Shown here: piece after piece, positions 1 through 64,000 of the stretch
How positions within the stretch are numbered: the first letter of the stretch is position 1
How the letters are laid out: each line of letters starts with the position of its first letter
Assembly (NCBI GenBank): GCA_964539025.1
Contig: CAZIFA010000009.1
Coordinates: forward strand, 14,554-78,553
Reading direction: 5' to 3'
DNA length: 64,000 nucleotides
DNA from: an uncultured Micavibrio sp.
GTDB taxonomy: Bacteria > Pseudomonadota > Alphaproteobacteria > Micavibrionales > Micavibrionaceae
Translations under genes and position numbers: made by a program
The notes under the pieces: generated by a model
Databases searched by the model: none
What the model was told of the DNA's origin: nothing
What the model saw: only the letters and a program-made list of their open reading frames with translations

Positions 1-35
1 GTTATTCTATAGTTAAGACATCAACAGAGGACTGC

Positions 36-830
36 ATGAAAAAAAGGGTAAAACCTTTGAATGCTGGACGGGCGCGCGCTCGTTCAGGCCGGGATCTCTT
101 TTCCTTTGCACAGGAAAATGAGTGGTTCGGCCTGCCTTTTTCCGAGATTTCTCCGAGACTTAAGCTATCCGTGTCCGAGCGCGCCAAGCGCATGGCGCTG
201 CGCCTCGACCCACGTAATCGCCTCGTCCATCTGGTGGTCCCGAAGCGAGCCAACATGCGTACGGCCTACCTGTTCGCCGAACAGAACAAGGAATGGATCC
301 GTGAAAAGCTGCGCGACCTCCCCAAACAGGTCCCCTTTAAAAATGGCGAAATTCTGCCGATTTTTGGCCGCGACCGCCAGATTATCGTCTGTTATAACCC
401 GGCCCTGAAGACGACCGAGATCACCCTGAAGAAGGATGAGCTGATCGTGTTAACCAATAAAACCGATCCGTCCGTACGCATACGCCGTTTCCTGATCGAA
501 CTGGCCCGCCAGAAGCTCACCGAACTGGCGCTGGAAAAGGCCGCTATGCTCCGCCGCAAGATTGCCGAGGTTTCGGTCAAGGACACCCGCTCCCGCTGGG
601 GCAGTTGCACCGAAGATGGCTGTATTTCCTTCTCATGGCGTCTGATTTTTGCGCCATCCAAAGCTTTTGACTATGTGGTTGCGCATGAAGTGTCCCACCT
701 TTGCCATATGGACCATTCTGACAATTTCTGGCGTGTCTGTGAACGCGCGTCCCGCTCCTACGAAGAAGGTAAGGAATGGATGCAACTGAACGGCCACAGC
801 CTAATGCGTTTTGGTAATTTATCCTCGTAG
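36..830 (+). CDS. YgjP-like metal-dependent hydrolase (DUF45, zincin HExxH)
   Basis: 264-aa ORF with ATG start. C-terminal 'SRWGSC' block and 'VVAHEVSHLCHMDHSDNFW' HExxH motif are typical of the YgjP/DUF45 family. Confidence 0.8.
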   Translation: MKKRVKPLNAGRARARSGRDLFSFAQENEWFGLPFSEISPRLKLSVSERAKRMALRLDPRNRLVHLVVPKRANMRTAYLFAEQNKEWIREKLRDLPKQVPFKNGEILPIFGRDRQIIVCYNPALKTTEITLKKDELIVLTNKTDPSVRIRRFLIELARQKLTELALEKAAMLRRKIAEVSVKDTRSRWGSCTEDGCISFSWRLIFAPSKAFDYVVAHEVSHLCHMDHSDNFWRVCERASRSYEEGKEWMQLNGHSLMRFGNLSS

Positions 831-851
831 CCGAGATAAATTCCCATCTCC

Positions 852-892
852 GACCCGCGAGGACTTACACACCCTCGCGGGTCTTTTCTTTT
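852..892 (+). terminator. Rho-independent terminator
   Basis: 11-bp GC-rich stem GACCCGCGAGG/CCTCGCGGGTC with a 9-nt loop, followed by TTTTCTTTT, 22 nt after the stop at 830. Confidence 0.65.
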
Positions 893-899
893 ATACGTC

Positions 900-928
900 T
901 TGACATAACAAAAACTCAAATATAAAAC
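900..928 (+). promoter_or_regulatory. Sigma70-like promoter with TTGACATAA box
   Basis: TTGACATAA at 900-908 and a TATAAAAC -10-like block at 921-928, about 30 nt upstream of the ORF at 960. Confidence 0.4.
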
Positions 929-959
929 ACCTTATAGTTTTTTATAGGAGAGAGTATTC

Positions 960-1313
960 ATGGGGTATCCTTCCATCATCGACTTGCCGTTGACACCTGA
1001 CGAAACATTTTTGAACAAAATGCGCCAACTTGTATTGCCAGCCATAAGAAATTGCGTCAAAGGCTTCAGTCCGGAAATTCAAAATATCGGCGAGTCCGCC
1101 GCACGAAAGTTTGTTGATGGACATGGCAGGGAAGCACTCATTACAATGGGCGCAATGACCGATCCTACGATTGACAAAGTGACGGCAACAGTCGTTTTCA
1201 ATTCCGCAAACTGGACAGGCAAGAACTTTACAGGCTTTACGCGCCCACAGGTTGTTGTCCAAACATCTGAAATTATTGGCACGCCGATTTATCGCAGGCT
1301 TAAGGTCGGTTAA
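960..1313 (+). CDS. hypothetical protein (117 aa)
   Basis: ATG preceded by AGGAGAG RBS, and a promoter-like box upstream. No recognisable domain. Preferred over the antisense ORF 942..1580, which runs into ruvX. Confidence 0.45.
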   Translation: MGYPSIIDLPLTPDETFLNKMRQLVLPAIRNCVKGFSPEIQNIGESAARKFVDGHGREALITMGAMTDPTIDKVTATVVFNSANWTGKNFTGFTRPQVVVQTSEIIGTPIYRRLKVG

Positions 1314-1476
1314 TCGGAAGTACTTCCATTCATGCAATCGTATGCGGCCCATGAATGTGCCGAACCGCTTTCTTAAACTAGTTTCTAGGTATTCAAAAAT
1401 TATCCATTGAATCTCAAAGACTTTTACAAATCTACCTGTACGTATGCTGAATACGATAGAATGCAACGCTGACCCG

Positions 1477-1974
1477 CTACTGGGCCGTTTTGAGGAAGTC
1501 GAGTGCGCCTTGAAGGATATGTTGGGCGGCGAGTTTATCGACCACCTGCGCGCGCTTAGCCCGCGATAGATCGGCTTCATCGATGAGGAAGTCTGTCACC
1601 ACGCTGGTGGACAGCCGCTCGTCGAATAAGGCTATCCACAGATCCGTCCCCTGTTCCATCCCCAGCTCCTGTGGATAATTCTTCATCTCATCGATGAACG
1701 ACATCACCCGGTCACAAGAACCGCTGATCGACCCGTCCATGTTGAGCGGCCAGCCGAACACAAACCCGCCAATGTCATATTCACGTGAAACAGCGCCAAG
1801 CTCTTTCATATCGAGGGAAAGTTTCTTGCGTTCGATGGTCCGAAGCGGCGTTGCGATAGATTGCCCCTCGTCGCTGATGGCGAGGCCGATGGTTTTGGTG
1901 CCTAGGTCCAGCCCCAGAAGGCGGGCTTTGGACGGCACAGCGTCGACAATGTCTTTGAGTAATCCGATAGGCAT
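1477..1974 (-). CDS. ruvX: Holliday junction resolvase-like nuclease RuvX (YqgF)
   Basis: 165 aa. N-terminal 'LLGLDLGTKTIGLAISD' is the YqgF/RuvX RNase H-fold signature. Confidence 0.9.
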   Translation of the reverse strand: MPIGLLKDIVDAVPSKARLLGLDLGTKTIGLAISDEGQSIATPLRTIERKKLSLDMKELGAVSREYDIGGFVFGWPLNMDGSISGSCDRVMSFIDEMKNYPQELGMEQGTDLWIALFDERLSTSVVTDFLIDEADLSRAKRAQVVDKLAAQHILQGALDFLKTAQ

Positions 1975-2004
1975 GGCCCTCTTTTATAGGGCTTTTTCCT
2001 TGTT

Positions 2005-2069
2005 GTCATCCTGAAGGAGCGTTAGCGACTGAAGGATCTCATGAGATCCTTCGCTTTGCTCAGGATGAC
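2005..2069. repeat. Palindromic element family A, copy 1 (65 bp)
   Basis: GTCATCCTGAAGGAGCGTTAGCGACTGAAGGATCTCATGAGATCCTTCGCTTTGCTCAGGATGAC. Near-identical copies lie at 44930 and 48245. The centre is the perfect palindrome GGATCTCATGAGATCC. Confidence 0.9.
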
Positions 2070-2127
2070 AGTGGACAAATTGTCCCATTGCCGTTTAAAA
2101 CTAAACAATCGAAATTGAAGGAAAACC

Positions 2128-2409
2128 ATGGATCTGCAAACCATCAAAAAAGTCGCCACGCTGGCCCGCCTCGAAATGAACGAGAGCGAGCTGGAAGCCG
2201 TCCGCGTCAAGCTCGGCAATATTATGAAATTCGTCGAGCAGCTCGGCGAAGTAAACACCGATAATGTCGAACCGCTGGCCAACGTCGTGGACATCAAACT
2301 GCGCCTGCGCGAAGACGTCGTGAATGACGGCGGCCAGCAGGAAAAAGTTTTGGCCAACGCGCCGGAATCCATGGAAGGTTTCTTCGTCGTCCCGAAAGTG
2401 GTGGAATAG
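2128..2409 (+). CDS. gatC: Asp/Glu-tRNA amidotransferase subunit C
   Basis: 93 aa. '[15 protein letters not shown]...[15 protein letters not shown]' is a typical GatC sequence, and gatA follows immediately. Confidence 0.9.
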
Positions 2410-2413
2410 AGTT

Positions 2414-3904
2414 ATGGCTGATCTAACCAATATGTCCCTCGCCGAAGCCGTGAAGGGTTTAGAGAAAAAAGAATTCTCCTCCGTTGAAATCACCAAGGCG
2501 CATTTGAAAGCGATGGAAGAACATCGCCACCTGAATGCGTATATCGTCGAGACGCCGGACGTCGCGCTTAAGATGGCCGAAGAATCCGACAAGCGCCGCG
2601 CAGCAGGCAAAGCAGGCTATCTCGAAGGCGCGCCGATCGGCGTGAAAGATTTGTTCTGCACGACGGGTGTACAAACCACCGCCGCATCCAAAATCCTCGA
2701 AGGTTTTATCCCACAATATGAATCAACGGTGACGAGCAAATTGTTCGCCGATGGCGCGGTCATGCTCGGCAAACTCAATCTCGATGAATTCGCGATGGGG
2801 TCCGCCAACACGACCTCCGGCTACGGCAACGTAATATCCCCATGGAAACGCAACGACGGATCGAACGCGGATTTGACGCCGGGTGGATCGTCGGGCGGTT
2901 CCGCCGCCGCAGTGTCCGCGCGCTTGTGCCTGGCCGCAACAGGCACCGACACGGGCGGCTCTATTCGCCAGCCCGCCGCCTTCTGCGGCATCGCCGGAAT
3001 CAAACCGACTTACGGTCGCTGTTCGCGTTGGGGTGTTGTGGCGTTTGCTTCTTCGCTCGACCAAGCCGGATCTTTCGGACGCACGCTCGAAGATGCATCC
3101 ATGATGCTTAAATCCATGTCGGGTTTCGATCCGAAAGATTCGACAAGCGCCGATAAACCCGTGCCTGATTTCGTTGGCGCACTCGGCGGTTCGATAAAAG
3201 GATTGAAAGTCGGCATTCCAAAAGAATACCGCCCAGAAGGACTCGCGCCGGAAATCGAAAAACTCTGGGACAACGGGATTAAGTGGCTGCAAGATGCAGG
3301 CGCGGAAATCGTCAACGTGTCCCTGCCGCACACAAAATACGGATTGCCCGCCTATTACATCATCGCGCCTGCAGAATGTTCGTCGAACCTCGCACGCTAT
3401 GACGGTGTGCGCTATGGATTGCGCGTCGATGGCAAAGACCTGACAGAGACGTATGAGAAAACGCGTGCGAAAGGTTTCGGAGATGAAGTCAAACGCCGTA
3501 TCATGGTCGGCACGTATGTTTTGTCCGCCGGATATTACGATGCGTATTACATCAAGGCACAAAAAGTCCGCCGCCTGATTTTGCAGGACTTCCTAGACGC
3601 GTACAAACAATGTGATGTTATTCTCGCACCGTCTACGCCTTCCGCTGCATTTGCCATCGGTGAAAATGAAGACGACCCGATCAAGATGTATCTGAACGAC
3701 GTATTCACCGTCACGGTGAACCTCGCTGGATTACCCGGTCTTTCCATTCCGGCGGGGTTGAACCACGAAGGCTTGCCGCTAGGTCTTCAACTTATCGGCC
3801 GCCCGTGGGATGAGGAAACCATCATCCGTGCCGGTGGCGTGATCGAAAAGGCCGCGAACTTTACGGCCGTTCCTTCGTTGTTAAATATGAAGAAGGCTGC
3901 TTAA
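2414..3904 (+). CDS. gatA: Asp/Glu-tRNA amidotransferase subunit A
   Basis: Amidase signature '[11 protein letters not shown]' and '[12 protein letters not shown]'. I chose ATG 2414 ([12 protein letters not shown]), 5 nt after the gatC stop, instead of the ORF-track start 2324, which overlaps gatC. Confidence 0.95.
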
Positions 3905-4085
3905 CCTGTGGGCTTATTTGATTTCCTTCGCGACGCCTTCAAGCCAACGGACCCTTTGTTCATGGAGGTTCAGATGCGTGCGATGTCCATGCTTTGTGAA
4001 CCCAATCCTGACAACGACAGCCCGGTAAATTCCGGCGAACCGCCCGCACAACCACAACAACCGTCACCAAAGTGAAAGAAGCTGC

Positions 4086-4730
4086 ATGAACGATATCGCA
4101 CAACCGCAACTCTTCGTTTTCGCCGGACGTCCGGGCGCTGGAAAATCCACGCTGGCCGATATGTTGGGTGAAAAATACGGTTTTGTACGGGTCGATAAAG
4201 ACGACTCGACCTTTAAAACCAACGACATCATTCGGGAACGGCACAAAGCGCACGAAGGCACTGGCATTGATTTCTGGGAAACGCCGGAATGCAAAAAAAT
4301 TCTCGAGCCCGCCTTATATCGCGAAGTCTTTGAGCGCGCCTATGGGTTGTTGCGCGAGGGGAAAAACTGCGTCGTCGACGGCCCACTTTTGAAAGAGGCA
4401 GAAGACCCCAACTATCCCGCTTTCATCGACAGCATCGTTCGCGCCAATGGCCTGAATACAAAAGTGACGTTCTTCTGGTTTACGCTGTCGGCAGATGCAC
4501 TCAAACGCAATATATTTACCCGCGATGCGGAACGCGATTACGCGAAAATGCGCGACTGGGATAGTTATATTGCGGGCATAGATTTTAATTTTAGGCCTGT
4601 CTTCGCATATAATTTAGTAGATACGTCCTCACAAACGCCTCAGGAATTGTTCGCCTATATCGAAAGCATTGCCCACCCCAGAGGCAGCACGACCAACCCT
4701 CTATCCTCTGCAAAAGGATACGAGCCATGA
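4086..4730 (+). CDS. P-loop kinase-like ATPase (AAA_33-like)
   Basis: 214 aa with Walker A 'GRPGAGKST' near the N-terminus. No other domain recognised. Confidence 0.6.
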   Translation: MNDIAQPQLFVFAGRPGAGKSTLADMLGEKYGFVRVDKDDSTFKTNDIIRERHKAHEGTGIDFWETPECKKILEPALYREVFERAYGLLREGKNCVVDGPLLKEAEDPNYPAFIDSIVRANGLNTKVTFFWFTLSADALKRNIFTRDAERDYAKMRDWDSYIAGIDFNFRPVFAYNLVDTSSQTPQELFAYIESIAHPRGSTTNPLSSAKGYEP

Positions 4731-5257
4731 AATACCTGTTCATATTTTTAATACTGCTGCCGCTATCCGCGCAGGCGCAAACCTTTGTTTCCAAAGACAC
4801 GGCCAACGCCTATTACGCGAACTGCGTCAAAACACCGCCATCCCAGAATTTTTCGCAAGAAGGACAGCAAATATTCTGCGCCTGCACCGCCGCGCGCATG
4901 ACGCAGTTTTTCACTATGGAAGACTGGCAGCAAATCGTGAACCGTGGACCGAAACTGCGCGAAGCCGATAACCGCATGCTGGTTAATGTAACCGCGTGGT
5001 GCCTGCAAGAACCTACCAGGGCCTACTATTACAACACCTGCATCAGTGACACTAACACCGCCAGTTACGGCAACCCTCAACAAATATGCTCATGTCTGGG
5101 CGACGCCATGGGGTTGCATGTTCAGGGGAGCGCGCCGCGCATATTTGCCGAAGCGCTGACCAAAGACCCGAATATAGCTGACCCAATGGTTTACCTTCTC
5201 GGCGATTCAGGTTTTCAGCAATTTGCGCGTACACAACTCACGCGATGCCTTAAATAA
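4727..5257 (+). CDS. secreted Cys-rich hypothetical protein
   Basis: ATGA overlap with the upstream gene. Signal peptide 'MKYLFIFLILLPLSAQA'. Internal duplication: 'YYANC...QQIFCACTAARM' versus 'YYYNTC...QQICSCLGDAM'. Confidence 0.55.
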   Translation: MKYLFIFLILLPLSAQAQTFVSKDTANAYYANCVKTPPSQNFSQEGQQIFCACTAARMTQFFTMEDWQQIVNRGPKLREADNRMLVNVTAWCLQEPTRAYYYNTCISDTNTASYGNPQQICSCLGDAMGLHVQGSAPRIFAEALTKDPNIADPMVYLLGDSGFQQFARTQLTRCLK

Positions 5258-5300
5258 ATCATAATCGACGCCTAAGAATCTGATAGGGTTTATTCACGAA

Positions 5301-5328
5301 CCGCCCCTCCCCGGGGCGGGATTCTTTT
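5301..5328 (+). terminator. Rho-independent terminator
   Basis: Stem CCGCCCC/GGGGCGG with loop TCCCC, followed by GATTCTTTT, 44 nt after the stop at 5257. Confidence 0.55.
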
Positions 5329-5338
5329 GGGGTTTTTC

Positions 5339-6256
5339 ATGACCATTGCACAAAAAAATGTGCGCGCGATGATGTTGGCTGCCGTGGGTTTTAGCCTATA
5401 TTCGTTCGGCGATGTGTTCGTCAAGGCGCAGGCCGCTAACTACGAACCATATCAGATCGGTTTTTACATCAACCTGTTCTTCCTGCCCCTCGTATTAAGT
5501 TTTTCCAGCAAGCTCGGCGGCCTCGGCAACGCCCTTAGAACAAAACATCTGAAACTTCATATTCTGCGTGCCTGCTGTGGCTTGCTTACCTTTTATATGA
5601 TGACACGTGGATTCCATGTTCTGGGCATGGCAACATCCTACACGCTGATTTTCGTCGCGCCATTCATCGCCACAATCATGTCCATTTTCGTCATGGGTGA
5701 AAAAATCCGCATCTACAGATGGTGTGCCATCGCCGCCGGGTTTACAGGCGTGCTCGTCGTCCTGCGCCCCGGCATTATCCCGATGGAACCTGCGGCGCTC
5801 GGCATTGTGCTTGCCGCCTTCGCCTACGCCACCGGAACCATGGTCATCCGCAAGATCGGGGATAAGGAACCCCTGCTCTGTTTTTCCATGTTCGGATCGA
5901 TGGCCCAGCTCGTCGTCTTCGGCGGGTATATGATCTACAAGGGCGAAATGCAGCTTCCGGCCCTGAACCATCTCTGGTTCTTTGGCGCCACGGCCTTCAT
6001 TCATATGTTCGCCAACTTCGCCGTCTCCCGCGCGTTCGGCAGCGGGGAAATGTCGGTCGTCGCGCCGTTCCATTACGTCCAACTCCTCTGGGGCGTGATT
6101 TTCGGTTACTTTATTTTCCACAACGTCATAGATTTGTGGACAGCCATTGGCGGGGCCATTATTGTGGGCAGCGGTATTTACATGATCCACCGCGAACATG
6201 TCCGCCACCGTGAAATGACCCACGGGGTCGTGGCGAGCGGCAGCGCGGTGGAATAG
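5339..6256 (+). CDS. EamA/DMT family transporter
   Basis: About 305 aa with 10 predicted hydrophobic helices in two similar halves, the typical EamA layout. ATG 5339 is preferred over the TTG at 5327, which lies inside the terminator. Confidence 0.75.
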
Positions 6257-6273
6257 ATTTTAAGGACTGCACT

Positions 6274-7725
6274 ATGACGTATTTGTTGAAGGGCGAAACG
6301 GGGGATTGGGAAGTTGTGATCGGAATGGAAGTCCATGCGCAGATCACCGCGAAGTCCAAACTTTTTTCCGGGTCTTCCGCGCAGTTCGGCGCGGAACCGA
6401 ACACACAAGTTTCTATGGTCGATGCCGCGATGCCGGGTATGCTCCCCGTTCTCAATCAATATTGTGTCGAGCAAGCCGTGCGCACGGGCCTCGGCCTCAA
6501 CGCCGCGATCAACACCCATTCGGTGTTCGAGCGTAAAAATTATTTCTATCCCGACCTGCCGCAGGGCTACCAAATTTCGCAGTTCCTACACCCGATCGTC
6601 GGCAAAGGGATTATCGAGATTGATTTATCCGATGGTTCGACCAAGGAAATCGGCGTCACGCGTTTGCACATGGAACAGGATGCCGGAAAATCCCTACACG
6701 ACCAGCACCCGACAAAATCTTTCGTCGACCTCAACCGTTCCGGTTGCGCGCTGATGGAGATCGTGTCCGAACCCGACATTCGCGGCCCCGAAGAAGCCGC
6801 GGCGTATCTGTCCAAACTCCGCATGATCCTGCGTTACCTCGGCACATGCGATGGCAACATGGAAGAAGGCTCCATGCGCGCCGACGTCAACGTATCGGTC
6901 CGCAAACTCGGCGCGGGCCTCGGCACGCGGTGTGAGATCAAGAACGTGAACTCTGTGAAGGCCGTTCAGCAATCCATCGAATTCGAAGCGCGCCGCCAGA
7001 TCGAAATCATCGAAGGCGGTGGCAAGATCAAACAAGAAACCCGCTTGTGGGACCCGACGAAACTCGAAACCCGCTCCATGCGTTCCAAAGAAGAAGCGCA
7101 TGACTACCGCTATTTCCCCGATCCCGACCTTCTGCCGCTCGAACTCGACCCGAAATGGATTACCGAGATCAAGGCGACGCTGCCGGAATTGCCGGATCAG
7201 AAAAAACACCGCTTTATGAAGGATTTTGGGTTGTCACTATATGACTCCACCGTCCTGATCGCCGAAAAAACCCGCGCGGAATATTTTGAATCCGCCGCGA
7301 ACGATTCCGACCCGAAACTCGCCGCGAACTGGATTTTGAACGAACTCATCGGCCTTCTGAACAAGGACGGACGCGACATCACCGAAAGCCCGATCAAGGC
7401 CAAACAGATCGGCGGCCTGATCGCGCTTATTCAAGACAACACGATTTCGGGAAAAATCGCCAAGGAAGTCTTCGCCGATATGTACGCGACGGGCAATGAT
7501 GCCGCGAAAATCGTGGAATCCAAAGGCCTGAAACAAATCACAGACACGGGCGCCATAGAAGCGATCATCGACAAGATTATCGCCGCCAACCCCGACAATG
7601 TCGCGGGCTACAAGGCCGGTAAGGACAAATTGTTCGGCTTCTTCGTCGGACAAGTCATGAAAGAAACGGGCGGCAAAGCCAACCCCGCGATCATCAACGA
7701 TCTTCTTAAAAAGAAATTATCATAG
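6274..7725 (+). CDS. gatB: Asp/Glu-tRNA amidotransferase subunit B
   Basis: 483 aa. '[13 protein letters not shown]', '[15 protein letters not shown]' and 'VNVSVR' are GatB hallmarks. Confidence 0.95.
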
Positions 7726-7738
7726 ATCGCCCCGCGCC

Positions 7739-8233
7739 ATGCTCATCATAAAAACCTATCTGGATAAAGATGAATATGGCGGGCGCGGAGTTTTCAGCGC
7801 AGAGGATATCAAAAAAGGCGAAATCGTCTGGCAATATGACGAAGCGACGACACGCATCCTGAGCATCGAAGAATACCGCTCCATCATGGCAACGGGCGGT
7901 TCCATCGCCGAAACGATCCGCAAATATTGCTACCCCTGCGTCCTGAAAAATAATAAACGCGTTCTAATGCACGATCTGGACAACGGGTCTTACATGAACC
8001 ACAGCGACACCCCCAACACGGGCATGATCACCGATCCCGCGCACCCGCATTATAATCATCGGGAAGAGTTAAACATCGCCCTACGCGATATCGCCAAGGG
8101 TGAGCAGCTTACCTACGATTATTTCGAATTTATCGAGGGTGATCTAGAATCATGGGACGGAATCGAAACCTGCATGCAGTTCCTGATCGACATAAATCAC
8201 CCCCGCACACGCCGTTACAAGATCGCCCTTTAA
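7739..8233 (+). CDS. SET domain-containing protein (putative lysine methyltransferase)
   Basis: 164 aa. 'GRGVFSAEDIKKGEIV', 'NHSDTPN' and 'GEQLTYDY' match SET-domain core motifs. The gene starts 13 nt after gatB. Confidence 0.7.
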   Translation: MLIIKTYLDKDEYGGRGVFSAEDIKKGEIVWQYDEATTRILSIEEYRSIMATGGSIAETIRKYCYPCVLKNNKRVLMHDLDNGSYMNHSDTPNTGMITDPAHPHYNHREELNIALRDIAKGEQLTYDYFEFIEGDLESWDGIETCMQFLIDINHPRTRRYKIAL

Positions 8234-8315
8234 CCATTTTTCTCCACGATCCTGCCGCAATTCAGGCCATTCGCAGGTATTTATCGGCGATCAGCATTTT
8301 TTTGTTGGAATCTGT

Positions 8316-8337
8316 GCGTCTTTATATATAAAGACGC
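8316..8337. promoter_or_regulatory. 22-bp perfect palindrome (possible operator)
   Basis: GCGTCTTTATATATAAAGACGC ends 5 nt before the ATG at 8343. No T-run on either side, so it is not an obvious terminator. Confidence 0.3.
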
Positions 8338-8342
8338 CCGCA

Positions 8343-8954
8343 ATGTTCACATCGAGATACATGATTGTCGCACTGGTTCTGATCGGGGGTCTTCTGACTT
8401 CGCCCGTGATTTACCATTATTTCAAAGGCAATCTCGTCCTCTTTTCCTTCCCTACCGAAGAAACCAAGGCCGACGCCGTCATGGTCTTTACAGGCTCGCC
8501 CGACCGTCTGGTTCAAGGGTACGAATCCTACCTGCGCGGCGAAGGCAAAAAACTGATGATAACGGGCCGCGATTACCCCAAGGACGCGAAAAAGGCCGAA
8601 GTGCGCAGACTTTCCCGCAAGGTAAACAAGGATAAGGTCTATATCGACCTCAAGGCCCGCAATACGATAGAAAATGCCAAAAACGGTGCCGCATGGGCGT
8701 TGAAGAATAATGTAAAGAGTATCCTGCTTGTAACGACGGAAGATCACATGTCCCGCGCCTATTTTGAACTGCACAGGCTGCTGCCGTCACACGTCAAAAT
8801 CTATACGGATGAAGTGCCGGGCGACATCGATTATCCCGGCATGGATTCCGAAACGGGTAGGCTGGTCTGCCGTATGTATGAAACCGCAACGGACACATCT
8901 TTTTGCTACCGTTCGCGCGATATTGTACGCACCCTCGAAAAACATCTATCATAA
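8343..8954 (+). CDS. YdcF/DUF218 family protein
   Basis: N-terminal TM helix, 'AVMVFTGSPDRL' and 'LLVTTEDHMSRA' are DUF218 motifs. Paralogous to 53616..54218. Confidence 0.7.
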   Translation: MFTSRYMIVALVLIGGLLTSPVIYHYFKGNLVLFSFPTEETKADAVMVFTGSPDRLVQGYESYLRGEGKKLMITGRDYPKDAKKAEVRRLSRKVNKDKVYIDLKARNTIENAKNGAAWALKNNVKSILLVTTEDHMSRAYFELHRLLPSHVKIYTDEVPGDIDYPGMDSETGRLVCRMYETATDTSFCYRSRDIVRTLEKHLS

Positions 8955-8992
8955 TCCTCGCTAGTCCGCGCACTTCCCGCTATGGTCCTGCC

Positions 8993-9667
8993 ATGGACAA
9001 CGCCTTTACCGTAGAACCTCTGGATAATCTTTTCGTACTCCGCGACGATCTGATCGCTGGCGGAACAAAACGCCGCGCGCTCGATCTTTGTCTTAATGAC
9101 ATTCCACAGAAAAAGATTTTCTATGCAGGGACGATTTTCGGGCACGGCGCGCTCGCGCTGGCGCAAGCCTGCAAAGAACAAAACAAACAGGCGCATTTAT
9201 ATTTGTCCTCCAACGATGCCGAACATCCAATGCTTAAAAAATTGCGCGATACCGGCGCCAAAATCCACCGCGCAGGTCCAGTGCCCGTCGATGCGTTGCT
9301 GGATCAGGCCACGCGCGAAAAAGGGGAAGCCCACATCTTCCCGCTCGGCTTCGATGCCCCCGCCTTTCACAGCGCGATGTCCAAAGTCTTGCGCGAATTC
9401 GACATCTCCCCCTATTCCGAAATCTGGTGTCCCGCTGTCAGCGGCACGATGGCCCGCGCCTTAAAATCCACCTTTACAAAAACACCGATCAAGGTTGTTG
9501 CCGTGACAAAAGACATTCAACGCGACCACACCGCGCCCGAAAAATATCACCAACCCGCCCTGACCCCGCCGCCCTATCCGTCCTGCCCCTATACGGATGC
9601 CAAGGTTTGGCAGTTCGCGCAACAGCACGCAAAACCCGGTGCATTGATATGGAATATTGCGGGTTAA
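8993..9667 (+). CDS. hypothetical protein, weakly ACC-deaminase-like (fold-type II PLP?)
   Basis: ATG 8993 (MDNAFTVEP) avoids overlap with the upstream gene. 'LIAGGTKRRALD' resembles the GGNKxRKLE lysine motif of the ACC deaminase/D-cysteine desulfhydrase family, but the protein is short (224 aa). Confidence 0.4.
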   Translation: MDNAFTVEPLDNLFVLRDDLIAGGTKRRALDLCLNDIPQKKIFYAGTIFGHGALALAQACKEQNKQAHLYLSSNDAEHPMLKKLRDTGAKIHRAGPVPVDALLDQATREKGEAHIFPLGFDAPAFHSAMSKVLREFDISPYSEIWCPAVSGTMARALKSTFTKTPIKVVAVTKDIQRDHTAPEKYHQPALTPPPYPSCPYTDAKVWQFAQQHAKPGALIWNIAG

Positions 9668-9811
9668 AGTCCTCTCCCATGGGGAGAGGATTTAGGTGAG
9701 GGGGTTCGATGGTGCTTTATTGGTGAGGTTCTAAACCCTCACCCCCTGCCTACACCGAAGCGAAGCTCCGGCTTCGCGCAGGCAGGCTGCCCTCTCCCTC
9801 AGGGAGAGGGG
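9668..9811. repeat. Repeat family E, composite copy
   Basis: AGTCCTCTCCCATGGGGAGAGGATTTAGGTGAGGGGG ... CCCTCACCCC ... CCCTCTCCCTCAGGGAGAGGG, i.e. three nested hairpins. Related copies lie at 52467 and 54951. Confidence 0.8.
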
Positions 9812-9826
9812 GTTGTAGCCTGTGCC

Positions 9827-10072
9827 ATGACATATTATGCTGGCATTATGAAACAGACTCGCGAATATAAAGTCATTCTCTACCGTGAAGGCATGCTCGG
9901 CTCCCTCTTTCTGGGCAGTTCGAAGGTCGATCCCGAACGCTTCACCGAATTCCTCAACCGCAACGCCGAACAAGGCTGGCGCGTCGTGACGATGGAAAAA
10001 GAATCCCGCCGCATGCTCCTCTTTTTTGATCGTGAAGCCTTCCTTGTCGTCTTGGAACGGGAGAAACAATAA
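9827..10072 (+). CDS. DUF4177 domain-containing protein
   Basis: 81 aa. 'YKVILYREGMLGSLFLGSSKVDPERFTEFLNRNAEQGWRVV' fits my recollection of the DUF4177 pattern. Confidence 0.6.
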   Translation: MTYYAGIMKQTREYKVILYREGMLGSLFLGSSKVDPERFTEFLNRNAEQGWRVVTMEKESRRMLLFFDREAFLVVLEREKQ

Positions 10073-10290
10073 TGAACCTGCACCGCGCCCTTATCTATTT
10101 CATCATAGGCCTTGCCGTCACGGGCGCGGCGCTCGTCATCCTGCAAATCTGGGGGGTCGATCTCGGCGATCTGCTCTACAAGCTTCTGGCGACGATCGGC
10201 GTTCTGATCCTCCTCGCCGGATTCCTGCTCGTCGTCAAATCGGATTTTGGCGAACACAAACGCCTTAAAGACAATAATTTCATCGATTAA
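10072..10290 (+). CDS. small membrane protein (2 TM)
   Basis: TAATG overlap with the upstream gene. 72 aa with two hydrophobic helices. Confidence 0.5.
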   Translation: MNLHRALIYFIIGLAVTGAALVILQIWGVDLGDLLYKLLATIGVLILLAGFLLVVKSDFGEHKRLKDNNFID

Positions 10291-10302
10291 AGGGACGCGT
10301 TC

Positions 10303-10893
10303 ATGGCCGGTCAGAAGCTTCCGCTTGATGTCACCATGAAGGCCCGCATGCGCATCGTCGTGGCGATTAGTTGGGATGAGCGCGTAAAAAAAACCACTTT
10401 CATAGATAAGATCACTGGCAAGGATCAACAACACGATCTCGATATCTCCTGTTTCGTGTATGACGATGCTGGCGAATATATCGATTTCGTCGGGCCGATG
10501 GCGCAGGATTCAATGGACCAGACGGGCTGCATCTACCACAGCGGCGATGACGCGACCGGACAAGGCAGCGGCGACGATGAGTTCATCTCGCTGGAACTGG
10601 CGGGCCTGCCGGGCGACACGGACCAAATTGTCTTTGTCACCGAGATCCGCTCCGACCATATGTTCGCCGATGTGGATGCCCCGTCCATGCGGATTGCCGA
10701 CGGCATGACCGATAAAAACCTCGCCGAATTCGAAATGGCCAAAACGGAAGGAAAGGACCGGACCGCCTGCGTCATGGCGCGGATTTTCCGCCATAAATCC
10801 TCCCCAACCGGCTGGGGCGTCGAAATTATCGACCAATATCCGGACCTTGCGGACGTATCCGACTGGGGTTCTTACTTAAAACGCTATCTTTAG
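10303..10893 (+). CDS. TerD-family stress protein
   Basis: 196 aa. 'DLDISCFVYDDAG', 'GDDATGQGSGDDEFISLEL' and 'IVFVTEI' match TerD-domain Ca-binding motifs. Confidence 0.75.
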   Translation: MAGQKLPLDVTMKARMRIVVAISWDERVKKTTFIDKITGKDQQHDLDISCFVYDDAGEYIDFVGPMAQDSMDQTGCIYHSGDDATGQGSGDDEFISLELAGLPGDTDQIVFVTEIRSDHMFADVDAPSMRIADGMTDKNLAEFEMAKTEGKDRTACVMARIFRHKSSPTGWGVEIIDQYPDLADVSDWGSYLKRYL

Positions 10894-10930
10894 TTGATCC
10901 GGCCCATAAGTTCTGTTAATTCATTGGCTT

Positions 10931-10945
10931 GTGCGGAGCTGTGGC
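10931..10945 (+). repeat. 15-bp duplicate of the tRNA-Ser 5' end
   Basis: TGCGGAGCTGTGGCC occurs at 10931-10945 and again at 10994-11008, where it forms the tRNA acceptor and D-stem start. Confidence 0.85.
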
Positions 10946-10996
10946 CCCGTCCGCGAAGGCGGACAAATCTAAACCGAGGCCACGGATACGCGCTGC

Positions 10997-11088
10997 GGAG
11001 CTGTGGCCGAGAGGCTGAAGGCAACGGTTTGCTAAATCGTCATACGGGTTATACCGTATCGAGGGTTCGAATCCCTCCGGCTCCGCCA
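10997..11088 (+). tRNA. tRNA-Ser (anticodon GCU)
   Basis: Hand-folded. Acceptor GGAGCTG/CGGCTCC. D arm GCC-GAGAGGCTGAA-GGC. Anticodon stem ACGGT/ATCGT with loop TTGCTAA. Long variable arm. T arm GAGGG-TTCGAAT-CCCTC. Discriminator G, and an encoded CCA. Confidence 0.9.
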
Positions 11089-11129
11089 TTTTTATTGCCT
11101 GCGTTAAGCCTGCTTACGAGGTTTATATT

Positions 11130-12071
11130 ATGAAATATTTTTTATTACTCCTTTCACTTTTCCTGACATCGCTGCCCGCCGCTGCGGCTGAAAAACCGAC
11201 CATCGGCGTTTTGATAAAGTCCCCGACTTACGAATTCTGGAAGACGTTCAAGGACGCGACCGAAGATTACGCCAAAAAGAACGGCATGAATGTTTTTGTC
11301 ATGGGCAGTCTTAATGCCAACGATGCGCAGGAACAGCTCAATCTTTGTGAATCCATGCTGCTCAAAAAACCCGATGCGATGATCGTCGGCGCGGACAATT
11401 TGACCAACCTGCAATCCTGCCTGAAAAAAGCGAGCGCGCAAAAAATCCCGGTGATCGATGTCGATGGCAACATCACCAAGGAAACATCGAAAGAATATAA
11501 TCTCGACGTTAAATTCTCCGTCGCCGCCAACAATAAACTGCTCGGCCAGAAAGCCGCCGAATATCTCAAAGACCGCACTGGCAAAGTGTTAATTCTCGAA
11601 GGTCTGCCGGGTTCCCTGCCCAGCATCTTGCGCAAGGAAGGTTTCGTTGAAAATCTTCCCGAAGGGTTGGAAATTGTCGCTTCCCTCCCCACCGACTGGA
11701 GCCGTCTGAAAGCGGCCGACATCACCGCCGACATTTTACTCAAGCACCCTGATTTAAAAATCATTTTCTCGGTCGCGGACGCCATGGCCTTTGGCGCCTA
11801 TGAAGCCGCCAAACAAGCAAACAAAGCCGATGGCCTGACCATCATCGGCGTCGATGCGAATGCGGATGCCATTCAATCGATCCGCGAAGGCAAAATGGCC
11901 GCAAGCGTGGCGCAGCTCCCTACCCTTATGGCACAGGAAGCACTTGATAAAACGCAACGCTATCTCAAGGGCGAAAAATTCGATTACGAGCAATTCCTGC
12001 CAACGGTTGTTGTTACCAAGGAAATGCTCGAAAAGAATGAAGACCCCGTGCTTCAATATATTCCCCATTAA
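11130..12071 (+). CDS. sugar ABC transporter substrate-binding protein (RbsB/FrcB-like)
   Basis: Signal peptide 'LSLFLTSLPAAAAEKP'. Periplasmic-binding-protein type I layout. It is the first gene of an SBP-permease-ATPase operon. Confidence 0.8.
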   Translation: MKYFLLLLSLFLTSLPAAAAEKPTIGVLIKSPTYEFWKTFKDATEDYAKKNGMNVFVMGSLNANDAQEQLNLCESMLLKKPDAMIVGADNLTNLQSCLKKASAQKIPVIDVDGNITKETSKEYNLDVKFSVAANNKLLGQKAAEYLKDRTGKVLILEGLPGSLPSILRKEGFVENLPEGLEIVASLPTDWSRLKAADITADILLKHPDLKIIFSVADAMAFGAYEAAKQANKADGLTIIGVDANADAIQSIREGKMAASVAQLPTLMAQEALDKTQRYLKGEKFDYEQFLPTVVVTKEMLEKNEDPVLQYIPH

Positions 12072-12074
12072 ACC

Positions 12075-13007
12075 ATGAATCATTATCTCGGGCTAATCAC
12101 CGCTGTTCTTCTGATCCTGTGCGGGATATTCGCGTGCCTGTCGGATGTGTTTCTGAGTTTGAGCAATCTTTCAAATATCCTTCTGGCCTCCAGCACCATT
12201 GGCATTCTTGCCATCGGCGCAGCCTTCGTCATCGGCGGAGCAGGACTGGATTTATCCGTGGGATCGCAAATGGCATTGTCCGCGATGGCCGCTGTGATTG
12301 CGGCAAACACGCTTGCCCTGCCTTGGTATTTTATCCCTCTCCTATGCCTTATTATTGGCGTGCTGACAGGCGGAATAAACGGCTACCTGATCGGCTATCG
12401 CAAGGTTCTGGCGCTGATCGTCACGCTTGGCATGTTGAGCATGGCGCGGGGCGCATCCTTTATTTTCTCGGATGGCCGCCCGGTCTATGGCCTGCCCGAA
12501 CCACTTTTGTTTTTCGGTCAGGGACAGATCGTGGGTATTCCTGTGCCCGTCATGCTTTTCCTTTTGACCGGAATTGCGGTTCATATTCTCCTTCGCCATA
12601 CGGTATTCGGGCGTCATACGCTCGCCATCGGCGATAATGAGAATGCCGCCCGTAATGCCGGGATCGAAATAGCGGGGCATAAACTTTGCCTGTATGTGTT
12701 CTCAGGAATTCTCGCGGCACTGGCAGGGTTGGTTTTCATGGCCCGTGTGAACGCGGCCGATCCCAACGCGGGTGCAATGTATGAACTCACCGCCATCACC
12801 GCAGCCATTATCGGCGGTACATCATTGTTCGGCGGCAGAACGTCGATTGCCGGTGCAATGCTCGGCGCGCTTATCATGGGGGTATTGCAAAACGGCCTCA
12901 GCCTGATGAATGTTCCTGCCTATTATCAACAGGTGGTAATCGGCGCCGTGCTTATTCTCGCTGTCATGGCCGGAAACTGGAAGGCAAAAACTCATGCCCC
13001 AGCTTGA
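12075..13007 (+). CDS. sugar ABC transporter permease (RbsC/FrcC-like)
   Basis: 310 aa, polytopic. 'GGIDLSVGS'-like 'GAGLDLSVGSQMAL' and 'GGTSLFGGR' motifs are typical of the BPD_transp_2 family. Confidence 0.85.
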   Translation: MNHYLGLITAVLLILCGIFACLSDVFLSLSNLSNILLASSTIGILAIGAAFVIGGAGLDLSVGSQMALSAMAAVIAANTLALPWYFIPLLCLIIGVLTGGINGYLIGYRKVLALIVTLGMLSMARGASFIFSDGRPVYGLPEPLLFFGQGQIVGIPVPVMLFLLTGIAVHILLRHTVFGRHTLAIGDNENAARNAGIEIAGHKLCLYVFSGILAALAGLVFMARVNAADPNAGAMYELTAITAAIIGGTSLFGGRTSIAGAMLGALIMGVLQNGLSLMNVPAYYQQVVIGAVLILAVMAGNWKAKTHAPA

Positions 13008-13707
13008 AATCCAATCCATCAACAAACATTACGGCGGCGTGCACGCGCTTAAAGATGTTTCCTTTTCGCTCGATGCCGGAACAGTGCTCGGCTTGGTCGG
13101 TGATAACGGCGCGGGCAAATCAACTCTGATGAAATGCATCACTGGTGCGGAAAATCCCGATAGCGGCCATATCCGCTTCAACGATCATGATGTTTCCCAC
13201 AGGCCGCACGATTCAAGGATGGCCGGCATTGAAATGATCTATCAGGATCTGAACCTGTGCCCGCAACTGAATGTCACGACCAATATATTTTTGGGCCGCG
13301 AAATAAAAACCGCAACCTGTTTCCTGAACGATCGCCTTATGCAGAATAAGGCACAGGAAATCCTGCAACGTCTTAACGCTGATATTCCTATCAACACCCC
13401 GGCTGGACTGCTTTCGGGAGGGCAGCAGCAAGCTGTGGCCATTGCACGCTCCTTGCTCGCGGAACCAAAACTCCTGATCATGGATGAACCGACCGCAGCT
13501 TTAAGCGTGCGCGAAGTCGAAAAGGTTCTGAAACTTATCCAATCACTTAAGGCAAACGGCATCACTGTGGTTATTATTTCCCATCGTTTGAGCGATATTT
13601 TCGAAGTTGCCGACCGTGTAATCTTGATGCGTCGCGGCGAAATTCGTGAAGACAAACCAATTTCTCAAACGTCGTTACAAGATATCACTGAAAAGATGCT
13701 TGCGTAA
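12994..13707 (+). CDS. ABC transporter ATP-binding protein (single NBD)
   Basis: Walker A 'GDNGAGKST', signature 'LSGGQQQ' and Walker B 'LLIMDEPT'. Only 237 aa, so it has one NBD. Confidence 0.9.
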   Translation: MPQLEIQSINKHYGGVHALKDVSFSLDAGTVLGLVGDNGAGKSTLMKCITGAENPDSGHIRFNDHDVSHRPHDSRMAGIEMIYQDLNLCPQLNVTTNIFLGREIKTATCFLNDRLMQNKAQEILQRLNADIPINTPAGLLSGGQQQAVAIARSLLAEPKLLIMDEPTAALSVREVEKVLKLIQSLKANGITVVIISHRLSDIFEVADRVILMRRGEIREDKPISQTSLQDITEKMLA

Positions 13708-13717
13708 GGATGGCCTC

Positions 13718-14920
13718 GTGATCTGCATCATAGGCGGCGGACCCGCAGGGTTAATGGCGGCGGAAATTCTGGCGACCGCCGGACACAGAGTCACGATCTA
13801 TGACCGCAAGACATCCGTCGGTCGAAAATTCCTGATGGCCGGGCGCGGCGGATTGAACTTAACCCACTCTGAATCCCTCGATAAATTTCTGACACGCTAT
13901 AACGAAGCGCAGCCATTCCTTGAACCGCTTATTCGTGCTTTTTCACCGGACGATCTACGCGCATGGTGCGAAGGACTGGGACAAGATACCTTCATCGGCT
14001 CAAGCGGGCGTGTGTTTCCCAAGGCAATGAAAGCCTCGCCATTGCTTCGCGCCTGGTTGAATCGTCTCGAACAATCAGGCGTAGAGTTTAAATTGCAACA
14101 TACTTGGCGCGGATGGAATGAAGATGCAGCGCTTGTCTTTGAAACCACTGACGGAAAATACGAAACCGTAAAACCCGATGCCGTATTACTCGCCCTCGGC
14201 GGGGCGTCATGGCCGAATTTAGGATCGGATGGCGCATGGGCGCCGCTGCTAGATGCTTCCGGCGTTGATATTTCGCCCCTGCGCCCCGCTAATTCCGGTT
14301 TCACCGTAGCCTGGTCGCCCTACATGCGGGAAAAGCACGCAGGCGAGCCACTTAAAAACATCACGCTGACGCTGCGCAATAAGACCGTTCCCGGAGAGAT
14401 GATTATTTCCGAGCACGGCCTCGAAGGTGGCGCAATTTATGCACTCTCTTCTTCCATCCGTGAAACGATTGCCAAAACGGGGAAAGCCGTAATCTCGATC
14501 AACCTACGCCCGCAACAATCAAAAGATGATTTAATCAAAAAACTTTCCAAACCGCGCGGACGGCAATCTTTTTCAACTTATCTTCATAAATCACTTTCGT
14601 TTACCCCCGTTCATACCGCGCTGCTGAGAGAAGCCGTGCCCGACGTTGCAAACTATACATCAGAACAACTCGCCGAATTAATTCAAGCTACGCCGCTTAC
14701 ACTCACTGCGCCTTTTTCCATCGAAAAGGCTATTTCAAGTGCGGGTGGTATACGTCTCGACGCGCTTAACAAAAACATGATGATTAAATCCCTGCCCGGG
14801 ATTTTCGCAGCCGGCGAAATGCTGGATTGGGAAGCGCCGACGGGCGGATATCTGCTACAAGCCTGTTTTGCCACAGGCCGGGCAGCCGCGCACGGCATAC
14901 TCAATTACCTGAAAGACTAA
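13718..14920 (+). CDS. NAD(P)/FAD-dependent oxidoreductase (BaiN/HI0933-like flavoprotein)
   Basis: 'ICIIGGGPAGLMAAE' dinucleotide-binding motif at the N-terminus and 'GEMLDWEAPTGGYLLQ' near the C-terminus. I chose GTG 13718, just after the ABC gene stop at 13707. Confidence 0.75.
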   Translation: MICIIGGGPAGLMAAEILATAGHRVTIYDRKTSVGRKFLMAGRGGLNLTHSESLDKFLTRYNEAQPFLEPLIRAFSPDDLRAWCEGLGQDTFIGSSGRVFPKAMKASPLLRAWLNRLEQSGVEFKLQHTWRGWNEDAALVFETTDGKYETVKPDAVLLALGGASWPNLGSDGAWAPLLDASGVDISPLRPANSGFTVAWSPYMREKHAGEPLKNITLTLRNKTVPGEMIISEHGLEGGAIYALSSSIRETIAKTGKAVISINLRPQQSKDDLIKKLSKPRGRQSFSTYLHKSLSFTPVHTALLREAVPDVANYTSEQLAELIQATPLTLTAPFSIEKAISSAGGIRLDALNKNMMIKSLPGIFAAGEMLDWEAPTGGYLLQACFATGRAAAHGILNYLKD

Positions 14921-14926
14921 AATTTC

Positions 14927-15679
14927 CTATGCCTTGCTCTTGAAATCATCGATGATTTCATCGTGCAGGCGGTGTTCTATAGCGGGCTGCTTATTTGTCG
15001 AATTATCTTCAATCGTATTAACCACGATAATGCGATCGTCCGGATTTTCAACGACACTGTGTACACCTTTCTGTGGACCAGTGTTGATTTGAACGACGGT
15101 CTGCGGCGTACTTTGTAGACTTATTTTTGGCGTCGCAAGCTCTTCAAGTTCTGATTTAATTTTCTGAATGTCTCGTACTACCATGTACGGTGCGCGCGCA
15201 TAGGGCAATCGAATATCTGCAACAAAACGGCAATCGAGTGTGATCTTGCCGTAATTAAAGAAACGACCGAACCATCCCTGATCCACGTGAACGCCGCGTA
15301 CATCGGAAATATCCGTGCCATTTACACGCACATTCAAAAGTCCCGTCTTCATCATAACGCGCTTACTGGTCACAGCAATGACGGTGGTGGCGTATTTCAG
15401 ATATTCCATGATGAGGATAATGCCGCCACAAGATGTCAGCAGCCATCCTATCCACCCTTCCTTCAACCCGCCCTCAAACAACGATGTGTTGAATTGATAG
15501 GTTGGAATATAACTCCCCATATATTTCCACAACACGTAATCCGCCCCCCAGCCCATGGCAGCCAGAACGCCAAACCAGAAAGTCCCGGTGGCCATATAAA
15601 TCCAGTGCAGTCTGGTCTGGCAAATGCCGTGCTCGCCGGGCTCCAGCATGCTTTTCAAAAATCGACCGGGTACGTTCAT
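14927..15679 (-). CDS. membrane protein with bacterial PH (bPH_2/YdbT-like) domain
   Basis: AGGAG RBS. Two TM helices are followed by a 'VIAVTSKRVMMKTGLLNVRVNGTDISDVRGVHVDQGWFGRFFNYGKITL' region typical of membrane-flanked PH domains. Confidence 0.55.
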   Translation of the reverse strand: MNVPGRFLKSMLEPGEHGICQTRLHWIYMATGTFWFGVLAAMGWGADYVLWKYMGSYIPTYQFNTSLFEGGLKEGWIGWLLTSCGGIILIMEYLKYATTVIAVTSKRVMMKTGLLNVRVNGTDISDVRGVHVDQGWFGRFFNYGKITLDCRFVADIRLPYARAPYMVVRDIQKIKSELEELATPKISLQSTPQTVVQINTGPQKGVHSVVENPDDRIIVVNTIEDNSTNKQPAIEHRLHDEIIDDFKSKA

Positions 15680-15775
15680 AACGATCTCCTGTGCTTGCCC
15701 GGGCAGAATAGCCCTTTGCCATGCTTATGTCACGAAGGCTTTGAAAAGGGCTGAAATAATGGCATAATCCGTGGC

Positions 15776-17221
15776 ATGATAAAGTCCACCATCCCGTATT
15801 TTCATTCCATCGATCCAATCCTGACCGATAAGGTTGGCGGAGCCGTAATTCCCATCCGGCTGGTCTGCGGTGCGGATTTTGAGGATATGCACAGCCGTGC
15901 ATCGTCTTCTTTTTCCCGCCAGATGGAACAGGCAGGGTTTGGGGGCAAGGATAAACAGGTCTGCATCCTTCGCGATGAACAAGGTGCGATTGCCGAAATC
16001 CTCGCGGGCGTCACTTTTCCGTTAAGTATTTATGCGCTGGCACATATTCAGGAAAAACTGAAAAGCGAATTCACTTCGGCTTTTTTCAAAGATGTCACAT
16101 TCAAAATAGACCAGGTTCTTTCATCGGATGACGCAACCATGGCCACAATCGGCTGGGGGCTAGCAAGTTATAAATTCGATCTTTATAAAAAAGACAAAGG
16201 CAAAACTCTGCCCATTATGCTCTGGCCCGAAGGCGCAGATAAAAAACGCACCGCCGCCATGGTCGAAGGGTTATGCCTCATCAAGACCTTGATCAACATG
16301 CCGCCCAATCTTCTTGGCACGGATGAACTGGCCGATGCCGCGGCGCAAGTCGCACGGCAAAATCGCGCCGCGTTCTTTCGTATCGCCGATAAGGACCTTA
16401 TTGACCAGAATTTCCCCATGATCTACGCGGTCGGTCAGGCATCACCGCGCAGGCCCCAAATCGTCGAAATCAACTGGGGGGCGGAAGATCATCCAATGGT
16501 CACGCTGGTCGGCAAAGGCATCGTGTTTGACACGGGGGGGCTAGATATAAAGCCACCACCCTTCATGTTGCTGATGAAAAAGGATATGGGCGGGGCCGCA
16601 CATGTTCTGGGGCTAGCTCATGTCATCATGAGTTTGAATTTGCCCGTCCGCCTGCGTGTGTTGATCGCAGCGGCGGAAAACGCTATCGGCGGTGAAGCTT
16701 TCCGTCCCGGCGACATACTATCCAGTCGTAAAGGATTGAGCGTAGAGGTAAGCGATACCGACGCCGAAGGCCGCCTTGTCGTTGGTGACGCTTTAACATA
16801 CGCATCCGAAGGCAATAAAAAACCCGAATTGATTGTCGATTTTTGTACACTCACGGGATCCGCCCGCGCAGCGCTCGGCTATGATATACCCGCGTTCTTT
16901 TCCAATCGCGATGCGTTGCTCGATGAACTCAAAAATCTGGGATTGAAAAACGAAGACCCGGTCTGGCCTTTGCCGCTGTGGCAGCCATACCTAAAAGAAA
17001 TGAACAGCAACGTCGCCGACATCAACAATATCGGTTCCGGCAAGGCTGGCGCGATTCACGGCGCCTTATTCTTGCAACAATTCGTTGATGCCAATATCGA
17101 TTGGATCCACCTTGATTGCTACGCGTGGGAACAATCTGGCAAGCCCGGACGCCCGCAAGGCGGAGCGGATACCGGCATGCGTGCCGTTCTCAAACTCATC
17201 GAAAAGCGGTTTTCTGCTTAA
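15776..17221 (+). CDS. leucyl aminopeptidase family protein (M17)
   Basis: 'VGKGIVFDTGGLDIKP', 'MKKDMGGAAHV' and 'NTDAEGRL'-like 'DTDAEGRLVV' are M17 catalytic motifs. Confidence 0.85.
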   Translation: MIKSTIPYFHSIDPILTDKVGGAVIPIRLVCGADFEDMHSRASSSFSRQMEQAGFGGKDKQVCILRDEQGAIAEILAGVTFPLSIYALAHIQEKLKSEFTSAFFKDVTFKIDQVLSSDDATMATIGWGLASYKFDLYKKDKGKTLPIMLWPEGADKKRTAAMVEGLCLIKTLINMPPNLLGTDELADAAAQVARQNRAAFFRIADKDLIDQNFPMIYAVGQASPRRPQIVEINWGAEDHPMVTLVGKGIVFDTGGLDIKPPPFMLLMKKDMGGAAHVLGLAHVIMSLNLPVRLRVLIAAAENAIGGEAFRPGDILSSRKGLSVEVSDTDAEGRLVVGDALTYASEGNKKPELIVDFCTLTGSARAALGYDIPAFFSNRDALLDELKNLGLKNEDPVWPLPLWQPYLKEMNSNVADINNIGSGKAGAIHGALFLQQFVDANIDWIHLDCYAWEQSGKPGRPQGGADTGMRAVLKLIEKRFSA

Positions 17222-17229
17222 TCCCGGAC

Positions 17230-17262
17230 GTCATTGCGAGGCGCGAAGGGCCGTGACAATCC
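17230..17262. repeat. Half copy of repeat family D
   Basis: GTCATTGCGAGGCGCGAAGGGCCGTGACAATCC matches the left arm of the full element at 33661 (GTCATTGCGAGGAGGCAACGCCGACGAAGCAATCC). Confidence 0.7.
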
Positions 17263-17270
17263 AAATAATA

Positions 17271-17333
17271 AAACCACAGATAAACACCGATGTACGCAGA
17301 TATCCGTGTTTATCTGTGTCCACCTGTGGTTTT
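17271..17333. repeat. Repeat family F hairpin (AAACCACAG...CTGTGGTTT)
   Basis: Inverted repeat AAACCACAGATAAACAC / GTGTTTATCTGTG..CTGTGGTTT followed by a T-run. Lies between the convergent genes ending at 17221 and 17483. Confidence 0.75.
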
Positions 17334-17336
17334 TTT

Positions 17337-17475
17337 AAACGCAAAGGTCGCAAAGTTACGCAAAGTAGAATTTTTAAAACCACAAAGGTCACAAAGTTTA
17401 AACAAAGTTATCATTAAAAAAACTTTGTCTTCCTTTGTTTTACTTTGTGGTTCAAACACTAAAAACTTTGCGTTT
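17337..17475. repeat. Repeat family F, long copy built from CAAAG words
   Basis: AAACGCAAAGGTCGCAAAGTTACGCAAAG...AACCACAAAGGTCACAAAG pairs with CTTTGT...CTTTGTGGTT...CTTTGCGTTT, giving a hairpin of about 139 bp. Confidence 0.7.
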
Positions 17476-17482
17476 AAATCAG

Positions 17483-18067
17483 TCAAACAATCTCATGCAC
17501 ATGCACTTGCGTCGCGTGACGGTTTTCCATCAATTGTTTGGCAAGGCTTTCCTTGATCGGGTCCGGCGTGCGCACCCACAATAAAAGGCCGCCCTGTTCT
17601 AGTTGTTCTTGCACATGACGTGTCGCGCGGTCACCAAGAACCTTGTTGAGAATTGCACCGAGCGAAGCGCCGCTGACACCGCCTATAATTGCCGCCGTAA
17701 TGATCGCGGGAAATGCGACTGCTCCCGCCGTAATAGCCGCCGCCATAGCACCGACATAGGTCGCGCCGCCCACGAGTGCGGCAGAACCGATTGTCTTTTC
17801 CTCCGGTCGTGCGGGCGCCTCTCGCGGCGTGTCCGAATTATCCATCGCGTAATAAGGATTGACCGCTTTAGCGCCAAAAACCTCATCGAGTTCGGCACGC
17901 GACCCCATCACGGAAATATCCTGGCGCGGAAAGGCCGTGCCTTCGAGATCACGGATAGCATCCTGCATATCCTTGGTGTTGGAAAACAAACCGACCACTT
18001 CCTTGAACATGCCGGGAACGTTCGAAGGATCGGCAAAATAATTGGTATCCGGCGATGCATAAATCAT
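17483..18067 (-). CDS. hypothetical membrane-associated protein (Gly/Ala-zipper segment)
   Basis: ATG 18067 (MIYASPD) is preceded by AGGAGG. The central 'GSAALVGGATYVGAMAAAITAGAVAFPAIITAAIIGGVSGASLGAIL' stretch is hydrophobic. Confidence 0.5.
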   Translation of the reverse strand: MIYASPDTNYFADPSNVPGMFKEVVGLFSNTKDMQDAIRDLEGTAFPRQDISVMGSRAELDEVFGAKAVNPYYAMDNSDTPREAPARPEEKTIGSAALVGGATYVGAMAAAITAGAVAFPAIITAAIIGGVSGASLGAILNKVLGDRATRHVQEQLEQGGLLLWVRTPDPIKESLAKQLMENRHATQVHVHEIV

Positions 18068-18137
18068 GAAAAGCCTCCTGATGGTTCTGCCCGCTAGAGG
18101 CGCAAACGATCTCAATGGGCTTTAAGTTCCGGGTGAT

Positions 18138-19532
18138 TTAGGGCAAAGCGGCAAGTATTTCCGCGGCAAAGGCGGAAAGCGTATCATCCCGCGCGCCCAT
18201 AATCACAATCCGGTCGCCGGGCCGGACCTCCTTGAGGATAGCCGCTTTAATTTCTGGCCGTCCTGCCATCAATTCCGCTGTGCCGCCGCGCTTTTTGATA
18301 TCGGCCACAATATCTGACGAACCGACGGAACGATCCACCGTTCCACCCGCATAATACGGCTCGACCATATAAAGCCGATCGTCTTTGGTAAGATGGTCCG
18401 CGAGGCTTTGCGCCAGTTCCGGCCCCAGCATCTTCAAAAACCCGTACCCGTGAGGCTGGAAGAAAATATGCAACCGCCCCGGAAACTGGCGCAACGTGCC
18501 GATGGTCGCCGCTATCTTGTCCGGGTTGTGCGCGAAATCATCCATAACGGTTATGCCGTTCTTCGTACCGACAATTTCCATGCGGCGCCGAATGCCTTCG
18601 AAACGGGATAAAATCTCTGCACCACGCGTAATATCGATGCCAAGCGTGAACCCCACGCCCAGAGCAGCCAGAGCATTCGATATGTTATGTTCGCCCGGCA
18701 CTTTTAGACGCAGCGGCGTGATCTTTCCGTCAAACAATATCTCCGCGCTCACACCATCTGCATTATGCAGAATGTTTTCCGCCATCAGGTGCGCGAGCTG
18801 GCCATTGGCGCTGTAGGTAACAACGTCCCCTTTGAAATCCTTTGCCACCTCCAGAACCATCCGGTCCTGTGCATTGATAATCGCAATTTGCGTTTTTGCC
18901 AAAAACCCCGCGAACATCTTCTTAAGTTCTTCCATCGGCTGATGATCCAGCGTGATGTTGTGAATAATCGCAATATCAGGCTCGAACGAAGTTACCGCTT
19001 CGATCCCGTCGCTTTCATCGATCTCCGAAACGAACACATCGCTCTTGCCGACAAAGGCGGTGGAATATGGATTCTCTTTTGCGTAGTTGCGGAATATCCC
19101 GCCGTTATTCACGGTCGGGTCCATCCCCGCCTCTTTCAACAAAAACCCGATCATGCCGGTGGTCGTCGTCTTGCCGCTGGTCCCAGATACGGCAATACGC
19201 GTTTTTCCGGCGTTGAAAAGCCTCACCAGCATGTCTGCGCGCTTCATGATCGGCACGGATTTTTCCTTCGCCGCCGCGATATCCGGAATTGTATCTTCCA
19301 CCGCCTTGGAAATAATAACGGCTGTTAGGTCTTTCGTTACGCCGGACCCATCCTGCGGATAAAGCGTAATCCCCTGTTCCGCTATCCATTTGAATTTTTC
19401 TAAGCTGCGCCCCTGATCGTACGAACGGTCCGATCCGGAAACGACATACCCCAGACCTTTTAGCAGAACTGCTAGCGGCAACATGCCGCTCCCGCCGATT
19501 CCGCAGATGAAATAATGAGACGGGTTTTTCAC
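18138..19532 (-). CDS. Mur ligase family protein (MurC/Mpl-like)
   Basis: 'FICGIGGSGMLPLA..LGYVVSGSD' N-terminal Rossmann region, 'VSGTSGKTTTT' P-loop and 'DDFAHNPDKI'. GTG start 6 nt after the upstream lipoprotein gene. Not in a dcw cluster. Confidence 0.75.
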   Translation of the reverse strand: MKNPSHYFICGIGGSGMLPLAVLLKGLGYVVSGSDRSYDQGRSLEKFKWIAEQGITLYPQDGSGVTKDLTAVIISKAVEDTIPDIAAAKEKSVPIMKRADMLVRLFNAGKTRIAVSGTSGKTTTTGMIGFLLKEAGMDPTVNNGGIFRNYAKENPYSTAFVGKSDVFVSEIDESDGIEAVTSFEPDIAIIHNITLDHQPMEELKKMFAGFLAKTQIAIINAQDRMVLEVAKDFKGDVVTYSANGQLAHLMAENILHNADGVSAEILFDGKITPLRLKVPGEHNISNALAALGVGFTLGIDITRGAEILSRFEGIRRRMEIVGTKNGITVMDDFAHNPDKIAATIGTLRQFPGRLHIFFQPHGYGFLKMLGPELAQSLADHLTKDDRLYMVEPYYAGGTVDRSVGSSDIVADIKKRGGTAELMAGRPEIKAAILKEVRPGDRIVIMGARDDTLSAFAAEILAALP

Positions 19533-19538
19533 GATTGC

Positions 19539-20231
19539 CTATTTCGCTTCTTTATCGAACACACCCGGATTCGCTGACCGTGTCAGGGATTCCGCATCGC
19601 TGCCCGTCGGCACGGCGGACTTTTTGATGGAAGTCCCGCTGGAAGATATTTCTACCGTGTCAGTGGTTTCATAACCATCTCCGGTTGAAAACGGATTGGC
19701 GCTGGACATATCGCGTCTTTCAATGCCTCGTTTTAAGTAACTGCTGTCTGCTGGTGTCAGCGGCGTTCCTGCGGCATAGCCCTCTATCGGTTGCGTATAG
19801 GGATTTGGCGTATCCTTATTATGATACTGGGGCATTTCATGCCCTATTGTCGGCGTACCAACAAAATCCACCGTGATGACTTCGGGATACCGGTAAAGCC
19901 CCCCCGTTAAATGATCGTATGTGACCCCTGGAACAATACCCGTAAACACATCGCCAACCGCCCAGCCATTGCCGCCGCTTTCGACGATCATCTGTTTGCG
20001 GCGATTGCCGGGCGCATAACAATCGACCTTGATGTCATTGTTGGAACGCATGATGGTGAAGGTCTCACCCGTAGCAACTTTATACTTTACCCCGTTATCG
20101 AGCATGCATTCGGCCTCCCACGCGCCGGGCGTGAGCACCGTAACCTCTTGCGTCGCGCCCTTCACCAAGCCGCCGCAACCCGTCAGCAGGATGGCGGTTG
20201 TAACAATCAGTGTGGAATAGAACGCGCGCAT
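19539..20231 (-). CDS. lipoprotein, function unknown
   Basis: Lipobox 'AILLTGCGG'. 230 aa with no recognised domain. Confidence 0.6.
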   Translation of the reverse strand: MRAFYSTLIVTTAILLTGCGGLVKGATQEVTVLTPGAWEAECMLDNGVKYKVATGETFTIMRSNNDIKVDCYAPGNRRKQMIVESGGNGWAVGDVFTGIVPGVTYDHLTGGLYRYPEVITVDFVGTPTIGHEMPQYHNKDTPNPYTQPIEGYAAGTPLTPADSSYLKRGIERRDMSSANPFSTGDGYETTDTVEISSSGTSIKKSAVPTGSDAESLTRSANPGVFDKEAK

Positions 20232-20316
20232 GGCAGGACTGCCCTAAGGTAAGAATCAAAGACCCTTATAAATTACCGTAAAGCAGCCCTGTTGACAAAC
20301 GATTCGCCCGCCCGTG

Positions 20317-20820
20317 CTACAGGTTATGCAATCCCATATCGATATACTCGGCCATCGCCCTGCCGAAATCTGTTTGGCGATGCGTGGCAAAGCTGTATGT
20401 GACTATGCGTAGATGGCCCGGCCTGTCCGGCACGCCTTCCCAATCATAGGTTTCGAAATAGACCTTCTCTTCATCGCCCCAGAACTTCATGGCCGTTAGT
20501 GCCGCCAGCATTTTTTGCTGGTCGTCCTTGGTCTTGAAAGCCACAAATTCCACGGCATTTTTCTGAAACTGCGCACGCTCCGTGTTGTGATGATGAATCT
20601 TTGATGAAGCCGAAGACAACACAAAATCCGAACTGACGGTGCTTATATCCAGCGTCCTGGCATCGGAATATGTCGACTGAACCTCATGCGGCGAGCTTAT
20701 ATACAGTTCCGACCTTGGAAAAACGACGAGGTATTTATACCCTTCGCCCGCAACTTGCCCCGCCACGTCTACAAAGATTGCTGTCAGATTGCTTACGATT
20801 TTACCCGGAGAAATACTCAT
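20317..20820 (-). CDS. hypothetical protein (167 aa)
   Basis: ATG 20820 (MSISPGK) has an AAAGGA RBS and avoids overlap with the clpB 3' end. No domain recognised. Confidence 0.5.
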   Translation of the reverse strand: MSISPGKIVSNLTAIFVDVAGQVAGEGYKYLVVFPRSELYISSPHEVQSTYSDARTLDISTVSSDFVLSSASSKIHHHNTERAQFQKNAVEFVAFKTKDDQQKMLAALTAMKFWGDEEKVYFETYDWEGVPDRPGHLRIVTYSFATHRQTDFGRAMAEYIDMGLHNL

Positions 20821-20896
20821 GACATTTTTCCTTTCATTGCCATTTATTGATCGAGGCAATGATAGGAGCGTTAAAAATTCCGGTCTGTGATCTGGA

Positions 20897-23506
20897 TCAC
20901 GCGGCGGCTTTAGCCTTTGCACCGGGCGGAACGATTGTAAAGGTTAACGCATCGTCCTTCACGCCGACATGAACGCGCGCGCCGTCCTCAACTTTGCCTT
21001 CGAGGATCAGTTCGGCCAATTTGTTCTGCAATTCCACCTGAATCACGCGTTTTAAAGGACGCGCGCCATAGGCAGGATCATACCCTTTATCGGCCAGCCA
21101 TTTTTTGGCGGATGCGTCGATATCCAGCGTGATATGACGTCCGGCGAGCAGCTTGTGCAGATAGCCGAGTTGGATATCCACGATGCCCGTCATCTGTTCG
21201 CGGCCCAGACGCTGGAACAATAAAATCTCATCAAGGCGGTTGAGGAATTCCGGGCGGAACGCTTTACGCACCACATCCATCACTTCCTCGCGCACATCAT
21301 CCACTTTTAAGTTTTCCGGCATGTTCACGAGGAATTCCGCACCCAGATTCGATGTCATGATCAAAACCGTATTGGTGAAATCCACCGTGCGGCCCTGCCC
21401 GTCTGTCAGGCGACCGTCATCGAGAACCTGAAGCAGAATGTTGAACACATCGGGGTGCGCCTTTTCGACCTCGTCGAACAGCACGACTTGATACGGGCGA
21501 CGGCGAACCGCTTCGGTCAACGCGCCGCCTTCTTCGTATCCGACATATCCGGGAGGCGCGCCAATCAAGCGCGCAACCGAATGTTTCTCCATGTACTCGG
21601 ACATATCCATGCGCACCATCGCAGTATCATCGTCGAACATGAATTCGGCCAAAGCTTTCGTGAGCTCTGTTTTCCCGACACCGGTTGGCCCAAGGAACAA
21701 AAACGATCCGATAGGGCGGTTGGGCGATTGTAACCCGGCGCGGGATCTGCGAACGGCATTGGCCACGGCCTTGACGGCGGGATCTTGCCCCACCACGCGT
21801 TGCTTGAGCTTGTCTTCCATCTGAAGCAGTTTTTCGCGTTCACCCTCCAGCATCTTATCCACAGGGATACCCGTCCACTTACTCACAACAGCGGCAATGT
21901 CGCTATCGGTGACTTCTTCGTTGATCATGCTCGCGCCGGAAACTTTGGCCGCTGCGGCGAGGCGAAGTTCAAGTTCAGGAATTTTGGCGTATTTCAATTC
22001 TGACGCTTTGCCCCAGTCCGAATTGCGTTCCGCCTGATCGAGTTCGATCCGGGCACGGTCCAACTCCTCGGTCACCTTCTGGGCGGAGTTCAGTTTTTCT
22101 TTTTCAGAATTCCATTGCGCGGTCAGGTCGGCGGATTTCTTCTCCAGCTCCTTGAGTTCGGTATCGAGTTTCCCTAAACGGTCTTTGGACGCCTGATCAT
22201 GTTCTTTCGATAACGCCTCGCGCTCGATTTTCAACTGCACGATCCGGCGGTCGAGTTCGTCGATCTCTTCGGGTTTGGAATCCACCTGCATCCGAAGACG
22301 CGAAGACGCCTCGTCAATCAAGTCGATGGCCTTATCGGGCAGGAAACGGTCGGTGATATAGCGGTTCGACATGGTCGCGGCGGAAACGATAGCGGCATCG
22401 GTGATACGTACACCATGATGCGCTTCGTATTTTTCTTTGAGTCCCCGCAGGATAGAGATCGTATCTTCAACCGTTGGTTCAGGAATGAACACAGGCTGAA
22501 AACGTCTCGCCAACGCAGCATCCTTTTCAATGTGTTTGCGATATTCTTCCAACGTCGTCGCGCCGACCATGTGGAGCTCGCCACGCGCCAGCGCGGGCTT
22601 CAACATATTGCCCGCATCCATCGATCCTTCGGCTTTTCCAGCACCTACCAACGTATGCAGCTCGTCGAGGAAAAGGACGATCTGTCCCTCCGTCGCCTTG
22701 ATTTCATCAAGTACGGCCTTGAGGCGCTCTTCAAACTCACCGCGGAATTTCGCGCCCGCGACCATCGAACCAAGATCGAGCGACATAAGCGTTTTATTCT
22801 TAAGCGATTCAGGAACATCGCCATGGATGATGCGCAGCGCCAGACCTTCGATAATCGCGGTCTTCCCGACGCCGGGTTCGCCGATCAGCACCGGATTGTT
22901 TTTCGTACGGCGCGACAAAATCTGAATCGTACGACGGATCTCTTCATCGCGGCCTATGATGGGGTCTAATTTGCCGTCCCGCGCATCCTTGGTCAGATCG
23001 CGCGCATATTTGGATAGAGCCTCGAATTGATCTTCGGCGGTGGCGCTATCGGCCGTACGCCCTTTTCGCATCGTGTTTATGGCCTGATTGACGGCGATCG
23101 CATTCAACCCGGAATCCGCGATGATCTCGCCGATGCTAGACGTTGCACGCGCCGTGATCATGGATTGGAATATACGCTCAACCGTGACGTACTTGTCACC
23201 CGCTTTTTCCGCTATACTCAATGCGTTATCAAGTATCTTTGCCAGATCGGTTGAAATACGCAACCCGCCTGCGCCAGAACCGCTTACCTGCGGCAATTTG
23301 GCCAGCGCGGCTTCGGTCGCCTTCTTCATTTTGGCGGCATTTCCACCCGCAGCCTGTACGAGACGATCCGTCAGCGCATCTTCATCTTCCAGCATCACTT
23401 TGAGCAGGTGCTCCGGCTCAAGCGATTGGTGCCCGGAACGCATGGCCAGCGTCTGAGCCTTTTGCAATACGGATTTAGATTTTTCTGTAAACTTGTCGAA
23501 TTCCAT
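20897..23506 (-). CDS. clpB: ATP-dependent chaperone ClpB
   Basis: 869 aa with two AAA+ modules ('[10 protein letters not shown]', '[10 protein letters not shown]'), a middle coiled-coil and a Clp_N domain. Confidence 0.97.
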
Positions 23507-23588
23507 GCAGATCCTCTTAAAAGCAATCCATTGTGACAGGGCAATCCGCCTTCATCAAGCACGGTCCCCTTTATACTACCTTCCAAAT

Positions 23589-23616
23589 ATCTAAGATATC
23601 ACCAACATAAATCAAG
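23589..23616 (-). promoter_or_regulatory. possible RpoH (sigma32)-type promoter of clpB
   Basis: The minus strand reads CTTG-N17-CTTAGAT, about 83 nt upstream of the clpB ATG. This only partly matches the alphaproteobacterial CTTG-N17-CYTATNT consensus. Confidence 0.25.
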
Positions 23617-23673
23617 GGCTTAGAGACCTTGCAGAATACATGCCATTGTATTCATAGTGGCAATAGGACACAG

Positions 23674-23702
23674 AAAAAGCGGGCCATTCTGACCCGCTTT
23701 TT
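23674..23702 (-). terminator. Rho-independent (bidirectional) terminator
   Basis: AAAAAGCGGG-CCATTCTGA-CCCGCTTTTT, 40 nt downstream of the DUF4167 gene stop. Confidence 0.65.
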
Positions 23703-23741
23703 GCAAATTATTACAAAGTGTTACCGCTCGTACTTAAAGTA

Positions 23742-24188
23742 TTAGGCTGACTCGAGCATTTCCTGCGCCTGATAGGCAGGAGCACGTACATCGCCATTAT
23801 CCGTTGGTTTAATATCGCCACCCAAAATGCTGATCGGCAAGGCTAAATCATCGGCAGGCTGTTGCGCTTCCTGAGGCTGGTAACCCGGAGTACGCTGCAT
23901 ATGTTGAAATTCTTCATTCCAGCTATTGATGATGCGCTGATAATGTTCGGCGTGTTGCAGATAACTTTCGGCCAGAACGATGTCACCGACCGATGTAGCG
24001 TCTTTCGCAAGGGTAAGGTATTTTTCGCAAACCTGATGCGCCGTCCCGCGAATTCGTACGTCCGGGCCGTTGCTATCATAGATTTGGTTACGATTGTTAG
24101 AGGGCCGTCTTTGGCCGTTGTTATGACCACCACCGTTATTGTGGCCCCGGTTGTTCCGTGAGCGTCTATTGGGTGTTCCATGTCTCAT
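23742..24188 (-). CDS. DUF4167 domain-containing protein
   Basis: Arg/Asn/Gly-rich N-terminus followed by 'GPDVRIRGTAHQVCEKYLTLAKDA..GDIVLAESYLQHAEHYQR', the conserved alphaproteobacterial DUF4167 core. Confidence 0.8.
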   Translation of the reverse strand: MRHGTPNRRSRNNRGHNNGGGHNNGQRRPSNNRNQIYDSNGPDVRIRGTAHQVCEKYLTLAKDATSVGDIVLAESYLQHAEHYQRIINSWNEEFQHMQRTPGYQPQEAQQPADDLALPISILGGDIKPTDNGDVRAPAYQAQEMLESA

Positions 24189-24426
24189 TGTGTATTCCCT
24201 TAACTTCTTCTATTTCCCGAATTTTTTCTTCTTATCAACAGAATCATACACAAGTACAACCATACCTGATTTGGGCACAGGTTGTATAGCGAAAGGCGAT
24301 CTATTTTCAAAAGGCTGTCTTTTCATATTCCGGGGACCCGGCTCATCGACCGACAGCGACTGTCTTGAGTAAAATGACCATACGCCACGGTTTCGATTCT
24401 GATCAATGGGGGCTTTAAAGTTATTT

Positions 24427-25272
24427 TCACTTTTCCCCACAGGTGATCTCAACCACCCTCAGAACCCCTGCCATATCGCGGTATGATTCTCGTGGAGTCA
24501 TATTAGATTCGCCCACGAGTCGTGACAAGGCCTCTTCTTGCCCTTTGCCGATTTCGAATAGTGCACGCCCGCCACACACCAAATGATTTTTGATCTTCAT
24601 CAGAATATTTTTATACGCCTCAAGCCCCGAGTCTCCCCCGCTCAGCGCCAGCCTTGGATCGTGATTCCGCACCTCTACAGCCAGGGATTCGATATCGGAT
24701 TCGGGGATATAGGGCGGATTCGAGACGATCAGATCGAACGATTCATCGGCACTCAACGGATCAAACCACGAGCCGCAGCGAAATTCCGCCCGGGATTCGA
24801 CGCCGTGATGGATAGCGTTTTCACGTGAAATGGCAACCGCGCCCGGATTTATGTCTACCCCTACGCCGGTGGCGTTCGGCAATTCGGCCAAAAGGGTGAT
24901 CAGAATGCAGCCCGTCCCGGTGCCTAGGTCGAGGATACGCAGCGCCGGTTTTTTCAACGCGGCGTCGATAAGCGTTTCGGTGTCCGGTCTTGGATCCAGA
25001 GTATCGGGCGAAAGGCGGAACATCCGGCCATAGAATTCACGCCCCCCCAGTATGCGCGAAACAGGCTCCCCCGCCACCCGGCGATCCACGAATTTCTCAA
25101 TGGTTTCAATCTGTTGCACCGATAGGGGGGTCTGGCCCATCGTGATAAGGTCGGAATCGGAGAAATTACCCCCCTGCCGCACCAAAATCCGCGCATCCAG
25201 CACCGGATTTTCGATGCGGCCAGCCTCTAATTTCTGGCGCATCCTGCGCTGTATTTCGTCCAAAGTTTCCAT
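24427..25272 (-). CDS. prmC: release-factor glutamine methyltransferase PrmC (HemK)
   Basis: 'DLGTGTGCI' SAM motif and 'VSNPPY' catalytic motif. ATG 25272 gives 281 aa. The longer ORF to 25536 runs through a repeat element. Confidence 0.85.
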   Translation of the reverse strand: METLDEIQRRMRQKLEAGRIENPVLDARILVRQGGNFSDSDLITMGQTPLSVQQIETIEKFVDRRVAGEPVSRILGGREFYGRMFRLSPDTLDPRPDTETLIDAALKKPALRILDLGTGTGCILITLLAELPNATGVGVDINPGAVAISRENAIHHGVESRAEFRCGSWFDPLSADESFDLIVSNPPYIPESDIESLAVEVRNHDPRLALSGGDSGLEAYKNILMKIKNHLVCGGRALFEIGKGQEEALSRLVGESNMTPRESYRDMAGVLRVVEITCGEK

Positions 25273-25398
25273 GCGAAGTTCTAGCCTTTTGTACGAAATT
25301 CTGTCTAGTTCGTTCCGCGCCTTTTGAAAACAAAACGCGGCCATTGTTTTTCGTAATATGGTTTTTAAAGGGCGCAGCGAAGCTGCGCACGTTTTTGT

Positions 25399-25428
25399 GG
25401 ACTGGACCCCCGCCTTCGCGGGGGTGAC
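25399..25428. repeat. Partial C-type hairpin element
   Basis: GGACTGGACCCCCGCCTTCGCGGGGGTGAC has the same CCCCCGC..GCGGGGG hairpin and TGAC end as the elements at 43462 and 59790. Confidence 0.5.
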
Positions 25429-25529
25429 AGGGGTAGAAGTAAGGTTGGGGCTTGGCGGCGGGAAAGGGCATCTATAGATCATAGGACAAAATTCCTGTTT
25501 TGGCCAGAAAAATCGCCCACCTCGCCACA

Positions 25530-25558
25530 TTGACATAACTTAGATATGCTGATAGGTC
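25530..25558 (+). promoter_or_regulatory. TTGACATAA box upstream of ORFan
   Basis: TTGACATAA at 25530-25538. The -10 is weak (ATAGGT/TAGGTC at 25552-25558). Confidence 0.3.
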
Positions 25559-26403
25559 TGCTTTATAACAAGCCTGCAAGAGTAAATATAATGAGTTCCC
25601 CCACCCCCCTCGCTGCAACCGCATGGCCCAAAAGATGGACAAATTTTCTTATGGGCGGGGATCATAAGAAGCGCGATTTTGTTTATTTCCTGATCAGCTC
25701 CGCGCGAGGTAACGAAGAGTGGATTAGTACGATTGCCAAGAACGTTATAGGCACGTTGCCACACATCGCCCTGCAAAACGGTGAGAATGCTGCTCTCGGC
25801 ATAATAGAAACCCTGATGGCCAACATTCGGCACGAGCGTACCAGAGACAAGGCCGTCGCCGATATTGCATACACATTTAGTAAGGTAACCGGTGCAGAGA
25901 GAAGCAGACTGCAACTTACCCTCTTTTCTATAACGGGCATTTTGAGAGAGGATATTTTTAAATCCATTCCCGTTATCGTTGGCCGCTCCCCTGACGCCGC
26001 ATATGACATGCTAAAACTCATTTTTGACCGCAACACGGCCGATGGCCCGATTTTAGCCACCAATTTCGCCAAAACCGCTCGTGTAACAAGTCCCTGCTAT
26101 ATGCACGCTTATATGAGTTGGTTTATTCCCGTGCGCTGCGGCAACACAACCGCAATCATGCACACACAACAATGGTGCGATCCGAATAAGGATCTGCCCA
26201 GAGATATGGAAGCCTGGAGGCTCCTCAAGCGCATCAAAGGCGATTGGAACAATATCAACCCAACCGGCAGGGCACATTACATGGATGTCAAAAGACATTA
26301 CAGCAACATCGAAGCCGTTCTTCTTGGCAGGAAAACACCCGAAGAAGGCGCACGCGCGATTCAAAAGAAAACCGGCGCGGATTATAGAGCGTTGGTGATT
26401 TAA
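25546..26403 (+). CDS. hypothetical protein (ORFan)
   Basis: Longest ORF is 285 aa. If the TTGACATAA box is the promoter, the real start is ATG 25591 (MSSPTPL). The C-terminus is '...KKTGADYRALVI'. Confidence 0.5.
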   Translation: MLIGLLYNKPARVNIMSSPTPLAATAWPKRWTNFLMGGDHKKRDFVYFLISSARGNEEWISTIAKNVIGTLPHIALQNGENAALGIIETLMANIRHERTRDKAVADIAYTFSKVTGAERSRLQLTLFSITGILREDIFKSIPVIVGRSPDAAYDMLKLIFDRNTADGPILATNFAKTARVTSPCYMHAYMSWFIPVRCGNTTAIMHTQQWCDPNKDLPRDMEAWRLLKRIKGDWNNINPTGRAHYMDVKRHYSNIEAVLLGRKTPEEGARAIQKKTGADYRALVI

Positions 26404-26533
26404 AATATTCCCGGAGGAAAACCTCCCCCATAGGGAGAAGAAGCATCTAGATTCTTTTTCACCACGAAGCACCAAATATTGACATAATGCATGCAACTTT
26501 AACAAGGCTTCGGATAACCATCAGAACGTTTTG

Positions 26534-26562
26534 TTGACATAACCATCTATCAAGATTAGATA
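26534..26562 (+). promoter_or_regulatory. Sigma70-like promoter with TTGACATAA box
   Basis: TTGACATAA at 26534-26542, a 17-nt spacer, then TAGATA at 26557-26562. A second TTGACATAA lies at 26479-26487. Confidence 0.4.
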
Positions 26563-26615
26563 GAAACAACCGCTGAAATAAACAAATCCAAGAGTATGTC
26601 TGAGAAAGAAAAATT

Positions 26616-28055
26616 ATGACCGAAGCACAATCCTTTTCCCCCACAACCCAGTCCCCCGCCGCGTTCATTCAAAGCGGATGGCAGCTTCTTCCCCTCTTTG
26701 CAAAGAAAATGGGCCAAGAATATGCCCAGGCAACTTTTGAGGCGATGTTGTTTTTAGCAAAACGCAATCCTGAGCTGATGCCGGGTTTTGTAAAGACCGG
26801 TCTTGCGTTCGCCCGCGACAATCAGTTTCTAAGAGATTCTATAATTAGAAATCTTATAGATGTGTCTTACGAGCACCCGGCATTTATACCGGATGTCGTC
26901 AAAGCCGGATGGCTTACAATGGCCTCCATTAAAAATCACGGCGGCACTGAAGATTCTCTGCGTTATGAAGAATCTCGCCGCGTTACCGATTTAGGCAGTG
27001 AACTATTGGAAATAGTCAAAGAGAAGCCCAAATTTTTGCCAATTTTTATTGAAGAAGGTTTAAAGAGCCTGCCACGCCTTGCAAATTCTCACAAAGCAAG
27101 CGTTCAGATATCAGTTAATCTCTTGCTGGAAGCTGTCGATTCTTATCCGCAGGCCATGCAAGATGTCGTCGAAGGCACACTGAACATTGTGGCCAGAAAT
27201 GCAAAACAACTTCCCCTTGCCTATTCATGGATCATTAGCGGCGTGGCGGAAGATGCGCAAAAATATCCAGAATTGATGCCCGGCATTATTGAGGCCGCAA
27301 AGCCCGTCATTAAAAGCTTAGGCGAAGTTGACCCTGCTGAGGATCGCGCAAAAAATTTCATTCAGAAATTGGTTCAATATACCAAGGATCAACCAGAATG
27401 CCTCGCCAACCTCGTTGGAACCGGCATAGAAATCCTGCCGGACGTTACAACAAGACATCGTTCTGCCGGCGAACGATTGTTTGCTTCATTGCTAGAGACC
27501 GCAAAAAATCATCCATCCTTGTTGCCAAGCGTTATCAAGGCCGGATGGCAAGGTTGCATGCCACATCTCGCGGGAGGTATCATGTTTACACAGTTGTCTG
27601 CAGACATGCTGAGAATCGCACAAACGGATGAGGCGGCGCGAACCGCCCTGATTGAAGGGCTCCGCAGCGCCATTCCGCTTATCGCGCAAGAAAACAGATG
27701 GAGCGTTCGACCTGCGCTCATGACCTTACAAAGCGCGATGGGGTTGGACAATGAAAGAAAGCTGGTAAGCGCTGAATTCGCCTTATCAACCCGGGGGCGC
27801 GCAAATAATAAACAAGAAATCTGGTATGTGCCGTTCAAGGGCAACAGGACCCTTGTTGCAACACAGGATTTCTGCGGCCCTGTTTCCGATCCGGACTTTA
27901 AAAGGCGCGTTCCAAATTTTGAAAGAGTTGAACAAGAAGCTTTAATATTGGGCCGTGTCTTTAACCGCAGAATTACGACACAGGCAGGCGTGACGGAAAT
28001 TCGTAAGACCACGAATAGCAGATTCCGCGCGCTCGATCTTGATAAGGTGGCTTAG
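26616..28055 (+). CDS. hypothetical alpha-solenoid repeat protein (ORFan)
   Basis: 479 aa with about seven 45-50-aa repeats: 'NPELMPGFVKTGL', 'HPAFIPDVVKAGW', 'KPKFLPIFIEEGL', 'YPQAMQDVVEGTL', 'YPELMPGIIEAAK', 'QPECLANLVGTGI' and 'HPSLLPSVIKAGW'. Confidence 0.6.
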   Translation: MTEAQSFSPTTQSPAAFIQSGWQLLPLFAKKMGQEYAQATFEAMLFLAKRNPELMPGFVKTGLAFARDNQFLRDSIIRNLIDVSYEHPAFIPDVVKAGWLTMASIKNHGGTEDSLRYEESRRVTDLGSELLEIVKEKPKFLPIFIEEGLKSLPRLANSHKASVQISVNLLLEAVDSYPQAMQDVVEGTLNIVARNAKQLPLAYSWIISGVAEDAQKYPELMPGIIEAAKPVIKSLGEVDPAEDRAKNFIQKLVQYTKDQPECLANLVGTGIEILPDVTTRHRSAGERLFASLLETAKNHPSLLPSVIKAGWQGCMPHLAGGIMFTQLSADMLRIAQTDEAARTALIEGLRSAIPLIAQENRWSVRPALMTLQSAMGLDNERKLVSAEFALSTRGRANNKQEIWYVPFKGNRTLVATQDFCGPVSDPDFKRRVPNFERVEQEALILGRVFNRRITTQAGVTEIRKTTNSRFRALDLDKVA

Positions 28056-28111
28056 CGGAAAAGGCATCAAGACGGCGCGGAATATAAAGCGCTGGAGATT
28101 TAGAAAAATTT

Positions 28112-28184
28112 AAACCACAGAGGCACAGAGACACAGAGTTTAAGAACACCCTGAATTTCTCTGTGCCTTTGTGTCTCTGTGGTT
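28112..28184. repeat. Repeat family F hairpin (CACAGAG words)
   Basis: AAACCACAGAGGCACAGAGACACAGAG ... CTCTGTGCCTTTGTGTCTCTGTGGTT. Confidence 0.75.
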
Positions 28185-28218
28185 AAAATAAATGCCTGCG
28201 GGCCTTAAAAACAATATC

Positions 28219-28299
28219 GTCATTCCGAACCCTTTACGGGTGAGGAATCTTTGACGGAACCGGACAGGCCAAAGATCCCTCACATACGTTCGGAATGAC
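28219..28299. repeat. Palindromic element family B, copy 1 (81 bp)
   Basis: GTCATTCCGAAC...GAGGAATCTTTG...GGCCAAAGATCCCTC...GTTCGGAATGAC. Related to the copy at 39300. Confidence 0.8.
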
Positions 28300-28318
28300 G
28301 GGATAGCCATCCTGCGAA

Positions 28319-29206
28319 TTAATGATACTGCCGCATCGTTCCCGGCTGAGCGGCGCCCCGTTTTACACGTGCGTCCCTCTCCGCCTTTTTCAGCATTTCC
28401 ATTGCCTTAAGCGAATCCAAAAATCCATCGCATACACCTAGGCTATGGCGACAATCCTTCAAATTCGATTCAATGGTTGCAAAGTTCGTTCTAATGAATC
28501 CCGGTGCGAATTCAGGGTTGGGCGTTTCGATGAAATAGGCGAAACCCAGATCAGCGTCGATTGCGTTCATACGCAGGGCGGCACATCTGTTGAATGCATC
28601 CGCACCGCGCAAAGACGCTTCACGGTTGATCTCGTTGTAGATGGCGCGATCCATATCAACAACAATATGCGGCGTTACATTTTCACAAAACACGGAATGG
28701 CCGGAATGAACGGGCGTACCTATAGACATTCCCAGATCAGTCGATCGTTGTTTTATGTACGACAATTTCTTATCCAGACGGTCATGCTCCGCTTTCGTCA
28801 TCTCTGCCCCTTCCTTACAATCCGCAGCCGTATCCAAATATTCCTGTCTTTGTGCGTCATCGGCAAAGCCAAACCGTTTATAATGGTTTGCTATCGTGTC
28901 TGTGAAAGCTTGTTCCAACCGCATAACGACCTTTAAAATATCCCGGGCATCGGTCATGGCGGCAAACACCATTCTTGCATTATTCGTTCTGTAGGTTTGA
29001 TAAGCTTTCAGCAACGTGTTGTAAGGGATCGATGATTTTCGTGCGGAAGGGCAATCATAGATTTGGGCACATGCGTTCGCGTTCACCTGATCAACCACAG
29101 AAGGAGTGTGAAAATGGTGTTTGATCGACCCGATCATACCTGACTGCAGTTTCGCCCTTGATTTCAGGACTTCATTTATTTTAACCCGTGCATCTAAATC
29201 CAACAT
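28319..29206 (-). CDS. hypothetical protein (ORFan)
   Basis: 295 aa. It starts 18 nt after the prfA stop, so it is probably co-transcribed with prfA. No domain recognised. Confidence 0.55.
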   Translation of the reverse strand: MLDLDARVKINEVLKSRAKLQSGMIGSIKHHFHTPSVVDQVNANACAQIYDCPSARKSSIPYNTLLKAYQTYRTNNARMVFAAMTDARDILKVVMRLEQAFTDTIANHYKRFGFADDAQRQEYLDTAADCKEGAEMTKAEHDRLDKKLSYIKQRSTDLGMSIGTPVHSGHSVFCENVTPHIVVDMDRAIYNEINREASLRGADAFNRCAALRMNAIDADLGFAYFIETPNPEFAPGFIRTNFATIESNLKDCRHSLGVCDGFLDSLKAMEMLKKAERDARVKRGAAQPGTMRQYH

Positions 29207-29224
29207 AGCAAACTCTTTTCATTG

Positions 29225-30289
29225 TTAAACTTCCAGATTGGCCAATTGTTCCGCCTGCGCCTGGGTGATCAGCGCGTCGATGACTTCGCCGAGGCCCGAT
29301 CCGTTCATGATCTGATCGAGGCTATAGAGCGTTAGATTGATCCGGTGATCGGTTAAACGGCTTTGCGGAAAATTGTAAGTGCGGATACGTTCCGAACGAT
29401 CGCCCGAACCGATCTGGCCTTTGCGATCCGCCGCACGCGCGGAATCTATTTTCTGGCGTTCCATATCATAAAGGCGTGTTTTCAAAAGGCTCATGGCCCG
29501 CGCCTTGTTCTTGTGCTGGGATTTTTCTTCTTGGATGGCGACCGCAAGCCCGGTCGGAATGTGCGTGATGCGCACGGCGGAATCGGTGGTGTTGACAGAC
29601 TGACCGCCGGAACCTTGGCTGCGGTACACGTCGATGCGCAAGTCACTCTCATTGATCACGATATCGACGTCTTCGGCTTCAGGAAGCACGGCGACGGTGG
29701 CGGCGGAGGTGTGGATGCGCCCTTGTGTTTCGGTTTTGGGGACGCGTTGCACGCGGTGGCCGCCGGATTCATATTTCAGTTTGGCGAAGACGTTGCTGCC
29801 CGAAATATTCGCGATGATTTCTTTATACCCGCCAAGATCGGATGACGACATTTCGATGATTTCTACGCGCCAGCCCTGAATCGACGCGTAGTTTTTATAC
29901 ATGGTGAACAGGTCGGCAGCGAACAAAGCGGCTTCGTCCCCGCCCGTTCCGGCGCGGATTTCTATCACGGCGTTTTTAACGTCGGCGGAATCTTTGGGCA
30001 GAAGCGAGATTTTTATTTTTTCTTCAAGCGCGGGGATTTTTTCCTTCAGTTCATTCAATTCGGCCTGCGCCATTTCGCCCATGTCGGGATCATCGAGCAT
30101 TTCAAGCGCGCCCGCTTTGTCATCCATCGCTCTTTTATATTCGAGATAGAGTTCGACGACGGGTTGCAGTTCGGCATATTCCTTGGACAGCTTGACGAAG
30201 GCGTCGCCCGATAAGCCGCCCGCCGACATCTTGTCGCTCACGTCTTTATGCCGCGCCGCTATAGGCGCCAGTTTTGCGAGGTAATCCAT
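29225..30289 (-). CDS. prfA: peptide chain release factor 1
   Basis: 354 aa. GGQ motif ('[24 protein letters not shown]'), '[15 protein letters not shown]', and the PxT-type RF1 layout. Confidence 0.95.
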
Positions 30290-30341
30290 GGGCTTTTTAA
30301 TAAGCGGTATTGCGTTGTTTTGACAAGCCTATTCGCTTTTA

Positions 30342-30370
30342 TTGACATAACGTTATGTGAATGTTATGGA
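30342..30370 (+). promoter_or_regulatory. Sigma70-like promoter with TTGACATAA box and embedded palindrome
   Basis: TTGACATAA at 30342-30350, a 17-nt spacer, then TATGGA at 30365-30370. ACATAACGTTATGT (30345-30358) is a perfect 14-bp palindrome. Confidence 0.45.
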
Positions 30371-30401
30371 AGGGGCGGTTTATTAAGCTCTGGGCATTTT
30401 T

Positions 30402-31298
30402 ATGGGTACATTTGCGCTGAAAAAAACGTTCGGTCCCGCCGCGATTCCACGGGATGTCAGCACGCCAGAAAACGCCCGCATCGTGCGTGAGATTTTTTCC
30501 CTAATGACCAATAGATTTACCCCTTTTAATTTAGAAGGCACGAGCTTCGTATTTAAAGAACATCTAGGCGCAGATGCAGCCAACGGTACAACCGGTTTCT
30601 TTCGGCATAGCGCCGTGATGCACCCTCTTATAAATTCGCTGCATGTCGCAGCACGTGGCCGCACTGCCCCTATTCGTATTCTTGCAGCCCCTTCATCCGT
30701 CGGCTGCGAGGCATATACGCTCTCTGCAGTGGCCTGTGCATCCGGAATCTCACAAATGCGTGATTTCAGAATCGATTCATTTGATCGATCTGAAACCTTT
30801 ACCGCGCTGGCAAGGCTTGGCGCATATCCACGCGAATTGTCTGAACATCTCTTCAGAAAGAAAAATGGCGCGCTTTTCTCGTCCACAGAAAACGAAATTG
30901 TTTACGTGCGAAACGATGTCAAAAGTAATGTACGCTTTCTTGACCCTCAGGGCATCGAAAATTTTGTTCCGCAAGAACGTTATAATGCCATCATGCTTAA
31001 TAACCTGTTCATGTACCTCAACGAAGAGCAGCAAGATAAAGTTATCGACTTTATCAAAGACAGCGAAGCAGATATTGTAATCATGACCAGCGATGATAAC
31101 GCACCGGTAACGATTCCGCGCTCGCTTCCCTATGTTCCGCTTAAAAACCATCCGGATTGGCAAGACAGCAGCCTCGCCCGTGCTGACCTGATGAGCTATT
31201 ATATCTGGGCGCGGAGCCAACCCGGTGCTAATTATGCGCCGACAGTCTGGCCGTCCAGTTATTATCATAGAAGTTGCAAGCCGCGAGTTCGCCCGTGA
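30402..31298 (+). CDS. CheR-like SAM-dependent methyltransferase (orphan)
   Basis: 'FFRHSAVMHPLI', 'IRILAAPSSVGCEAYTLS' and 'FRIDSFDRSETFTALARLGAYP' parallel the CheR motifs FFRD / RIWSAGCSTGEEPYS / ATDIS..A..G.Y. There are no chemotaxis genes nearby. Confidence 0.6.
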   Translation: MGTFALKKTFGPAAIPRDVSTPENARIVREIFSLMTNRFTPFNLEGTSFVFKEHLGADAANGTTGFFRHSAVMHPLINSLHVAARGRTAPIRILAAPSSVGCEAYTLSAVACASGISQMRDFRIDSFDRSETFTALARLGAYPRELSEHLFRKKNGALFSSTENEIVYVRNDVKSNVRFLDPQGIENFVPQERYNAIMLNNLFMYLNEEQQDKVIDFIKDSEADIVIMTSDDNAPVTIPRSLPYVPLKNHPDWQDSSLARADLMSYYIWARSQPGANYAPTVWPSSYYHRSCKPRVRP

Positions 31299-31920
31299 GC
31301 GGCACTTTGAGCGTTTCGGCATAGTTGTTTAAAGGTTTGCACCATATGCTTTGGGCTAGATCAGGAATATCGCGAAAATCTTCACGGGCGTTATCGCTAT
31401 ACTTGATGTAATCCTGCACGATTTGCGCCTGTTGTTCGAGCCCATATTGTTCGAACGGTCTGCCCAGTGAATAAGAATAGAGGCCATCATTATTGAAGGC
31501 GTAGTTCAAAATATTCTGCGCGCCGAGCGCATGGACGTTCGTTCCATGCTGGAATTGTTTTGCATGCATCAGTTCATGCATGATAAAGCCGCGATAGTAA
31601 CGCCCGGGCTGAACCGCGTAATCAGATTTCCATGTCCGGTCGGAGTAAACGTAAATATTCCCGTCCGGCGTCATGGTGTGCGTGAACAAGCGCATAGGCG
31701 AATACGGGCGGTAAATAATGCGCACCCTGTCATAATCGATCGTGTCCGCAAAAACCGTTTTCGCCAGCGCGATTTCGTTGGCGGTGAGTTTGCGGCAGGT
31801 AATTTCAGCGGCGCATAAAGAATCGTTCGGTATTTGGGAAAGCTGATCGGGCGGCAACGTGCTAGCACACGCAGTCTGAAAACACAGCACCAACCCCACA
31901 AGCCGTCTTTTATAAGACAT
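31228..31920 (-). CDS. secreted/lipoprotein zincin-like protein ('vgr-related protein' type)
   Basis: ATG 31920 (MSYKRRLVGLVLCFQTACAS). 'LTANEIALAKTVFADTIDYDRVRI' plus the 'IMHELMHAKQ' HExxH motif. Paralog of 31980..32681. Confidence 0.6.
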   Translation of the reverse strand: MSYKRRLVGLVLCFQTACASTLPPDQLSQIPNDSLCAAEITCRKLTANEIALAKTVFADTIDYDRVRIIYRPYSPMRLFTHTMTPDGNIYVYSDRTWKSDYAVQPGRYYRGFIMHELMHAKQFQHGTNVHALGAQNILNYAFNNDGLYSYSLGRPFEQYGLEQQAQIVQDYIKYSDNAREDFRDIPDLAQSIWCKPLNNYAETLKVPLTGELAACNFYDNNWTARLSAHN

Positions 31921-31966
31921 GGCGATATATCCCTTGATCAGGATATAGACAATCATGGGTATGGGT

Positions 31967-31975
31967 TTATGTCAA
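31967..31975 (-). promoter_or_regulatory. TTGACATAA box (minus strand)
   Basis: Exact 9-mer on the minus strand, 47 nt upstream of ATG 31920. The -10 is not convincing. Confidence 0.3.
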
Positions 31976-31979
31976 CGCG

Positions 31980-32681
31980 CTATTGAGGGGCCAGCGCTTC
32001 AGGTCTGGTACAAAATGCAAGATCGCCCGCGAGCGAAATATTTAAAATTTGGGCGTACTTGCGCACGCTGAAACACCAGAGATTCTTTTGATCCTCATTT
32101 TTATCATTTGCAACCTCGCGCGCATTATCGGCGTACCAGATAAATTTTTGTACGATCTGCGCCTGTTGCTCAACGCCTTGCTCCTCAAACGGTGTAATAG
32201 TTGAAGGTTCATACGAACTTTTGCGATCAACCAAGCGCGTGACAAAAGTTTGAACAGGATTGTCATTCCTAGATTTTACAATGCCCTGCTTTTGAGCCTT
32301 ATGGGTAAGTTCATGCATAATCATTGGCCGCGCACGGCCATCGAATTTAATGGCGTAGTCGGCCTCCCAGCTTTTCATGGAGTGTATATAAATATTTCCA
32401 TCCGCCGGAACGGAAGCATCTGAAAACATAGCGTGGATTGAATACGGGCTGTAAATAACGCGGACCTCATCGTAGTTGACGGGGCCTTTAAATTTATCGG
32501 ATTTTTCAAAGACGCTTTTCGCCAAGGCAATTTCATTGTCGGTGAGCTTGCGGCAATAGGTTTCGCCAGCGCAGCGAGGGTCGTCCGGTTTTGATGGCGG
32601 AGCTTGATCAGGCGCAAAACTGGCGCACGCGCCCGCCTGAAAGCAAACTGCCAAACCCGCCAAAATTCTTTTATAAGACAT
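31980..32681 (-). CDS. secreted/lipoprotein zincin-like protein, paralog
   Basis: 'MSYKRILAGLAVCFQAGACAS', 'LTDNEIALAKSVFEKS...YDEVRVIY', 'IMHELTHKAQ', and a shared C-terminal 'EQQAQIVQ.(F/Y)I.Y(A/S)DNARE' block. Confidence 0.6.
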   Translation of the reverse strand: MSYKRILAGLAVCFQAGACASFAPDQAPPSKPDDPRCAGETYCRKLTDNEIALAKSVFEKSDKFKGPVNYDEVRVIYSPYSIHAMFSDASVPADGNIYIHSMKSWEADYAIKFDGRARPMIMHELTHKAQKQGIVKSRNDNPVQTFVTRLVDRKSSYEPSTITPFEEQGVEQQAQIVQKFIWYADNAREVANDKNEDQKNLWCFSVRKYAQILNISLAGDLAFCTRPEALAPQ

Positions 32682-32707
32682 AGTGTTATACCCGCTTTAA
32701 GGGGTAT

Positions 32708-32736
32708 ACATAATCATAATGTGTATATTATGTCAA
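32708..32736 (-). promoter_or_regulatory. Sigma70-like promoter with TTGACATAA box
   Basis: Minus strand reads TTGACATAA, a 17-nt spacer, then TTATGT. It lies 27 nt upstream of ATG 32681. Confidence 0.4.
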
Positions 32737-32782
32737 TATTAATCATGATTTCTAACCCCTTAGAAATCGTGGGATTTAGGCC

Positions 32783-32842
32783 GCCATTCCCCGACTTGTT
32801 CGGGGAATCCAGACTGGATACTCCGCCTTCGCGGAGTATGAC
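32783..32842. repeat. Palindromic element family C, copy 1
   Basis: GCCATTCCCCGACTTGTTCGGGGAATCCAGACTGGATACTCCGCCTTCGCGGAGTATGAC. About 85% identical to the copy at 38238. Confidence 0.8.
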
Positions 32843-32936
32843 AGGCGTAGGGTCGGGAGATGAAATTGATGAAGACCTTGCCTTATGCGAAAGGAATATT
32901 TGACCACAATGTACTTTTCGCGCTACGAGAATTCTT

Positions 32937-33287
32937 ATGACCGAAGAAAAATTGTCCGGACAAAACCCCAGATTCAAACGCATTGTCGTCACGTTCGCGA
33001 AGGCCGTGTCGCCCGCTGGTATGACCCCAGAACAGATGAGTTGGGACCACAAACTTATGGTCGAATTTATGAACCTCGTAAGTTATGGCGGCATGGCGCG
33101 CGAGAATGAGAAAGGCGAACCTGTAACATGGTCGGGCGAAGCGTATGATACGCCGGAAGAAATTCAGCAAAACCTGCAAACATGGTGGCAGCAATATGCG
33201 CCGGGTTGTGTTGTGCATTATCACGGCATCGTACCGCTTTCACATTGCAACGATTCAGCGCATAAATATACAATCGATCCGGCGTAA
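32937..33287 (+). CDS. hypothetical protein (116 aa)
   Basis: ATG-started ORF followed by a clean terminator. No domain recognised. Confidence 0.45.
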   Translation: MTEEKLSGQNPRFKRIVVTFAKAVSPAGMTPEQMSWDHKLMVEFMNLVSYGGMARENEKGEPVTWSGEAYDTPEEIQQNLQTWWQQYAPGCVVHYHGIVPLSHCNDSAHKYTIDPA

Positions 33288-33310
33288 TTATTCCGCCGCG
33301 AGTTTTGAGA

Positions 33311-33335
33311 CCGCCCCATGTGGGCGGCTTTTTTT
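33311..33335 (+). terminator. Rho-independent terminator
   Basis: CCGCCC-CATGT-GGGCGG followed by CTTTTTTT. Confidence 0.65.
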
Positions 33336-33344
33336 GAGCATAAG

Positions 33345-33368
33345 AAAAAAGCCCGGCGTTTACCGGGC
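33345..33368 (-). terminator. Rho-independent terminator (minus strand)
   Basis: AAAAAA-GCCCGG-CGTTTA-CCGGGC on the plus strand, which is a hairpin plus T-run on the minus strand, downstream of the small ORF 33396..33521. Confidence 0.55.
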
Positions 33369-33395
33369 TCCGTCCTATCGTGAGGTTAAAAAAGC

Positions 33396-33521
33396 CTATT
33401 TCGCGGCTTCTTTTTTTGGATCAGCGTTTGGAGCATTCGCTGGGGGTCCGGATTTATTTTTGTCATCTGGCTTGGCATTTTCCGATGATGGATTCGGCTT
33501 TTGATTGGAATTGTTTTCCAT
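33396..33521 (-). CDS. possible 41-aa hydrophilic Lys/Pro/Asn-rich protein
   Basis: Not in the ORF track because it is under 60 aa. GGAGACC RBS 5 nt before the ATG. Translation MENNSNQKPNPSSENAKPDDKNKSGPPANAPNADPKKEAAK, and it has its own terminator. Confidence 0.3.
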   Translation of the reverse strand: MENNSNQKPNPSSENAKPDDKNKSGPPANAPNADPKKEAAK

Positions 33522-33660
33522 TTTTTGGTCTCCTTGTATTGCGGACAAAGAAATTCATCCGCCTGAGCAATGTAAGCCGATAGCTGACATTAGCAAGCGG
33601 TAGAATAAATTAAATGACTTGTGATAATTAATTATTGGTAATGCGAAAGTGTTGATTATT

Positions 33661-33771
33661 GTCATTGCGAGGAGGCAACGCCGACGAAGCAATCCAGCCT
33701 GCGGTGATAAGGTTATATTGTAAGATGGGTTGCCGCGTCCCCCGGATCAAGTCCGGGTTCCTCGCAATGAC
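33661..33771. repeat. Palindromic element family D, full copy (111 bp)
   Basis: 13-bp terminal inverted repeat GTCATTGCGAGGA / TCCTCGCAATGAC. It ends 8 nt before the ispG stop. Confidence 0.8.
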
Positions 33772-33778
33772 GGGATGA

Positions 33779-34918
33779 TTATTCGGCAGCTTCCGAGATT
33801 TTTAAAGATTGAATCGCTGCGGCTTTTTCTTCGATCATTTGTACGATGTGATCGACGATGGATTTATCGCCATCGTTAAAGCGATGCGCCTTTTCACCGC
33901 CGATATAGATTTGGTGGTTCCCCTGCCCGCCGCCGGTCAGGCCTATATCGGTCATCAACGCCTCGCCGGGTCCATTTACAACGCAGCCGATAATCGAAAC
34001 CGTCATCGGCGTCGTGATATGCGCGATACGCGCCTCTAATTCCGCAACCGTGTCGATCACCTTGAATTGCTGGCGCGCGCAAGACGGGCACGCGATGACG
34101 TTGACGCCGCGGTGGCGAAGCCCGAGCGATTTGAGCATATCGAACCCGACTTTCACTTCTTCCACCGGATCGGCAGACAAGGACACACGAATGGTGTCAC
34201 CTATCCCCGCCCACAATAAATTTCCCATGCCGATGGAAGATTTGATCGTGCCGGAACGAAGCCCGCCAGCCTCTGTAATCCCCAAATGCAGCGGGTAATC
34301 GCATATATCGGCAAGTTGTTGATACGCCGCGACGGCCATGAACACATCGGACGCCTTGCAGGAAATTTTAAAATTGAAGAAATCGTGGTCTTCGAGAATT
34401 TTAATGTGGCGCCTAGCGGATTCCACCATCGCGTCGGGGCATGGTTCGCCAAATTGTTCCAGAAGATCGCGCTCCAACGATCCCGCATTCACGCCGATGC
34501 GGATGGAACAATTATTATCTTTCGCGGCCTTGATGACTTCTTTGACTTTTTCGGCGGAACCGATATTGCCGGGATTGATGCGCAAGCAGGCTGCGCCGTT
34601 CTGCGCCGCCTCTATCCCGCGTTTGTAATGAAAATGGATGTCGGCGACGATCGGTACGGTGACTTCGGGAATGATTTGTTTCAGCGCCGCGGTGGATTCT
34701 TCATCGGGGCAGGAAATGCGCACGATATCCGCGCCCGCGACCTCAAGCGCGCGCACTTGCGCGATGGTAGCCGCGACATCATGCGTTAACGTGTTCGTCA
34801 TCGATTGCACGGTGATGGGCGCATCACCGCCGACCGGGACGTTGCCGACCCAGATTTTGCGGCTCTTGCGCCGTTCGATTTTCCGCCACGGGCGTATGGA
34901 ATTATGGTCCGCGCTCAT
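33779..34918 (-). CDS. ispG: 4-hydroxy-3-methylbut-2-en-1-yl diphosphate synthase
   Basis: 379 aa. '[11 protein letters not shown]', 'CPSCARQ' and '[10 protein letters not shown]' are IspG/GcpE Fe-S motifs. Confidence 0.95.
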
Positions 34919-34989
34919 GGGGGTTATGTAGCAAAAAACCTGTGAAAATCCAAGGATTTGGATAAGTCGGGCGGCACGCCGCTCGACTA

Positions 34990-35018
34990 TTGACGTAACC
35001 CCATGCTCTTGTTACGGT
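34990..35018 (+). promoter_or_regulatory. Sigma70-like promoter (TTGACGTAA variant)
   Basis: TTGACGTAA at 34990-34998, a 17-nt spacer, then TACGGT at 35013-35018. It lies 30 nt upstream of ATG 35048. Confidence 0.35.
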
Positions 35019-35047
35019 TTTTTTCAGTTTAGTTGGTGAGTTCCGTT

Positions 35048-35608
35048 ATGAAGCACAATTTTGAAACGATGGCCACGCCGCCCAAAACGGCCCAATTGCT
35101 GTATTTCAAGCAGCCCCTTCCCAAAACCGGGCCGTTCAGATTTGCCACCGCACGTTTTCAAACCCCGCAAGAATGGGCTAGGCACGCCAAAAATGTTATC
35201 CGAGCGTACAATCTGGATTACAGTTCCTTTGAAAAGACAGACACCGGATATGAGATCGTGTTCACCGATGAAAAACATTACGTGATCTTCGATTTTGCCG
35301 CGACGGGCGAGCGGATAGCAAATTTTACCTGTAAAGCACCTTTGAAGGATCCGTCCTTAGGGCCGTATCTGGGCAACGCAGGCGAGATGCATTGCCTGGA
35401 AAAAGGACTTACGGTCGAGATCGCCGAGGAAGATGATCAGGTTGCGTTCACGTTCGATCGTAAAAGCAGCTATACATCCTTCGTGCTTGCCTATGACAAA
35501 ATTTATGACATGGCGTTGCAGCAATATAGCATGGCGATGATGCGTCGGCCAGAGCCGAGATCCCTACCCGCCCCATTGCCACGTGTGCCGGGCGCAGAAA
35601 TTAATTGA
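35048..35608 (+). CDS. ORFan paralog family X, member 1
   Basis: Shares 'F.T..EW..HA.N.I' and 'GY.(I/F)VF......(V/M)(I/V)FD(F/V)..TG(E/D).I' with 35617..36057 and 36488..37027. Confidence 0.55.
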   Translation: MKHNFETMATPPKTAQLLYFKQPLPKTGPFRFATARFQTPQEWARHAKNVIRAYNLDYSSFEKTDTGYEIVFTDEKHYVIFDFAATGERIANFTCKAPLKDPSLGPYLGNAGEMHCLEKGLTVEIAEEDDQVAFTFDRKSSYTSFVLAYDKIYDMALQQYSMAMMRRPEPRSLPAPLPRVPGAEIN

Positions 35609-35616
35609 GAAAGAGT

Positions 35617-36057
35617 ATGACAGGAAAGACAATAAAATTTGATTTTGAAGTCATGGTAAAAGTGCCTGAACAACAATTCGAGTTCGCACGCCTTATGTCA
35701 GGTTCCGGCCCTTTTAGAATGATACCCCTGAATTTCAAAACACGCGAGGACTGGTTCATACATGCCATGAATATGATCGACGGCATGAATTTAGGTTGCG
35801 TCGGCACGAGCATTGAATCCGATCGTTATAAGTTTCAATTTAAAAGTCAAAAAGATATGCTAATATTCGATCTGGCTACAACCGGCGATGCACCCTATAC
35901 ACCGGAGATAATCGTAACCGAGGATTTCGACGACCCTCGTTTTGCCGAGATATGGGTCAGCACTGTCAAAAAATATTTTTGGATAAAGGCGCAAATGTCG
36001 GAATACAATTACATCGTAAATTCGACAGCGCACCGGATAAAGTCCAGGCACAACTGA
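35617..36057 (+). CDS. ORFan paralog family X, member 2
   Basis: 'FKTREDWFIHAMNMI' and 'RYKFQFKSQKDMLIFDLATTGD'. ATG 35617 follows a GAGAAAGAG RBS, 8 nt after the member 1 stop. Confidence 0.55.
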   Translation: MTGKTIKFDFEVMVKVPEQQFEFARLMSGSGPFRMIPLNFKTREDWFIHAMNMIDGMNLGCVGTSIESDRYKFQFKSQKDMLIFDLATTGDAPYTPEIIVTEDFDDPRFAEIWVSTVKKYFWIKAQMSEYNYIVNSTAHRIKSRHN

Positions 36058-36202
36058 CATTCGGAAGGAAACGCCTTCACGTTTCTTTTATTGTTGCCAG
36101 AGATGAAATCCGGTCGGAGGCATGGGATAGATATGCGACGCCGTTGCCTAAAAAAGAAATGCAGAAGACATTATAGACATAGTAACCTTAAAGGAGCGCG
36201 CG

Positions 36203-36457
36203 ATGAAATTTTCCTGGATCAAGAAGGCCACACCATCACAATTATTCGCCGGTATTTCCATGGGTACGTGTGTGTCGATGGCCCTCGCATCCATCCCGTT
36301 CAATCTCAGCGCAGACGCAACGCATTCAACCAGAACCCCTCGTCCTGCCGCGACTGAACCCGCCAAAGTCGGATACGAACCGCCGTATATAAGAAGCGAC
36401 GCGCTGTTCCACTGCCTTAGAAATGGCATCATAAGACACGACGTGCATTGCACCTAA
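36203..36457 (+). CDS. small secreted hypothetical protein (84 aa)
   Basis: Strong AAAGGAG RBS and signal peptide 'LFAGISMGTCVSMALASIPFNLSADA'. Confidence 0.5.
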   Translation: MKFSWIKKATPSQLFAGISMGTCVSMALASIPFNLSADATHSTRTPRPAATEPAKVGYEPPYIRSDALFHCLRNGIIRHDVHCT

Positions 36458-36487
36458 CCTTTGCCCCAAACTAATAAAGAGTTTGCT

Positions 36488-37027
36488 ATGGATAAATTTT
36501 TCCCTGATATGACATCGTTTCATGAGATGGCGAATCCTAAAACGATAGAGTACACTTTCGTAGTCCCATTGCCTGCAAATGGCCGTGTCCAGTTCGACAA
36601 GATGCAATTCGATTCCCGAGAAGATTGGTTTGACCACGCCATGACCACTATTTGCTCGATGAATCTCAATCACGCGCGCCATGAAGAAACAGAAAAAGGC
36701 TATAAATTCGTCTTCCACGGATATAGGGATTTCATGGTTTTCGATGTGCTAACGACCGGTGATAAAATAGGGACATACGCAAGCAGGTCAGGCCCTGTGG
36801 ATAGTGCGCTTGCTCCGTTCTATGAGCGCGCCATCAAAATGTTTTTTTGGGATAAGGGGATTTCCCCGGCAATAGAAGAAAAAGATGCGTTTTTTACCCT
36901 GACATTCGATCGTAAGAGCGAGTTGGTGACATTTCTGACGGGTGCGCAAACCATACACGAGATGGCGTTGGCCGCTCAAGAAAAAACCAGGCTCCCGACC
37001 CACCATGCGCCGAAAGCAGAAATCTAA
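36488..37027 (+). CDS. ORFan paralog family X, member 3
   Basis: 'FDSREDWFDHAMTTI', 'GYKFVFHGYRDFMVFDVLTTGDKI', and a C-terminal 'FTLTFDRKSELVTF' matching 'VAFTFDRKSSYTSF' of member 1. Confidence 0.55.
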   Translation: MDKFFPDMTSFHEMANPKTIEYTFVVPLPANGRVQFDKMQFDSREDWFDHAMTTICSMNLNHARHEETEKGYKFVFHGYRDFMVFDVLTTGDKIGTYASRSGPVDSALAPFYERAIKMFFWDKGISPAIEEKDAFFTLTFDRKSELVTFLTGAQTIHEMALAAQEKTRLPTHHAPKAEI

Positions 37028-37501
37028 TCAGTCCGGCATTCTTTTCTTGCGCGGATAGATCATCTGCATGATTTCGAATAAGAACGCCGTTCCCCAGCCC
37101 AGCAAGACGATACCGTTCGCCGCCTCTATTCCCGATAACACGCGCCATTCATCTTTGAGCACGATGTCGCCGTAACCGAGCGTGGTGAAAGTGACAACGG
37201 AAAAATACACCGCGTCTTCCAGCGTTTTGAACTCCTTCACGTCAAGAATTTCATACGCGAACGCCCACAGCCATATGTGCACGGTTATCAGGAAAAAGAT
37301 TCCAAGAACGCAGACACCACTCAGCATCATTTTATAAATATGCGATATATGGCCCGCTTTTCCCGCCGCATACAGCCGCGTCTCCACCGTCCGCATAATC
37401 CGATCTAGTCCAAAAGCATGTATCGCAACGGTCAGCAGCACCATGATAACTGCCACGGCCAGATCGTCTAGGAATATCGGGATGTCGTACAGGTGGGACA
37501 T
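37028..37501 (-). CDS. two-TM potassium channel (KcsA-like, Ion_trans_2)
   Basis: 157 aa with the selectivity-filter signature 'TFTTLGYGD' between two TM helices. Confidence 0.8.
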   Translation of the reverse strand: MSHLYDIPIFLDDLAVAVIMVLLTVAIHAFGLDRIMRTVETRLYAAGKAGHISHIYKMMLSGVCVLGIFFLITVHIWLWAFAYEILDVKEFKTLEDAVYFSVVTFTTLGYGDIVLKDEWRVLSGIEAANGIVLLGWGTAFLFEIMQMIYPRKKRMPD

Positions 37502-37512
37502 TGGCCCGTCGC

Positions 37513-37620
37513 CTATGGCAGAGTGAGCATTCCCGAGAGCGCCGCCATGTTCCCGAACAGGAGAAGGATGATCAGCGACAAAAGAAAGATTTCGATGCGT
37601 TTGGTAGCCATAGGAGTCAT
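37513..37620 (-). CDS. possible 35-aa single-TM peptide upstream of the K+ channel
   Basis: GAAAGG RBS 6 nt before the ATG. Translation MTPMATKRIEIFLLSLIILLLFGNMAALSGMLTLP. Its stop lies 11 nt before the channel ATG. Confidence 0.3.
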   Translation of the reverse strand: MTPMATKRIEIFLLSLIILLLFGNMAALSGMLTLP

Positions 37621-37725
37621 CTTATACCTTTCATGCCGGCGAATGCGAATTTGAAAATTAACGGAACCACATGTAGCAAGAAAATGTTTGGAATCCAAGG
37701 ACATGCGCAGCAGCCACTGGAAACG

Positions 37726-37754
37726 TTTACATAAGGTAAATTTGGGCCTATAGT
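37726..37754 (+). promoter_or_regulatory. Sigma70-like promoter (TTTACATAA variant)
   Basis: TTTACATAA at 37726-37734, a 17-nt spacer, then TATAGT at 37749-37754. It lies 45 nt upstream of ATG 37799. Confidence 0.45.
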
Positions 37755-37798
37755 TACTGCCCTACGGCGTCCGAAAAAAGGTTTGAAAGAATCAGATC

Positions 37799-38203
37799 AT
37801 GCAGGCCCTAAAACGAAACCAAATAGAAAATCCCGTCTGGGATATTTTCAAAAAACGCAGTGACGAAAAGCTCCGTGACGAAGCCCGCGCCATACGGGAA
37901 AGACACGACGCACATGTCGACCGCCTGTATAAAATCCCCGCTCAGATAGGTCAGGCCATTTGCACCATCGTCCCCATTCCTATGACGCTTTGGGCTGGAT
38001 TAAGCGTCGCAGAAAAAACCACACCGGTGGACAATATTCATCTCGCGGGCGCGCTCGGCGTGGCATTCATCGCCGCGACGATGCTTTTCAAATTCAGGCA
38101 TGATTTCGCCAAGGCCGTGAAGACCAAGGACTATAATGGGCTTCTCGACGATCTCGTTGATTTTAGATCAAAGCGCACGGTTGGTCCGAAGAAAGACATT
38201 TAG
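37799..38203 (+). CDS. hypothetical membrane protein (134 aa)
   Basis: Two central hydrophobic helices ('ICTIVPIPMTLWAGL' and 'LAGALGVAFIAATMLF'). No domain recognised. Confidence 0.45.
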   Translation: MQALKRNQIENPVWDIFKKRSDEKLRDEARAIRERHDAHVDRLYKIPAQIGQAICTIVPIPMTLWAGLSVAEKTTPVDNIHLAGALGVAFIAATMLFKFRHDFAKAVKTKDYNGLLDDLVDFRSKRTVGPKKDI

Positions 38204-38237
38204 CTTATGGCATATATCATTTCATTATTCATCTAAT

Positions 38238-38298
38238 GTCATTCCCCGACTTGATCGGGGAATCCAGACTGGATCCTCCGGTCAAGCCGGAGGATGAC
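38238..38298. repeat. Palindromic element family C, copy 2
   Basis: GTCATTCCCCGACTTGATCGGGGAATCCAGACTGGATCCTCCGGTCAAGCCGGAGGATGAC, i.e. two hairpins between GTCAT and ATGAC ends. Confidence 0.85.
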
Positions 38299-38360
38299 AG
38301 GTTTGTGTCGGCAACGAAATCGCGAAGAATAAATATGAACTTCGCGTCTTCGTGCCTTCG

Positions 38361-39233
38361 TTACATATTTTTTGCCGCCGCTGGTGGCACGGTTTTCAAA
38401 AGAGATTCCGGGCTGAGGGATATTTTACGTTTGATCTGCCCGGCTTCGCCGAGTGGCGCGATTTCTTTCCCATCCACTTTTACCTTGATACCGCCTGCAT
38501 TGCCCGTGGCCATCAGTAGGCCGGGTTCATCGGGAACGTAATAAATATCACCTGGTTTGAGCACTTGGCGCAAAATGGCCGCGCCTTTCGCATCGCGGAT
38601 TTCGATCCAGCTGCTATCAACAATTTCAAGAACGACGCGGCCCGCACCTGCCGCCGGCGCAGCTTCTGCAACATCTTTCGAAGCAGAATCGGATTTTTCT
38701 TTTTCAGGCGATTGTTGTTCGACCAGAGATGGCGCTTCGTTGAGTTGCGATTTGGTCAGTTGGTCCGGCACGGGCGGAATGCCGTTCTTTTGTGCCCCCG
38801 GAAACATCATGAAGGAAATGAATCCGATCAGCACGACAAAGCCGAACACGCTCCCGCCGATAATCATGGCGTTGGGGACTTTGCTTTCGGAGGCAGGAAC
38901 GGGGAATGAAAGGTCGGGTTTTTTCTGGCGGCCGACAGATTGTTCTTTGAACAGATGAACCATCTTATCGCCATCGAGGCCGAGATATTCGGAATAGGAA
39001 CGCACGAATCCGATCGCGTAAACCCGGCCCGGAAGCTGGGAAATATCCCCCTTTTCCAACGCCCCCAACTGCGAGGCGCGGATGCGCAAGATGGTTTCGA
39101 TCTGTTCCAGCGTCTGGCCGTAATGCACGCGCGTGCGGCGCAGAATTTCCCCCACCGCCATGTCGGTGTGGAAATTCAGGTCGGGGCCGTCCGTGGTATC
39201 CTCGGGCGCGGTTTTGTGGACAGAGTCTGTCAT
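38361..39233 (-). CDS. RodZ-like HTH/DUF4115 cytoskeleton-associated protein
   Basis: XRE-type HTH 'VGEILRRTRVHYGQTLEQIETILRIRASQLGALEKG', 'GRVYAIGFVRSYSEYLGLD', one TM helix, and a C-terminal 'SWIEIRDAKG..L...L.PGD.Y.VP' DUF4115-like domain. Confidence 0.75.
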   Translation of the reverse strand: MTDSVHKTAPEDTTDGPDLNFHTDMAVGEILRRTRVHYGQTLEQIETILRIRASQLGALEKGDISQLPGRVYAIGFVRSYSEYLGLDGDKMVHLFKEQSVGRQKKPDLSFPVPASESKVPNAMIIGGSVFGFVVLIGFISFMMFPGAQKNGIPPVPDQLTKSQLNEAPSLVEQQSPEKEKSDSASKDVAEAAPAAGAGRVVLEIVDSSWIEIRDAKGAAILRQVLKPGDIYYVPDEPGLLMATGNAGGIKVKVDGKEIAPLGEAGQIKRKISLSPESLLKTVPPAAAKNM

Positions 39234-39299
39234 ATCCGGGCTACTTTACGGGAAAATGATCCATTCTTCCAGCCCCCGCATCAGATGTAATTTACAGGT

Positions 39300-39384
39300 G
39301 TCATCCCGAGCGAAGTCGAGGGATCTTTGGCAGAACGGATAGGCCAAAGATCCCTCCACTCCACTGCGCTCCGGTCGGGATGAC
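39300..39384. repeat. Palindromic element family B, copy 2 (85 bp)
   Basis: GTCATCCCGAGCGAAGTCGAGGGATCTTTGGC...GCCAAAGATCCCTCC...CGGTCGGGATGAC. Confidence 0.8.
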
Positions 39385-39406
39385 AAATGGAGGTTAGCCA
39401 TTAATT

Positions 39407-39955
39407 CTACAAAACCTGTAAAATCCGTTCGACGGTTTCGTCTGCGCTCAGGCTTGTTGTATCAATGGTAATTGCCTTGCGCGAACCGGCATCAAATAAG
39501 GGCAAGGTCGCGTTACGAAGAGCAGCCTCAGGATCGGCGTCTTTGAAGCGAAGGCGCCGTTCAGGAACGACGACACGTCTGGCAAGTTCGTCCGGTGCAC
39601 AGGTTAGCCTGACAACGAGAGCATCCGCTTCCCGCCGATCTGCGATTTCAAGAAGTTCTTTCGCAATTTCGATATCGCGAGAATTATTCACAAAAGCGAG
39701 AGTGAACACGAAGTTCCAATCGGAAGGAGAATGCGTTGCAATAGTCTCCATAATAGCAGCCCGCACTTGCTTTACTTGATTCCATACGTCTTTAGGGATA
39801 GGTGTGATGCCATCTTGTTGAATCATTCCGAAAACCGGATTCAGCCAATAATGGTTATCGACAAGCTTCGCAGGCATTTTGGCGGCGAGTTTGTTGGCAA
39901 TAGTATATTTGCCAACGCCGGGTGGCCCGACGATATAGACAAACTGGTTGGTCAT
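39407..39955 (-). CDS. P-loop kinase-like ATPase
   Basis: Walker A 'GPPGVGKYT'. 182 aa. TAATG overlap with the lysC stop. Confidence 0.6.
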   Translation of the reverse strand: MTNQFVYIVGPPGVGKYTIANKLAAKMPAKLVDNHYWLNPVFGMIQQDGITPIPKDVWNQVKQVRAAIMETIATHSPSDWNFVFTLAFVNNSRDIEIAKELLEIADRREADALVVRLTCAPDELARRVVVPERRLRFKDADPEAALRNATLPLFDAGSRKAITIDTTSLSADETVERILQVL

Positions 39956-41190
39956 TACGCCGCCTGATCCAGATCGTATGCGCTGTGCAGCGCGCGGACG
40001 GCGAGTTCCAGATATTCCCGGGCGATCAGGACGCTGATTTTGATTTCCGAGGTCGAGATTACGAGGATGTTGATCCCTTTTTCCGCCAGAGTGCTGAACA
40101 TCGTTTTGGCAACGCCCGCATGGCTTCGCATACCGATCCCCACCACAGAAACTTTTACGACATCAGTATCGACGCGGATATTGATGTTCTTGAAAATATC
40201 CTGAGAGCGAATAACTTCCTGGGCCTTCACCAGATCACCTTCGGGCAACGTAAAGGTGATGTCTGTCTTGGTGCCGTCGGGCGAAATGTTCTGGACGATC
40301 ATATCGACGTTGATTGCGGCATCGGCGAGCGGGCCGAACACGCGGGCGGCGACGCCGGGCACATCGGGCACGCCCAGTATCGTGACTTTCGCTTCATCCT
40401 TGGCGAACGCGACGCCGTTGACGATATATTGTTCCATGATGTCTTCCTCCTTGGTGACCAACGTTCCGGGAAGTTCGCTCCCTATCGCCGGATCGAAACT
40501 CGATAAAACCTGAACAGGCACGTTGTATTTATACGCCATCTCGACCGAACGGACCTGAAGCACTTTTGCGCCGAGCGACGCCAGCTCCAGCATCTCTTCA
40601 TATGAAATGCGATTGATCTTGCGCGCTTCGGGGACGATGCGTGGATCGGTTGTGTAAATGCCATCGACATCGGTGTAGATATCGCAGCGGTCTGCTTTGA
40701 GCGCGGCGGCGAGCGCTACGGCGGTGGTATCGGACCCGCCCCTTCCCAACGTTGAAATCCGGTTTTCGGATGTGACGCCCTGAAAACCCGCGAGCACGGC
40801 GACTTCTTTTGTTTTAAGCGATTCTTCCATCGCGTCGGTGTTGATGCCTTGAATCCGTGCCTTGGCATGGACTTCGTCGGATATGATCGGCACCTGCCAG
40901 CCCAGCCATGACCGGGCGGATATGCCGCGTTTCTGGAGCGCGATGGCCATGAGGCCCGCCGTCACCTGTTCGCCCGAAGCGACCACGGCGTCGTATTCAC
41001 GCACATCATGGGTTGTCGAAATAGCGTTGCAATAGGCGACGAGTTGGTTGGTCACGCCGGACATGGCCGAAACGATAACCGCGATTTCATGGCCGAGTGC
41101 GACCTCGCGCGCGATTTTCTCCGCCGCTTTTTCAATGCGGTCCGTGTCGGCCACCGACGTGCCGCCGAATTTCACAACTATGCGAGCCAT
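39955..41190 (-). CDS. lysC: aspartate kinase
   Basis: 411 aa. 'IVVKFGGTSVAD', 'LGRGGSDTTAVALAA', and two C-terminal ACT domains. Confidence 0.95.
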   Translation of the reverse strand: MARIVVKFGGTSVADTDRIEKAAEKIAREVALGHEIAVIVSAMSGVTNQLVAYCNAISTTHDVREYDAVVASGEQVTAGLMAIALQKRGISARSWLGWQVPIISDEVHAKARIQGINTDAMEESLKTKEVAVLAGFQGVTSENRISTLGRGGSDTTAVALAAALKADRCDIYTDVDGIYTTDPRIVPEARKINRISYEEMLELASLGAKVLQVRSVEMAYKYNVPVQVLSSFDPAIGSELPGTLVTKEEDIMEQYIVNGVAFAKDEAKVTILGVPDVPGVAARVFGPLADAAINVDMIVQNISPDGTKTDITFTLPEGDLVKAQEVIRSQDIFKNINIRVDTDVVKVSVVGIGMRSHAGVAKTMFSTLAEKGINILVISTSEIKISVLIAREYLELAVRALHSAYDLDQAA

Positions 41191-41209
41191 AGGAGATAGT
41201 TATACGGGA

Positions 41210-41644
41210 TTAAATAGCCAATGCAAGGGCTTGGGTTGATGGCGCTTTGGATTGAAGCGCCGGGCAATATTTTCGGGCAAGTTTATTATATTCCCGCAAG
41301 ACATCACGGTAATCATCTATGATAACAAATCCGCCCGTATCAACGAATTGTGCCGCCCGTTCCGCATAAAACGCAATGTCCCCGCTGACAATAGCGCAGG
41401 CATGCTTGTCTTGAAATTCCAATACCTTGTTATCAAGACATGAAATACGCAGCAAATGTCCGTTTTCAGGGTTTTTTGCCAGCGGCCATATAACGAGCCC
41501 TTTGCAATACTCGTTCTCTTGCTCTTTTGTCGTATCGGTCATGCTGAGAGCCTTTGACAATTCATCATCGATATTTTGCGCGAACGCAGCCGCCGGCATA
41601 AACGCCGCCACCATGGACACAGCCGCAATACATACATTTTTCAT
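41210..41644 (-). CDS. secreted 4-Cys ORFan, paralog family Y member 4
   Basis: ATG 41644 (MKNVCIAAVSMVAAFMPAAAFAQ). The four Cys sit in the contexts EYCKG / ISCLDNK / HACAI / KYCPA. Confidence 0.55.
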   Translation of the reverse strand: MKNVCIAAVSMVAAFMPAAAFAQNIDDELSKALSMTDTTKEQENEYCKGLVIWPLAKNPENGHLLRISCLDNKVLEFQDKHACAIVSGDIAFYAERAAQFVDTGGFVIIDDYRDVLREYNKLARKYCPALQSKAPSTQALALAI

Positions 41645-41661
41645 GTTATATATCCTAAATC

Positions 41662-42093
41662 TTATGAAGTCATGCCGGGGCAAAATATTTTCGTTAATTT
41701 TCTTAAAGATTCCAAGTTACTTTTATATTCATCGTGAAATCTGGAAAGATCGAGCAGGCCGTTAAACCCTGTTAATGTGGCTCTAAAAAAGTCAATCCTG
41801 TTGCCTATAATCTCACAGGCATCTTCATCCCTGTACTCAACAACTTTGTTGTCAAGACAATAGACGCGATGCAGTTTTTTACTGTCCGGGTCCCTTACCA
41901 GCGTCCAGAAGTCCAGAGCACAATGATCGGCCTTTTGCTGCGGCGGAAGATCAAAAATCCTTACAGCCTTTGGGTCAGCCTTTGGGCCATTTATTAAATG
42001 TGCATCTGCCAGAGGACGCACTTGTCCGGACGCCGCCACCGGCATAAACGCCGCGACAAGAGAAACCGCAAGGATAGTAGAAAGATGGCGCAT
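41662..42093 (-). CDS. secreted 4-Cys ORFan, paralog family Y member 3
   Basis: Signal peptide 'LAVSLVAAFMPVAASGQ'. Cys contexts DHCAL / VYCLDNK / DACEI / IFCPG. Confidence 0.55.
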   Translation of the reverse strand: MRHLSTILAVSLVAAFMPVAASGQVRPLADAHLINGPKADPKAVRIFDLPPQQKADHCALDFWTLVRDPDSKKLHRVYCLDNKVVEYRDEDACEIIGNRIDFFRATLTGFNGLLDLSRFHDEYKSNLESLRKLTKIFCPGMTS

Positions 42094-42095
42094 GG

Positions 42096-42560
42096 TTATC
42101 CTAAAGCGTATGGACTAAATTTCCAGGATGTCCCGGGTGCGCAATTATCTTCGAAAGCCCTTACATATTCGGGCAGACTTTGCCTGAAATCTTCAAACCC
42201 GCCATCCATTTTGTATTTTCTAACAGCCAAATCCCTTTGTCGGCGCTCTGTTTCCAGCTCCAAAAGTGTGCATGCCTTATCGGCATTGAAGGTAAAAATT
42301 TCACGCGTGGTGCAATTAAGTAGTTTAGGGGCTTTTTCGCCGACATAGGCGCGCGCATGCGGATTACTGGAACAATGGATGGCAAGCATATCATCCGGCG
42401 CAAGTGTATAAAATCCGCTTGGGCTGACATGGGTAATACCCTTATCATTTTGCATGCGCGGTGCTGCCGGACGTCCTAGGCTGTCATACGCCTGCTGGGC
42501 TTGTGCACCGGCAGCGAAAACTGTTGCCGCCATCACGCCGAATATTGTTCGCATGGTCAT
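42096..42560 (-). CDS. secreted 4-Cys ORFan, paralog family Y member 2
   Basis: Signal peptide 'FGVMAATVFAAGAQAQQ'. Cys contexts IHCSS / LNCTT / KACTL / DNCAP. ATGA overlap with member 1. Confidence 0.55.
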   Translation of the reverse strand: MTMRTIFGVMAATVFAAGAQAQQAYDSLGRPAAPRMQNDKGITHVSPSGFYTLAPDDMLAIHCSSNPHARAYVGEKAPKLLNCTTREIFTFNADKACTLLELETERRQRDLAVRKYKMDGGFEDFRQSLPEYVRAFEDNCAPGTSWKFSPYALG

Positions 42561-43021
42561 GGTTGCCTCAGGATCAATTTTGCTTGAGCTTGTATCCCTG
42601 CGGCGTGGGGTTGGAATCTGAAAGATGTGTTAGCGCCGCAAAGTCGTTTTTCCATGGCGATAAGATCGTTCTCTGCCATTTTATATAGACTGGGATCCGT
42701 GTTGGGATTGCTTTTGCTCTGTTCAAGTGCAAATTTTAGATATCTGGTAGCCTCGCAACTTCTCTCCGGCTTTATAGTCCAGACAGTGCCAAAAGAACTT
42801 TTGCACCACACAACAACTAGGCCGCTTTTTTCATCTGTGTATAAAATATTGGCCTTGTTGTGTGCTAGGCAATCCATAAGTCTTGGTTCTTGCTTTACGT
42901 TTTTTTCAGCCGATGTGCCCACATCTTCGCCTTTGAACCTTAGAGGCTTGGTTTCCTGCGCAAAGGCTGGCGCCGCCGCTGCGAGCAATGAGGCGACTGC
43001 CATCGATGGAATTTTTGTCAT
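42557..43021 (-). CDS. secreted 4-Cys ORFan, paralog family Y member 1
   Basis: ATG 43021 (MTKIPSMAVASLLAAAAPAFAQE). The ORF-track start 43027 is GTG. Cys contexts MDCLA / VWCKS / RSCEA / RLCGA. Confidence 0.55.
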   Translation of the reverse strand: MTKIPSMAVASLLAAAAPAFAQETKPLRFKGEDVGTSAEKNVKQEPRLMDCLAHNKANILYTDEKSGLVVVWCKSSFGTVWTIKPERSCEATRYLKFALEQSKSNPNTDPSLYKMAENDLIAMEKRLCGANTSFRFQPHAAGIQAQAKLILRQP

Positions 43022-43056
43022 GTTCACACCCGAAAGATCGTTGTAAAAGAAGCTTA

Positions 43057-43085
43057 GACATAGCGTAATTTGTGTATTATGTCAA
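43057..43085 (-). promoter_or_regulatory. Sigma70-like promoter with TTGACATAA box
   Basis: Minus strand reads TTGACATAA, a 17-nt spacer, then TATGTC. It lies about 36 nt upstream of the first family-Y gene. Confidence 0.4.
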
Positions 43086-43105
43086 ACATTTAAGGTTTAA
43101 AGCCC

Positions 43106-43879
43106 ATGGGAACCGTCAGCGCCCGCGAAATAGAGAATTTTTCAAAGGATTCAGCCCATTGGTGGGATGAAAACGGCCCTTTTCGCCCCCTGCACCGGCT
43201 CAACCCCGTCCGCCTCTCTTATATCAAGGACCAAATCTGTGGCCATTACGGGCTGGATACCAAAAGCTTCAAACCCTATTCCGGCCTGAACATTCTCGAT
43301 ATCGGCTGCGGCGGCGGGCTGGTGTGCGAGCCGATGGCAAGACTGGGCGGCACCGTTACGGGGATAGACGCCGACGCCAACGCGATCGAGATTGCAAAGG
43401 TTCATGCGAGGCAATCCGGCCTTCAAATTAATTATCAATGTGCTTCAACAGATCAACTATTGTCACCCCCGCCTCGTGCGGGGGTCCGGATGCCCGCACA
43501 AGGCGGGCATGACAAGTTTGATGTGGTTTTGGCATTAGAAATTGTCGAACATGTCGCAGACGTCAATACATTCGTCCGCCATTGCGTTGATTTATGCAAG
43601 CCGGGCGGGCTTATCCTCTTCTCCACACTCAACCGCACGCCGAAATCTTTCCTGCTCGGCAAAGTGGCCGCTGAATATATTCTGGGCTGGGTTCCAACCG
43701 GCACGCATGACTGGAAGAAATTTCTCAAGCCATCCGAACTTTCGCGTGCGGTGCGGCAAAACGGCGCGGAACCGATGGAAACCGAAGGTATGGTGTTCGA
43801 CCCGTTCAAAGGCGATTTCAGGCGCGATGCGCTCGATATCAGCGTCAATTACTTCCTTTGTGCCGTTAAATCGGCCTAA
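43106..43879 (+). CDS. ubiG: ubiquinone biosynthesis O-methyltransferase UbiG, with a 17-aa repeat-derived insert
   Basis: 'HWWDENGPFRPLHRLNPVRL', 'ILDIGCGGGLVCEPMARLG' and 'FDVVLALEIVEHVAD' are UbiG motifs. The segment 'SPPPRAGVRMPAQGGHD' is encoded by a palindromic element. Confidence 0.9.
   Translation: MGTVSAREIENFSKDSAHWWDENGPFRPLHRLNPVRLSYIKDQICGHYGLDTKSFKPYSGLNILDIGCGGGLVCEPMARLGGTVTGIDADANAIEIAKVHARQSGLQINYQCASTDQLLSPPPRAGVRMPAQGGHDKFDVVLALEIVEHVADVNTFVRHCVDLCKPGGLILFSTLNRTPKSFLLGKVAAEYILGWVPTGTHDWKKFLKPSELSRAVRQNGAEPMETEGMVFDPFKGDFRRDALDISVNYFLCAVKSA
43462..43513. repeat. C-type double-hairpin element inserted in frame in ubiG
   Basis: GTCACCCCCGCCTCGTGCGGGGGTCCGGATGCCCGCACAAGGCGGGCATGAC, with two hairpins (CCCCCGC/GCGGGGG and ATGCCCGC/GCGGGCAT) between GTCA and TGAC ends. 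It spans 17 codons with no stop. Confidence 0.8.
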
Positions 43880-43922
43880 ACCGCCCCTTTTATTCGGCCC
43901 CTGAAACGATTATCTTATTCAT

Positions 43923-44120
43923 ATGTCAGGATTCTTTTTCACCGCGATGCTCGTCGCCATGTTTCTCACCCTCGCCGTGCTCGCCACGGGAATCATTTCC
44001 ATGATCAAGGGCGGAGAGTTCAACGCCAAATACGGCAACAAATTAATGCGAATGCGCGTGATGATGCAGGCTATCGCCATCGCGTTGTTCGCGCTCGCCA
44101 TCCTGGCCGATAAATCCTAA
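43923..44120 (+). CDS. twin-transmembrane HIG1-domain small protein
   Basis: 65 aa with two TM helices. '[24 protein letters not shown]' resembles the HIG_1_N family common in alphaproteobacteria. Confidence 0.7.
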
Positions 44121-44134
44121 GGGAGTTTTTTAAG

Positions 44135-44899
44135 ATGAAAATTTTGGTTCCGGTCAAACGAGCCGTCGATTACAGCGTCAAAATCCGCGTCAAGGCGGAC
44201 GGCACGGGCGTCGATCTCGCCAACGTCAAAATGTCGATGAATCCGTTTGATGAAATTGCGGTCGAAGAGGCCGTGCGTTTAAAAGAAAAAGGTAAGGCAA
44301 CCGAAATCGTTGTCGTGTCCATCGGCCCCGCCAAGGCGCAGGATATTATCCGCACCGCCATGGCCGTCGGTGCGGATCGCGGGATATTGGTGCAGACGGA
44401 TGCGCCGACAGATATCGGCGGCGTGGAACCTCTGGCGGTCGCAAAAATTTTGAAAGCCATCGTCGATCAGGAAAAACCCGACCTCATTATCATGGGCAAG
44501 CAATCGATCGATGATGATAGCAATCAAACAGGTCAGATGCTCGCCGCCCTGCTCGGCTGGGCGCAAGGCACGTTTGCTTCGAAGGTGGAAGTTACAAGTA
44601 ACGGGTTGCAAGTTACAAGAGAAGTGGACGGCGGATTGGAGACTGTGTCGCTAAAAATGCCTGCGATTGTAACAACGGATTTACGCCTGAATGAGCCGCG
44701 CTATGCCGCACTGCCCAATATTATGAAGGCCAAACAAAAACCGATGGCGACGACGAAGCCCGAAGATTACGGTGTTTCGATTGCGCCGCGCCTGTCGGTG
44801 GTGAAAGTCACCGAACCCGCAAAACGCAAAGGCGGCGGCAAAGTCGCCTCCGTGGATGAATTGATCGACAAGCTAAAGAATGAGGCGAAGGTTATTTAA
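44135..44899 (+). CDS. etfB: electron transfer flavoprotein subunit beta
   Basis: '[18 protein letters not shown]' and '[17 protein letters not shown]' are typical EtfB sequences. Confidence 0.95.
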
Positions 44900-44901
44900 T
44901 G

Positions 44902-45039
44902 GAATCGCAAAGACGCGAAGCTTACAGATGTCATCCTGAAGGAGCATTAGCGACTGAAGGATCTCATGAGATCCTTCGCTTTGCTCAGGATGACATTATA
45001 AAACACAAAATGCTTTGTGCCTTGGCGCCTTAGCGATTC
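44902..45039. repeat. Repeat family G element carrying a nested family A element
   Basis: Outer arms GAATCGCAAAGACGCGAAGC ... GCCTTGGCGCCTTAGCGATTC (compare the uninterrupted copy at 61927-61993). The loop holds the 65-bp family A copy at 44930-44994. Confidence 0.75.
44930..44994. repeat. Palindromic element family A, copy 2 (nested)
   Basis: 64/65 identical to the copy at 2005-2069. Confidence 0.9.
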
Positions 45040-45050
45040 AGGAGAAAAGA

Positions 45051-45980
45051 ATGACGATTTTGGTATTGGCCGAACACGACAACAAGGAATTGAAGCCCGC
45101 CACGTTGAACGCTGTCGGCGCTGCAAAGAAAATCGGCGGCGATGTGCATGTGATGGTGATTGGGTCTGGTTGCGCCGGCGTGGCTGCCGCTGCCGCGAAA
45201 ATCGCAGGCGTATCTAAGGTTTTAAAAGCCGAAAACGCATCGCTCGCCCATGGCCTCGCCGAAAACGCCGCGCCTGTCATTCTGGAAGTCGCGAACAATT
45301 ACAGCCATATTATCGGCCCTGCGACTACAACATGGAAAAATATCCTGCCCCGTGTCGCGGCGCTGCTGGATGTTCAGCAAATCTCCGACATTATAGGCGT
45401 CGTCGATGCGGACACGTTCGAACGCCCGATCTATGCGGGCAACGCGATTGCGACGGTCAAATCATCCGACAAGATCAAGATCATCACCGCGCGTGGAACG
45501 GCCTTCGATGCAGTGGCAAGCGAAGGCGGCAGCGCGAGCGTTGAAGATGTAGCGGTGAAAGCCGATAGCGGATTGTCGTCATTCGTCTCCGCCGAAATTT
45601 CCAAATCGGATCGTCCGGAACTCACCGCTGCCAAGATCGTTGTTTCCGGCGGTCGCGCTCTGGGATCATCCGAAGGATTCAAAATCATCGAGGCCTTGGC
45701 CGACAAACTCGGCGCGGCCATCGGGGCATCCCGTGCGGCGGTCGATGCGGGATATGTTCCCAACGATTATCAGGTCGGGCAGACGGGTAAAAACGTCGCG
45801 CCGCAGCTTTACATCGCCATCGGCATTTCCGGCGCCATTCAGCATCTTGCGGGCATGAAAGATTCCAAAGTCATCGTCGCGATCAACAAGGACGGCGAAG
45901 CGCCGATCTTTTCCATTGCCGATTACGGGCTGGTCGGGGATTTGTTCACGCTCGTGCCAGAGCTCACGCAAAAATTGTAA
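45051..45980 (+). CDS. etfA: electron transfer flavoprotein subunit alpha
   Basis: ATG 45051 (MTILVLAEHDN) after an AGGAGAA RBS. 'VSGGRALGS', 'IGASRAAVDAGY.PND.QVGQTGK' and 'YIAIGISGAIQH' are EtfA FAD-binding motifs. Confidence 0.95.
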   Translation: MTILVLAEHDNKELKPATLNAVGAAKKIGGDVHVMVIGSGCAGVAAAAAKIAGVSKVLKAENASLAHGLAENAAPVILEVANNYSHIIGPATTTWKNILPRVAALLDVQQISDIIGVVDADTFERPIYAGNAIATVKSSDKIKIITARGTAFDAVASEGGSASVEDVAVKADSGLSSFVSAEISKSDRPELTAAKIVVSGGRALGSSEGFKIIEALADKLGAAIGASRAAVDAGYVPNDYQVGQTGKNVAPQLYIAIGISGAIQHLAGMKDSKVIVAINKDGEAPIFSIADYGLVGDLFTLVPELTQKL

Positions 45981-45991
45981 GCATTACAATT

Positions 45992-46069
45992 GTCATGCCC
46001 GCTTTATGCGGGCATCCGGTTTTCTGGATCCCCGCCGTGCAAGCGGCTTCGCCGCGCCGCGGGGATGAC
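45992..46069. repeat. C-type palindromic element (78 bp)
   Basis: GTCATGCCCGCTTTATGCGGGCATCCGG...GGATCCCCGC...GCGGGGATGAC, lying between the convergent etfA and pentapeptide genes. Confidence 0.75.
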
Positions 46070-46081
46070 ATAGGTGTTTTT

Positions 46082-47374
46082 TTAATCAACGGCCTTCATC
46101 TTGAAAGCAGAACCAGCCTTAACGGCGGGAAGCGTTGCGCCTTCGGTCTGGCTGTCATCCAGAAGCGTGCCTTCCATGATCGCACCGGAAAAATCGCATT
46201 CGCGCAGATCGGCACCTTTCAGGTTTGCGTTGGTTAAGTCTGCACCCTTAAAATTCGCCATGCGCAGCTTGCATCCCGAAAAATCGGCATATGTCAGCGA
46301 CGCGCCTTCGAAATCACAAGGGCTGAACCGTTTACTGTTTCCGCCGCCGCCAAACATCAAGGCTTCAAAATTCGAATTGCGCACAGAGGCATGGTTGAAG
46401 CGAGCGCTTTTAAACGACGATCCGCGCAGATCGGATTCTTCCATGTCGCAGCGGCGAAAATCCGCATCGTCCAAATTCGCGCTTTGCATCTGAATCTTGT
46501 AGAGGTTCATGCCGAAGAAACGCGCCTTGACGGCTTTGATCGCCGTCATTTTTTCCATTTTCAGCGATTCCAGCGGGCGCATATCGTAACCCGACAGATC
46601 AAGTTGGCGCCCTTCTGCGCCTGCGCTAGACACCCACAGGCGGTGCGTTTCGATCATCTTGGCGAGCGGTTGTTCGAGGTCTTTGACCGACGTTCCGATA
46701 TTGGCGTCGGTGATGGCTTCGGAAATATCGACATCCATCTCGCTGATCTCCGCCATGTTAACGCCGGTCAGGATGGTCGCCTTCATCTTTGCGCCCGAAA
46801 GCTTGACACCCGCCATCTGCGCGCCGGACAAATCCGCGCCTTTAAAATCCGCATTACGAACATCTGCGCCCGCCATGTTGATTCCGGTCATGATCGCGTC
46901 GGCAAAGTCTGCGGAATTGGCGAGCGATCCCACCAGGCGCGCACCGGATAAATTCGCGCCGCGGAACGAAACGCTTTCGCCCGTGTCATACATGCCGTTC
47001 TTGGCAAAACCGCCGACGCGCAAATCGGCCTTGTCGAAGTTGGCCTGTTCAAGGTTCGATGATTGGATGCGTGCACCACGCAAATCGGCGCGGGCAAAGT
47101 TGCAACGCGCGAGGTTTGAATCGCTCAAATCGCAGGCATACAGACGCGCTTCGCTGAAATTCGCTTTGGACATATCGGTGCGGTTCATCCGGCACCCCGC
47201 AAAATCCGCCTGTCGCATATCGCGCCCGGAAAAAGACAGTCCGGAAAGATCGACGTTTTTAAGCGCGGCGCGGCGACCACCCAGACGCCCCGATAAAAAT
47301 CTCCCATGGAGATCGATCATGGCGTCGAGCTGGGCCTGCGTCAGTTTTTCAAGAAGCTCTTCGGTATCAGACAT
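46082..47374 (-). CDS. pentapeptide repeat-containing protein (two repeat domains)
   Basis: 430 aa with long runs of A(D/N)LxG-type pentapeptides (e.g. 'ANFKGADLTNANLKGADLRECDFSGA'). Each of the two blocks is preceded by an 'H(G/R)(R/L)(F/W)(L/V)SS..G..G(R)' linker. Confidence 0.85.
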   Translation of the reverse strand: MSDTEELLEKLTQAQLDAMIDLHGRFLSGRLGGRRAALKNVDLSGLSFSGRDMRQADFAGCRMNRTDMSKANFSEARLYACDLSDSNLARCNFARADLRGARIQSSNLEQANFDKADLRVGGFAKNGMYDTGESVSFRGANLSGARLVGSLANSADFADAIMTGINMAGADVRNADFKGADLSGAQMAGVKLSGAKMKATILTGVNMAEISEMDVDISEAITDANIGTSVKDLEQPLAKMIETHRLWVSSAGAEGRQLDLSGYDMRPLESLKMEKMTAIKAVKARFFGMNLYKIQMQSANLDDADFRRCDMEESDLRGSSFKSARFNHASVRNSNFEALMFGGGGNSKRFSPCDFEGASLTYADFSGCKLRMANFKGADLTNANLKGADLRECDFSGAIMEGTLLDDSQTEGATLPAVKAGSAFKMKAVD

Positions 47375-47431
47375 AAATTTCCGCGCGATAAGTTGTCGGG
47401 TAGTATAGGGCAGAAGACATTAAAAACTCAT

Positions 47432-48070
47432 TCATCTATTCTGTAAAAGGAAGATATCGAAGAAGGCTTGCGAATCCGGACCTGTCCAGTCCGCATCACC
47501 ATCGAAACGATACAAAATTAGCCCGTCGCTGCCTATAAGAAAACTGGTCGGTATGCCCTGTATTCCCAAGCTTCTGGCAAAATCGCCGCTTTTGTCGAGA
47601 TAGCCCGCAAAGTTGCCGATCCGGCGCTTTTCCAGAAAATGGGCAATTTCGGCTTCCGTCGCCCCCGCCTCGATCGCCACCGCCACCACATTCATCTTGC
47701 CGTCGTAATGTTTCGCCAGTTTTTCCAGCGAAGGCAGTTCCACCACGCAAGGCGTGCACCACCGCGCCCAAAGATTGACGAGCGTGGGCCTGCCCGCGAA
47801 ATCGACGATCGTCACCGTTTTTCCATCCATTGTGGTGAGCGGAGTTTCAGGGAGAAGTTTGACTTCCGTCGTTGCCGCGAGCCGTTCGAATTGGCGGGAG
47901 AATGCCGCCGTAACGCTTTTGGGCACGCCCGGCGCGACGAAATCTTTTTTCATCTGTTCGCTGATACGCGCATCGCCTTCGCGGACCGCGCCGCCGCCGT
48001 AATAAGCGAAGAATGTCGAAACTATGAACAGGGCTATGACGATACCTGTAAAAATTAGCTTGTGACGCAT
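47432..48070 (-). CDS. TlpA-family thiol:disulfide oxidoreductase
   Basis: N-terminal TM anchor and thioredoxin motif 'NLWARWCTPCVVELP'. ATG 48070 (MRHKLIF) chosen. Confidence 0.8.
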   Translation of the reverse strand: MRHKLIFTGIVIALFIVSTFFAYYGGGAVREGDARISEQMKKDFVAPGVPKSVTAAFSRQFERLAATTEVKLLPETPLTTMDGKTVTIVDFAGRPTLVNLWARWCTPCVVELPSLEKLAKHYDGKMNVVAVAIEAGATEAEIAHFLEKRRIGNFAGYLDKSGDFARSLGIQGIPTSFLIGSDGLILYRFDGDADWTGPDSQAFFDIFLLQNR

Positions 48071-48096
48071 GCTTCTTCCATGGTTCAAATAGAATT

Positions 48097-48243
48097 ATGA
48101 CTCCGCTCCGCAAATATGGCCTATGGCTGGCCCTTCTGGCAACCGTGCTGATGGCCGGCTGCGGCATAAAGCCGAACAAGCTGGAACCGCCGCCCGGTTC
48201 CAAGGAAAGCGGATTCCCGCGTACGTACCCACAAAGCAAATGA
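48097..48243 (+). CDS. small lipoprotein (48 aa, LptM/YifL-like?)
   Basis: Not in the ORF track. Translation MTPLRKYGLWLALLATVLMAGCGIKPNKLEPPPGSKESGFPRTYPQSK with lipobox LMAGC. It lies upstream of lysA, as small lipoprotein genes often do. Confidence 0.5.
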   Translation: MTPLRKYGLWLALLATVLMAGCGIKPNKLEPPPGSKESGFPRTYPQSK

Positions 48244-48244
48244 T

Positions 48245-48309
48245 GTCATCCTGAAGGAGCGTTAGCGACTGAAGGATCTCATGAGATCCTTCGCTACGCT
48301 CAGGATGAC
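48245..48309. repeat. Palindromic element family A, copy 3
   Basis: 63/65 identical to the copy at 2005. It starts 2 nt after the lipoprotein stop and ends 30 nt before the lysA ATG. Confidence 0.9.
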
Positions 48310-48338
48310 AACGAAGTAAATATTAGGATTATTTTAGC

Positions 48339-49634
48339 ATGACCACAGGTTTTGAAGAAAAAGACGGCGTCCTTCACGCCGATGCTGTTTCACTGGCCCG
48401 CATCGCGGCCGATATCGGCACGCCCGTTTACGTGTATTCGGCAGGCGTGATCGAAGATCAGTTCAACCGTTTGAAAAACGCTTGCGCCAAGGCCATGCCC
48501 GCCAATCGCCAGCCGTTGCTTTGTTTTGCCTGCAAGGCAAACAGTAATGTCGCGGTTTTGAATTTGCTGGGTGGATTGGGCAGCGGGCTTGAGATCGTTT
48601 CCGAAGGCGAATTGATCCGCGGGTTGAAAGCGGGATTCGCCGGAAACAAAATCGTATCTACGGGCGTCGGAAAACAAAAGCGCGAAATCGCCGCGTGTTT
48701 GAAAGCTGGCATTTTGCAATTCAACGTGGAATCTTTACCCGAATTGGAACAGATAAACGCCGTTGCTGGCGAAATCGGCATCAAGGCCAAAGTCGCGTTC
48801 CGTTTGAACCCGGATGTGAGCGGCGGCGGGCATCACAAAATTTCCACGGGCCGCAAGCGCGATAAATTCGGCATGGGCGTGGAGATGATGGAGCAGGCCT
48901 ACGCGCTCGCCGCGAAATTACCGAACGTCGAAGCCGTCGGGCTTTCGATGCATATCGGATCACAAGTGTTCGAAGTGGAAAAATTCCGCGAGGCGTTTGC
49001 GCGCATTCCCGATGTGGTGAAGAATTTGCGGGCGCAAGGGCATAAGGTTGCAAGGCTAGATATCGGCGGCGGTTTCCCGATTGTTTACAACAACGAACAA
49101 TTGCTTGATCTGGACGCCTACGCGCAATGGGTGAATGACATTATCGTACCGCTGGATACCGAAATTGTCATGGAGCCGGGGCGGTATCTGGTTGGTAATG
49201 CGGGCGTATTGCTAACGGAAGTTTTGTACGTGAAGGAAGCGAAGGATCGTAAATTCCTGATCGTCGACGCGGCCATGAACGACCTTATCCGTCCGACATT
49301 ATATGACGCTTATCATGGCATCGAACCAATCGCGAGCAACAACGCGGCATGGACCAAATACGATATCGTTGGCCCGGTATGCGAAACGGGCGATACGTTC
49401 ACGACGGATCGTGAAATGCCGGAAATGAAAGCGGGTGAATTTGCCGTGATCAAATCCGCAGGCGCATACGGCGCGTCGATGGCATCGAATTACAACACGC
49501 GTCCGATGGCGGCGGAAGTTATGACGAAGAACGGCGAGTATGCCGTGATCCGTGCGCGGCAAACTTATGAAGAAGTTATAGACCGCGATATCGTGCCGGA
49601 TTGGAATTCAAAAAAATCAAAGATAGCGTTTTAA
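48339..49634 (+). CDS. lysA: diaminopimelate decarboxylase
   Basis: 431 aa. 'FACKANSN' (PLP-lysine), 'GGGFPI', 'EPGR..VGNAG', 'GP.CE.GD'. Confidence 0.95.
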   Translation: MTTGFEEKDGVLHADAVSLARIAADIGTPVYVYSAGVIEDQFNRLKNACAKAMPANRQPLLCFACKANSNVAVLNLLGGLGSGLEIVSEGELIRGLKAGFAGNKIVSTGVGKQKREIAACLKAGILQFNVESLPELEQINAVAGEIGIKAKVAFRLNPDVSGGGHHKISTGRKRDKFGMGVEMMEQAYALAAKLPNVEAVGLSMHIGSQVFEVEKFREAFARIPDVVKNLRAQGHKVARLDIGGGFPIVYNNEQLLDLDAYAQWVNDIIVPLDTEIVMEPGRYLVGNAGVLLTEVLYVKEAKDRKFLIVDAAMNDLIRPTLYDAYHGIEPIASNNAAWTKYDIVGPVCETGDTFTTDREMPEMKAGEFAVIKSAGAYGASMASNYNTRPMAAEVMTKNGEYAVIRARQTYEEVIDRDIVPDWNSKKSKIAF

Positions 49635-49639
49635 TTGAT

Positions 49640-49699
49640 GTCATTCTGAGCGAAGCGAAGAATCTCATGAGATCCTTCGGGCTTTGCCCTCAGGATGAC
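49640..49699. repeat. Palindromic element family A, subtype 2, copy 4
   Basis: GTCATTCTGAGCGAAGCGAAGAATCTCATGAGATCCTTCGGGCTTTGCCCTCAGGATGAC, lying between the convergent lysA and zinc-ribbon genes. Confidence 0.9.
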
Positions 49700-49704
49700 A
49701 TCAC

Positions 49705-50565
49705 CTAACCCTTATGCGGTGCGGGGTTGGAAGGCGCTTTATGTTCCGGTGGTGTTTCAGCGGCTGTTTCTTCTTGCGCCTTCACCTTCACGTAAGAAAA
49801 ACCGAAATTCACGTTCTGCGCGCCATCCGGAATTTTCGGATAGACGACATTGAACGATGCCTGCCCTTCGGGTTTCAGACGCGCAACTGGCGGTGCGATC
49901 AGGATACGATCAATCACCTTGGCATTCTTATCGACGATGATGGCCATCACGGACGGGACATCGGCCTCACCCTCACGTAGATTTATGATATCGCCTTTCA
50001 TAATGATTTTGCCGTCGGCCATTTCGGCGTGCAGGCTTTCCAGCGAAAGCCCCTCACCCGGCGGCACAGGTTTTAAGCCCACCAGATTATAAAGAAGATT
50101 GGACGGCGGCCATGCGCGACTGATCTGCGGCTGCATAACAAAGAACACAGCGAGGACAACGACCCATATAACAGCCGCCGTTACCAGCCCGCCGATTTTT
50201 TCCCCAGACATTTTCTTTTTCGATTTCGCCGCCGATGGCTTGGGCAGGACAATATCTTCATGCACAGGGCGCACGCCTTCGGGAATCGGCGTGATTTCTA
50301 TTTCTTTTCGTAAAATAGACTGGAAATCGTCGTCGCCATCCTGTGGCGCAGCGGAAGGCTCAAAGGCCTGATCGTCGTCCGGATGGGTCTCTTCATCGGC
50401 AAAATCAAGCGAATCCGTGCCAAAAAGCGCCTCATCCAGCCCTTCTTCCCCTTCTTCAAACCATTGATGGCCGCAATGTGCACAGCGCACGGTCCGCCCG
50501 TCGGGGCCAATGGCTCCCTCGGCGACCAGGTAACGCATAGTACAGGCGGGACAGGTCAGTATCAT
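49705..50565 (-). CDS. MJ0042-type zinc-ribbon membrane protein (DUF3426-like)
   Basis: 'MILTCPACTMRYLV.....GPDGRTVRCAHCGHQW' zinc ribbon, an acidic linker, one TM helix, and a C-terminal beta-rich domain. Confidence 0.8.
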   Translation of the reverse strand: MILTCPACTMRYLVAEGAIGPDGRTVRCAHCGHQWFEEGEEGLDEALFGTDSLDFADEETHPDDDQAFEPSAAPQDGDDDFQSILRKEIEITPIPEGVRPVHEDIVLPKPSAAKSKKKMSGEKIGGLVTAAVIWVVVLAVFFVMQPQISRAWPPSNLLYNLVGLKPVPPGEGLSLESLHAEMADGKIIMKGDIINLREGEADVPSVMAIIVDKNAKVIDRILIAPPVARLKPEGQASFNVVYPKIPDGAQNVNFGFSYVKVKAQEETAAETPPEHKAPSNPAPHKG

Positions 50566-50645
50566 TTACGGGCGTCTTCTTCTCAAACCAAAGTCTATAC
50601 TGTATGTATAAGATACACTTATAAGAACGGCAAGGCGCGCTCATC

Positions 50646-51419
50646 ATGCACACTCCCCTTTTACGCGGTTTTGGTCTTTTCATATTGGCAGCACTGGTTG
50701 CCGGTACGGCGTACGCCGAAGATAAAAAAGGGCCCAATTGCGCCGCCATGGATCGCCCCTGTCTGATGAAGCAGATTGAGACCCTGACCCCCCAGATTGA
50801 TAAGCCTGAATGGCGGGACCAGACGATGCGCGAACTGGCCAAGACCTATTCTTATGAAGGCCAGACGGACAAGGCCATCGCCCTCATCGATAAAATTACC
50901 GACAACGACACCAAGGCCATGACCATTCGCGGCATCGGCATGGCGGCCGCAAGTTTGAAATGGGATCGTCACAAATACGATAGCCTGTTCGCCAAGCTCG
51001 CCGCGGAAGCGCAGAAAATTTCACACGCCCCCTCACAGGGCATCGCCTATACCTACATCTCGATGGCCCAGGCCTATGCGGGTGACGACGACGGCGCGCG
51101 CAAAACGGCAGCCACCATGGAAAACACCGCTTTGCGCAATAAAGCATATGGCGAAGCGGCGGAGATCGAAGCGGGCCGAGGCGATTTAAATAACGCGCTG
51201 GCATCGCTCGAGGCCATCGACAGCGCGCCGTACAAAAGCAAGCAATACGACATCGTTTCGCGTATTTTTCTGGACAAAGCGATGGTGGAAGAGGCTTACA
51301 CCTGTGCAAGCCATATTGATAATGCTTATCTGAAAGCCAAATCAATCCAGAGGATACTGAACAAGGGCAACACCGAAGAAGAAGATATGGAACCCAAGCA
51401 AGATGCATTGAAGGATTGA
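50646..51419 (+). CDS. secreted hypothetical protein (helical-repeat/TPR-like)
   Basis: Signal peptide 'FILAALVAGTAYAED'. Alanine-rich helical repeats. No firm domain call. Confidence 0.5.
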   Translation: MHTPLLRGFGLFILAALVAGTAYAEDKKGPNCAAMDRPCLMKQIETLTPQIDKPEWRDQTMRELAKTYSYEGQTDKAIALIDKITDNDTKAMTIRGIGMAAASLKWDRHKYDSLFAKLAAEAQKISHAPSQGIAYTYISMAQAYAGDDDGARKTAATMENTALRNKAYGEAAEIEAGRGDLNNALASLEAIDSAPYKSKQYDIVSRIFLDKAMVEEAYTCASHIDNAYLKAKSIQRILNKGNTEEEDMEPKQDALKD

Positions 51420-51421
51420 CC

Positions 51422-51739
51422 ATGGCAAAGCCGAAAGCATTGACCGACAAAGCCGTTAAAGACGGCGTTAAAAAAATTCCCGGCTGGTCATACAAAGGCG
51501 GCAAGATCACTGCCGATTATAAATTCGCGGATTTTCGCGAAGCGATGGGTTTCATCACGCAGGTCGGAATTACCGCCGACAAGGCCGACCACCATCCCGA
51601 AATTTACAATGTGTACAACAACGTGACCTTCAAGCTTTCGACCCATGACGCGGGCGGAAAGGTCACAAAAAAGGATATGGACCTTGCGCGCGAGATAAGC
51701 GGCATTGCGTCCAAAATCCTGCGCAAAGGCAAGGCATGA
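51422..51739 (+). CDS. 4a-hydroxytetrahydrobiopterin dehydratase (PCD/DCoH)
   Basis: 'GFITQVGITADKADHHPEIYNVYNNVTFKLSTHDAGG' contains the PCD HHP motif. ATG 51422 chosen because the ORF-track start 51416 is TTG. Confidence 0.85.
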   Translation: MAKPKALTDKAVKDGVKKIPGWSYKGGKITADYKFADFREAMGFITQVGITADKADHHPEIYNVYNNVTFKLSTHDAGGKVTKKDMDLAREISGIASKILRKGKA

Positions 51740-52440
51740 TCCGTTACGAGCATGTAGGATTACGCTACGGCATCGGGCCGGAGGTGCTGGAAGGGATCGA
51801 TTTTACCCTCGAACCCGGCTCGTTCCATTTCCTGTCGGGACCATCGGGCGCGGGTAAAACATCGTTGATGTCCCTGCTCTATCTGGGCCGCATGCCGACG
51901 CGCGGCCTGATCCGCATGTTCGGACAAAATATCGGCGAACTGGACCGTGAACAACTCGCGGCATTGCGCCAACGCATCGGCGTGGTGTTCCAGGATTTCC
52001 GATTGCTCAATCACATGAGCGCATTTGACAATGTCGCGCTTCCTTTGCGTATTCAGGGCCGCCCGGAAAAAGAAATTCAGAACAATGTCGGTGAATTGCT
52101 GGACTGGGTCGGGCTCGGCGATCACAAGCAGGCGCTGCCCAACACCATGTCCGGCGGACAACAACAACGTGTTGCAATCGCACGCGCCGTTATCACACGC
52201 CCGCGCCTTCTCCTTGCAGATGAACCGACAGGTAACTTGGATGACGAAATCGGATTCCGTTTGATGGCACTATTTGATCAATTGAACCGCATGGGCACAA
52301 CCGTCGTCATCGCCACACACAATCAGGCAATCATCGATAAATTCGGACACAAGCGGCTGATCCTCGAAAAAGGACATCTGCGCATTGAAGAACCCGCGAA
52401 AAAAGGCGGGCTTCGGCAGCGTCTTGAGGGGGTTTATTAG
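51736..52440 (+). CDS. ftsE: cell division ATP-binding protein FtsE
   Basis: Walker A 'GPSGAGKTS', signature '[14 protein letters not shown]', Walker B '[12 protein letters not shown]'. An FtsX-like permease follows. Confidence 0.9.
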
Positions 52441-52466
52441 GATGAGTATGTTCGGAACGAAGAATA

Positions 52467-52555
52467 CCCCCCATCCAAACCTTCCCCCGCAAGGGGGGAA
52501 GGCTTTTGCCTCAGTAAAGTCCTCCCCCCTTGAGGGGGAGGATTTAGGTGGGGGG
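52467..52555. repeat. Repeat family E copy between ftsE and ftsX
   Basis: CCCCCC..CCTTCCCCCGCAAGGGGGGAAGG..TAAAGTCCTCCCCCCTTGAGGGGGAGGATTTAGGTGGGGGG. Confidence 0.75.
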
Positions 52556-52563
52556 ACTATCGC

Positions 52564-53526
52564 ATGAAAAATTTATCAGCACTCTTTAAAAACCCCTTCA
52601 ACCGCGAACGCATTCTCGGCGTGGCAAAGGGTAAACGCCGCTATGATCTTCCGCTCACAGGAAGTTCCAGCAACACGTTCCTACGTATGCTGATCTGCCT
52701 GATGAGCGTTCTTGGCATGCTGGCGCTGGCGGCGTCTTTTGCGTTGTCCGCCATGACGGATCGCTGGTCACAGGGCCTCGAAGATAAAATCAGCGTGGAA
52801 ATTCCGGCCTCCGATTCCGGCGGTGAGATAATCAACCCCGACATGGTCAGAAGAATGACCGACGAAGCGGCCAAGATTTTAAGCGAACATCCCGATGTTG
52901 CCGAAGCCGAAATTATGGAAGAATCCCACGTGCGCGAATTGCTTTCGCCTTGGCTCGGCACGGACATGGTGATGGATTCCATCCCTATCCCCGGCTTGAT
53001 CTCCGTCACCTTTGCCAAAGGATCGACACCGAACCTCAAAGCGCTAGAATTACATCTGCGTGAAGCCGCGCCCCGCGCAAGGATCGATACACATGAAAAC
53101 TGGTTATCCGATGTTCTGCGTTTTACCGGCGCGCTGCAATTCGCCGCGATCCTGCTCGGTCTGATCATCGGCGCGACAACATTGGTTGCTGTCGCGGGCG
53201 GCGTAAGATCGAAATTGTCGGAGAATAAGGAAGAGTTGGAACTGCTGCACCTGATGGGCGCATCGGATTCCTACATCGCCAAGCAATTACAACGCCACAC
53301 GCTACTCCTCTCCTTGCAGGGCGGCGCGTGCGGCGTTGTTACGGGCGGGATCATGTTGCTTATCATCGGCATGGTCGCGGGCAGTATCGGCGTCAACCTC
53401 GTGCCTGATTTCCGGCTGGATTATGGACAAAAGATCATGCTTTTGCTGCTGCCTGTGCCGATTGCCCTGCTCGCCATGTTCACCGCGCGGTTTACGGTCT
53501 TGCGCGTGCTCACCAAAATGCCCTAA
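52564..53526 (+). CDS. ftsX: FtsX-like cell division permease
   Basis: 320 aa with a TM1 / large periplasmic loop / three C-terminal TM helices topology, downstream of ftsE. Confidence 0.8.
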   Translation: MKNLSALFKNPFNRERILGVAKGKRRYDLPLTGSSSNTFLRMLICLMSVLGMLALAASFALSAMTDRWSQGLEDKISVEIPASDSGGEIINPDMVRRMTDEAAKILSEHPDVAEAEIMEESHVRELLSPWLGTDMVMDSIPIPGLISVTFAKGSTPNLKALELHLREAAPRARIDTHENWLSDVLRFTGALQFAAILLGLIIGATTLVAVAGGVRSKLSENKEELELLHLMGASDSYIAKQLQRHTLLLSLQGGACGVVTGGIMLLIIGMVAGSIGVNLVPDFRLDYGQKIMLLLLPVPIALLAMFTARFTVLRVLTKMP

Positions 53527-53536
53527 ATTCCCCCAT

Positions 53537-53600
53537 GTCATTCTGAGCGAAGCGAAGAATCTCGTTTGAGATCCTTCGGGCATAGAGCCCTCAGGATGAC
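53537..53600. repeat. Palindromic element family A, subtype 2, copy 5
   Basis: GTCATTCTGAGCGAAGCGAAGAATCTCGTTTGAGATCCTTCGGGCATAGAGCCCTCAGGATGAC. Confidence 0.9.
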
Positions 53601-53615
53601 AGCAAAGATAGAACG

Positions 53616-54218
53616 ATGGTTTTCAAACTTTTCGCATATTGTTTCACCGCTTTATTCACGCTCCTTTTGCTTTGGGGGCTTGGATGGATGTGGTTCGCGG
53701 CGTCAGTGGTCGTTGCCAAGCCGCAAATGCCCGATCAACGCACAGACGCCATCATCGTCTTAACCGGAGGCGACAAACGCGTGAACACCGGGCTCGATCT
53801 CCTGGCAGATGACAAGGCAAAATTTTTGTTCATCTCCGGCGTCAATGCAAAAGTGAAACCGGAAGAATTGATCGCGCTGTGGCGCGGCAACCACAAAAAA
53901 GTTCTTTCGCGCATTACGCTGGGCTACACCGCCGATAGCACGGCAAGTAACGCCATCGAAAGCGAAGAATGGATCAAGAAAAAAGATATCCATTCCGTTC
54001 GCCTTGTCACCGCCAATTACCACATGGCACGGTCCATGCTGATGTTTCACGAAGCGATGCCGGATATAGAAATCGTCAAGCACCCCGTCGTGCCGGCAGA
54101 TTTCGAGCCGTGGAAAGAACAATTCTGGCCGCTGACATTTCAGGAATACAATAAATTCCTCGCGGCATGGCTACGGCTCGACCTGATGAATAAAAATCCC
54201 GAACTGGAAAAAAGATAA
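53616..54218 (+). CDS. YdcF/DUF218 family protein
   Basis: N-terminal TM helix, 'AIIVLTGGDKRV' and 'VRLVTANYHMARS'. Paralog of 8343..8954. Confidence 0.75.
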   Translation: MVFKLFAYCFTALFTLLLLWGLGWMWFAASVVVAKPQMPDQRTDAIIVLTGGDKRVNTGLDLLADDKAKFLFISGVNAKVKPEELIALWRGNHKKVLSRITLGYTADSTASNAIESEEWIKKKDIHSVRLVTANYHMARSMLMFHEAMPDIEIVKHPVVPADFEPWKEQFWPLTFQEYNKFLAAWLRLDLMNKNPELEKR

Positions 54219-54220
54219 TC

Positions 54221-54979
54221 ATGGTCTATATCCGATCCATTTTATTCAATATACTGTTTTATGGCGTATGGACACCGTTCGTCTGCCTTGCCATGCTGCC
54301 ATCACTCATCATGCCACGAAAATTTACAGTCGCCGTTGCCGCGATGTATCAATACGGCGTCTATCTTCTGGCCAAATATATTGTCGACCTAGATTTCGAA
54401 GTACGCGGGCGTGAATATCAGCCTGCGCGCGGCCAGCCCTATCTCATCGCCGCCAAGCATCAATCGGCGTATGAAACGCTGCTGCTCTATCAATTGTTCA
54501 GCGATCCGACCATCATTTTGAAAAAAGAGCTGCTTTCGATTCCTGTATTTGGCTGGTTTCTCAAAAAACTCGATGTTATTGCGATAGATCGCGGCAAGCG
54601 ATCTTCTGCCGCAAATTCATTATATGAAGGTGCGAAGCGGATGCGCAAAGACGGCCGCCCCATCGTCATTTTCCCGCAAGGCACGCGCGTGCGGGTGGAC
54701 GCAACCTCTACCGAAAAACCGTACAAAAGCGGCATTACCAGACTTTATACCGCCGTTGAACTGCCAATCCTTCCCATGGCCATCAATACGGGGCTATACT
54801 GGCCGCGCAACAGTTTTTGGAAATATCCGGGCAAGGCGATCATAGAATTTCTGCCCCTGATCCCGGCAGGATTACCGGAAGACGAAGTTTTGAAAAAGCT
54901 GGAAACAGATATTGAGGCAGCATCGAACCGTTTGATGGCGGAAGGTAGAAAGTCCTCTCCCTTCAGGGAGAGGATTTAG
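54221..54979 (+). CDS. plsC: 1-acyl-sn-glycerol-3-phosphate acyltransferase
   Basis: 'AAKHQSAYETL' (HX4-acidic block) and 'IVIFPQGTR' acyltransferase motifs. The last 9 codons and the TAG stop lie inside repeat E. Confidence 0.8.
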   Translation: MVYIRSILFNILFYGVWTPFVCLAMLPSLIMPRKFTVAVAAMYQYGVYLLAKYIVDLDFEVRGREYQPARGQPYLIAAKHQSAYETLLLYQLFSDPTIILKKELLSIPVFGWFLKKLDVIAIDRGKRSSAANSLYEGAKRMRKDGRPIVIFPQGTRVRVDATSTEKPYKSGITRLYTAVELPILPMAINTGLYWPRNSFWKYPGKAIIEFLPLIPAGLPEDEVLKKLETDIEAASNRLMAEGRKSSPFRERI

Positions 54980-55042
54980 GTGAGGGCCCTCCCACACGTT
55001 TTTTTGGCCCTCACCCCTTCCCTCTCCCTAAAGGGAGAGGGA
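54951..55042. repeat. Repeat family E copy overlapping the plsC 3' end
   Basis: AGTCCTCTCCCTTCAGGGAGAGGATTTAGGTGAGGGCCC...GGCCCTCACCCC..CCCTCTCCCTAAAGGGAGAGGGA. Confidence 0.8.
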
Positions 55043-55055
55043 GATATAGGAAGAC

Positions 55056-55844
55056 ATGAGCAATAAATTTAAAATCGCGCTGTGCATCGCCTTTTTCGTT
55101 TTAGGCCTGACCTATGTGTCATTGTGGGTCTATAGCGCAAAATGGTTCCAGCATGAAATCGATAATCTTTACGCCAACGCGACAAAAGAAGGCGTCGAAT
55201 TTTTGGGCGAAAAACCGACCCTGAGCAATTTCCCTTTCGTGCCCGTCGTCACCTATAGTAACGGCATAAAAACAGGTAACGCGGCAATCATTTTCCCCAA
55301 ACTGGAGATACGCGGATACCCCATTCCCTTCACCACCTTATCGTTGAATTTTCCGCAAGGCATCGCGCTGAACGGCATTGCCGATCCAGCTATCTGGTCG
55401 CTCGACGCGCTAAAAGCGGAACTCGCCGTGCCATATCATCTACCCGCTGCTTTCACGGCGGAAGATTTGACGCGCTGGCGCAACCACGACGGTAAGATCG
55501 ATGTACGTCACTACGCCCTGCAAAAAGGATCGCTTATTTCCGATGGCAAAGGGCTTTTGCAGTTGGATAAAGATTTACAGCCCGTGTTTTTCATGGAAAG
55601 CAATGTGCGCGGCTATGATGCGTTTATCGCCGAACAAAAAGAAAAGGATTTGATCGATCCGTTCGCGGCGGCCGTGGGCGCGACCATCCTCAACGGCCTT
55701 GCACAAGACAACAAGGACGGGCAAAAAACCGTGACGGTGCGGGTTAGCGTTGAGAACCGGCTTTTGTCGGTGGGGCCGCTACAGGTACTTGATCTGCCGA
55801 AGATTGTTTGGGATACGCGTAAGACGCCTGACCGGCATCTATAA
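55056..55844 (+). CDS. membrane-anchored hypothetical protein (possibly DUF2125)
   Basis: N-terminal TM helix 'IALCIAFFVLGLTYVSLWVY'. The position after plsC matches my recollection of alphaproteobacterial DUF2125 genes, but the family call is not verified. Confidence 0.45.
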   Translation: MSNKFKIALCIAFFVLGLTYVSLWVYSAKWFQHEIDNLYANATKEGVEFLGEKPTLSNFPFVPVVTYSNGIKTGNAAIIFPKLEIRGYPIPFTTLSLNFPQGIALNGIADPAIWSLDALKAELAVPYHLPAAFTAEDLTRWRNHDGKIDVRHYALQKGSLISDGKGLLQLDKDLQPVFFMESNVRGYDAFIAEQKEKDLIDPFAAAVGATILNGLAQDNKDGQKTVTVRVSVENRLLSVGPLQVLDLPKIVWDTRKTPDRHL

Positions 55845-56697
55845 TCGCCCGGCGGATATCCCGCGTCTCTTTAAATTTGTTATAAAGATAATCCCCGTCC
55901 GATTTGCGGATAGCCTTTTGCATGGCGGTTAAATCTTCACTGAACCGTTGCAAAATTTCCAGCACCGCGTCTTTGTTGTTCAAGAACACGTCGCGCCACA
56001 TGACGGGATCGGATGATGCGATGCGCGTGAAATCCCGGAAACCTGATGCCGAAAATTTAATGACTTCGCCCTTTAAATCTTCTTCCATATCCGTTGCCGT
56101 GCCGACGATTGTGTAGGCGATCAGGTGCGGCAAGTGCGATGTGATGCCGAGCACGAGATCATGATGTTCGGCGTCCATGATTTCGATGTTAGATCCGCAC
56201 GCTTCCCAGAATTTGGTCAGTTTCTCGACCACGCGCAATTCAGTGTGGCGCAGCGGCGTCAAGATACACCATCTATTCTGGAACAATTCGGCAAAGCCTG
56301 CTTCCGGCCCGGAATGTTCCGTCCCCGCGATCGGATGACCGCCGACAAGGTGAACTTTCGCGGGCAGTTTTGGTTGCAATGCCTTGATAACAGAAGTTTT
56401 AACCGAACCGACATCGGTGACGATGGAATCGGGTTCCAGTGCTAGGGCAATTTTATCGGCAACCGCGCCCATCGCGCCGACCGGAACGCATAAAATGATA
56501 AGGTCGCTGCCCTTCACACCCTTGGCAAGGTCGGTGAAGATTTCATCCGCGATGCCGAGCGATTTGACCTTCTCGCACACTTCGCGCGATTGATCGGCAC
56601 AGATGATTTTTCCGGCCAAATTGTTTTGTTTGATCGCGCGCGCGAGCGACGAGCCGATCAGGCCAAAACCTATAATGGTAACTTGTTTGAACATCAT
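55744..56697 (-). CDS. tyrC: prephenate/arogenate (cyclohexadienyl) dehydrogenase
   Basis: 'VTIIGFGLIGSSLARA' NAD motif and 'GGHPIAGTEHSGP' catalytic block. Confidence 0.85.
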   Translation of the reverse strand: MMFKQVTIIGFGLIGSSLARAIKQNNLAGKIICADQSREVCEKVKSLGIADEIFTDLAKGVKGSDLIILCVPVGAMGAVADKIALALEPDSIVTDVGSVKTSVIKALQPKLPAKVHLVGGHPIAGTEHSGPEAGFAELFQNRWCILTPLRHTELRVVEKLTKFWEACGSNIEIMDAEHHDLVLGITSHLPHLIAYTIVGTATDMEEDLKGEVIKFSASGFRDFTRIASSDPVMWRDVFLNNKDAVLEILQRFSEDLTAMQKAIRKSDGDYLYNKFKETRDIRRAIIDAGQASYAYPKQSSADQVPVAAPPTKAGSQR

Positions 56698-56730
56698 AAT
56701 GTCTTTCTACTATACAATTATTTTATCTCT

Positions 56731-56873
56731 GTCATCCCCGTGGCGCCCTGCGTAGCTCGAAGAGCGAAGCATGGGCTGGCACGACGGAGATCCATAATGT
56801 GAGCGGCAAAGCTGCTCTTCTTTTTCCGGATACCCGCCGTTGGTCTCTGCCTTCGGCAGAGCGCGGGTATGAC
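56731..56873. repeat. Degenerate/composite GTCAT...ATGAC element(s)
   Basis: It starts GTCATCCCCG and ends CGGGTATGAC, and contains the hairpin CTCTGCCTTCGGCAGAG. It lies directly upstream of the tyrC ATG. Confidence 0.45.
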
Positions 56874-57069
56874 AACTATGTGATTGAAACGTCAAAATAC
56901 CTGCCCTAGAGGGCATAATAGAGGGCAGCGGTGAGGCCGTAGGCGGCAAAAGCGCGGGTCATAGGCCCTAAATACGTGCTTTAGGGGGTAAAAGCCAGAA
57001 AAACTTGATTTTGTATATTCATAATGCTAGCGATTACGCCTTGCATTAACATTAACCGAAAGTATTCCA

Positions 57070-57528
57070 ATGTCCGCCATTCAATTTACGCCAGCGCAAA
57101 AAGCCGCAGCACGCCAGATCGTCTTATCCTTTCCTTTCGATACGAAGCATAGGGAAGGCTTGTTATCCGTCATTGAAAATCCGGGCCGTCCAAACCTGAT
57201 GACAACGGTCGACGTGTTTGCAGATGCGGCCCGCGCCTGCCCGAATGCGGCCCCAGCCCTGAAAGCCATCAGCGGCGAAATGGGAACCCCGTTAAGCCCG
57301 GAAACGGAAACATATTTGCTGAATCATATAAATGCATTTTTCCCTTCTGATGCCGAGCGCGCGGAGATGCTGGAATCCATGCCGTACCAGACCGAAGAAA
57401 GCGCCAATGCGCTAATGGAAAGCTTGAGATTACATTGGGATAACATTCACCAATCTCAGCAGCAGCGCCGCCAGCTGCTGGCACTGCCTCACAACGGCGC
57501 CATGGTTAAAGCACTACGGCTACGGTAA
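57070..57528 (+). CDS. hypothetical protein (152 aa)
   Basis: ATG-started ORF with no recognised domain. Confidence 0.45.
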   Translation: MSAIQFTPAQKAAARQIVLSFPFDTKHREGLLSVIENPGRPNLMTTVDVFADAARACPNAAPALKAISGEMGTPLSPETETYLLNHINAFFPSDAERAEMLESMPYQTEESANALMESLRLHWDNIHQSQQQRRQLLALPHNGAMVKALRLR

Positions 57529-57547
57529 CGTTACAACCAACAGAAAA

Positions 57548-57943
57548 TCACACCGGGGCGGGCGTGAGGCTGTTGTTAATGGCGTCTTGATTCAATCCCG
57601 GACGGAGCCAGGTAATTTTATCCGGCGTGAATCCGGCAAGATTCCTGAATATTTCAATCAATGTCTTTTGTATACTCGCCGACCCACCTTTGAAAGAGCA
57701 AAGCACTTCCGTTTGATTGTGTGCAGGCGCTACTGCGGTTTTATTCTGGAGAAGAGAAAAATGATGGCCGTTAACCTCGAACGACTGGCCGAGATTCCGC
57801 CCTTCACGATGATCAAATTGAGCACTCACATCTGCAACCGGGAAACCATGCGCCTTGGACAAAAAATCAAGCGTAAGATCGATCCGCGCTGCCAGAACGC
57901 CATCGGCTATCAGTTTCTCCGGTAAATCTAAAACTTTTATCAT
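57548..57943 (-). CDS. ORFan paralog family Z, member 3
   Basis: 'GRNLGQSFEVNGHHFSLLQ' and C-terminal 'WLRPGLN'. Paralogous to the two genes upstream. Confidence 0.5.
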   Translation of the reverse strand: MIKVLDLPEKLIADGVLAARIDLTLDFLSKAHGFPVADVSAQFDHREGRNLGQSFEVNGHHFSLLQNKTAVAPAHNQTEVLCSFKGGSASIQKTLIEIFRNLAGFTPDKITWLRPGLNQDAINNSLTPAPV

Positions 57944-57951
57944 TAGAATTC

Positions 57952-58302
57952 CTATAAGTTCAGCCCCGGTCTAACCCAACTGAGATGTTTTCCCGCCAGA
58001 CGAAGATCATCCAATATAACTTCCAAGCTGTCGCTCATATCGCGTTTGGTGCCGAGTGCAATTACGATATTTGTATATTTGTTGGTAGGCTCTGGCGCCT
58101 GTGTGAATTGGATAAGGGAAAATTGTGTCCCTGCGCTGCTTTGAAAAGTTTGCCCAAGAGCGTGGCCAAGTCCATCGCCTATTTCTGTGGCATTCACCAC
58201 TTGAAATTTTCTTTGTTGGGCTAGCTTTAAGATTGACCGATCAATGGTGGCCACGGTTTCGTAATTGGCTTTGACTTTTTCTGCTTCTGGTAAAACACGC
58301 AT
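57952..58302 (-). CDS. ORFan paralog family Z, member 2
   Basis: 'GHALGQTFQSSAGTQFSLIQ' and C-terminal 'WVRPGLNL'. Confidence 0.5.
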   Translation of the reverse strand: MRVLPEAEKVKANYETVATIDRSILKLAQQRKFQVVNATEIGDGLGHALGQTFQSSAGTQFSLIQFTQAPEPTNKYTNIVIALGTKRDMSDSLEVILDDLRLAGKHLSWVRPGLNL

Positions 58303-58316
58303 TGCAATACTCCTTA

Positions 58317-58661
58317 TTAAATTAATTTTAACCGTGGACTGCCGAGATCTTGCAAGATAACACCCAGATGCTCTTGCATAACCGCCGGATCGGCTTCGTC
58401 AATGAAAACTTCGGTGCTGTTGTTGAGGGGCGATGGGGCCACCGTATAACCGCGAAGAAAGTATGGCACCCCAGCACTGCTGATAAACGCCCGACCAAGG
58501 GCGTGGCCATGGACTTCGCCGTAACGGCCTTCCGGCGTTGCGTTCACCAGATCGAATTTCAGCCGCTTGGCAATATCCGTGATTTTTTCATCAATGATAG
58601 CGATCCGAAAAGTTTGGCTAATAACTGCGGTCGCAGGTCTTTCCATTGTTAAAACGGGCAT
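58317..58661 (-). CDS. ORFan paralog family Z, member 1
   Basis: 'GHALGRAFISSAGVPYFLRG' and '(L/F)(K/Q)F(D/Q)(L/V)VNAT' shared with member 2. It starts 32 nt after the hisC stop. Confidence 0.5.
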   Translation of the reverse strand: MPVLTMERPATAVISQTFRIAIIDEKITDIAKRLKFDLVNATPEGRYGEVHGHALGRAFISSAGVPYFLRGYTVAPSPLNNSTEVFIDEADPAVMQEHLGVILQDLGSPRLKLI

Positions 58662-58693
58662 ATCATACTCTCCTGATTTCCAGAATAACTCAC

Positions 58694-59776
58694 CTAAATA
58701 GACAAATACTCTTTTATCGCGGAACAGGCAAGATTCATCTCTTCCCCCGTTCCGATGGAAATCCTTAATGATTCCGGCAGTTTATAAGCCCCCATCTGGC
58801 GGACGAGGATACCGCGACCCTTTAAATAAGCCCGGCAGCCATCGGCCTGCGCCTCATCCTTAAAGGACACCAGCACGAAATTCCCGGCGCTGGGCCAGAC
58901 TTTTACGCGATTGGAAGACAATTCTTTCACCGTCCATGCGCGCCATTCGGTGTTGTGGGAAACCGAGCGTTCGATGAACGCATCGTCGCCAAGTGCGGCG
59001 ATCCCCGCCACCTGTGCAGGCACCGACACGTTGAACGGCCCGCGCACGCGGTTCAGAATATCGGCGACATCGGCGGGGCAATAACCGTAGCCGAGCCGCA
59101 ATCCCGCGAGGCCGAAAATTTTCGAAAACGTGCGGAGCACGACGATATTGTCGGACGCTCTCGCCATCGCAAATCCGTTTTCGTAGCCCGGCGTGGCGGA
59201 TGCGTATTCGGCATAAGCGTCATCAAGCACCAGCAGGATATCTTCACGCAGCGAGCTTCGGAATTTTTTGATATCAGCCGGTTTGTTAAAACTGCCCGTC
59301 GGATTGTTCGGGTTGGTCAGGAACACGATCCGCGTTTTTGGCGTGACGGCGGCGAGCATCGCATCCAGATCAGGCGTTAAATCCTTTTCCGGCGTTTCAA
59401 CACAAACCCCGCCGCATGTTTTAGCGAAGATGCCGTACATCAAAAAAGAATGTGCGGCGTATATGACTTCATCTCCCGGCGCGACATAGGCTTTGCACAA
59501 TAGACCGATAATTTCATCAGACCCCGCGCCGCAGATGATGCGGTTTTCTTCGAGTCCAAATTTCGCGGCGATGGTTTTGCGCAACTCACCGCAATTGCCA
59601 TCGGGATATTTTTCCAAATGCAGATCGTTCGACAATGCCTGCAATGCTTTGGGCGACGCTCCGAACGGATTTTCGTTGGACGACAATTTTATGATGCGCG
59701 TGGCGCCTTCGACCTTGCTCTCCCCGCCGACATAGGCCGCAATATCAAGAATGCCGGGGTTAGGTTTGATTTTCAT
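58694..59776 (-). CDS. hisC: histidinol-phosphate/aromatic aminotransferase
   Basis: 'KLSSNENPFG', 'LTNPNNPTG' and 'RTFSKIFGLAGLRLGY' (PLP-lysine) are class II aminotransferase motifs. ATG 59776 chosen because the ORF-track start 59782 is TTG. Confidence 0.9.
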   Translation of the reverse strand: MKIKPNPGILDIAAYVGGESKVEGATRIIKLSSNENPFGASPKALQALSNDLHLEKYPDGNCGELRKTIAAKFGLEENRIICGAGSDEIIGLLCKAYVAPGDEVIYAAHSFLMYGIFAKTCGGVCVETPEKDLTPDLDAMLAAVTPKTRIVFLTNPNNPTGSFNKPADIKKFRSSLREDILLVLDDAYAEYASATPGYENGFAMARASDNIVVLRTFSKIFGLAGLRLGYGYCPADVADILNRVRGPFNVSVPAQVAGIAALGDDAFIERSVSHNTEWRAWTVKELSSNRVKVWPSAGNFVLVSFKDEAQADGCRAYLKGRGILVRQMGAYKLPESLRISIGTGEEMNLACSAIKEYLSI

Positions 59777-59789
59777 TTCCAACCTGCTT

Positions 59790-59835
59790 CCCCCGCGAAA
59801 GCGGGGGCCTGAATAGATCCCCGTTTACACGGGGA
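59790..59835. repeat. C-type double hairpin between chorismate mutase and hisC
   Basis: CCCCCGC-GAAA-GCGGGGG followed by TCCCCG-TTTACAC-GGGGA. The first hairpin is the same as in the ubiG insert. Confidence 0.55.
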
Positions 59836-59852
59836 AAACAAAAACACATTTA

Positions 59853-60788
59853 TCATGCGCTCGCCTTCAAAGGCTCTGCTTCGGGCGATTTAACGCTGCG
59901 CGAATAGGATGGCGGAACGGGGTAGCCACCGACGCACACAATATTCGCGCCAGGATCTTCGAGAAGTTTAATAAATTCGGCGATACGCTTGTCATCCTTG
60001 CCCATGTAATCTTCGACTTCCATCATGTGGAGCGCGGGCGCGGATGGCGAAGAATTGCGTTTGGAAGAAAGGCCGAGCGCGGTGATGCCCGCTTTTTTGG
60101 CGACATCGACGAGTTTGCCACGGCTGACGCTCGCTTCACATTGGATAAGAAGAAAGGAATTATCCGCGCCGGAATCATCGAAGCCTGCTTTGGATACCAC
60201 AAGCGCGCGATGATCGGGATTGGGGTTGGCGGGGTCGGTGCCGTGCGGCAGGCACATGATGATCTGCATAGGGTCTTGCGGATTGCCAAGGAACGTCCAC
60301 CAGGGTTGTTCATCTTCATTCGCCGGACGCGGCACAACGGCAAAGGTCGTTTTACCATCTTTGAGTGCGGCAATGGCGGCCACCGCCGTATTCGTTTTCG
60401 TCATGGGAAGCGAGCTTCCGAAATAATCGCGGGCAAGGTCCCAATATTCGTGCTGGGATTCCGGCATGGTCACAACGACCTTCAATCCTGTTTGCAGGAG
60501 CGATACGGCCCCGACGAGTTCACGCCAGATACGCACCACCGCCATTTCGGGCAGAACGCCTTTATGGCGGCCCAGCAGGCGTCGGATCATCCGCGCCTCG
60601 CGGGCGGGCTGGACGATTTGGATATTGTTCTTGCGCTTTTCCTCACCGACTTTCAAAACCAGTTCGGCGCGTTCCATCAGCGTATCGTGAATGCGGTTAT
60701 CGAGTTCGTCGATCTTCTGGCGGATTTCATCGAGCGCCGGGGAATTATACGGTTTGGGCGTGGAAGGTGTGGTCTTTTTATCGGCCAT
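59853..60788 (-). CDS. chorismate mutase (with C-terminal PDT-like domain)
   Basis: N-terminal 'LDEIRQKIDELDNRIHDTLMERAELVLKVGEEK' is the AroQ chorismate mutase helix. Its 311 aa and position upstream of hisC-tyrC fit the aromatic supraoperon. Confidence 0.75.
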   Translation of the reverse strand: MADKKTTPSTPKPYNSPALDEIRQKIDELDNRIHDTLMERAELVLKVGEEKRKNNIQIVQPAREARMIRRLLGRHKGVLPEMAVVRIWRELVGAVSLLQTGLKVVVTMPESQHEYWDLARDYFGSSLPMTKTNTAVAAIAALKDGKTTFAVVPRPANEDEQPWWTFLGNPQDPMQIIMCLPHGTDPANPNPDHRALVVSKAGFDDSGADNSFLLIQCEASVSRGKLVDVAKKAGITALGLSSKRNSSPSAPALHMMEVEDYMGKDDKRIAEFIKLLEDPGANIVCVGGYPVPPSYSRSVKSPEAEPLKASA

Positions 60789-60868
60789 GAAAAATTCGCA
60801 ATCTGTTTATAAATGGTCTAATGTCCGGAACCATTGTTTTACTAGGGTTGTTTAAGGAAATCAATTCA

Positions 60869-61927
60869 ATGCCGCTGATTAAAAACTCAGGATTGCCAAC
60901 TTTTGATAGGCTTCAGGCCGAAGGCCGTCAGGTGCTGGACCCCGATAGGGCCAGCCATCAGGATATCCGTGAACTTCACATCGGTTTCCTGAACATGATG
61001 CCCGACGCCGCCATGGAAGCCGCCGAGCGGCAATATTTCCGCCTGATCGGGGAATCGAACCGGATCGTGCAGATTCACCTGCACCCCTTTAACCTGCCTG
61101 TCATCAACCGCGGGCCAGAGGCGATGGATTATATCGCCAAATATTACGAACCGTTCGAGAAAATCAAGGAACAGGGGCTGGATGGCCTTGTCATCACGGG
61201 TGCAAGTGAGGAATCCAACCCGCTCGTCACCGATCGCACCCATTGGAAGCCTTTGATCGATGCGATGGACTGGGCGTATGAGAATGTCACATCGACGTTG
61301 TGTTCGTGTCTGGCCAGCCACGCGGTGTTGACCTACCGTTACGGCCAGAGCCCCGAATGGCATCCTGACAAACGTTTTGGCGTGTTTTCCCACCGCGTTC
61401 TGAATTGCAAACACCCGTTGGTACAAGGCGGCAATACGTTGTTCAACCTCCCGCACGCGCGCCACAGCGAAATCAGCCGTACTCAGTTTGAAAAAGCGAA
61501 ATGGCAAATTCTGGTCGAAAGCGACGGCATGGTTCATATGGCGACCAGCCCAGATGGTTTTCGTTTTATCGCGATGCAGGGCCATCCCGAGTATGACACG
61601 TTCAGCCTGCTCAAAGAATATCGCCGCGAAGTGAATCTTTTTATCGAAGGAAAAAGGCCCGATTATCCTTCTTTCCCGCAAAATTATTTCCGGAGCGATA
61701 TTGCCAAACAGGTTTTGCAGTACCAGAAAGATGCGGAAAGTAAAAAACCTATGCCGCCCTTCCCCGAAGATGAAATTGCCGCCACGCTGGATAATACTTG
61801 GGCGGACAGTGCTCGCGCAGCCATGGCGACATGGATCGGCCTTGTTTATCAGGTCACGCATGTGGATCGTAAAAAACCGTTTATGGATGGAATTGATCCG
61901 AATAATCCGTTGGGATTAGAGAAATAG
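60869..61927 (+). CDS. metA: homoserine O-acyltransferase MetA
   Basis: ATG 60869 (MPLIKNSGLP) after an AAGGAAA RBS. 'LHIGFLNMMPD', 'DGLVITGA' and 'GHPEYD' are MetA motifs. Confidence 0.9.
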   Translation: MPLIKNSGLPTFDRLQAEGRQVLDPDRASHQDIRELHIGFLNMMPDAAMEAAERQYFRLIGESNRIVQIHLHPFNLPVINRGPEAMDYIAKYYEPFEKIKEQGLDGLVITGASEESNPLVTDRTHWKPLIDAMDWAYENVTSTLCSCLASHAVLTYRYGQSPEWHPDKRFGVFSHRVLNCKHPLVQGGNTLFNLPHARHSEISRTQFEKAKWQILVESDGMVHMATSPDGFRFIAMQGHPEYDTFSLLKEYRREVNLFIEGKRPDYPSFPQNYFRSDIAKQVLQYQKDAESKKPMPPFPEDEIAATLDNTWADSARAAMATWIGLVYQVTHVDRKKPFMDGIDPNNPLGLEK

Positions 61928-61993
61928 AATCGCAAAGGCGCGAAGACGCCAAGCTTTTCATGTAAGCTTTGCGACTTTGCGTCTTAGCGATTC
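61927..61993. repeat. Repeat family G hairpin (uninterrupted copy)
   Basis: GAATCGCAAAGGCGCGAAGACGCCAAGC-TTTTCATGTA-AGCTTTGCGACTTTGCGTCTTAGCGATTC. It abuts the metA stop codon. Confidence 0.8.
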
Positions 61994-62002
61994 ATAAAAA
62001 TT

Positions 62003-62728
62003 TTAAATAGGTTCAGGCGCGGATGTTTCCTTGACGCGAATGGATTCGCGGGCGCTCGCCATCTTGCCCGTACCTGCATAAATCTGTTTCGACGCTTCGA
62101 CGAACAACAATCCACCCATGGCGGGACAGATTTTACGACCTATCTGTTCCCACAATCCGGCAGAACGCAGCAACATCTGGCTGCGGAACGGCGGCACGAA
62201 CAACGCATGATCCGTGCGTTCTGGAATGAATAAATTTTCGCGCAAGAAATCTTCCACCTGACGCGATGAATACGGCGTGCCGCGCCCGAACGGCGTTAAA
62301 TCCGCGCGCGCCCAAAGACCCAAGCGATTGGGAACGACGACGAGAATGCGTCCGTTGCTTTTGAGGATGCGCCATAGTTCTTCGAACGGCGGTTTTACAA
62401 AGCCCGTAAACTCAAGCGAGTGGATCAGGATAATCCGATCCACGGAATTGGTTTCAAACGGCAGATCGGATTCTTCGGCCAAACAGGTTAAGTTCAGCCC
62501 TGCGTCGGGCCAGTGATGAACCCCCTCGCCCTTATGCATCACGCAGACCGTGCGTTCGGAAGATTCACGAAACGCTTCCAGATATGGCGCGGCGTAACCG
62601 CCGCCCAGAACGCGAAGACCTTTCGTGTCCGGCCACATAGCGAGCAGCCTTTCACGGATCAGCCTGCGGACAATGCGCCCACCGAGCGTTTTGTAAAAAT
62701 CGCGCAACTGATACGCGGATGGGATCAT
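62003..62728 (-). CDS. class I SAM-dependent methyltransferase
   Basis: 241 aa. 'RVLGGGYAAPYL' and 'VDRIILIHSLEF', with a 'NGRILVVVPNR' Methyltransf_11-like layout. Confidence 0.65.
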   Translation of the reverse strand: MIPSAYQLRDFYKTLGGRIVRRLIRERLLAMWPDTKGLRVLGGGYAAPYLEAFRESSERTVCVMHKGEGVHHWPDAGLNLTCLAEESDLPFETNSVDRIILIHSLEFTGFVKPPFEELWRILKSNGRILVVVPNRLGLWARADLTPFGRGTPYSSRQVEDFLRENLFIPERTDHALFVPPFRSQMLLRSAGLWEQIGRKICPAMGGLLFVEASKQIYAGTGKMASARESIRVKETSAPEPI

Positions 62729-62742
62729 ACAGCTCTCCCGCT

Positions 62743-62802
62743 GTCATCCTGAGGGCAAAGCCCGAAGGATCTCATGAGATTCTTCGCTGCGCTCAGAATG
62801 AC
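62743..62802. repeat. Palindromic element family A, subtype 2, copy 6 (inverted orientation)
   Basis: GTCATCCTGAGGGCAAAGCCCGAAGGATCTCATGAGATTCTTCGCTGCGCTCAGAATGAC, close to the reverse complement of the copies at 49640 and 53537. Confidence 0.9.
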
Positions 62803-62807
62803 ACCTG

Positions 62808-63257
62808 TCATGCTCTCTCCATCAACTGCGAAATCAGCGGAACATCCGCTTCCGCCATCGGAAGGTTATAGAGTTCGTTGATCTTCATCCATTTCACCGC
62901 CTGCCCTTCACGCGGCGTGACGATGCCTTTCCACATGCGGCAGACATAAAGCGGCATAAGAAGATGAAAATCAGGATAGGAATGCGAAGCGAAAGCGATC
63001 GGCGTAAAGCAGCATTCGCGCACTTCGATGCCGAGTTCTTCTTCGATTTCGCGGCACAGCGCAAATTCAGGCGTTTCGCCCTCTTTGACTTTACCACCGG
63101 GAAATTCCCATTGGCCCGCCATCGGTTTTCCTTCGGGGCGCTGCGCGACCAGAACACGTCCGTCTTTATCGATCAACGCGACAGCCGCCACCAGTAAAAG
63201 AGGAAGCCCCGCCGGCGTGACCGGACGGGGCTTCTCCAAAGCTTCGAGACAGTTCAT
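62808..63257 (-). CDS. mutT: NUDIX hydrolase (MutT-like 8-oxo-dGTP diphosphatase)
   Basis: Nudix box 'GGKVKEGETPEFALCREIEEELGI'. 149 aa. Confidence 0.8.
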   Translation of the reverse strand: MNCLEALEKPRPVTPAGLPLLLVAAVALIDKDGRVLVAQRPEGKPMAGQWEFPGGKVKEGETPEFALCREIEEELGIEVRECCFTPIAFASHSYPDFHLLMPLYVCRMWKGIVTPREGQAVKWMKINELYNLPMAEADVPLISQLMERA

Positions 63258-63262
63258 CCTGC

Positions 63263-64000
63263 CTACTGCGCCGGTGCGGGCGCAGGGGCCGGAGCCGGGA
63301 CAGCTTCAGGCGCTGGCGCTGCAACCGGTGCCGGTTGACCGCCCGCGGCAGGAGCCACGCCAGGCTGTTCCTTCAGAGGATCGCCGTTGATATCGAATTT
63401 TTCGATCTTGGCAACTTCTCGCCATTCACCAAGCATTTTCTCCAGCTTCTCGCGTTGCAGTTCAACGCGGATCTGTTGCTTGACTTGTTCGAACTCTGGC
63501 TTCGGACGATCACGTGAATCTTCAACTTTCACGACGTGATAACCAAACTCCGTTTTGATCGGGGTTTTGGAGATTTCGCCTTTGCCCATGCTGAAAACCG
63601 GATCTGCGAAGGCAGGAACCATGTCAGCCTTTGCAAACCAGCCGAGTTGACCGCCTTTATCCTTGTTGCCCGGATCGCCGGAATTTTCGGCGGCCAGTTT
63701 GGCAAAATCCTCACCGGCTTCAAGCTTGGTGATGAGTTCCTTTGCCTTGTCTTCTGAAGGCACAAGAATGTGCGCAGCTTTTATTTCCTTAACCGCCGGG
63801 ATCTTACCGATCTCTTCATTGTATTTGGCTTTCAGATCACCTTCGGAAATTTCCTTATCCAGAAGGCGCTGAACATACACGCTGCGGATTATCTGCTGTT
63901 TCGCCATGGCGAGTTGCTGCTGAACTTCCGGATCGTTTGCCAGACCGGCATTGTCAGCCTTGCTCTGAACCAGCTCTCCATTGATGGCTTGCTCAAGCGC
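63263..64000 (-). CDS. PpiC/parvulin-type peptidyl-prolyl isomerase (5' end outside the window)
   Basis: Parvulin core 'AAHILV......A..L...L..GEDFAKLA...S.D...K..GG.LGWF' and 'GYHVVKVED'. The frame stays open upstream of M63907 to the window edge. Pro/Ala-rich C-terminal tail. Confidence 0.8.
   Translation of the reverse strand, partial: ALEQAINGELVQSKADNAGLANDPEVQQQLAMAKQQIIRSVYVQRLLDKEISEGDLKAKYNEEIGKIPAVKEIKAAHILVPSEDKAKELITKLEAGEDFAKLAAENSGDPGNKDKGGQLGWFAKADMVPAFADPVFSMGKGEISKTPIKTEFGYHVVKVEDSRDRPKPEFEQVKQQIRVELQREKLEKMLGEWREVAKIEKFDINGDPLKEQPGVAPAAGGQPAPVAAPAPEAVPAPAPAPAPAQ

Follow-up and report, generated by a model that had tools for sequence, protein, structure and literature searches.

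Half of the known hotspots of accessory genes have no mobile elements and 27% have neither integrases nor transposases, and recombination in the flanking core genes has been proposed for them (Oliveira et al. 2017, PMC5635113). Like these hotspots or genomic islets, the stretch of DNA analysed here (64,000 nucleotides of a Micavibrio-like alphaproteobacterial MAG, hereafter the window) holds accessory genes of rapid turnover and atypical composition between conserved core genes, and its islets have no integrase or transposase. Unlike them, it has many very small islets (1–6 genes) at consecutive junctions of one ancestral housekeeping cluster, these split partners that are normally co-transcribed, and several carry an invariant promoter-like 9-mer (TTGACATAA). 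The pattern is a real and dense case of a type already described, the “hotspot without mobile element”, and does not amount to a new mechanism of insertion; an earlier sequence-only reading that had called this mode of gain so far unexplained was overstated, given that mobility-free hotspots are documented (PMC5635113).

Two other systems invite comparison. The ICE-type islands of M. aeruginosavorus ARL-13 are 11–27 kb long, carry integrases and often lie beside tRNA genes (Wang et al. 2011, PMC3189940). The window likewise places foreign-looking DNA with candidate prey-interaction genes in a Micavibrio genome, but its islets, flanked by housekeeping genes, span 0.5–4 kb and are free of mobility genes. 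With CALINs (integron cassette arrays or attC clusters without integrase) it shares arrays of small unknown-function genes, hairpin repeats nearby and the lack of a local integrase; in contrast to CALINs, its hairpins show no association with cassettes, core sites of the attC type are absent, each gene or group has promoters of its own, orientations are mixed, and the islets are scattered between core genes and do not form one array.

Relatives keep ubiG|lysC-rodZ-ispG-prfA-prmC as a compact run, with hisC next to tyrC and gatA next to gatB. The same genes are recognised by Pfam in the window: PrmC (24427–25272), PrfA (29225–30289), IspG (33779–34918), RodZ (38361–39233), LysC (39955–41190), UbiG-like (43106–43879), TyrC (55744–56697), HisC (58694–59782), GatA (about 2409–3904) and GatB (6274–7725). 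Five of these pairs had been listed as split by extra genes, and comparison with the compact relatives bears this out, with window gaps of 1915–3952 bp. A gap below 400 bp separates ubiG and lysC in 45 of 46 alphaproteobacterial loci, L081 and L084 included (window, 1915 bp), and the earlier statement that the two are neighbours in alphaproteobacteria is correct. At the same cut-off, rodZ and ispG are adjacent in 51 of 67 alphaproteobacterial loci (window, 3442 bp) and prfA and prmC in 38 of 47 (window, 3952 bp); gatA and gatB lie less than 200 bp apart in 46 of 59 loci (window, 2369 bp), and the hisC|tyrC spacing is 170 bp in L167 (window, 1996 bp). A sixth interrupted junction, ispG|prfA (30290–33778), was missing from the list; with it, the extra genes take up 0.5–4 kb per junction. 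The nearest relatives share some of the islets.

The prmC|prfA islet (25273–29224) consists of three ORFan genes, at 25546–26403 (+, true start likely near 25588), 26616–28055 (+; its 479-aa product contains seven helical repeats of ~40 aa) and 28319–29206 (−), with TTGACATAA boxes at 25530, 26479 and 26534 and palindromic elements at about 25405, 28108–28189 and 28219–28299. These genes, with a GC3 of 0.48–0.54, have no match in Pfam, NCBIfam, PHROGs, PADLOC or PDB and were found in none of 80 ispG loci; in L081 and L084 other genes occupy the junction.

The prfA|ispG islet (30290–33778) contains a CheR-like gene (30402–31298, +; CheR Pfam match, 5e-16), a tandem pair of zincin lipoprotein paralogs with an HExxH motif (31228–31956 and 31980–32681, both −), a probable gene (32937–33287, +) and a small gene (33396–33548, −). 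For the stretch 32690–33778 the last two are better candidates than the spurious-looking ORFs 32714–33052 and 33145–33504; the insert ORFs 36091–36357, 37501–37734 and 56710–56949 look spurious as well. Boxes lie at 30342 (+), 31967 (−) and 32728 (−), and palindromes at 32782–32842 and 33661–33771. The zincin pair is matched by the C-terminal metallopeptidase domain of the Pseudomonas aeruginosa effector VgrG2b (PDB 6H56; Wood et al. 2019, PMC6899460), with E=5.8e-15 over ~140 residues and the HExxH aligned, and its homologs are annotated as “vgr related protein”. By this similarity the two lipoproteins are homologous to the toxin domain of VgrG2b, and at least this one islet encodes effector-like proteins, in line with the effector content proposed earlier. 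Unlike VgrG2b, the zincins stand alone, with lipoprotein-type signal peptides and no fusion to a VgrG spike; T6SS genes are absent from the window. At the same junction L172, whose PrfA is 92.6% identical, carries a single zincin (80%), a pair of CheR-like genes of only 41–42% identity and two extra genes, and it keeps two of the TTGACATAA boxes; ispG and prfA are 8 bp apart in L084, and an AAA gene occupies the junction in L081.

Three cytoplasmic paralogs (35033–35608, 35605–36057 and 36461–37027, all +; 27–33% pairwise identity) open the ispG|rodZ islet (34919–38360), followed by a K+ channel (Ion_trans_2; 37028–37501, −), a membrane protein (37799–38203, +) and a palindrome (38238–38298). 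A box variant, TTGACGTAA, at 34990 is kept in L169 (RodZ 92%), where the islet comprises a single paralog (74%) besides the channel (87%) and the gene downstream of it (61%); only the channel (52–62%) is common to L081 and L084. Among 5.8 billion proteins, P0145 is the sole member of the paralog family outside the window. The small rodZ|lysC islet (39234–39954, −) holds a P-loop kinase-like gene (39407–39955; AAA_33 and AAA_18 Pfam matches; GC3 0.48) and a palindrome (39300–39384), and none of the 80 loci has a homolog of this gene at the position; L081 and L084 lack one too.

Between lysC and ubiG (41191–43105) lie four tandem secreted paralogs (41210–41683, 41662–42093, 42096–42560 and 42557–43027, all −), which have signal peptides and, in the alignment, three invariant Cys, with a fourth Cys in most copies. 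Their TTGACATAA box is at 43077 (−), 20 bp off the ubiG start. In a profile search of 1.84 billion representatives the family comprised the four window proteins and P0271 only. The order in L171 is ubiG (77%), TTGACATAA, P0271 (48%) and a next paralog; islet and box are conserved there and the first paralog is absent. Structural comparison gave no PDB match for the AF2 models of an ispG|rodZ paralog (pLDDT 82) and a lysC|ubiG paralog (pLDDT 71).

The tyrC|hisC islet (56698–58693; GC3 0.43–0.58) includes three tandem small cytoplasmic paralogs (57548–57943, 57952–58302 and 58317–58661, all −; identity 28–43% by BLASTP and 31–41% in the alignment) and a further gene (57070–57528, +), with no family or PDB matches. 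A gap of 32 bp separates the paralogs from hisC, which lies upstream and reads in the same direction, and the islet has no TTGACATAA box, which limits the notion of self-promoted cassettes to the several islets that do have one. Its genes were not found in L166, L167 or L168, where the hisC-tyrC spacing is 170–620 bp or hisC is missing.

A composite islet separates gatA and gatB (3905–6273, +). Its AAA_33/zeta-toxin-like kinase (4086–4730, Pfam) is lineage-specific and absent from L086–L089; its secreted Cys-rich protein (4727–5257) is old and kept at this junction in L086–L089 (25–48% identity), and its EamA transporter (5327–6256, Pfam) is older, kept there in L086 (59%). The latter two have native-like GC3 (0.60 and 0.70, respectively). 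A minor islet (831–1693, +) carries an ORFan (960–1313, +) with a Shine-Dalgarno sequence and, at 900, a TTGACATAA box upstream; it has no Pfam match, and L086 lacks a homolog while keeping the genes on both sides. Downstream of gatB (7726–8900, +), genes for a SET-domain protein (7739–8233, Pfam) and a DUF218 paralog (8343–8954, Pfam) have no homolog beside gatB in any of 80 metagenome loci, L086 included, and this absence suggests a further minor islet. Overall, tandem paralog arrays are real, and the description “no recognisable domains” goes too far, given the zincins, matched by 6H56, and the genes with AAA_33, EamA, Ion_trans_2 and CheR Pfam matches.

The shared promoter-like box proposed earlier is real: TTGACATAA occurs in 8 exact copies in the window against 0.33 expected, a count reached in 0 of 100 shuffles. 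All 8 lie upstream of islet genes and point toward them, 47–82 bp before the likely start codons, and islets at four different loci carry this exact 9-mer. Variants with 1 mismatch are not enriched, genus-level relatives (about 111 kb) have one copy only, and the box is kept at orthologous promoters in L171 and L172. We infer from sequence that TTGACATAA is an invariant −35-region box of sigma-70-type promoters; its exactness would fit a specific DNA-binding factor equally well.

CGTC-tagged REP palindromes of alphaproteobacteria have been reported in M. aeruginosavorus (Di Nocera et al. 2013, PMC3733652). The window palindromes are similarly short, intergenic, mostly downstream of genes and present in many copies with no associated transposase; in contrast to those REPs, of which they are candidate members, they are head-to-head dimers of 60–85 nt (GTCAT, stem-loop, GATC..GATC, stem-loop, ATGAC) whose ends are tagged TGTC or CGTC, TGTC in 19 of 22. 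One lies at 44930–44994 between the core genes for ETF beta and alpha, others start at 2005, 28219, 33661, 38238, 39300, 45992, 48245, 49640, 53537 and 62743, and three copies are nearly identical. None was found in about 110 kb of relatives, and a 65-nt subfamily has expanded in the window's genome only. Of the hairpins earlier placed at or near insert borders, those at 28219, 33661 and 38238 are present, only half-elements exist near 25405 and 56731, and the link to borders does not hold: palindromes are as frequent in islet as in core intergenic DNA (7 vs 7, p=0.79), and none lies in the ubiG|lysC or gatA|gatB islet. The GTCAT...ATGAC hairpins thus form a dispersed REP-like family of intergenic DNA and do not mark cassette borders.

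The suggested check for compositional deviation confirmed it, with GC at 48.8% in inserts vs 53.1% and GC3 at 52% vs 61% (p about 1e-8); the lower GC3 could also stem from weaker selection where genes are young or little expressed. No donor for any ORFan family was found in protein sets of 5.8 and 1.84 billion, so it is composition and phyletic pattern that suggest a horizontal origin. The same junctions in sister lineages hold different, non-homologous genes or none. The nearest-relative comparison covers three islets, rodZ|ispG (L169), ispG|prfA (L172) and ubiG|lysC (L171). There, dS of islet genes is 0.5–0.77 vs 0.59–0.65 in flanking core genes, with higher values for the rodZ|ispG channel (1.0) and a ubiG|lysC paralog (1.25), and these islets, being like their flanks in dS, were therefore inherited vertically once in place. 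Their dN/dS is 0.21–0.38 vs 0.06–0.07 in flanking core genes, so that non-synonymous sites evolve 3–6 times faster than in core neighbours. Turnover takes the form of tandem duplication or loss and of gene replacement. Insert ages are mixed, the gatA|gatB Cys-rich gene being common to Micavibrio-like genomes and the K+ channel common at about genus level, and copy number and content turn over. Recurrent gain, as proposed before, agrees with the interrupted junctions and differing sisters, but the old gatA|gatB insert and the shared islets of core-like dS show that not all inserts are recent gains; conserved orthologs, named in advance as evidence against it, exist for part of the material (the gatA|gatB insert and the rodZ|ispG, ispG|prfA and ubiG|lysC islets).

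These data also bear on the idea that this Micavibrio subclade gained the islet genes once, long ago, as lineage-specific core genes that resemble ORFans only through fast evolution, with differential loss and not recurrent gain behind the differences among relatives. Persistence of the gatA|gatB Cys-rich gene (25–48%) and of the channel in L081 and L084, orthologs with core-like dS in L169, L171 and L172, and within-array identities of only 21–43%, which make the paralog families old, all agree with it. We nevertheless regard it as unlikely, if still the strongest competitor, since sister junctions hold unrelated genes (a Trypsin_2-like protein, an AAA ATPase, 239-aa and 199-aa ORFs), the gaps of other relatives (8–170 bp) leave no space for genes, and 45 of 46 loci have ubiG|lysC intact; even among nearest relatives there is variation in the AAA_33 kinase, in the number of paralog copies and in the L172 extras, and GC3 is atypical in young islet genes and ameliorated in old ones. 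That the ORFans were born de novo, or by overprinting, out of intergenic DNA that followed strong promoters seems very improbable: although very large databases hold no homologs beyond the immediate lineage and the genes are short, AT-richer and poor in codon usage, the AF2 models are confident and folded from only 5–6 sequences, dN/dS stays far under 1, divergence within the paralog families is deep, a known toxin domain accounts for one “ORFan” family, and the ancestral intergenic regions measured only 8–170 bp.

Cassettes could also have been moved in trans by a dedicated, unrecognised system (integrase-less integron-like or REP/RAYT-type) that uses the palindromes or TTGACATAA as recognition sites, and the exact 9-mer common to islets at four loci and nearly absent from relatives' backbone DNA, palindromes adjoining several islet borders (33661, 38238, about 25405), the 65-nt subfamily confined to this genome and a CheR-like gene swapped downstream of a conserved promoter speak for it. 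We give this little weight, as palindromes are equally common between core genes, islet borders show no target duplications, terminal repeats, or flanking direct or inverted repeats beyond chance, gene orientation is mixed with own promoters, unlike integron cassettes, and relatives keep islets at the same site with core-like dS. The 64 kb contain neither an integrase nor an HUH transposase; the earlier statement that no mobility gene is present stands, with no Pfam mobility or phage domain among about 77 ORFs and no PHROG, PADLOC, viral, plasmid or phage matches. That the source is a MAG contig (79,964 bp) raises the thought of a chimeric assembly or binning artefact, for which we see practically no chance: the independent Logan assembly L170 is 100% identical over 29690–38264 (two islets and core flanks), and relatives from other samples have islets at the same junctions.

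We therefore favour, with some reserve, mobile-element-free accessory-gene hotspots of different ages that hold a fast-evolving prey-interaction or envelope repertoire. Small lineage-specific islets of 0.5–4 kb would have entered nearly all junctions of an ancestral, compact housekeeping run, ubiG|lysC-rodZ-ispG-prfA-prmC-DUF4167-clpB, together with hisC-tyrC and gatCAB. Entry may have occurred by illegitimate or homology-facilitated recombination of AT-richer incoming DNA at insertion-tolerant intergenic sites, followed by local duplication. Strains may exchange islets when their conserved flanking genes undergo homologous recombination. Many of the islet genes would be transcribed from their own sigma-70-type promoters with TTGACATAA, and the generic REP-like palindromes may act as genome-wide terminators or insulators. 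The repertoire would include VgrG2b-type metallopeptidase lipoproteins, secreted Cys-rich arrays and small cytoplasmic paralog arrays. The host bacterium is probably predatory and, judging from its taxonomy and the one homology, the islets probably make up a prey-interaction arsenal.

Every core gene named in the sequence-only reading was borne out by Pfam: PrmC (24427-25272), PrfA (29225-30289), IspG (33779-34918), RodZ (38361-39233), LysC (39955-41190), a UbiG-type methyltransferase (43106-43879), TyrC (55744-56697), HisC (58694-59782), GatA and GatB. The window, whose proteins are recorded from one NCBI MAG contig of 79,964 bp, has a GC content of ~52%, a single tRNA-Ser and ~77 plausible ORFs. 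The closest named relatives of its IspG and TyrC are MAGs of Micavibrio sp. and M. aeruginosavorus, which places the organism among Micavibrio-like alphaproteobacteria; from this taxonomy alone we infer a predatory lifestyle.

The ancestral gene order was assessed by mapping the window proteins onto 80 genome loci around ispG. The genes ubiG and lysC lie less than 400 bp apart in 45 of 46 loci, compared with 1915 bp in the window; the same limit holds for rodZ and ispG in 51 of 67 loci (window, 3442 bp) and for prfA and prmC in 38 of 47 (window, 3952 bp), while gatA and gatB are separated by less than 200 bp in 46 of 59 loci (window, 2369 bp). For hisC and tyrC, the gap of 1996 bp compares with 170 bp in locus L167 and 620 bp in L166. 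In the Micavibrio-like loci L001, L002, L004 and L005 the entire run ubiG|lysC-rodZ-ispG-prfA-prmC-DUF4167-clpB is compact. The claim that five normally adjacent gene pairs are split here therefore stands for the most part, with compact gaps in most relatives' loci against 1915-3952 bp in the window. In L168 (8859-10951 of a 1.16-Mb Micavibrio sp. contig) a chorismate mutase gene is followed by tyrC with hisC missing between them, and the hisC-tyrC pair is therefore not invariant within the clade.

A sixth split junction, ispG|prfA, was not on the original list and holds 3.5 kb at 30290-33778; smaller additions occur between rodZ and lysC (39407-39955), downstream of gatB (SET and DUF218 genes) and at 960-1313. 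We refer to these small lineage-specific gene groups as islets. The observation is real because a search of the 80 loci to 10 kb from ispG found no homolog of any insert gene (E<0.01), while core genes match in 48-80 of them, and so many broken adjacencies in one genome are unusual among the relatives. The SET-domain protein and the second DUF218 copy after gatB (7739-8954) do not adjoin gatB in any of 80 metagenome loci, and this DUF218 copy is 24% identical to the one at 53616-54218. Another variable junction is seen at a pterin-4a-carbinolamine dehydratase gene (51416-51739), located between the gene at 50646-51419 and an ftsE-like ABC ATPase: no equivalent gene occupies this place in L166-L168, and in L166 an unrelated ORF of 173 aa is found there.

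The inserts differ in age. All of the loci L086-L089 (GatB 74-89% identical) carry a secreted Cys-rich gene (4727-5257 in the window; 25-48% identity) between gatA and gatB, the EamA transporter of this junction is also present in L086, and an AAA_33 kinase is the sole window-specific gene in this comparison; the gatA|gatB insert is old. In the genus-level relatives L081 and L084 (IspG 93.5%, RodZ 63-70% identical), only the K+ channel is common with the window at rodZ|ispG, and the other junctions are empty or occupied by unrelated genes: in L081, ispG|prfA holds an AAA ATPase and prfA|prmC a Trypsin_2-like protein with a 199-aa ORF, and L084 has an ispG-prfA gap of 8 bp. The nearest relatives share individual islets in altered form. 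The rodZ|ispG islet of L169 (IspG 95%, RodZ 92% identical) has one paralog versus three in the window, L171 (UbiG 77% identical) has the ubiG|lysC islet with the first paralog missing, and the ispG|prfA islet of L172 (PrfA 92.6% identical) comprises two extra genes and two CheR-like genes beside one zincin (80%). Synteny thus gives a mixed picture, with most junctions compact elsewhere but the gatA|gatB insert old and islets common to the nearest relatives. An independent assembly (L170) matches the window at 100% identity along 8.6 kb, which rules out misassembly.

Substitution rates were estimated by the Nei-Gojobori method against L169, L171 and L172. For most islet genes dS is 0.5-0.77, compared with 0.59-0.65 for three core genes, with higher values for the K+ channel (1.0) and a ubiG|lysC paralog (1.25); dN/dS is 0.06-0.07 for IspG, RodZ and PrfA, 0.18 for UbiG, 0.08 for the K+ channel and 0.21-0.38 for the islet genes. 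On these values, the islets consist of real genes under purifying selection, and they have therefore been co-inherited with their flanks since the split from the nearest relatives, evolving several-fold faster. A compositional deviation of the inserts was also confirmed: mean GC is 48.8% and GC3 52%, compared with 53.1% and 61% in core genes (Mann-Whitney p ~1e-8). Among the insert genes, the old ones (EamA, K+ channel and the gatA|gatB Cys-rich gene) have a GC3 like that of the core. This composition fits acquisition followed by amelioration, and weaker selection on young genes could contribute further to the low GC and GC3.

As stated in the sequence-only reading, mobility genes are absent from the 64 kb: Pfam found no integrase, transposase, recombinase, phage or conjugation domain in any window ORF, the ORFans have no match in NCBIfam, PHROGs or PADLOC, scans of IMG/VR and tblastn against plasmid and phage sequences uncovered no relatives of theirs, and an Rfam scan of the window returned only the tRNA. 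Insertion bounded by a transposon, IS or MITE would leave terminal inverted repeats and target-site duplications, and is rejected since direct and inverted words shared by the borders (150 bp on each side of each insert) are no longer than in shuffled controls, the longest being 6-10 nt against a null mean of ~8 and a maximum of 11-13. In integron cassettes or CALINs, attC sites flank every cassette; reading of the sequences revealed none here, only palindromes with GTCAT/ATGAC ends that are equally common between core genes, and unlike promoterless, co-oriented cassettes the islets have mixed strands and their own promoter-like boxes, with no integrase domain. ICE- or prophage-type genomic islands carry an integrase, lie next to a tRNA and exceed 10 kb, whereas the islets measure 0.5-4 kb without an integrase, and the sole tRNA (Ser, at 10997) adjoins none of them.

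A new mechanism of mobility is not indicated, and the islets belong with the documented accessory-gene hotspots without mobility proteins. [quoted passage not shown] In the same way, the islets sit between core genes that adjoin in related genomes, the same junctions among relatives hold different genes, different copy numbers or nothing, and no integrase, transposase, conjugation or phage gene accompanies them. The islands described in the ARL-13 genome paper, in contrast, are all large (11-27 kb) and carry integrases (PMC3189940), and micro-islets appear not to have been described previously for the Micavibrio-like group. What is unusual is their density (all junctions of an ancestral six-gene cluster are filled), an invariant promoter-like box (TTGACATAA) common to several islets, and the apparent replacement of a CheR-like gene behind a conserved promoter. 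Overall, the original observation holds up well and its interpretation in part.

The GTCAT...ATGAC hairpins, previously read as marks of the cassette borders, do exist but are a generic feature. They form a family of palindromic, intergenic dimers of 60-85 nt (GTCAT, stem-loop, GATC..GATC, stem-loop, ATGAC) with at least 11 full copies in the 64 kb; the pattern GTCAT-N3-30-ATGAC was too narrow (one chance match), and the family was found with a wider one. Three near-identical copies (2005-2069, 44930-44994 and 48245-48309) all lie between core genes, and further copies are located at 28219, 32782, 33661, 38238, 39300, 45992, 49640, 53537 and 62743. A role as insertion-border marks was rejected on their distribution: islet and core intergenic DNA hold seven each (p=0.79), and the ubiG|lysC and gatA|gatB islets have none. 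The family has expanded in this genome and is missing from ~110 kb of close relatives, its 65-nt subfamily included. CGTC-tagged REPs are known in alphaproteobacteria, M. aeruginosavorus included (PMC3733652); these are likewise multicopy intergenic palindromes with tagged ends, but with the CGTC tag at one end, whereas the hairpins end in TGTC or CGTC and mostly in TGTC (19 of 22 ends). Judged by sequence, the two may be related. A second intergenic palindrome family, CCTCTCCC...GGGAGAGG, occurs at 9671-9809, 52467-52555 and 54954-55040, and a third, CACAGAG-rich, at 17266-17337 and 28108-28189; upstream of rodZ, L169 has an element of the CCTCTCCC...GGGAGAGG type where the window has one of the GTCAT type.

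The shared box proved more specific. Eight copies of TTGACATAA are present in the window against 0.33 expected, all in islet-associated intergenic DNA, oriented to an islet gene and 47-82 bp from its probable start, with no enrichment of one-mismatch variants. In ~111 kb of genus-level relatives it occurs once; L171 and L172 keep it at their counterparts of the ubiG|lysC, zincin and CheR promoters, and L169 keeps a variant, TTGACGTAA, at the rodZ|ispG promoter. Descent from an ancestral lysC promoter was rejected because the relatives' ubiG-lysC intergenic regions lack TTGACATAA, so that the box came or evolved together with the islet. A sigma-70-type promoter has a -35 TTGACA and a -10-like hexamer ~17 bp downstream; TTGACATAA looks like such a -35 element with a three-base extension and would be a putative promoter, with weak -10-like hexamers following (TATGTC, TAGATA, TATGGA, TTATGT). 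Self-promotion is not universal, however, as the hisC|tyrC paralogs have no box and begin 32 bp downstream of hisC on the same strand. At the CheR-like promoter (30342-30361) the box lies within an inverted repeat, TTGACATAA-cg-TTATGTGAA, and several boxes have a TTATGT- or TATGTC-like sequence ~16-17 bp downstream that resembles their reverse complement, which hints at a palindromic operator. The last ubiG|lysC paralog lies only 19 bp (41191-41209) from the start of lysC, and the putative TTGACATAA promoter of the islet, or one within the paralog gene, may now drive lysC transcription.

The description of the cassette genes as ORFans applies in part. The rodZ|ispG paralogs have one outside member among 5.8 billion proteins and the ubiG|lysC family one among 1.84 billion representatives; a further match to the ubiG|lysC profile, P0270 (1343 aa), is on reading a eukaryote-like kinase and repeat protein and was rejected as spurious. 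AF2 models of the two families are confident (pLDDT 82 and 71, respectively), yet neither has a significant Foldseek match in the PDB, the best hit for rodZ|ispG being a generic ACT-like beta-alpha-beta fold (E=6e-3, TM 0.25-0.3). In sequence searches, the PDB yielded nothing for the rodZ|ispG, ubiG|lysC and hisC|tyrC families or for the three prfA|prmC proteins. One of these ORFans (26616-28055, 479 aa) has seven ~40-aa helical repeats ending in (H/K/Y)P-x-h-h-P-x-h-h-x-x-G, followed by a non-repetitive C-terminal region of ~170 aa.

The zincin lipoprotein pair falls outside this description: its profile hits the VgrG2b effector domain of P. aeruginosa (6H56, E=5.8e-15), with HExxH retained and aligned (HELxH to HEMTH), and it has 161 homologs, many annotated "vgr related protein". 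The VgrG2b C-terminal domain is an antibacterial metallopeptidase toxin acting in the periplasm (PMC6899460). An effector of this type would be delivered by the T6SS, through fusion to VgrG or from a T6SS locus, and have a cognate immunity protein, whereas the zincins are stand-alone domains behind lipoprotein-type signal peptides, with no T6SS domain in the window, no VgrG fusion and no immunity protein identified. Of the proposed effector or host-interaction repertoire, this homology supports a putative effector-like role for one islet only. The CheR-like gene (30402-31298) shares only 41-42% identity with each of the two CheR-like genes that stand in tandem in L172 (2122-3849), in surroundings where the upstream promoter region is 88% and PrfA 92.6% identical, which points to replacement or strong diversification, probably behind a conserved promoter.

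TTGACATAA might even be the signature of a regulon confined to this lineage and made up of prey-interaction genes that evolve fast, with a dedicated factor in place of plain sigma-70 recognising the box and new genes preferentially captured, duplicated or swapped downstream of conserved promoter modules (e.g. the replaced CheR-like gene, whose promoter is 88% identical); taken jointly, we consider this unlikely. If it were true, the ubiG-clpB housekeeping cluster would be a dedicated plasticity zone of Micavibrio-like predators. The window offers a compact and well-resolved case of how a likely bacterial predator, with a small and otherwise highly syntenic genome, diversifies via many micro-islets between housekeeping genes and not via large islands. 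The very narrow-range families, the VgrG2b-type toxin-domain homologs and the shared box together provide a shortlist of candidate predation or prey-interaction genes, with TTGACATAA as a testable regulatory motif.
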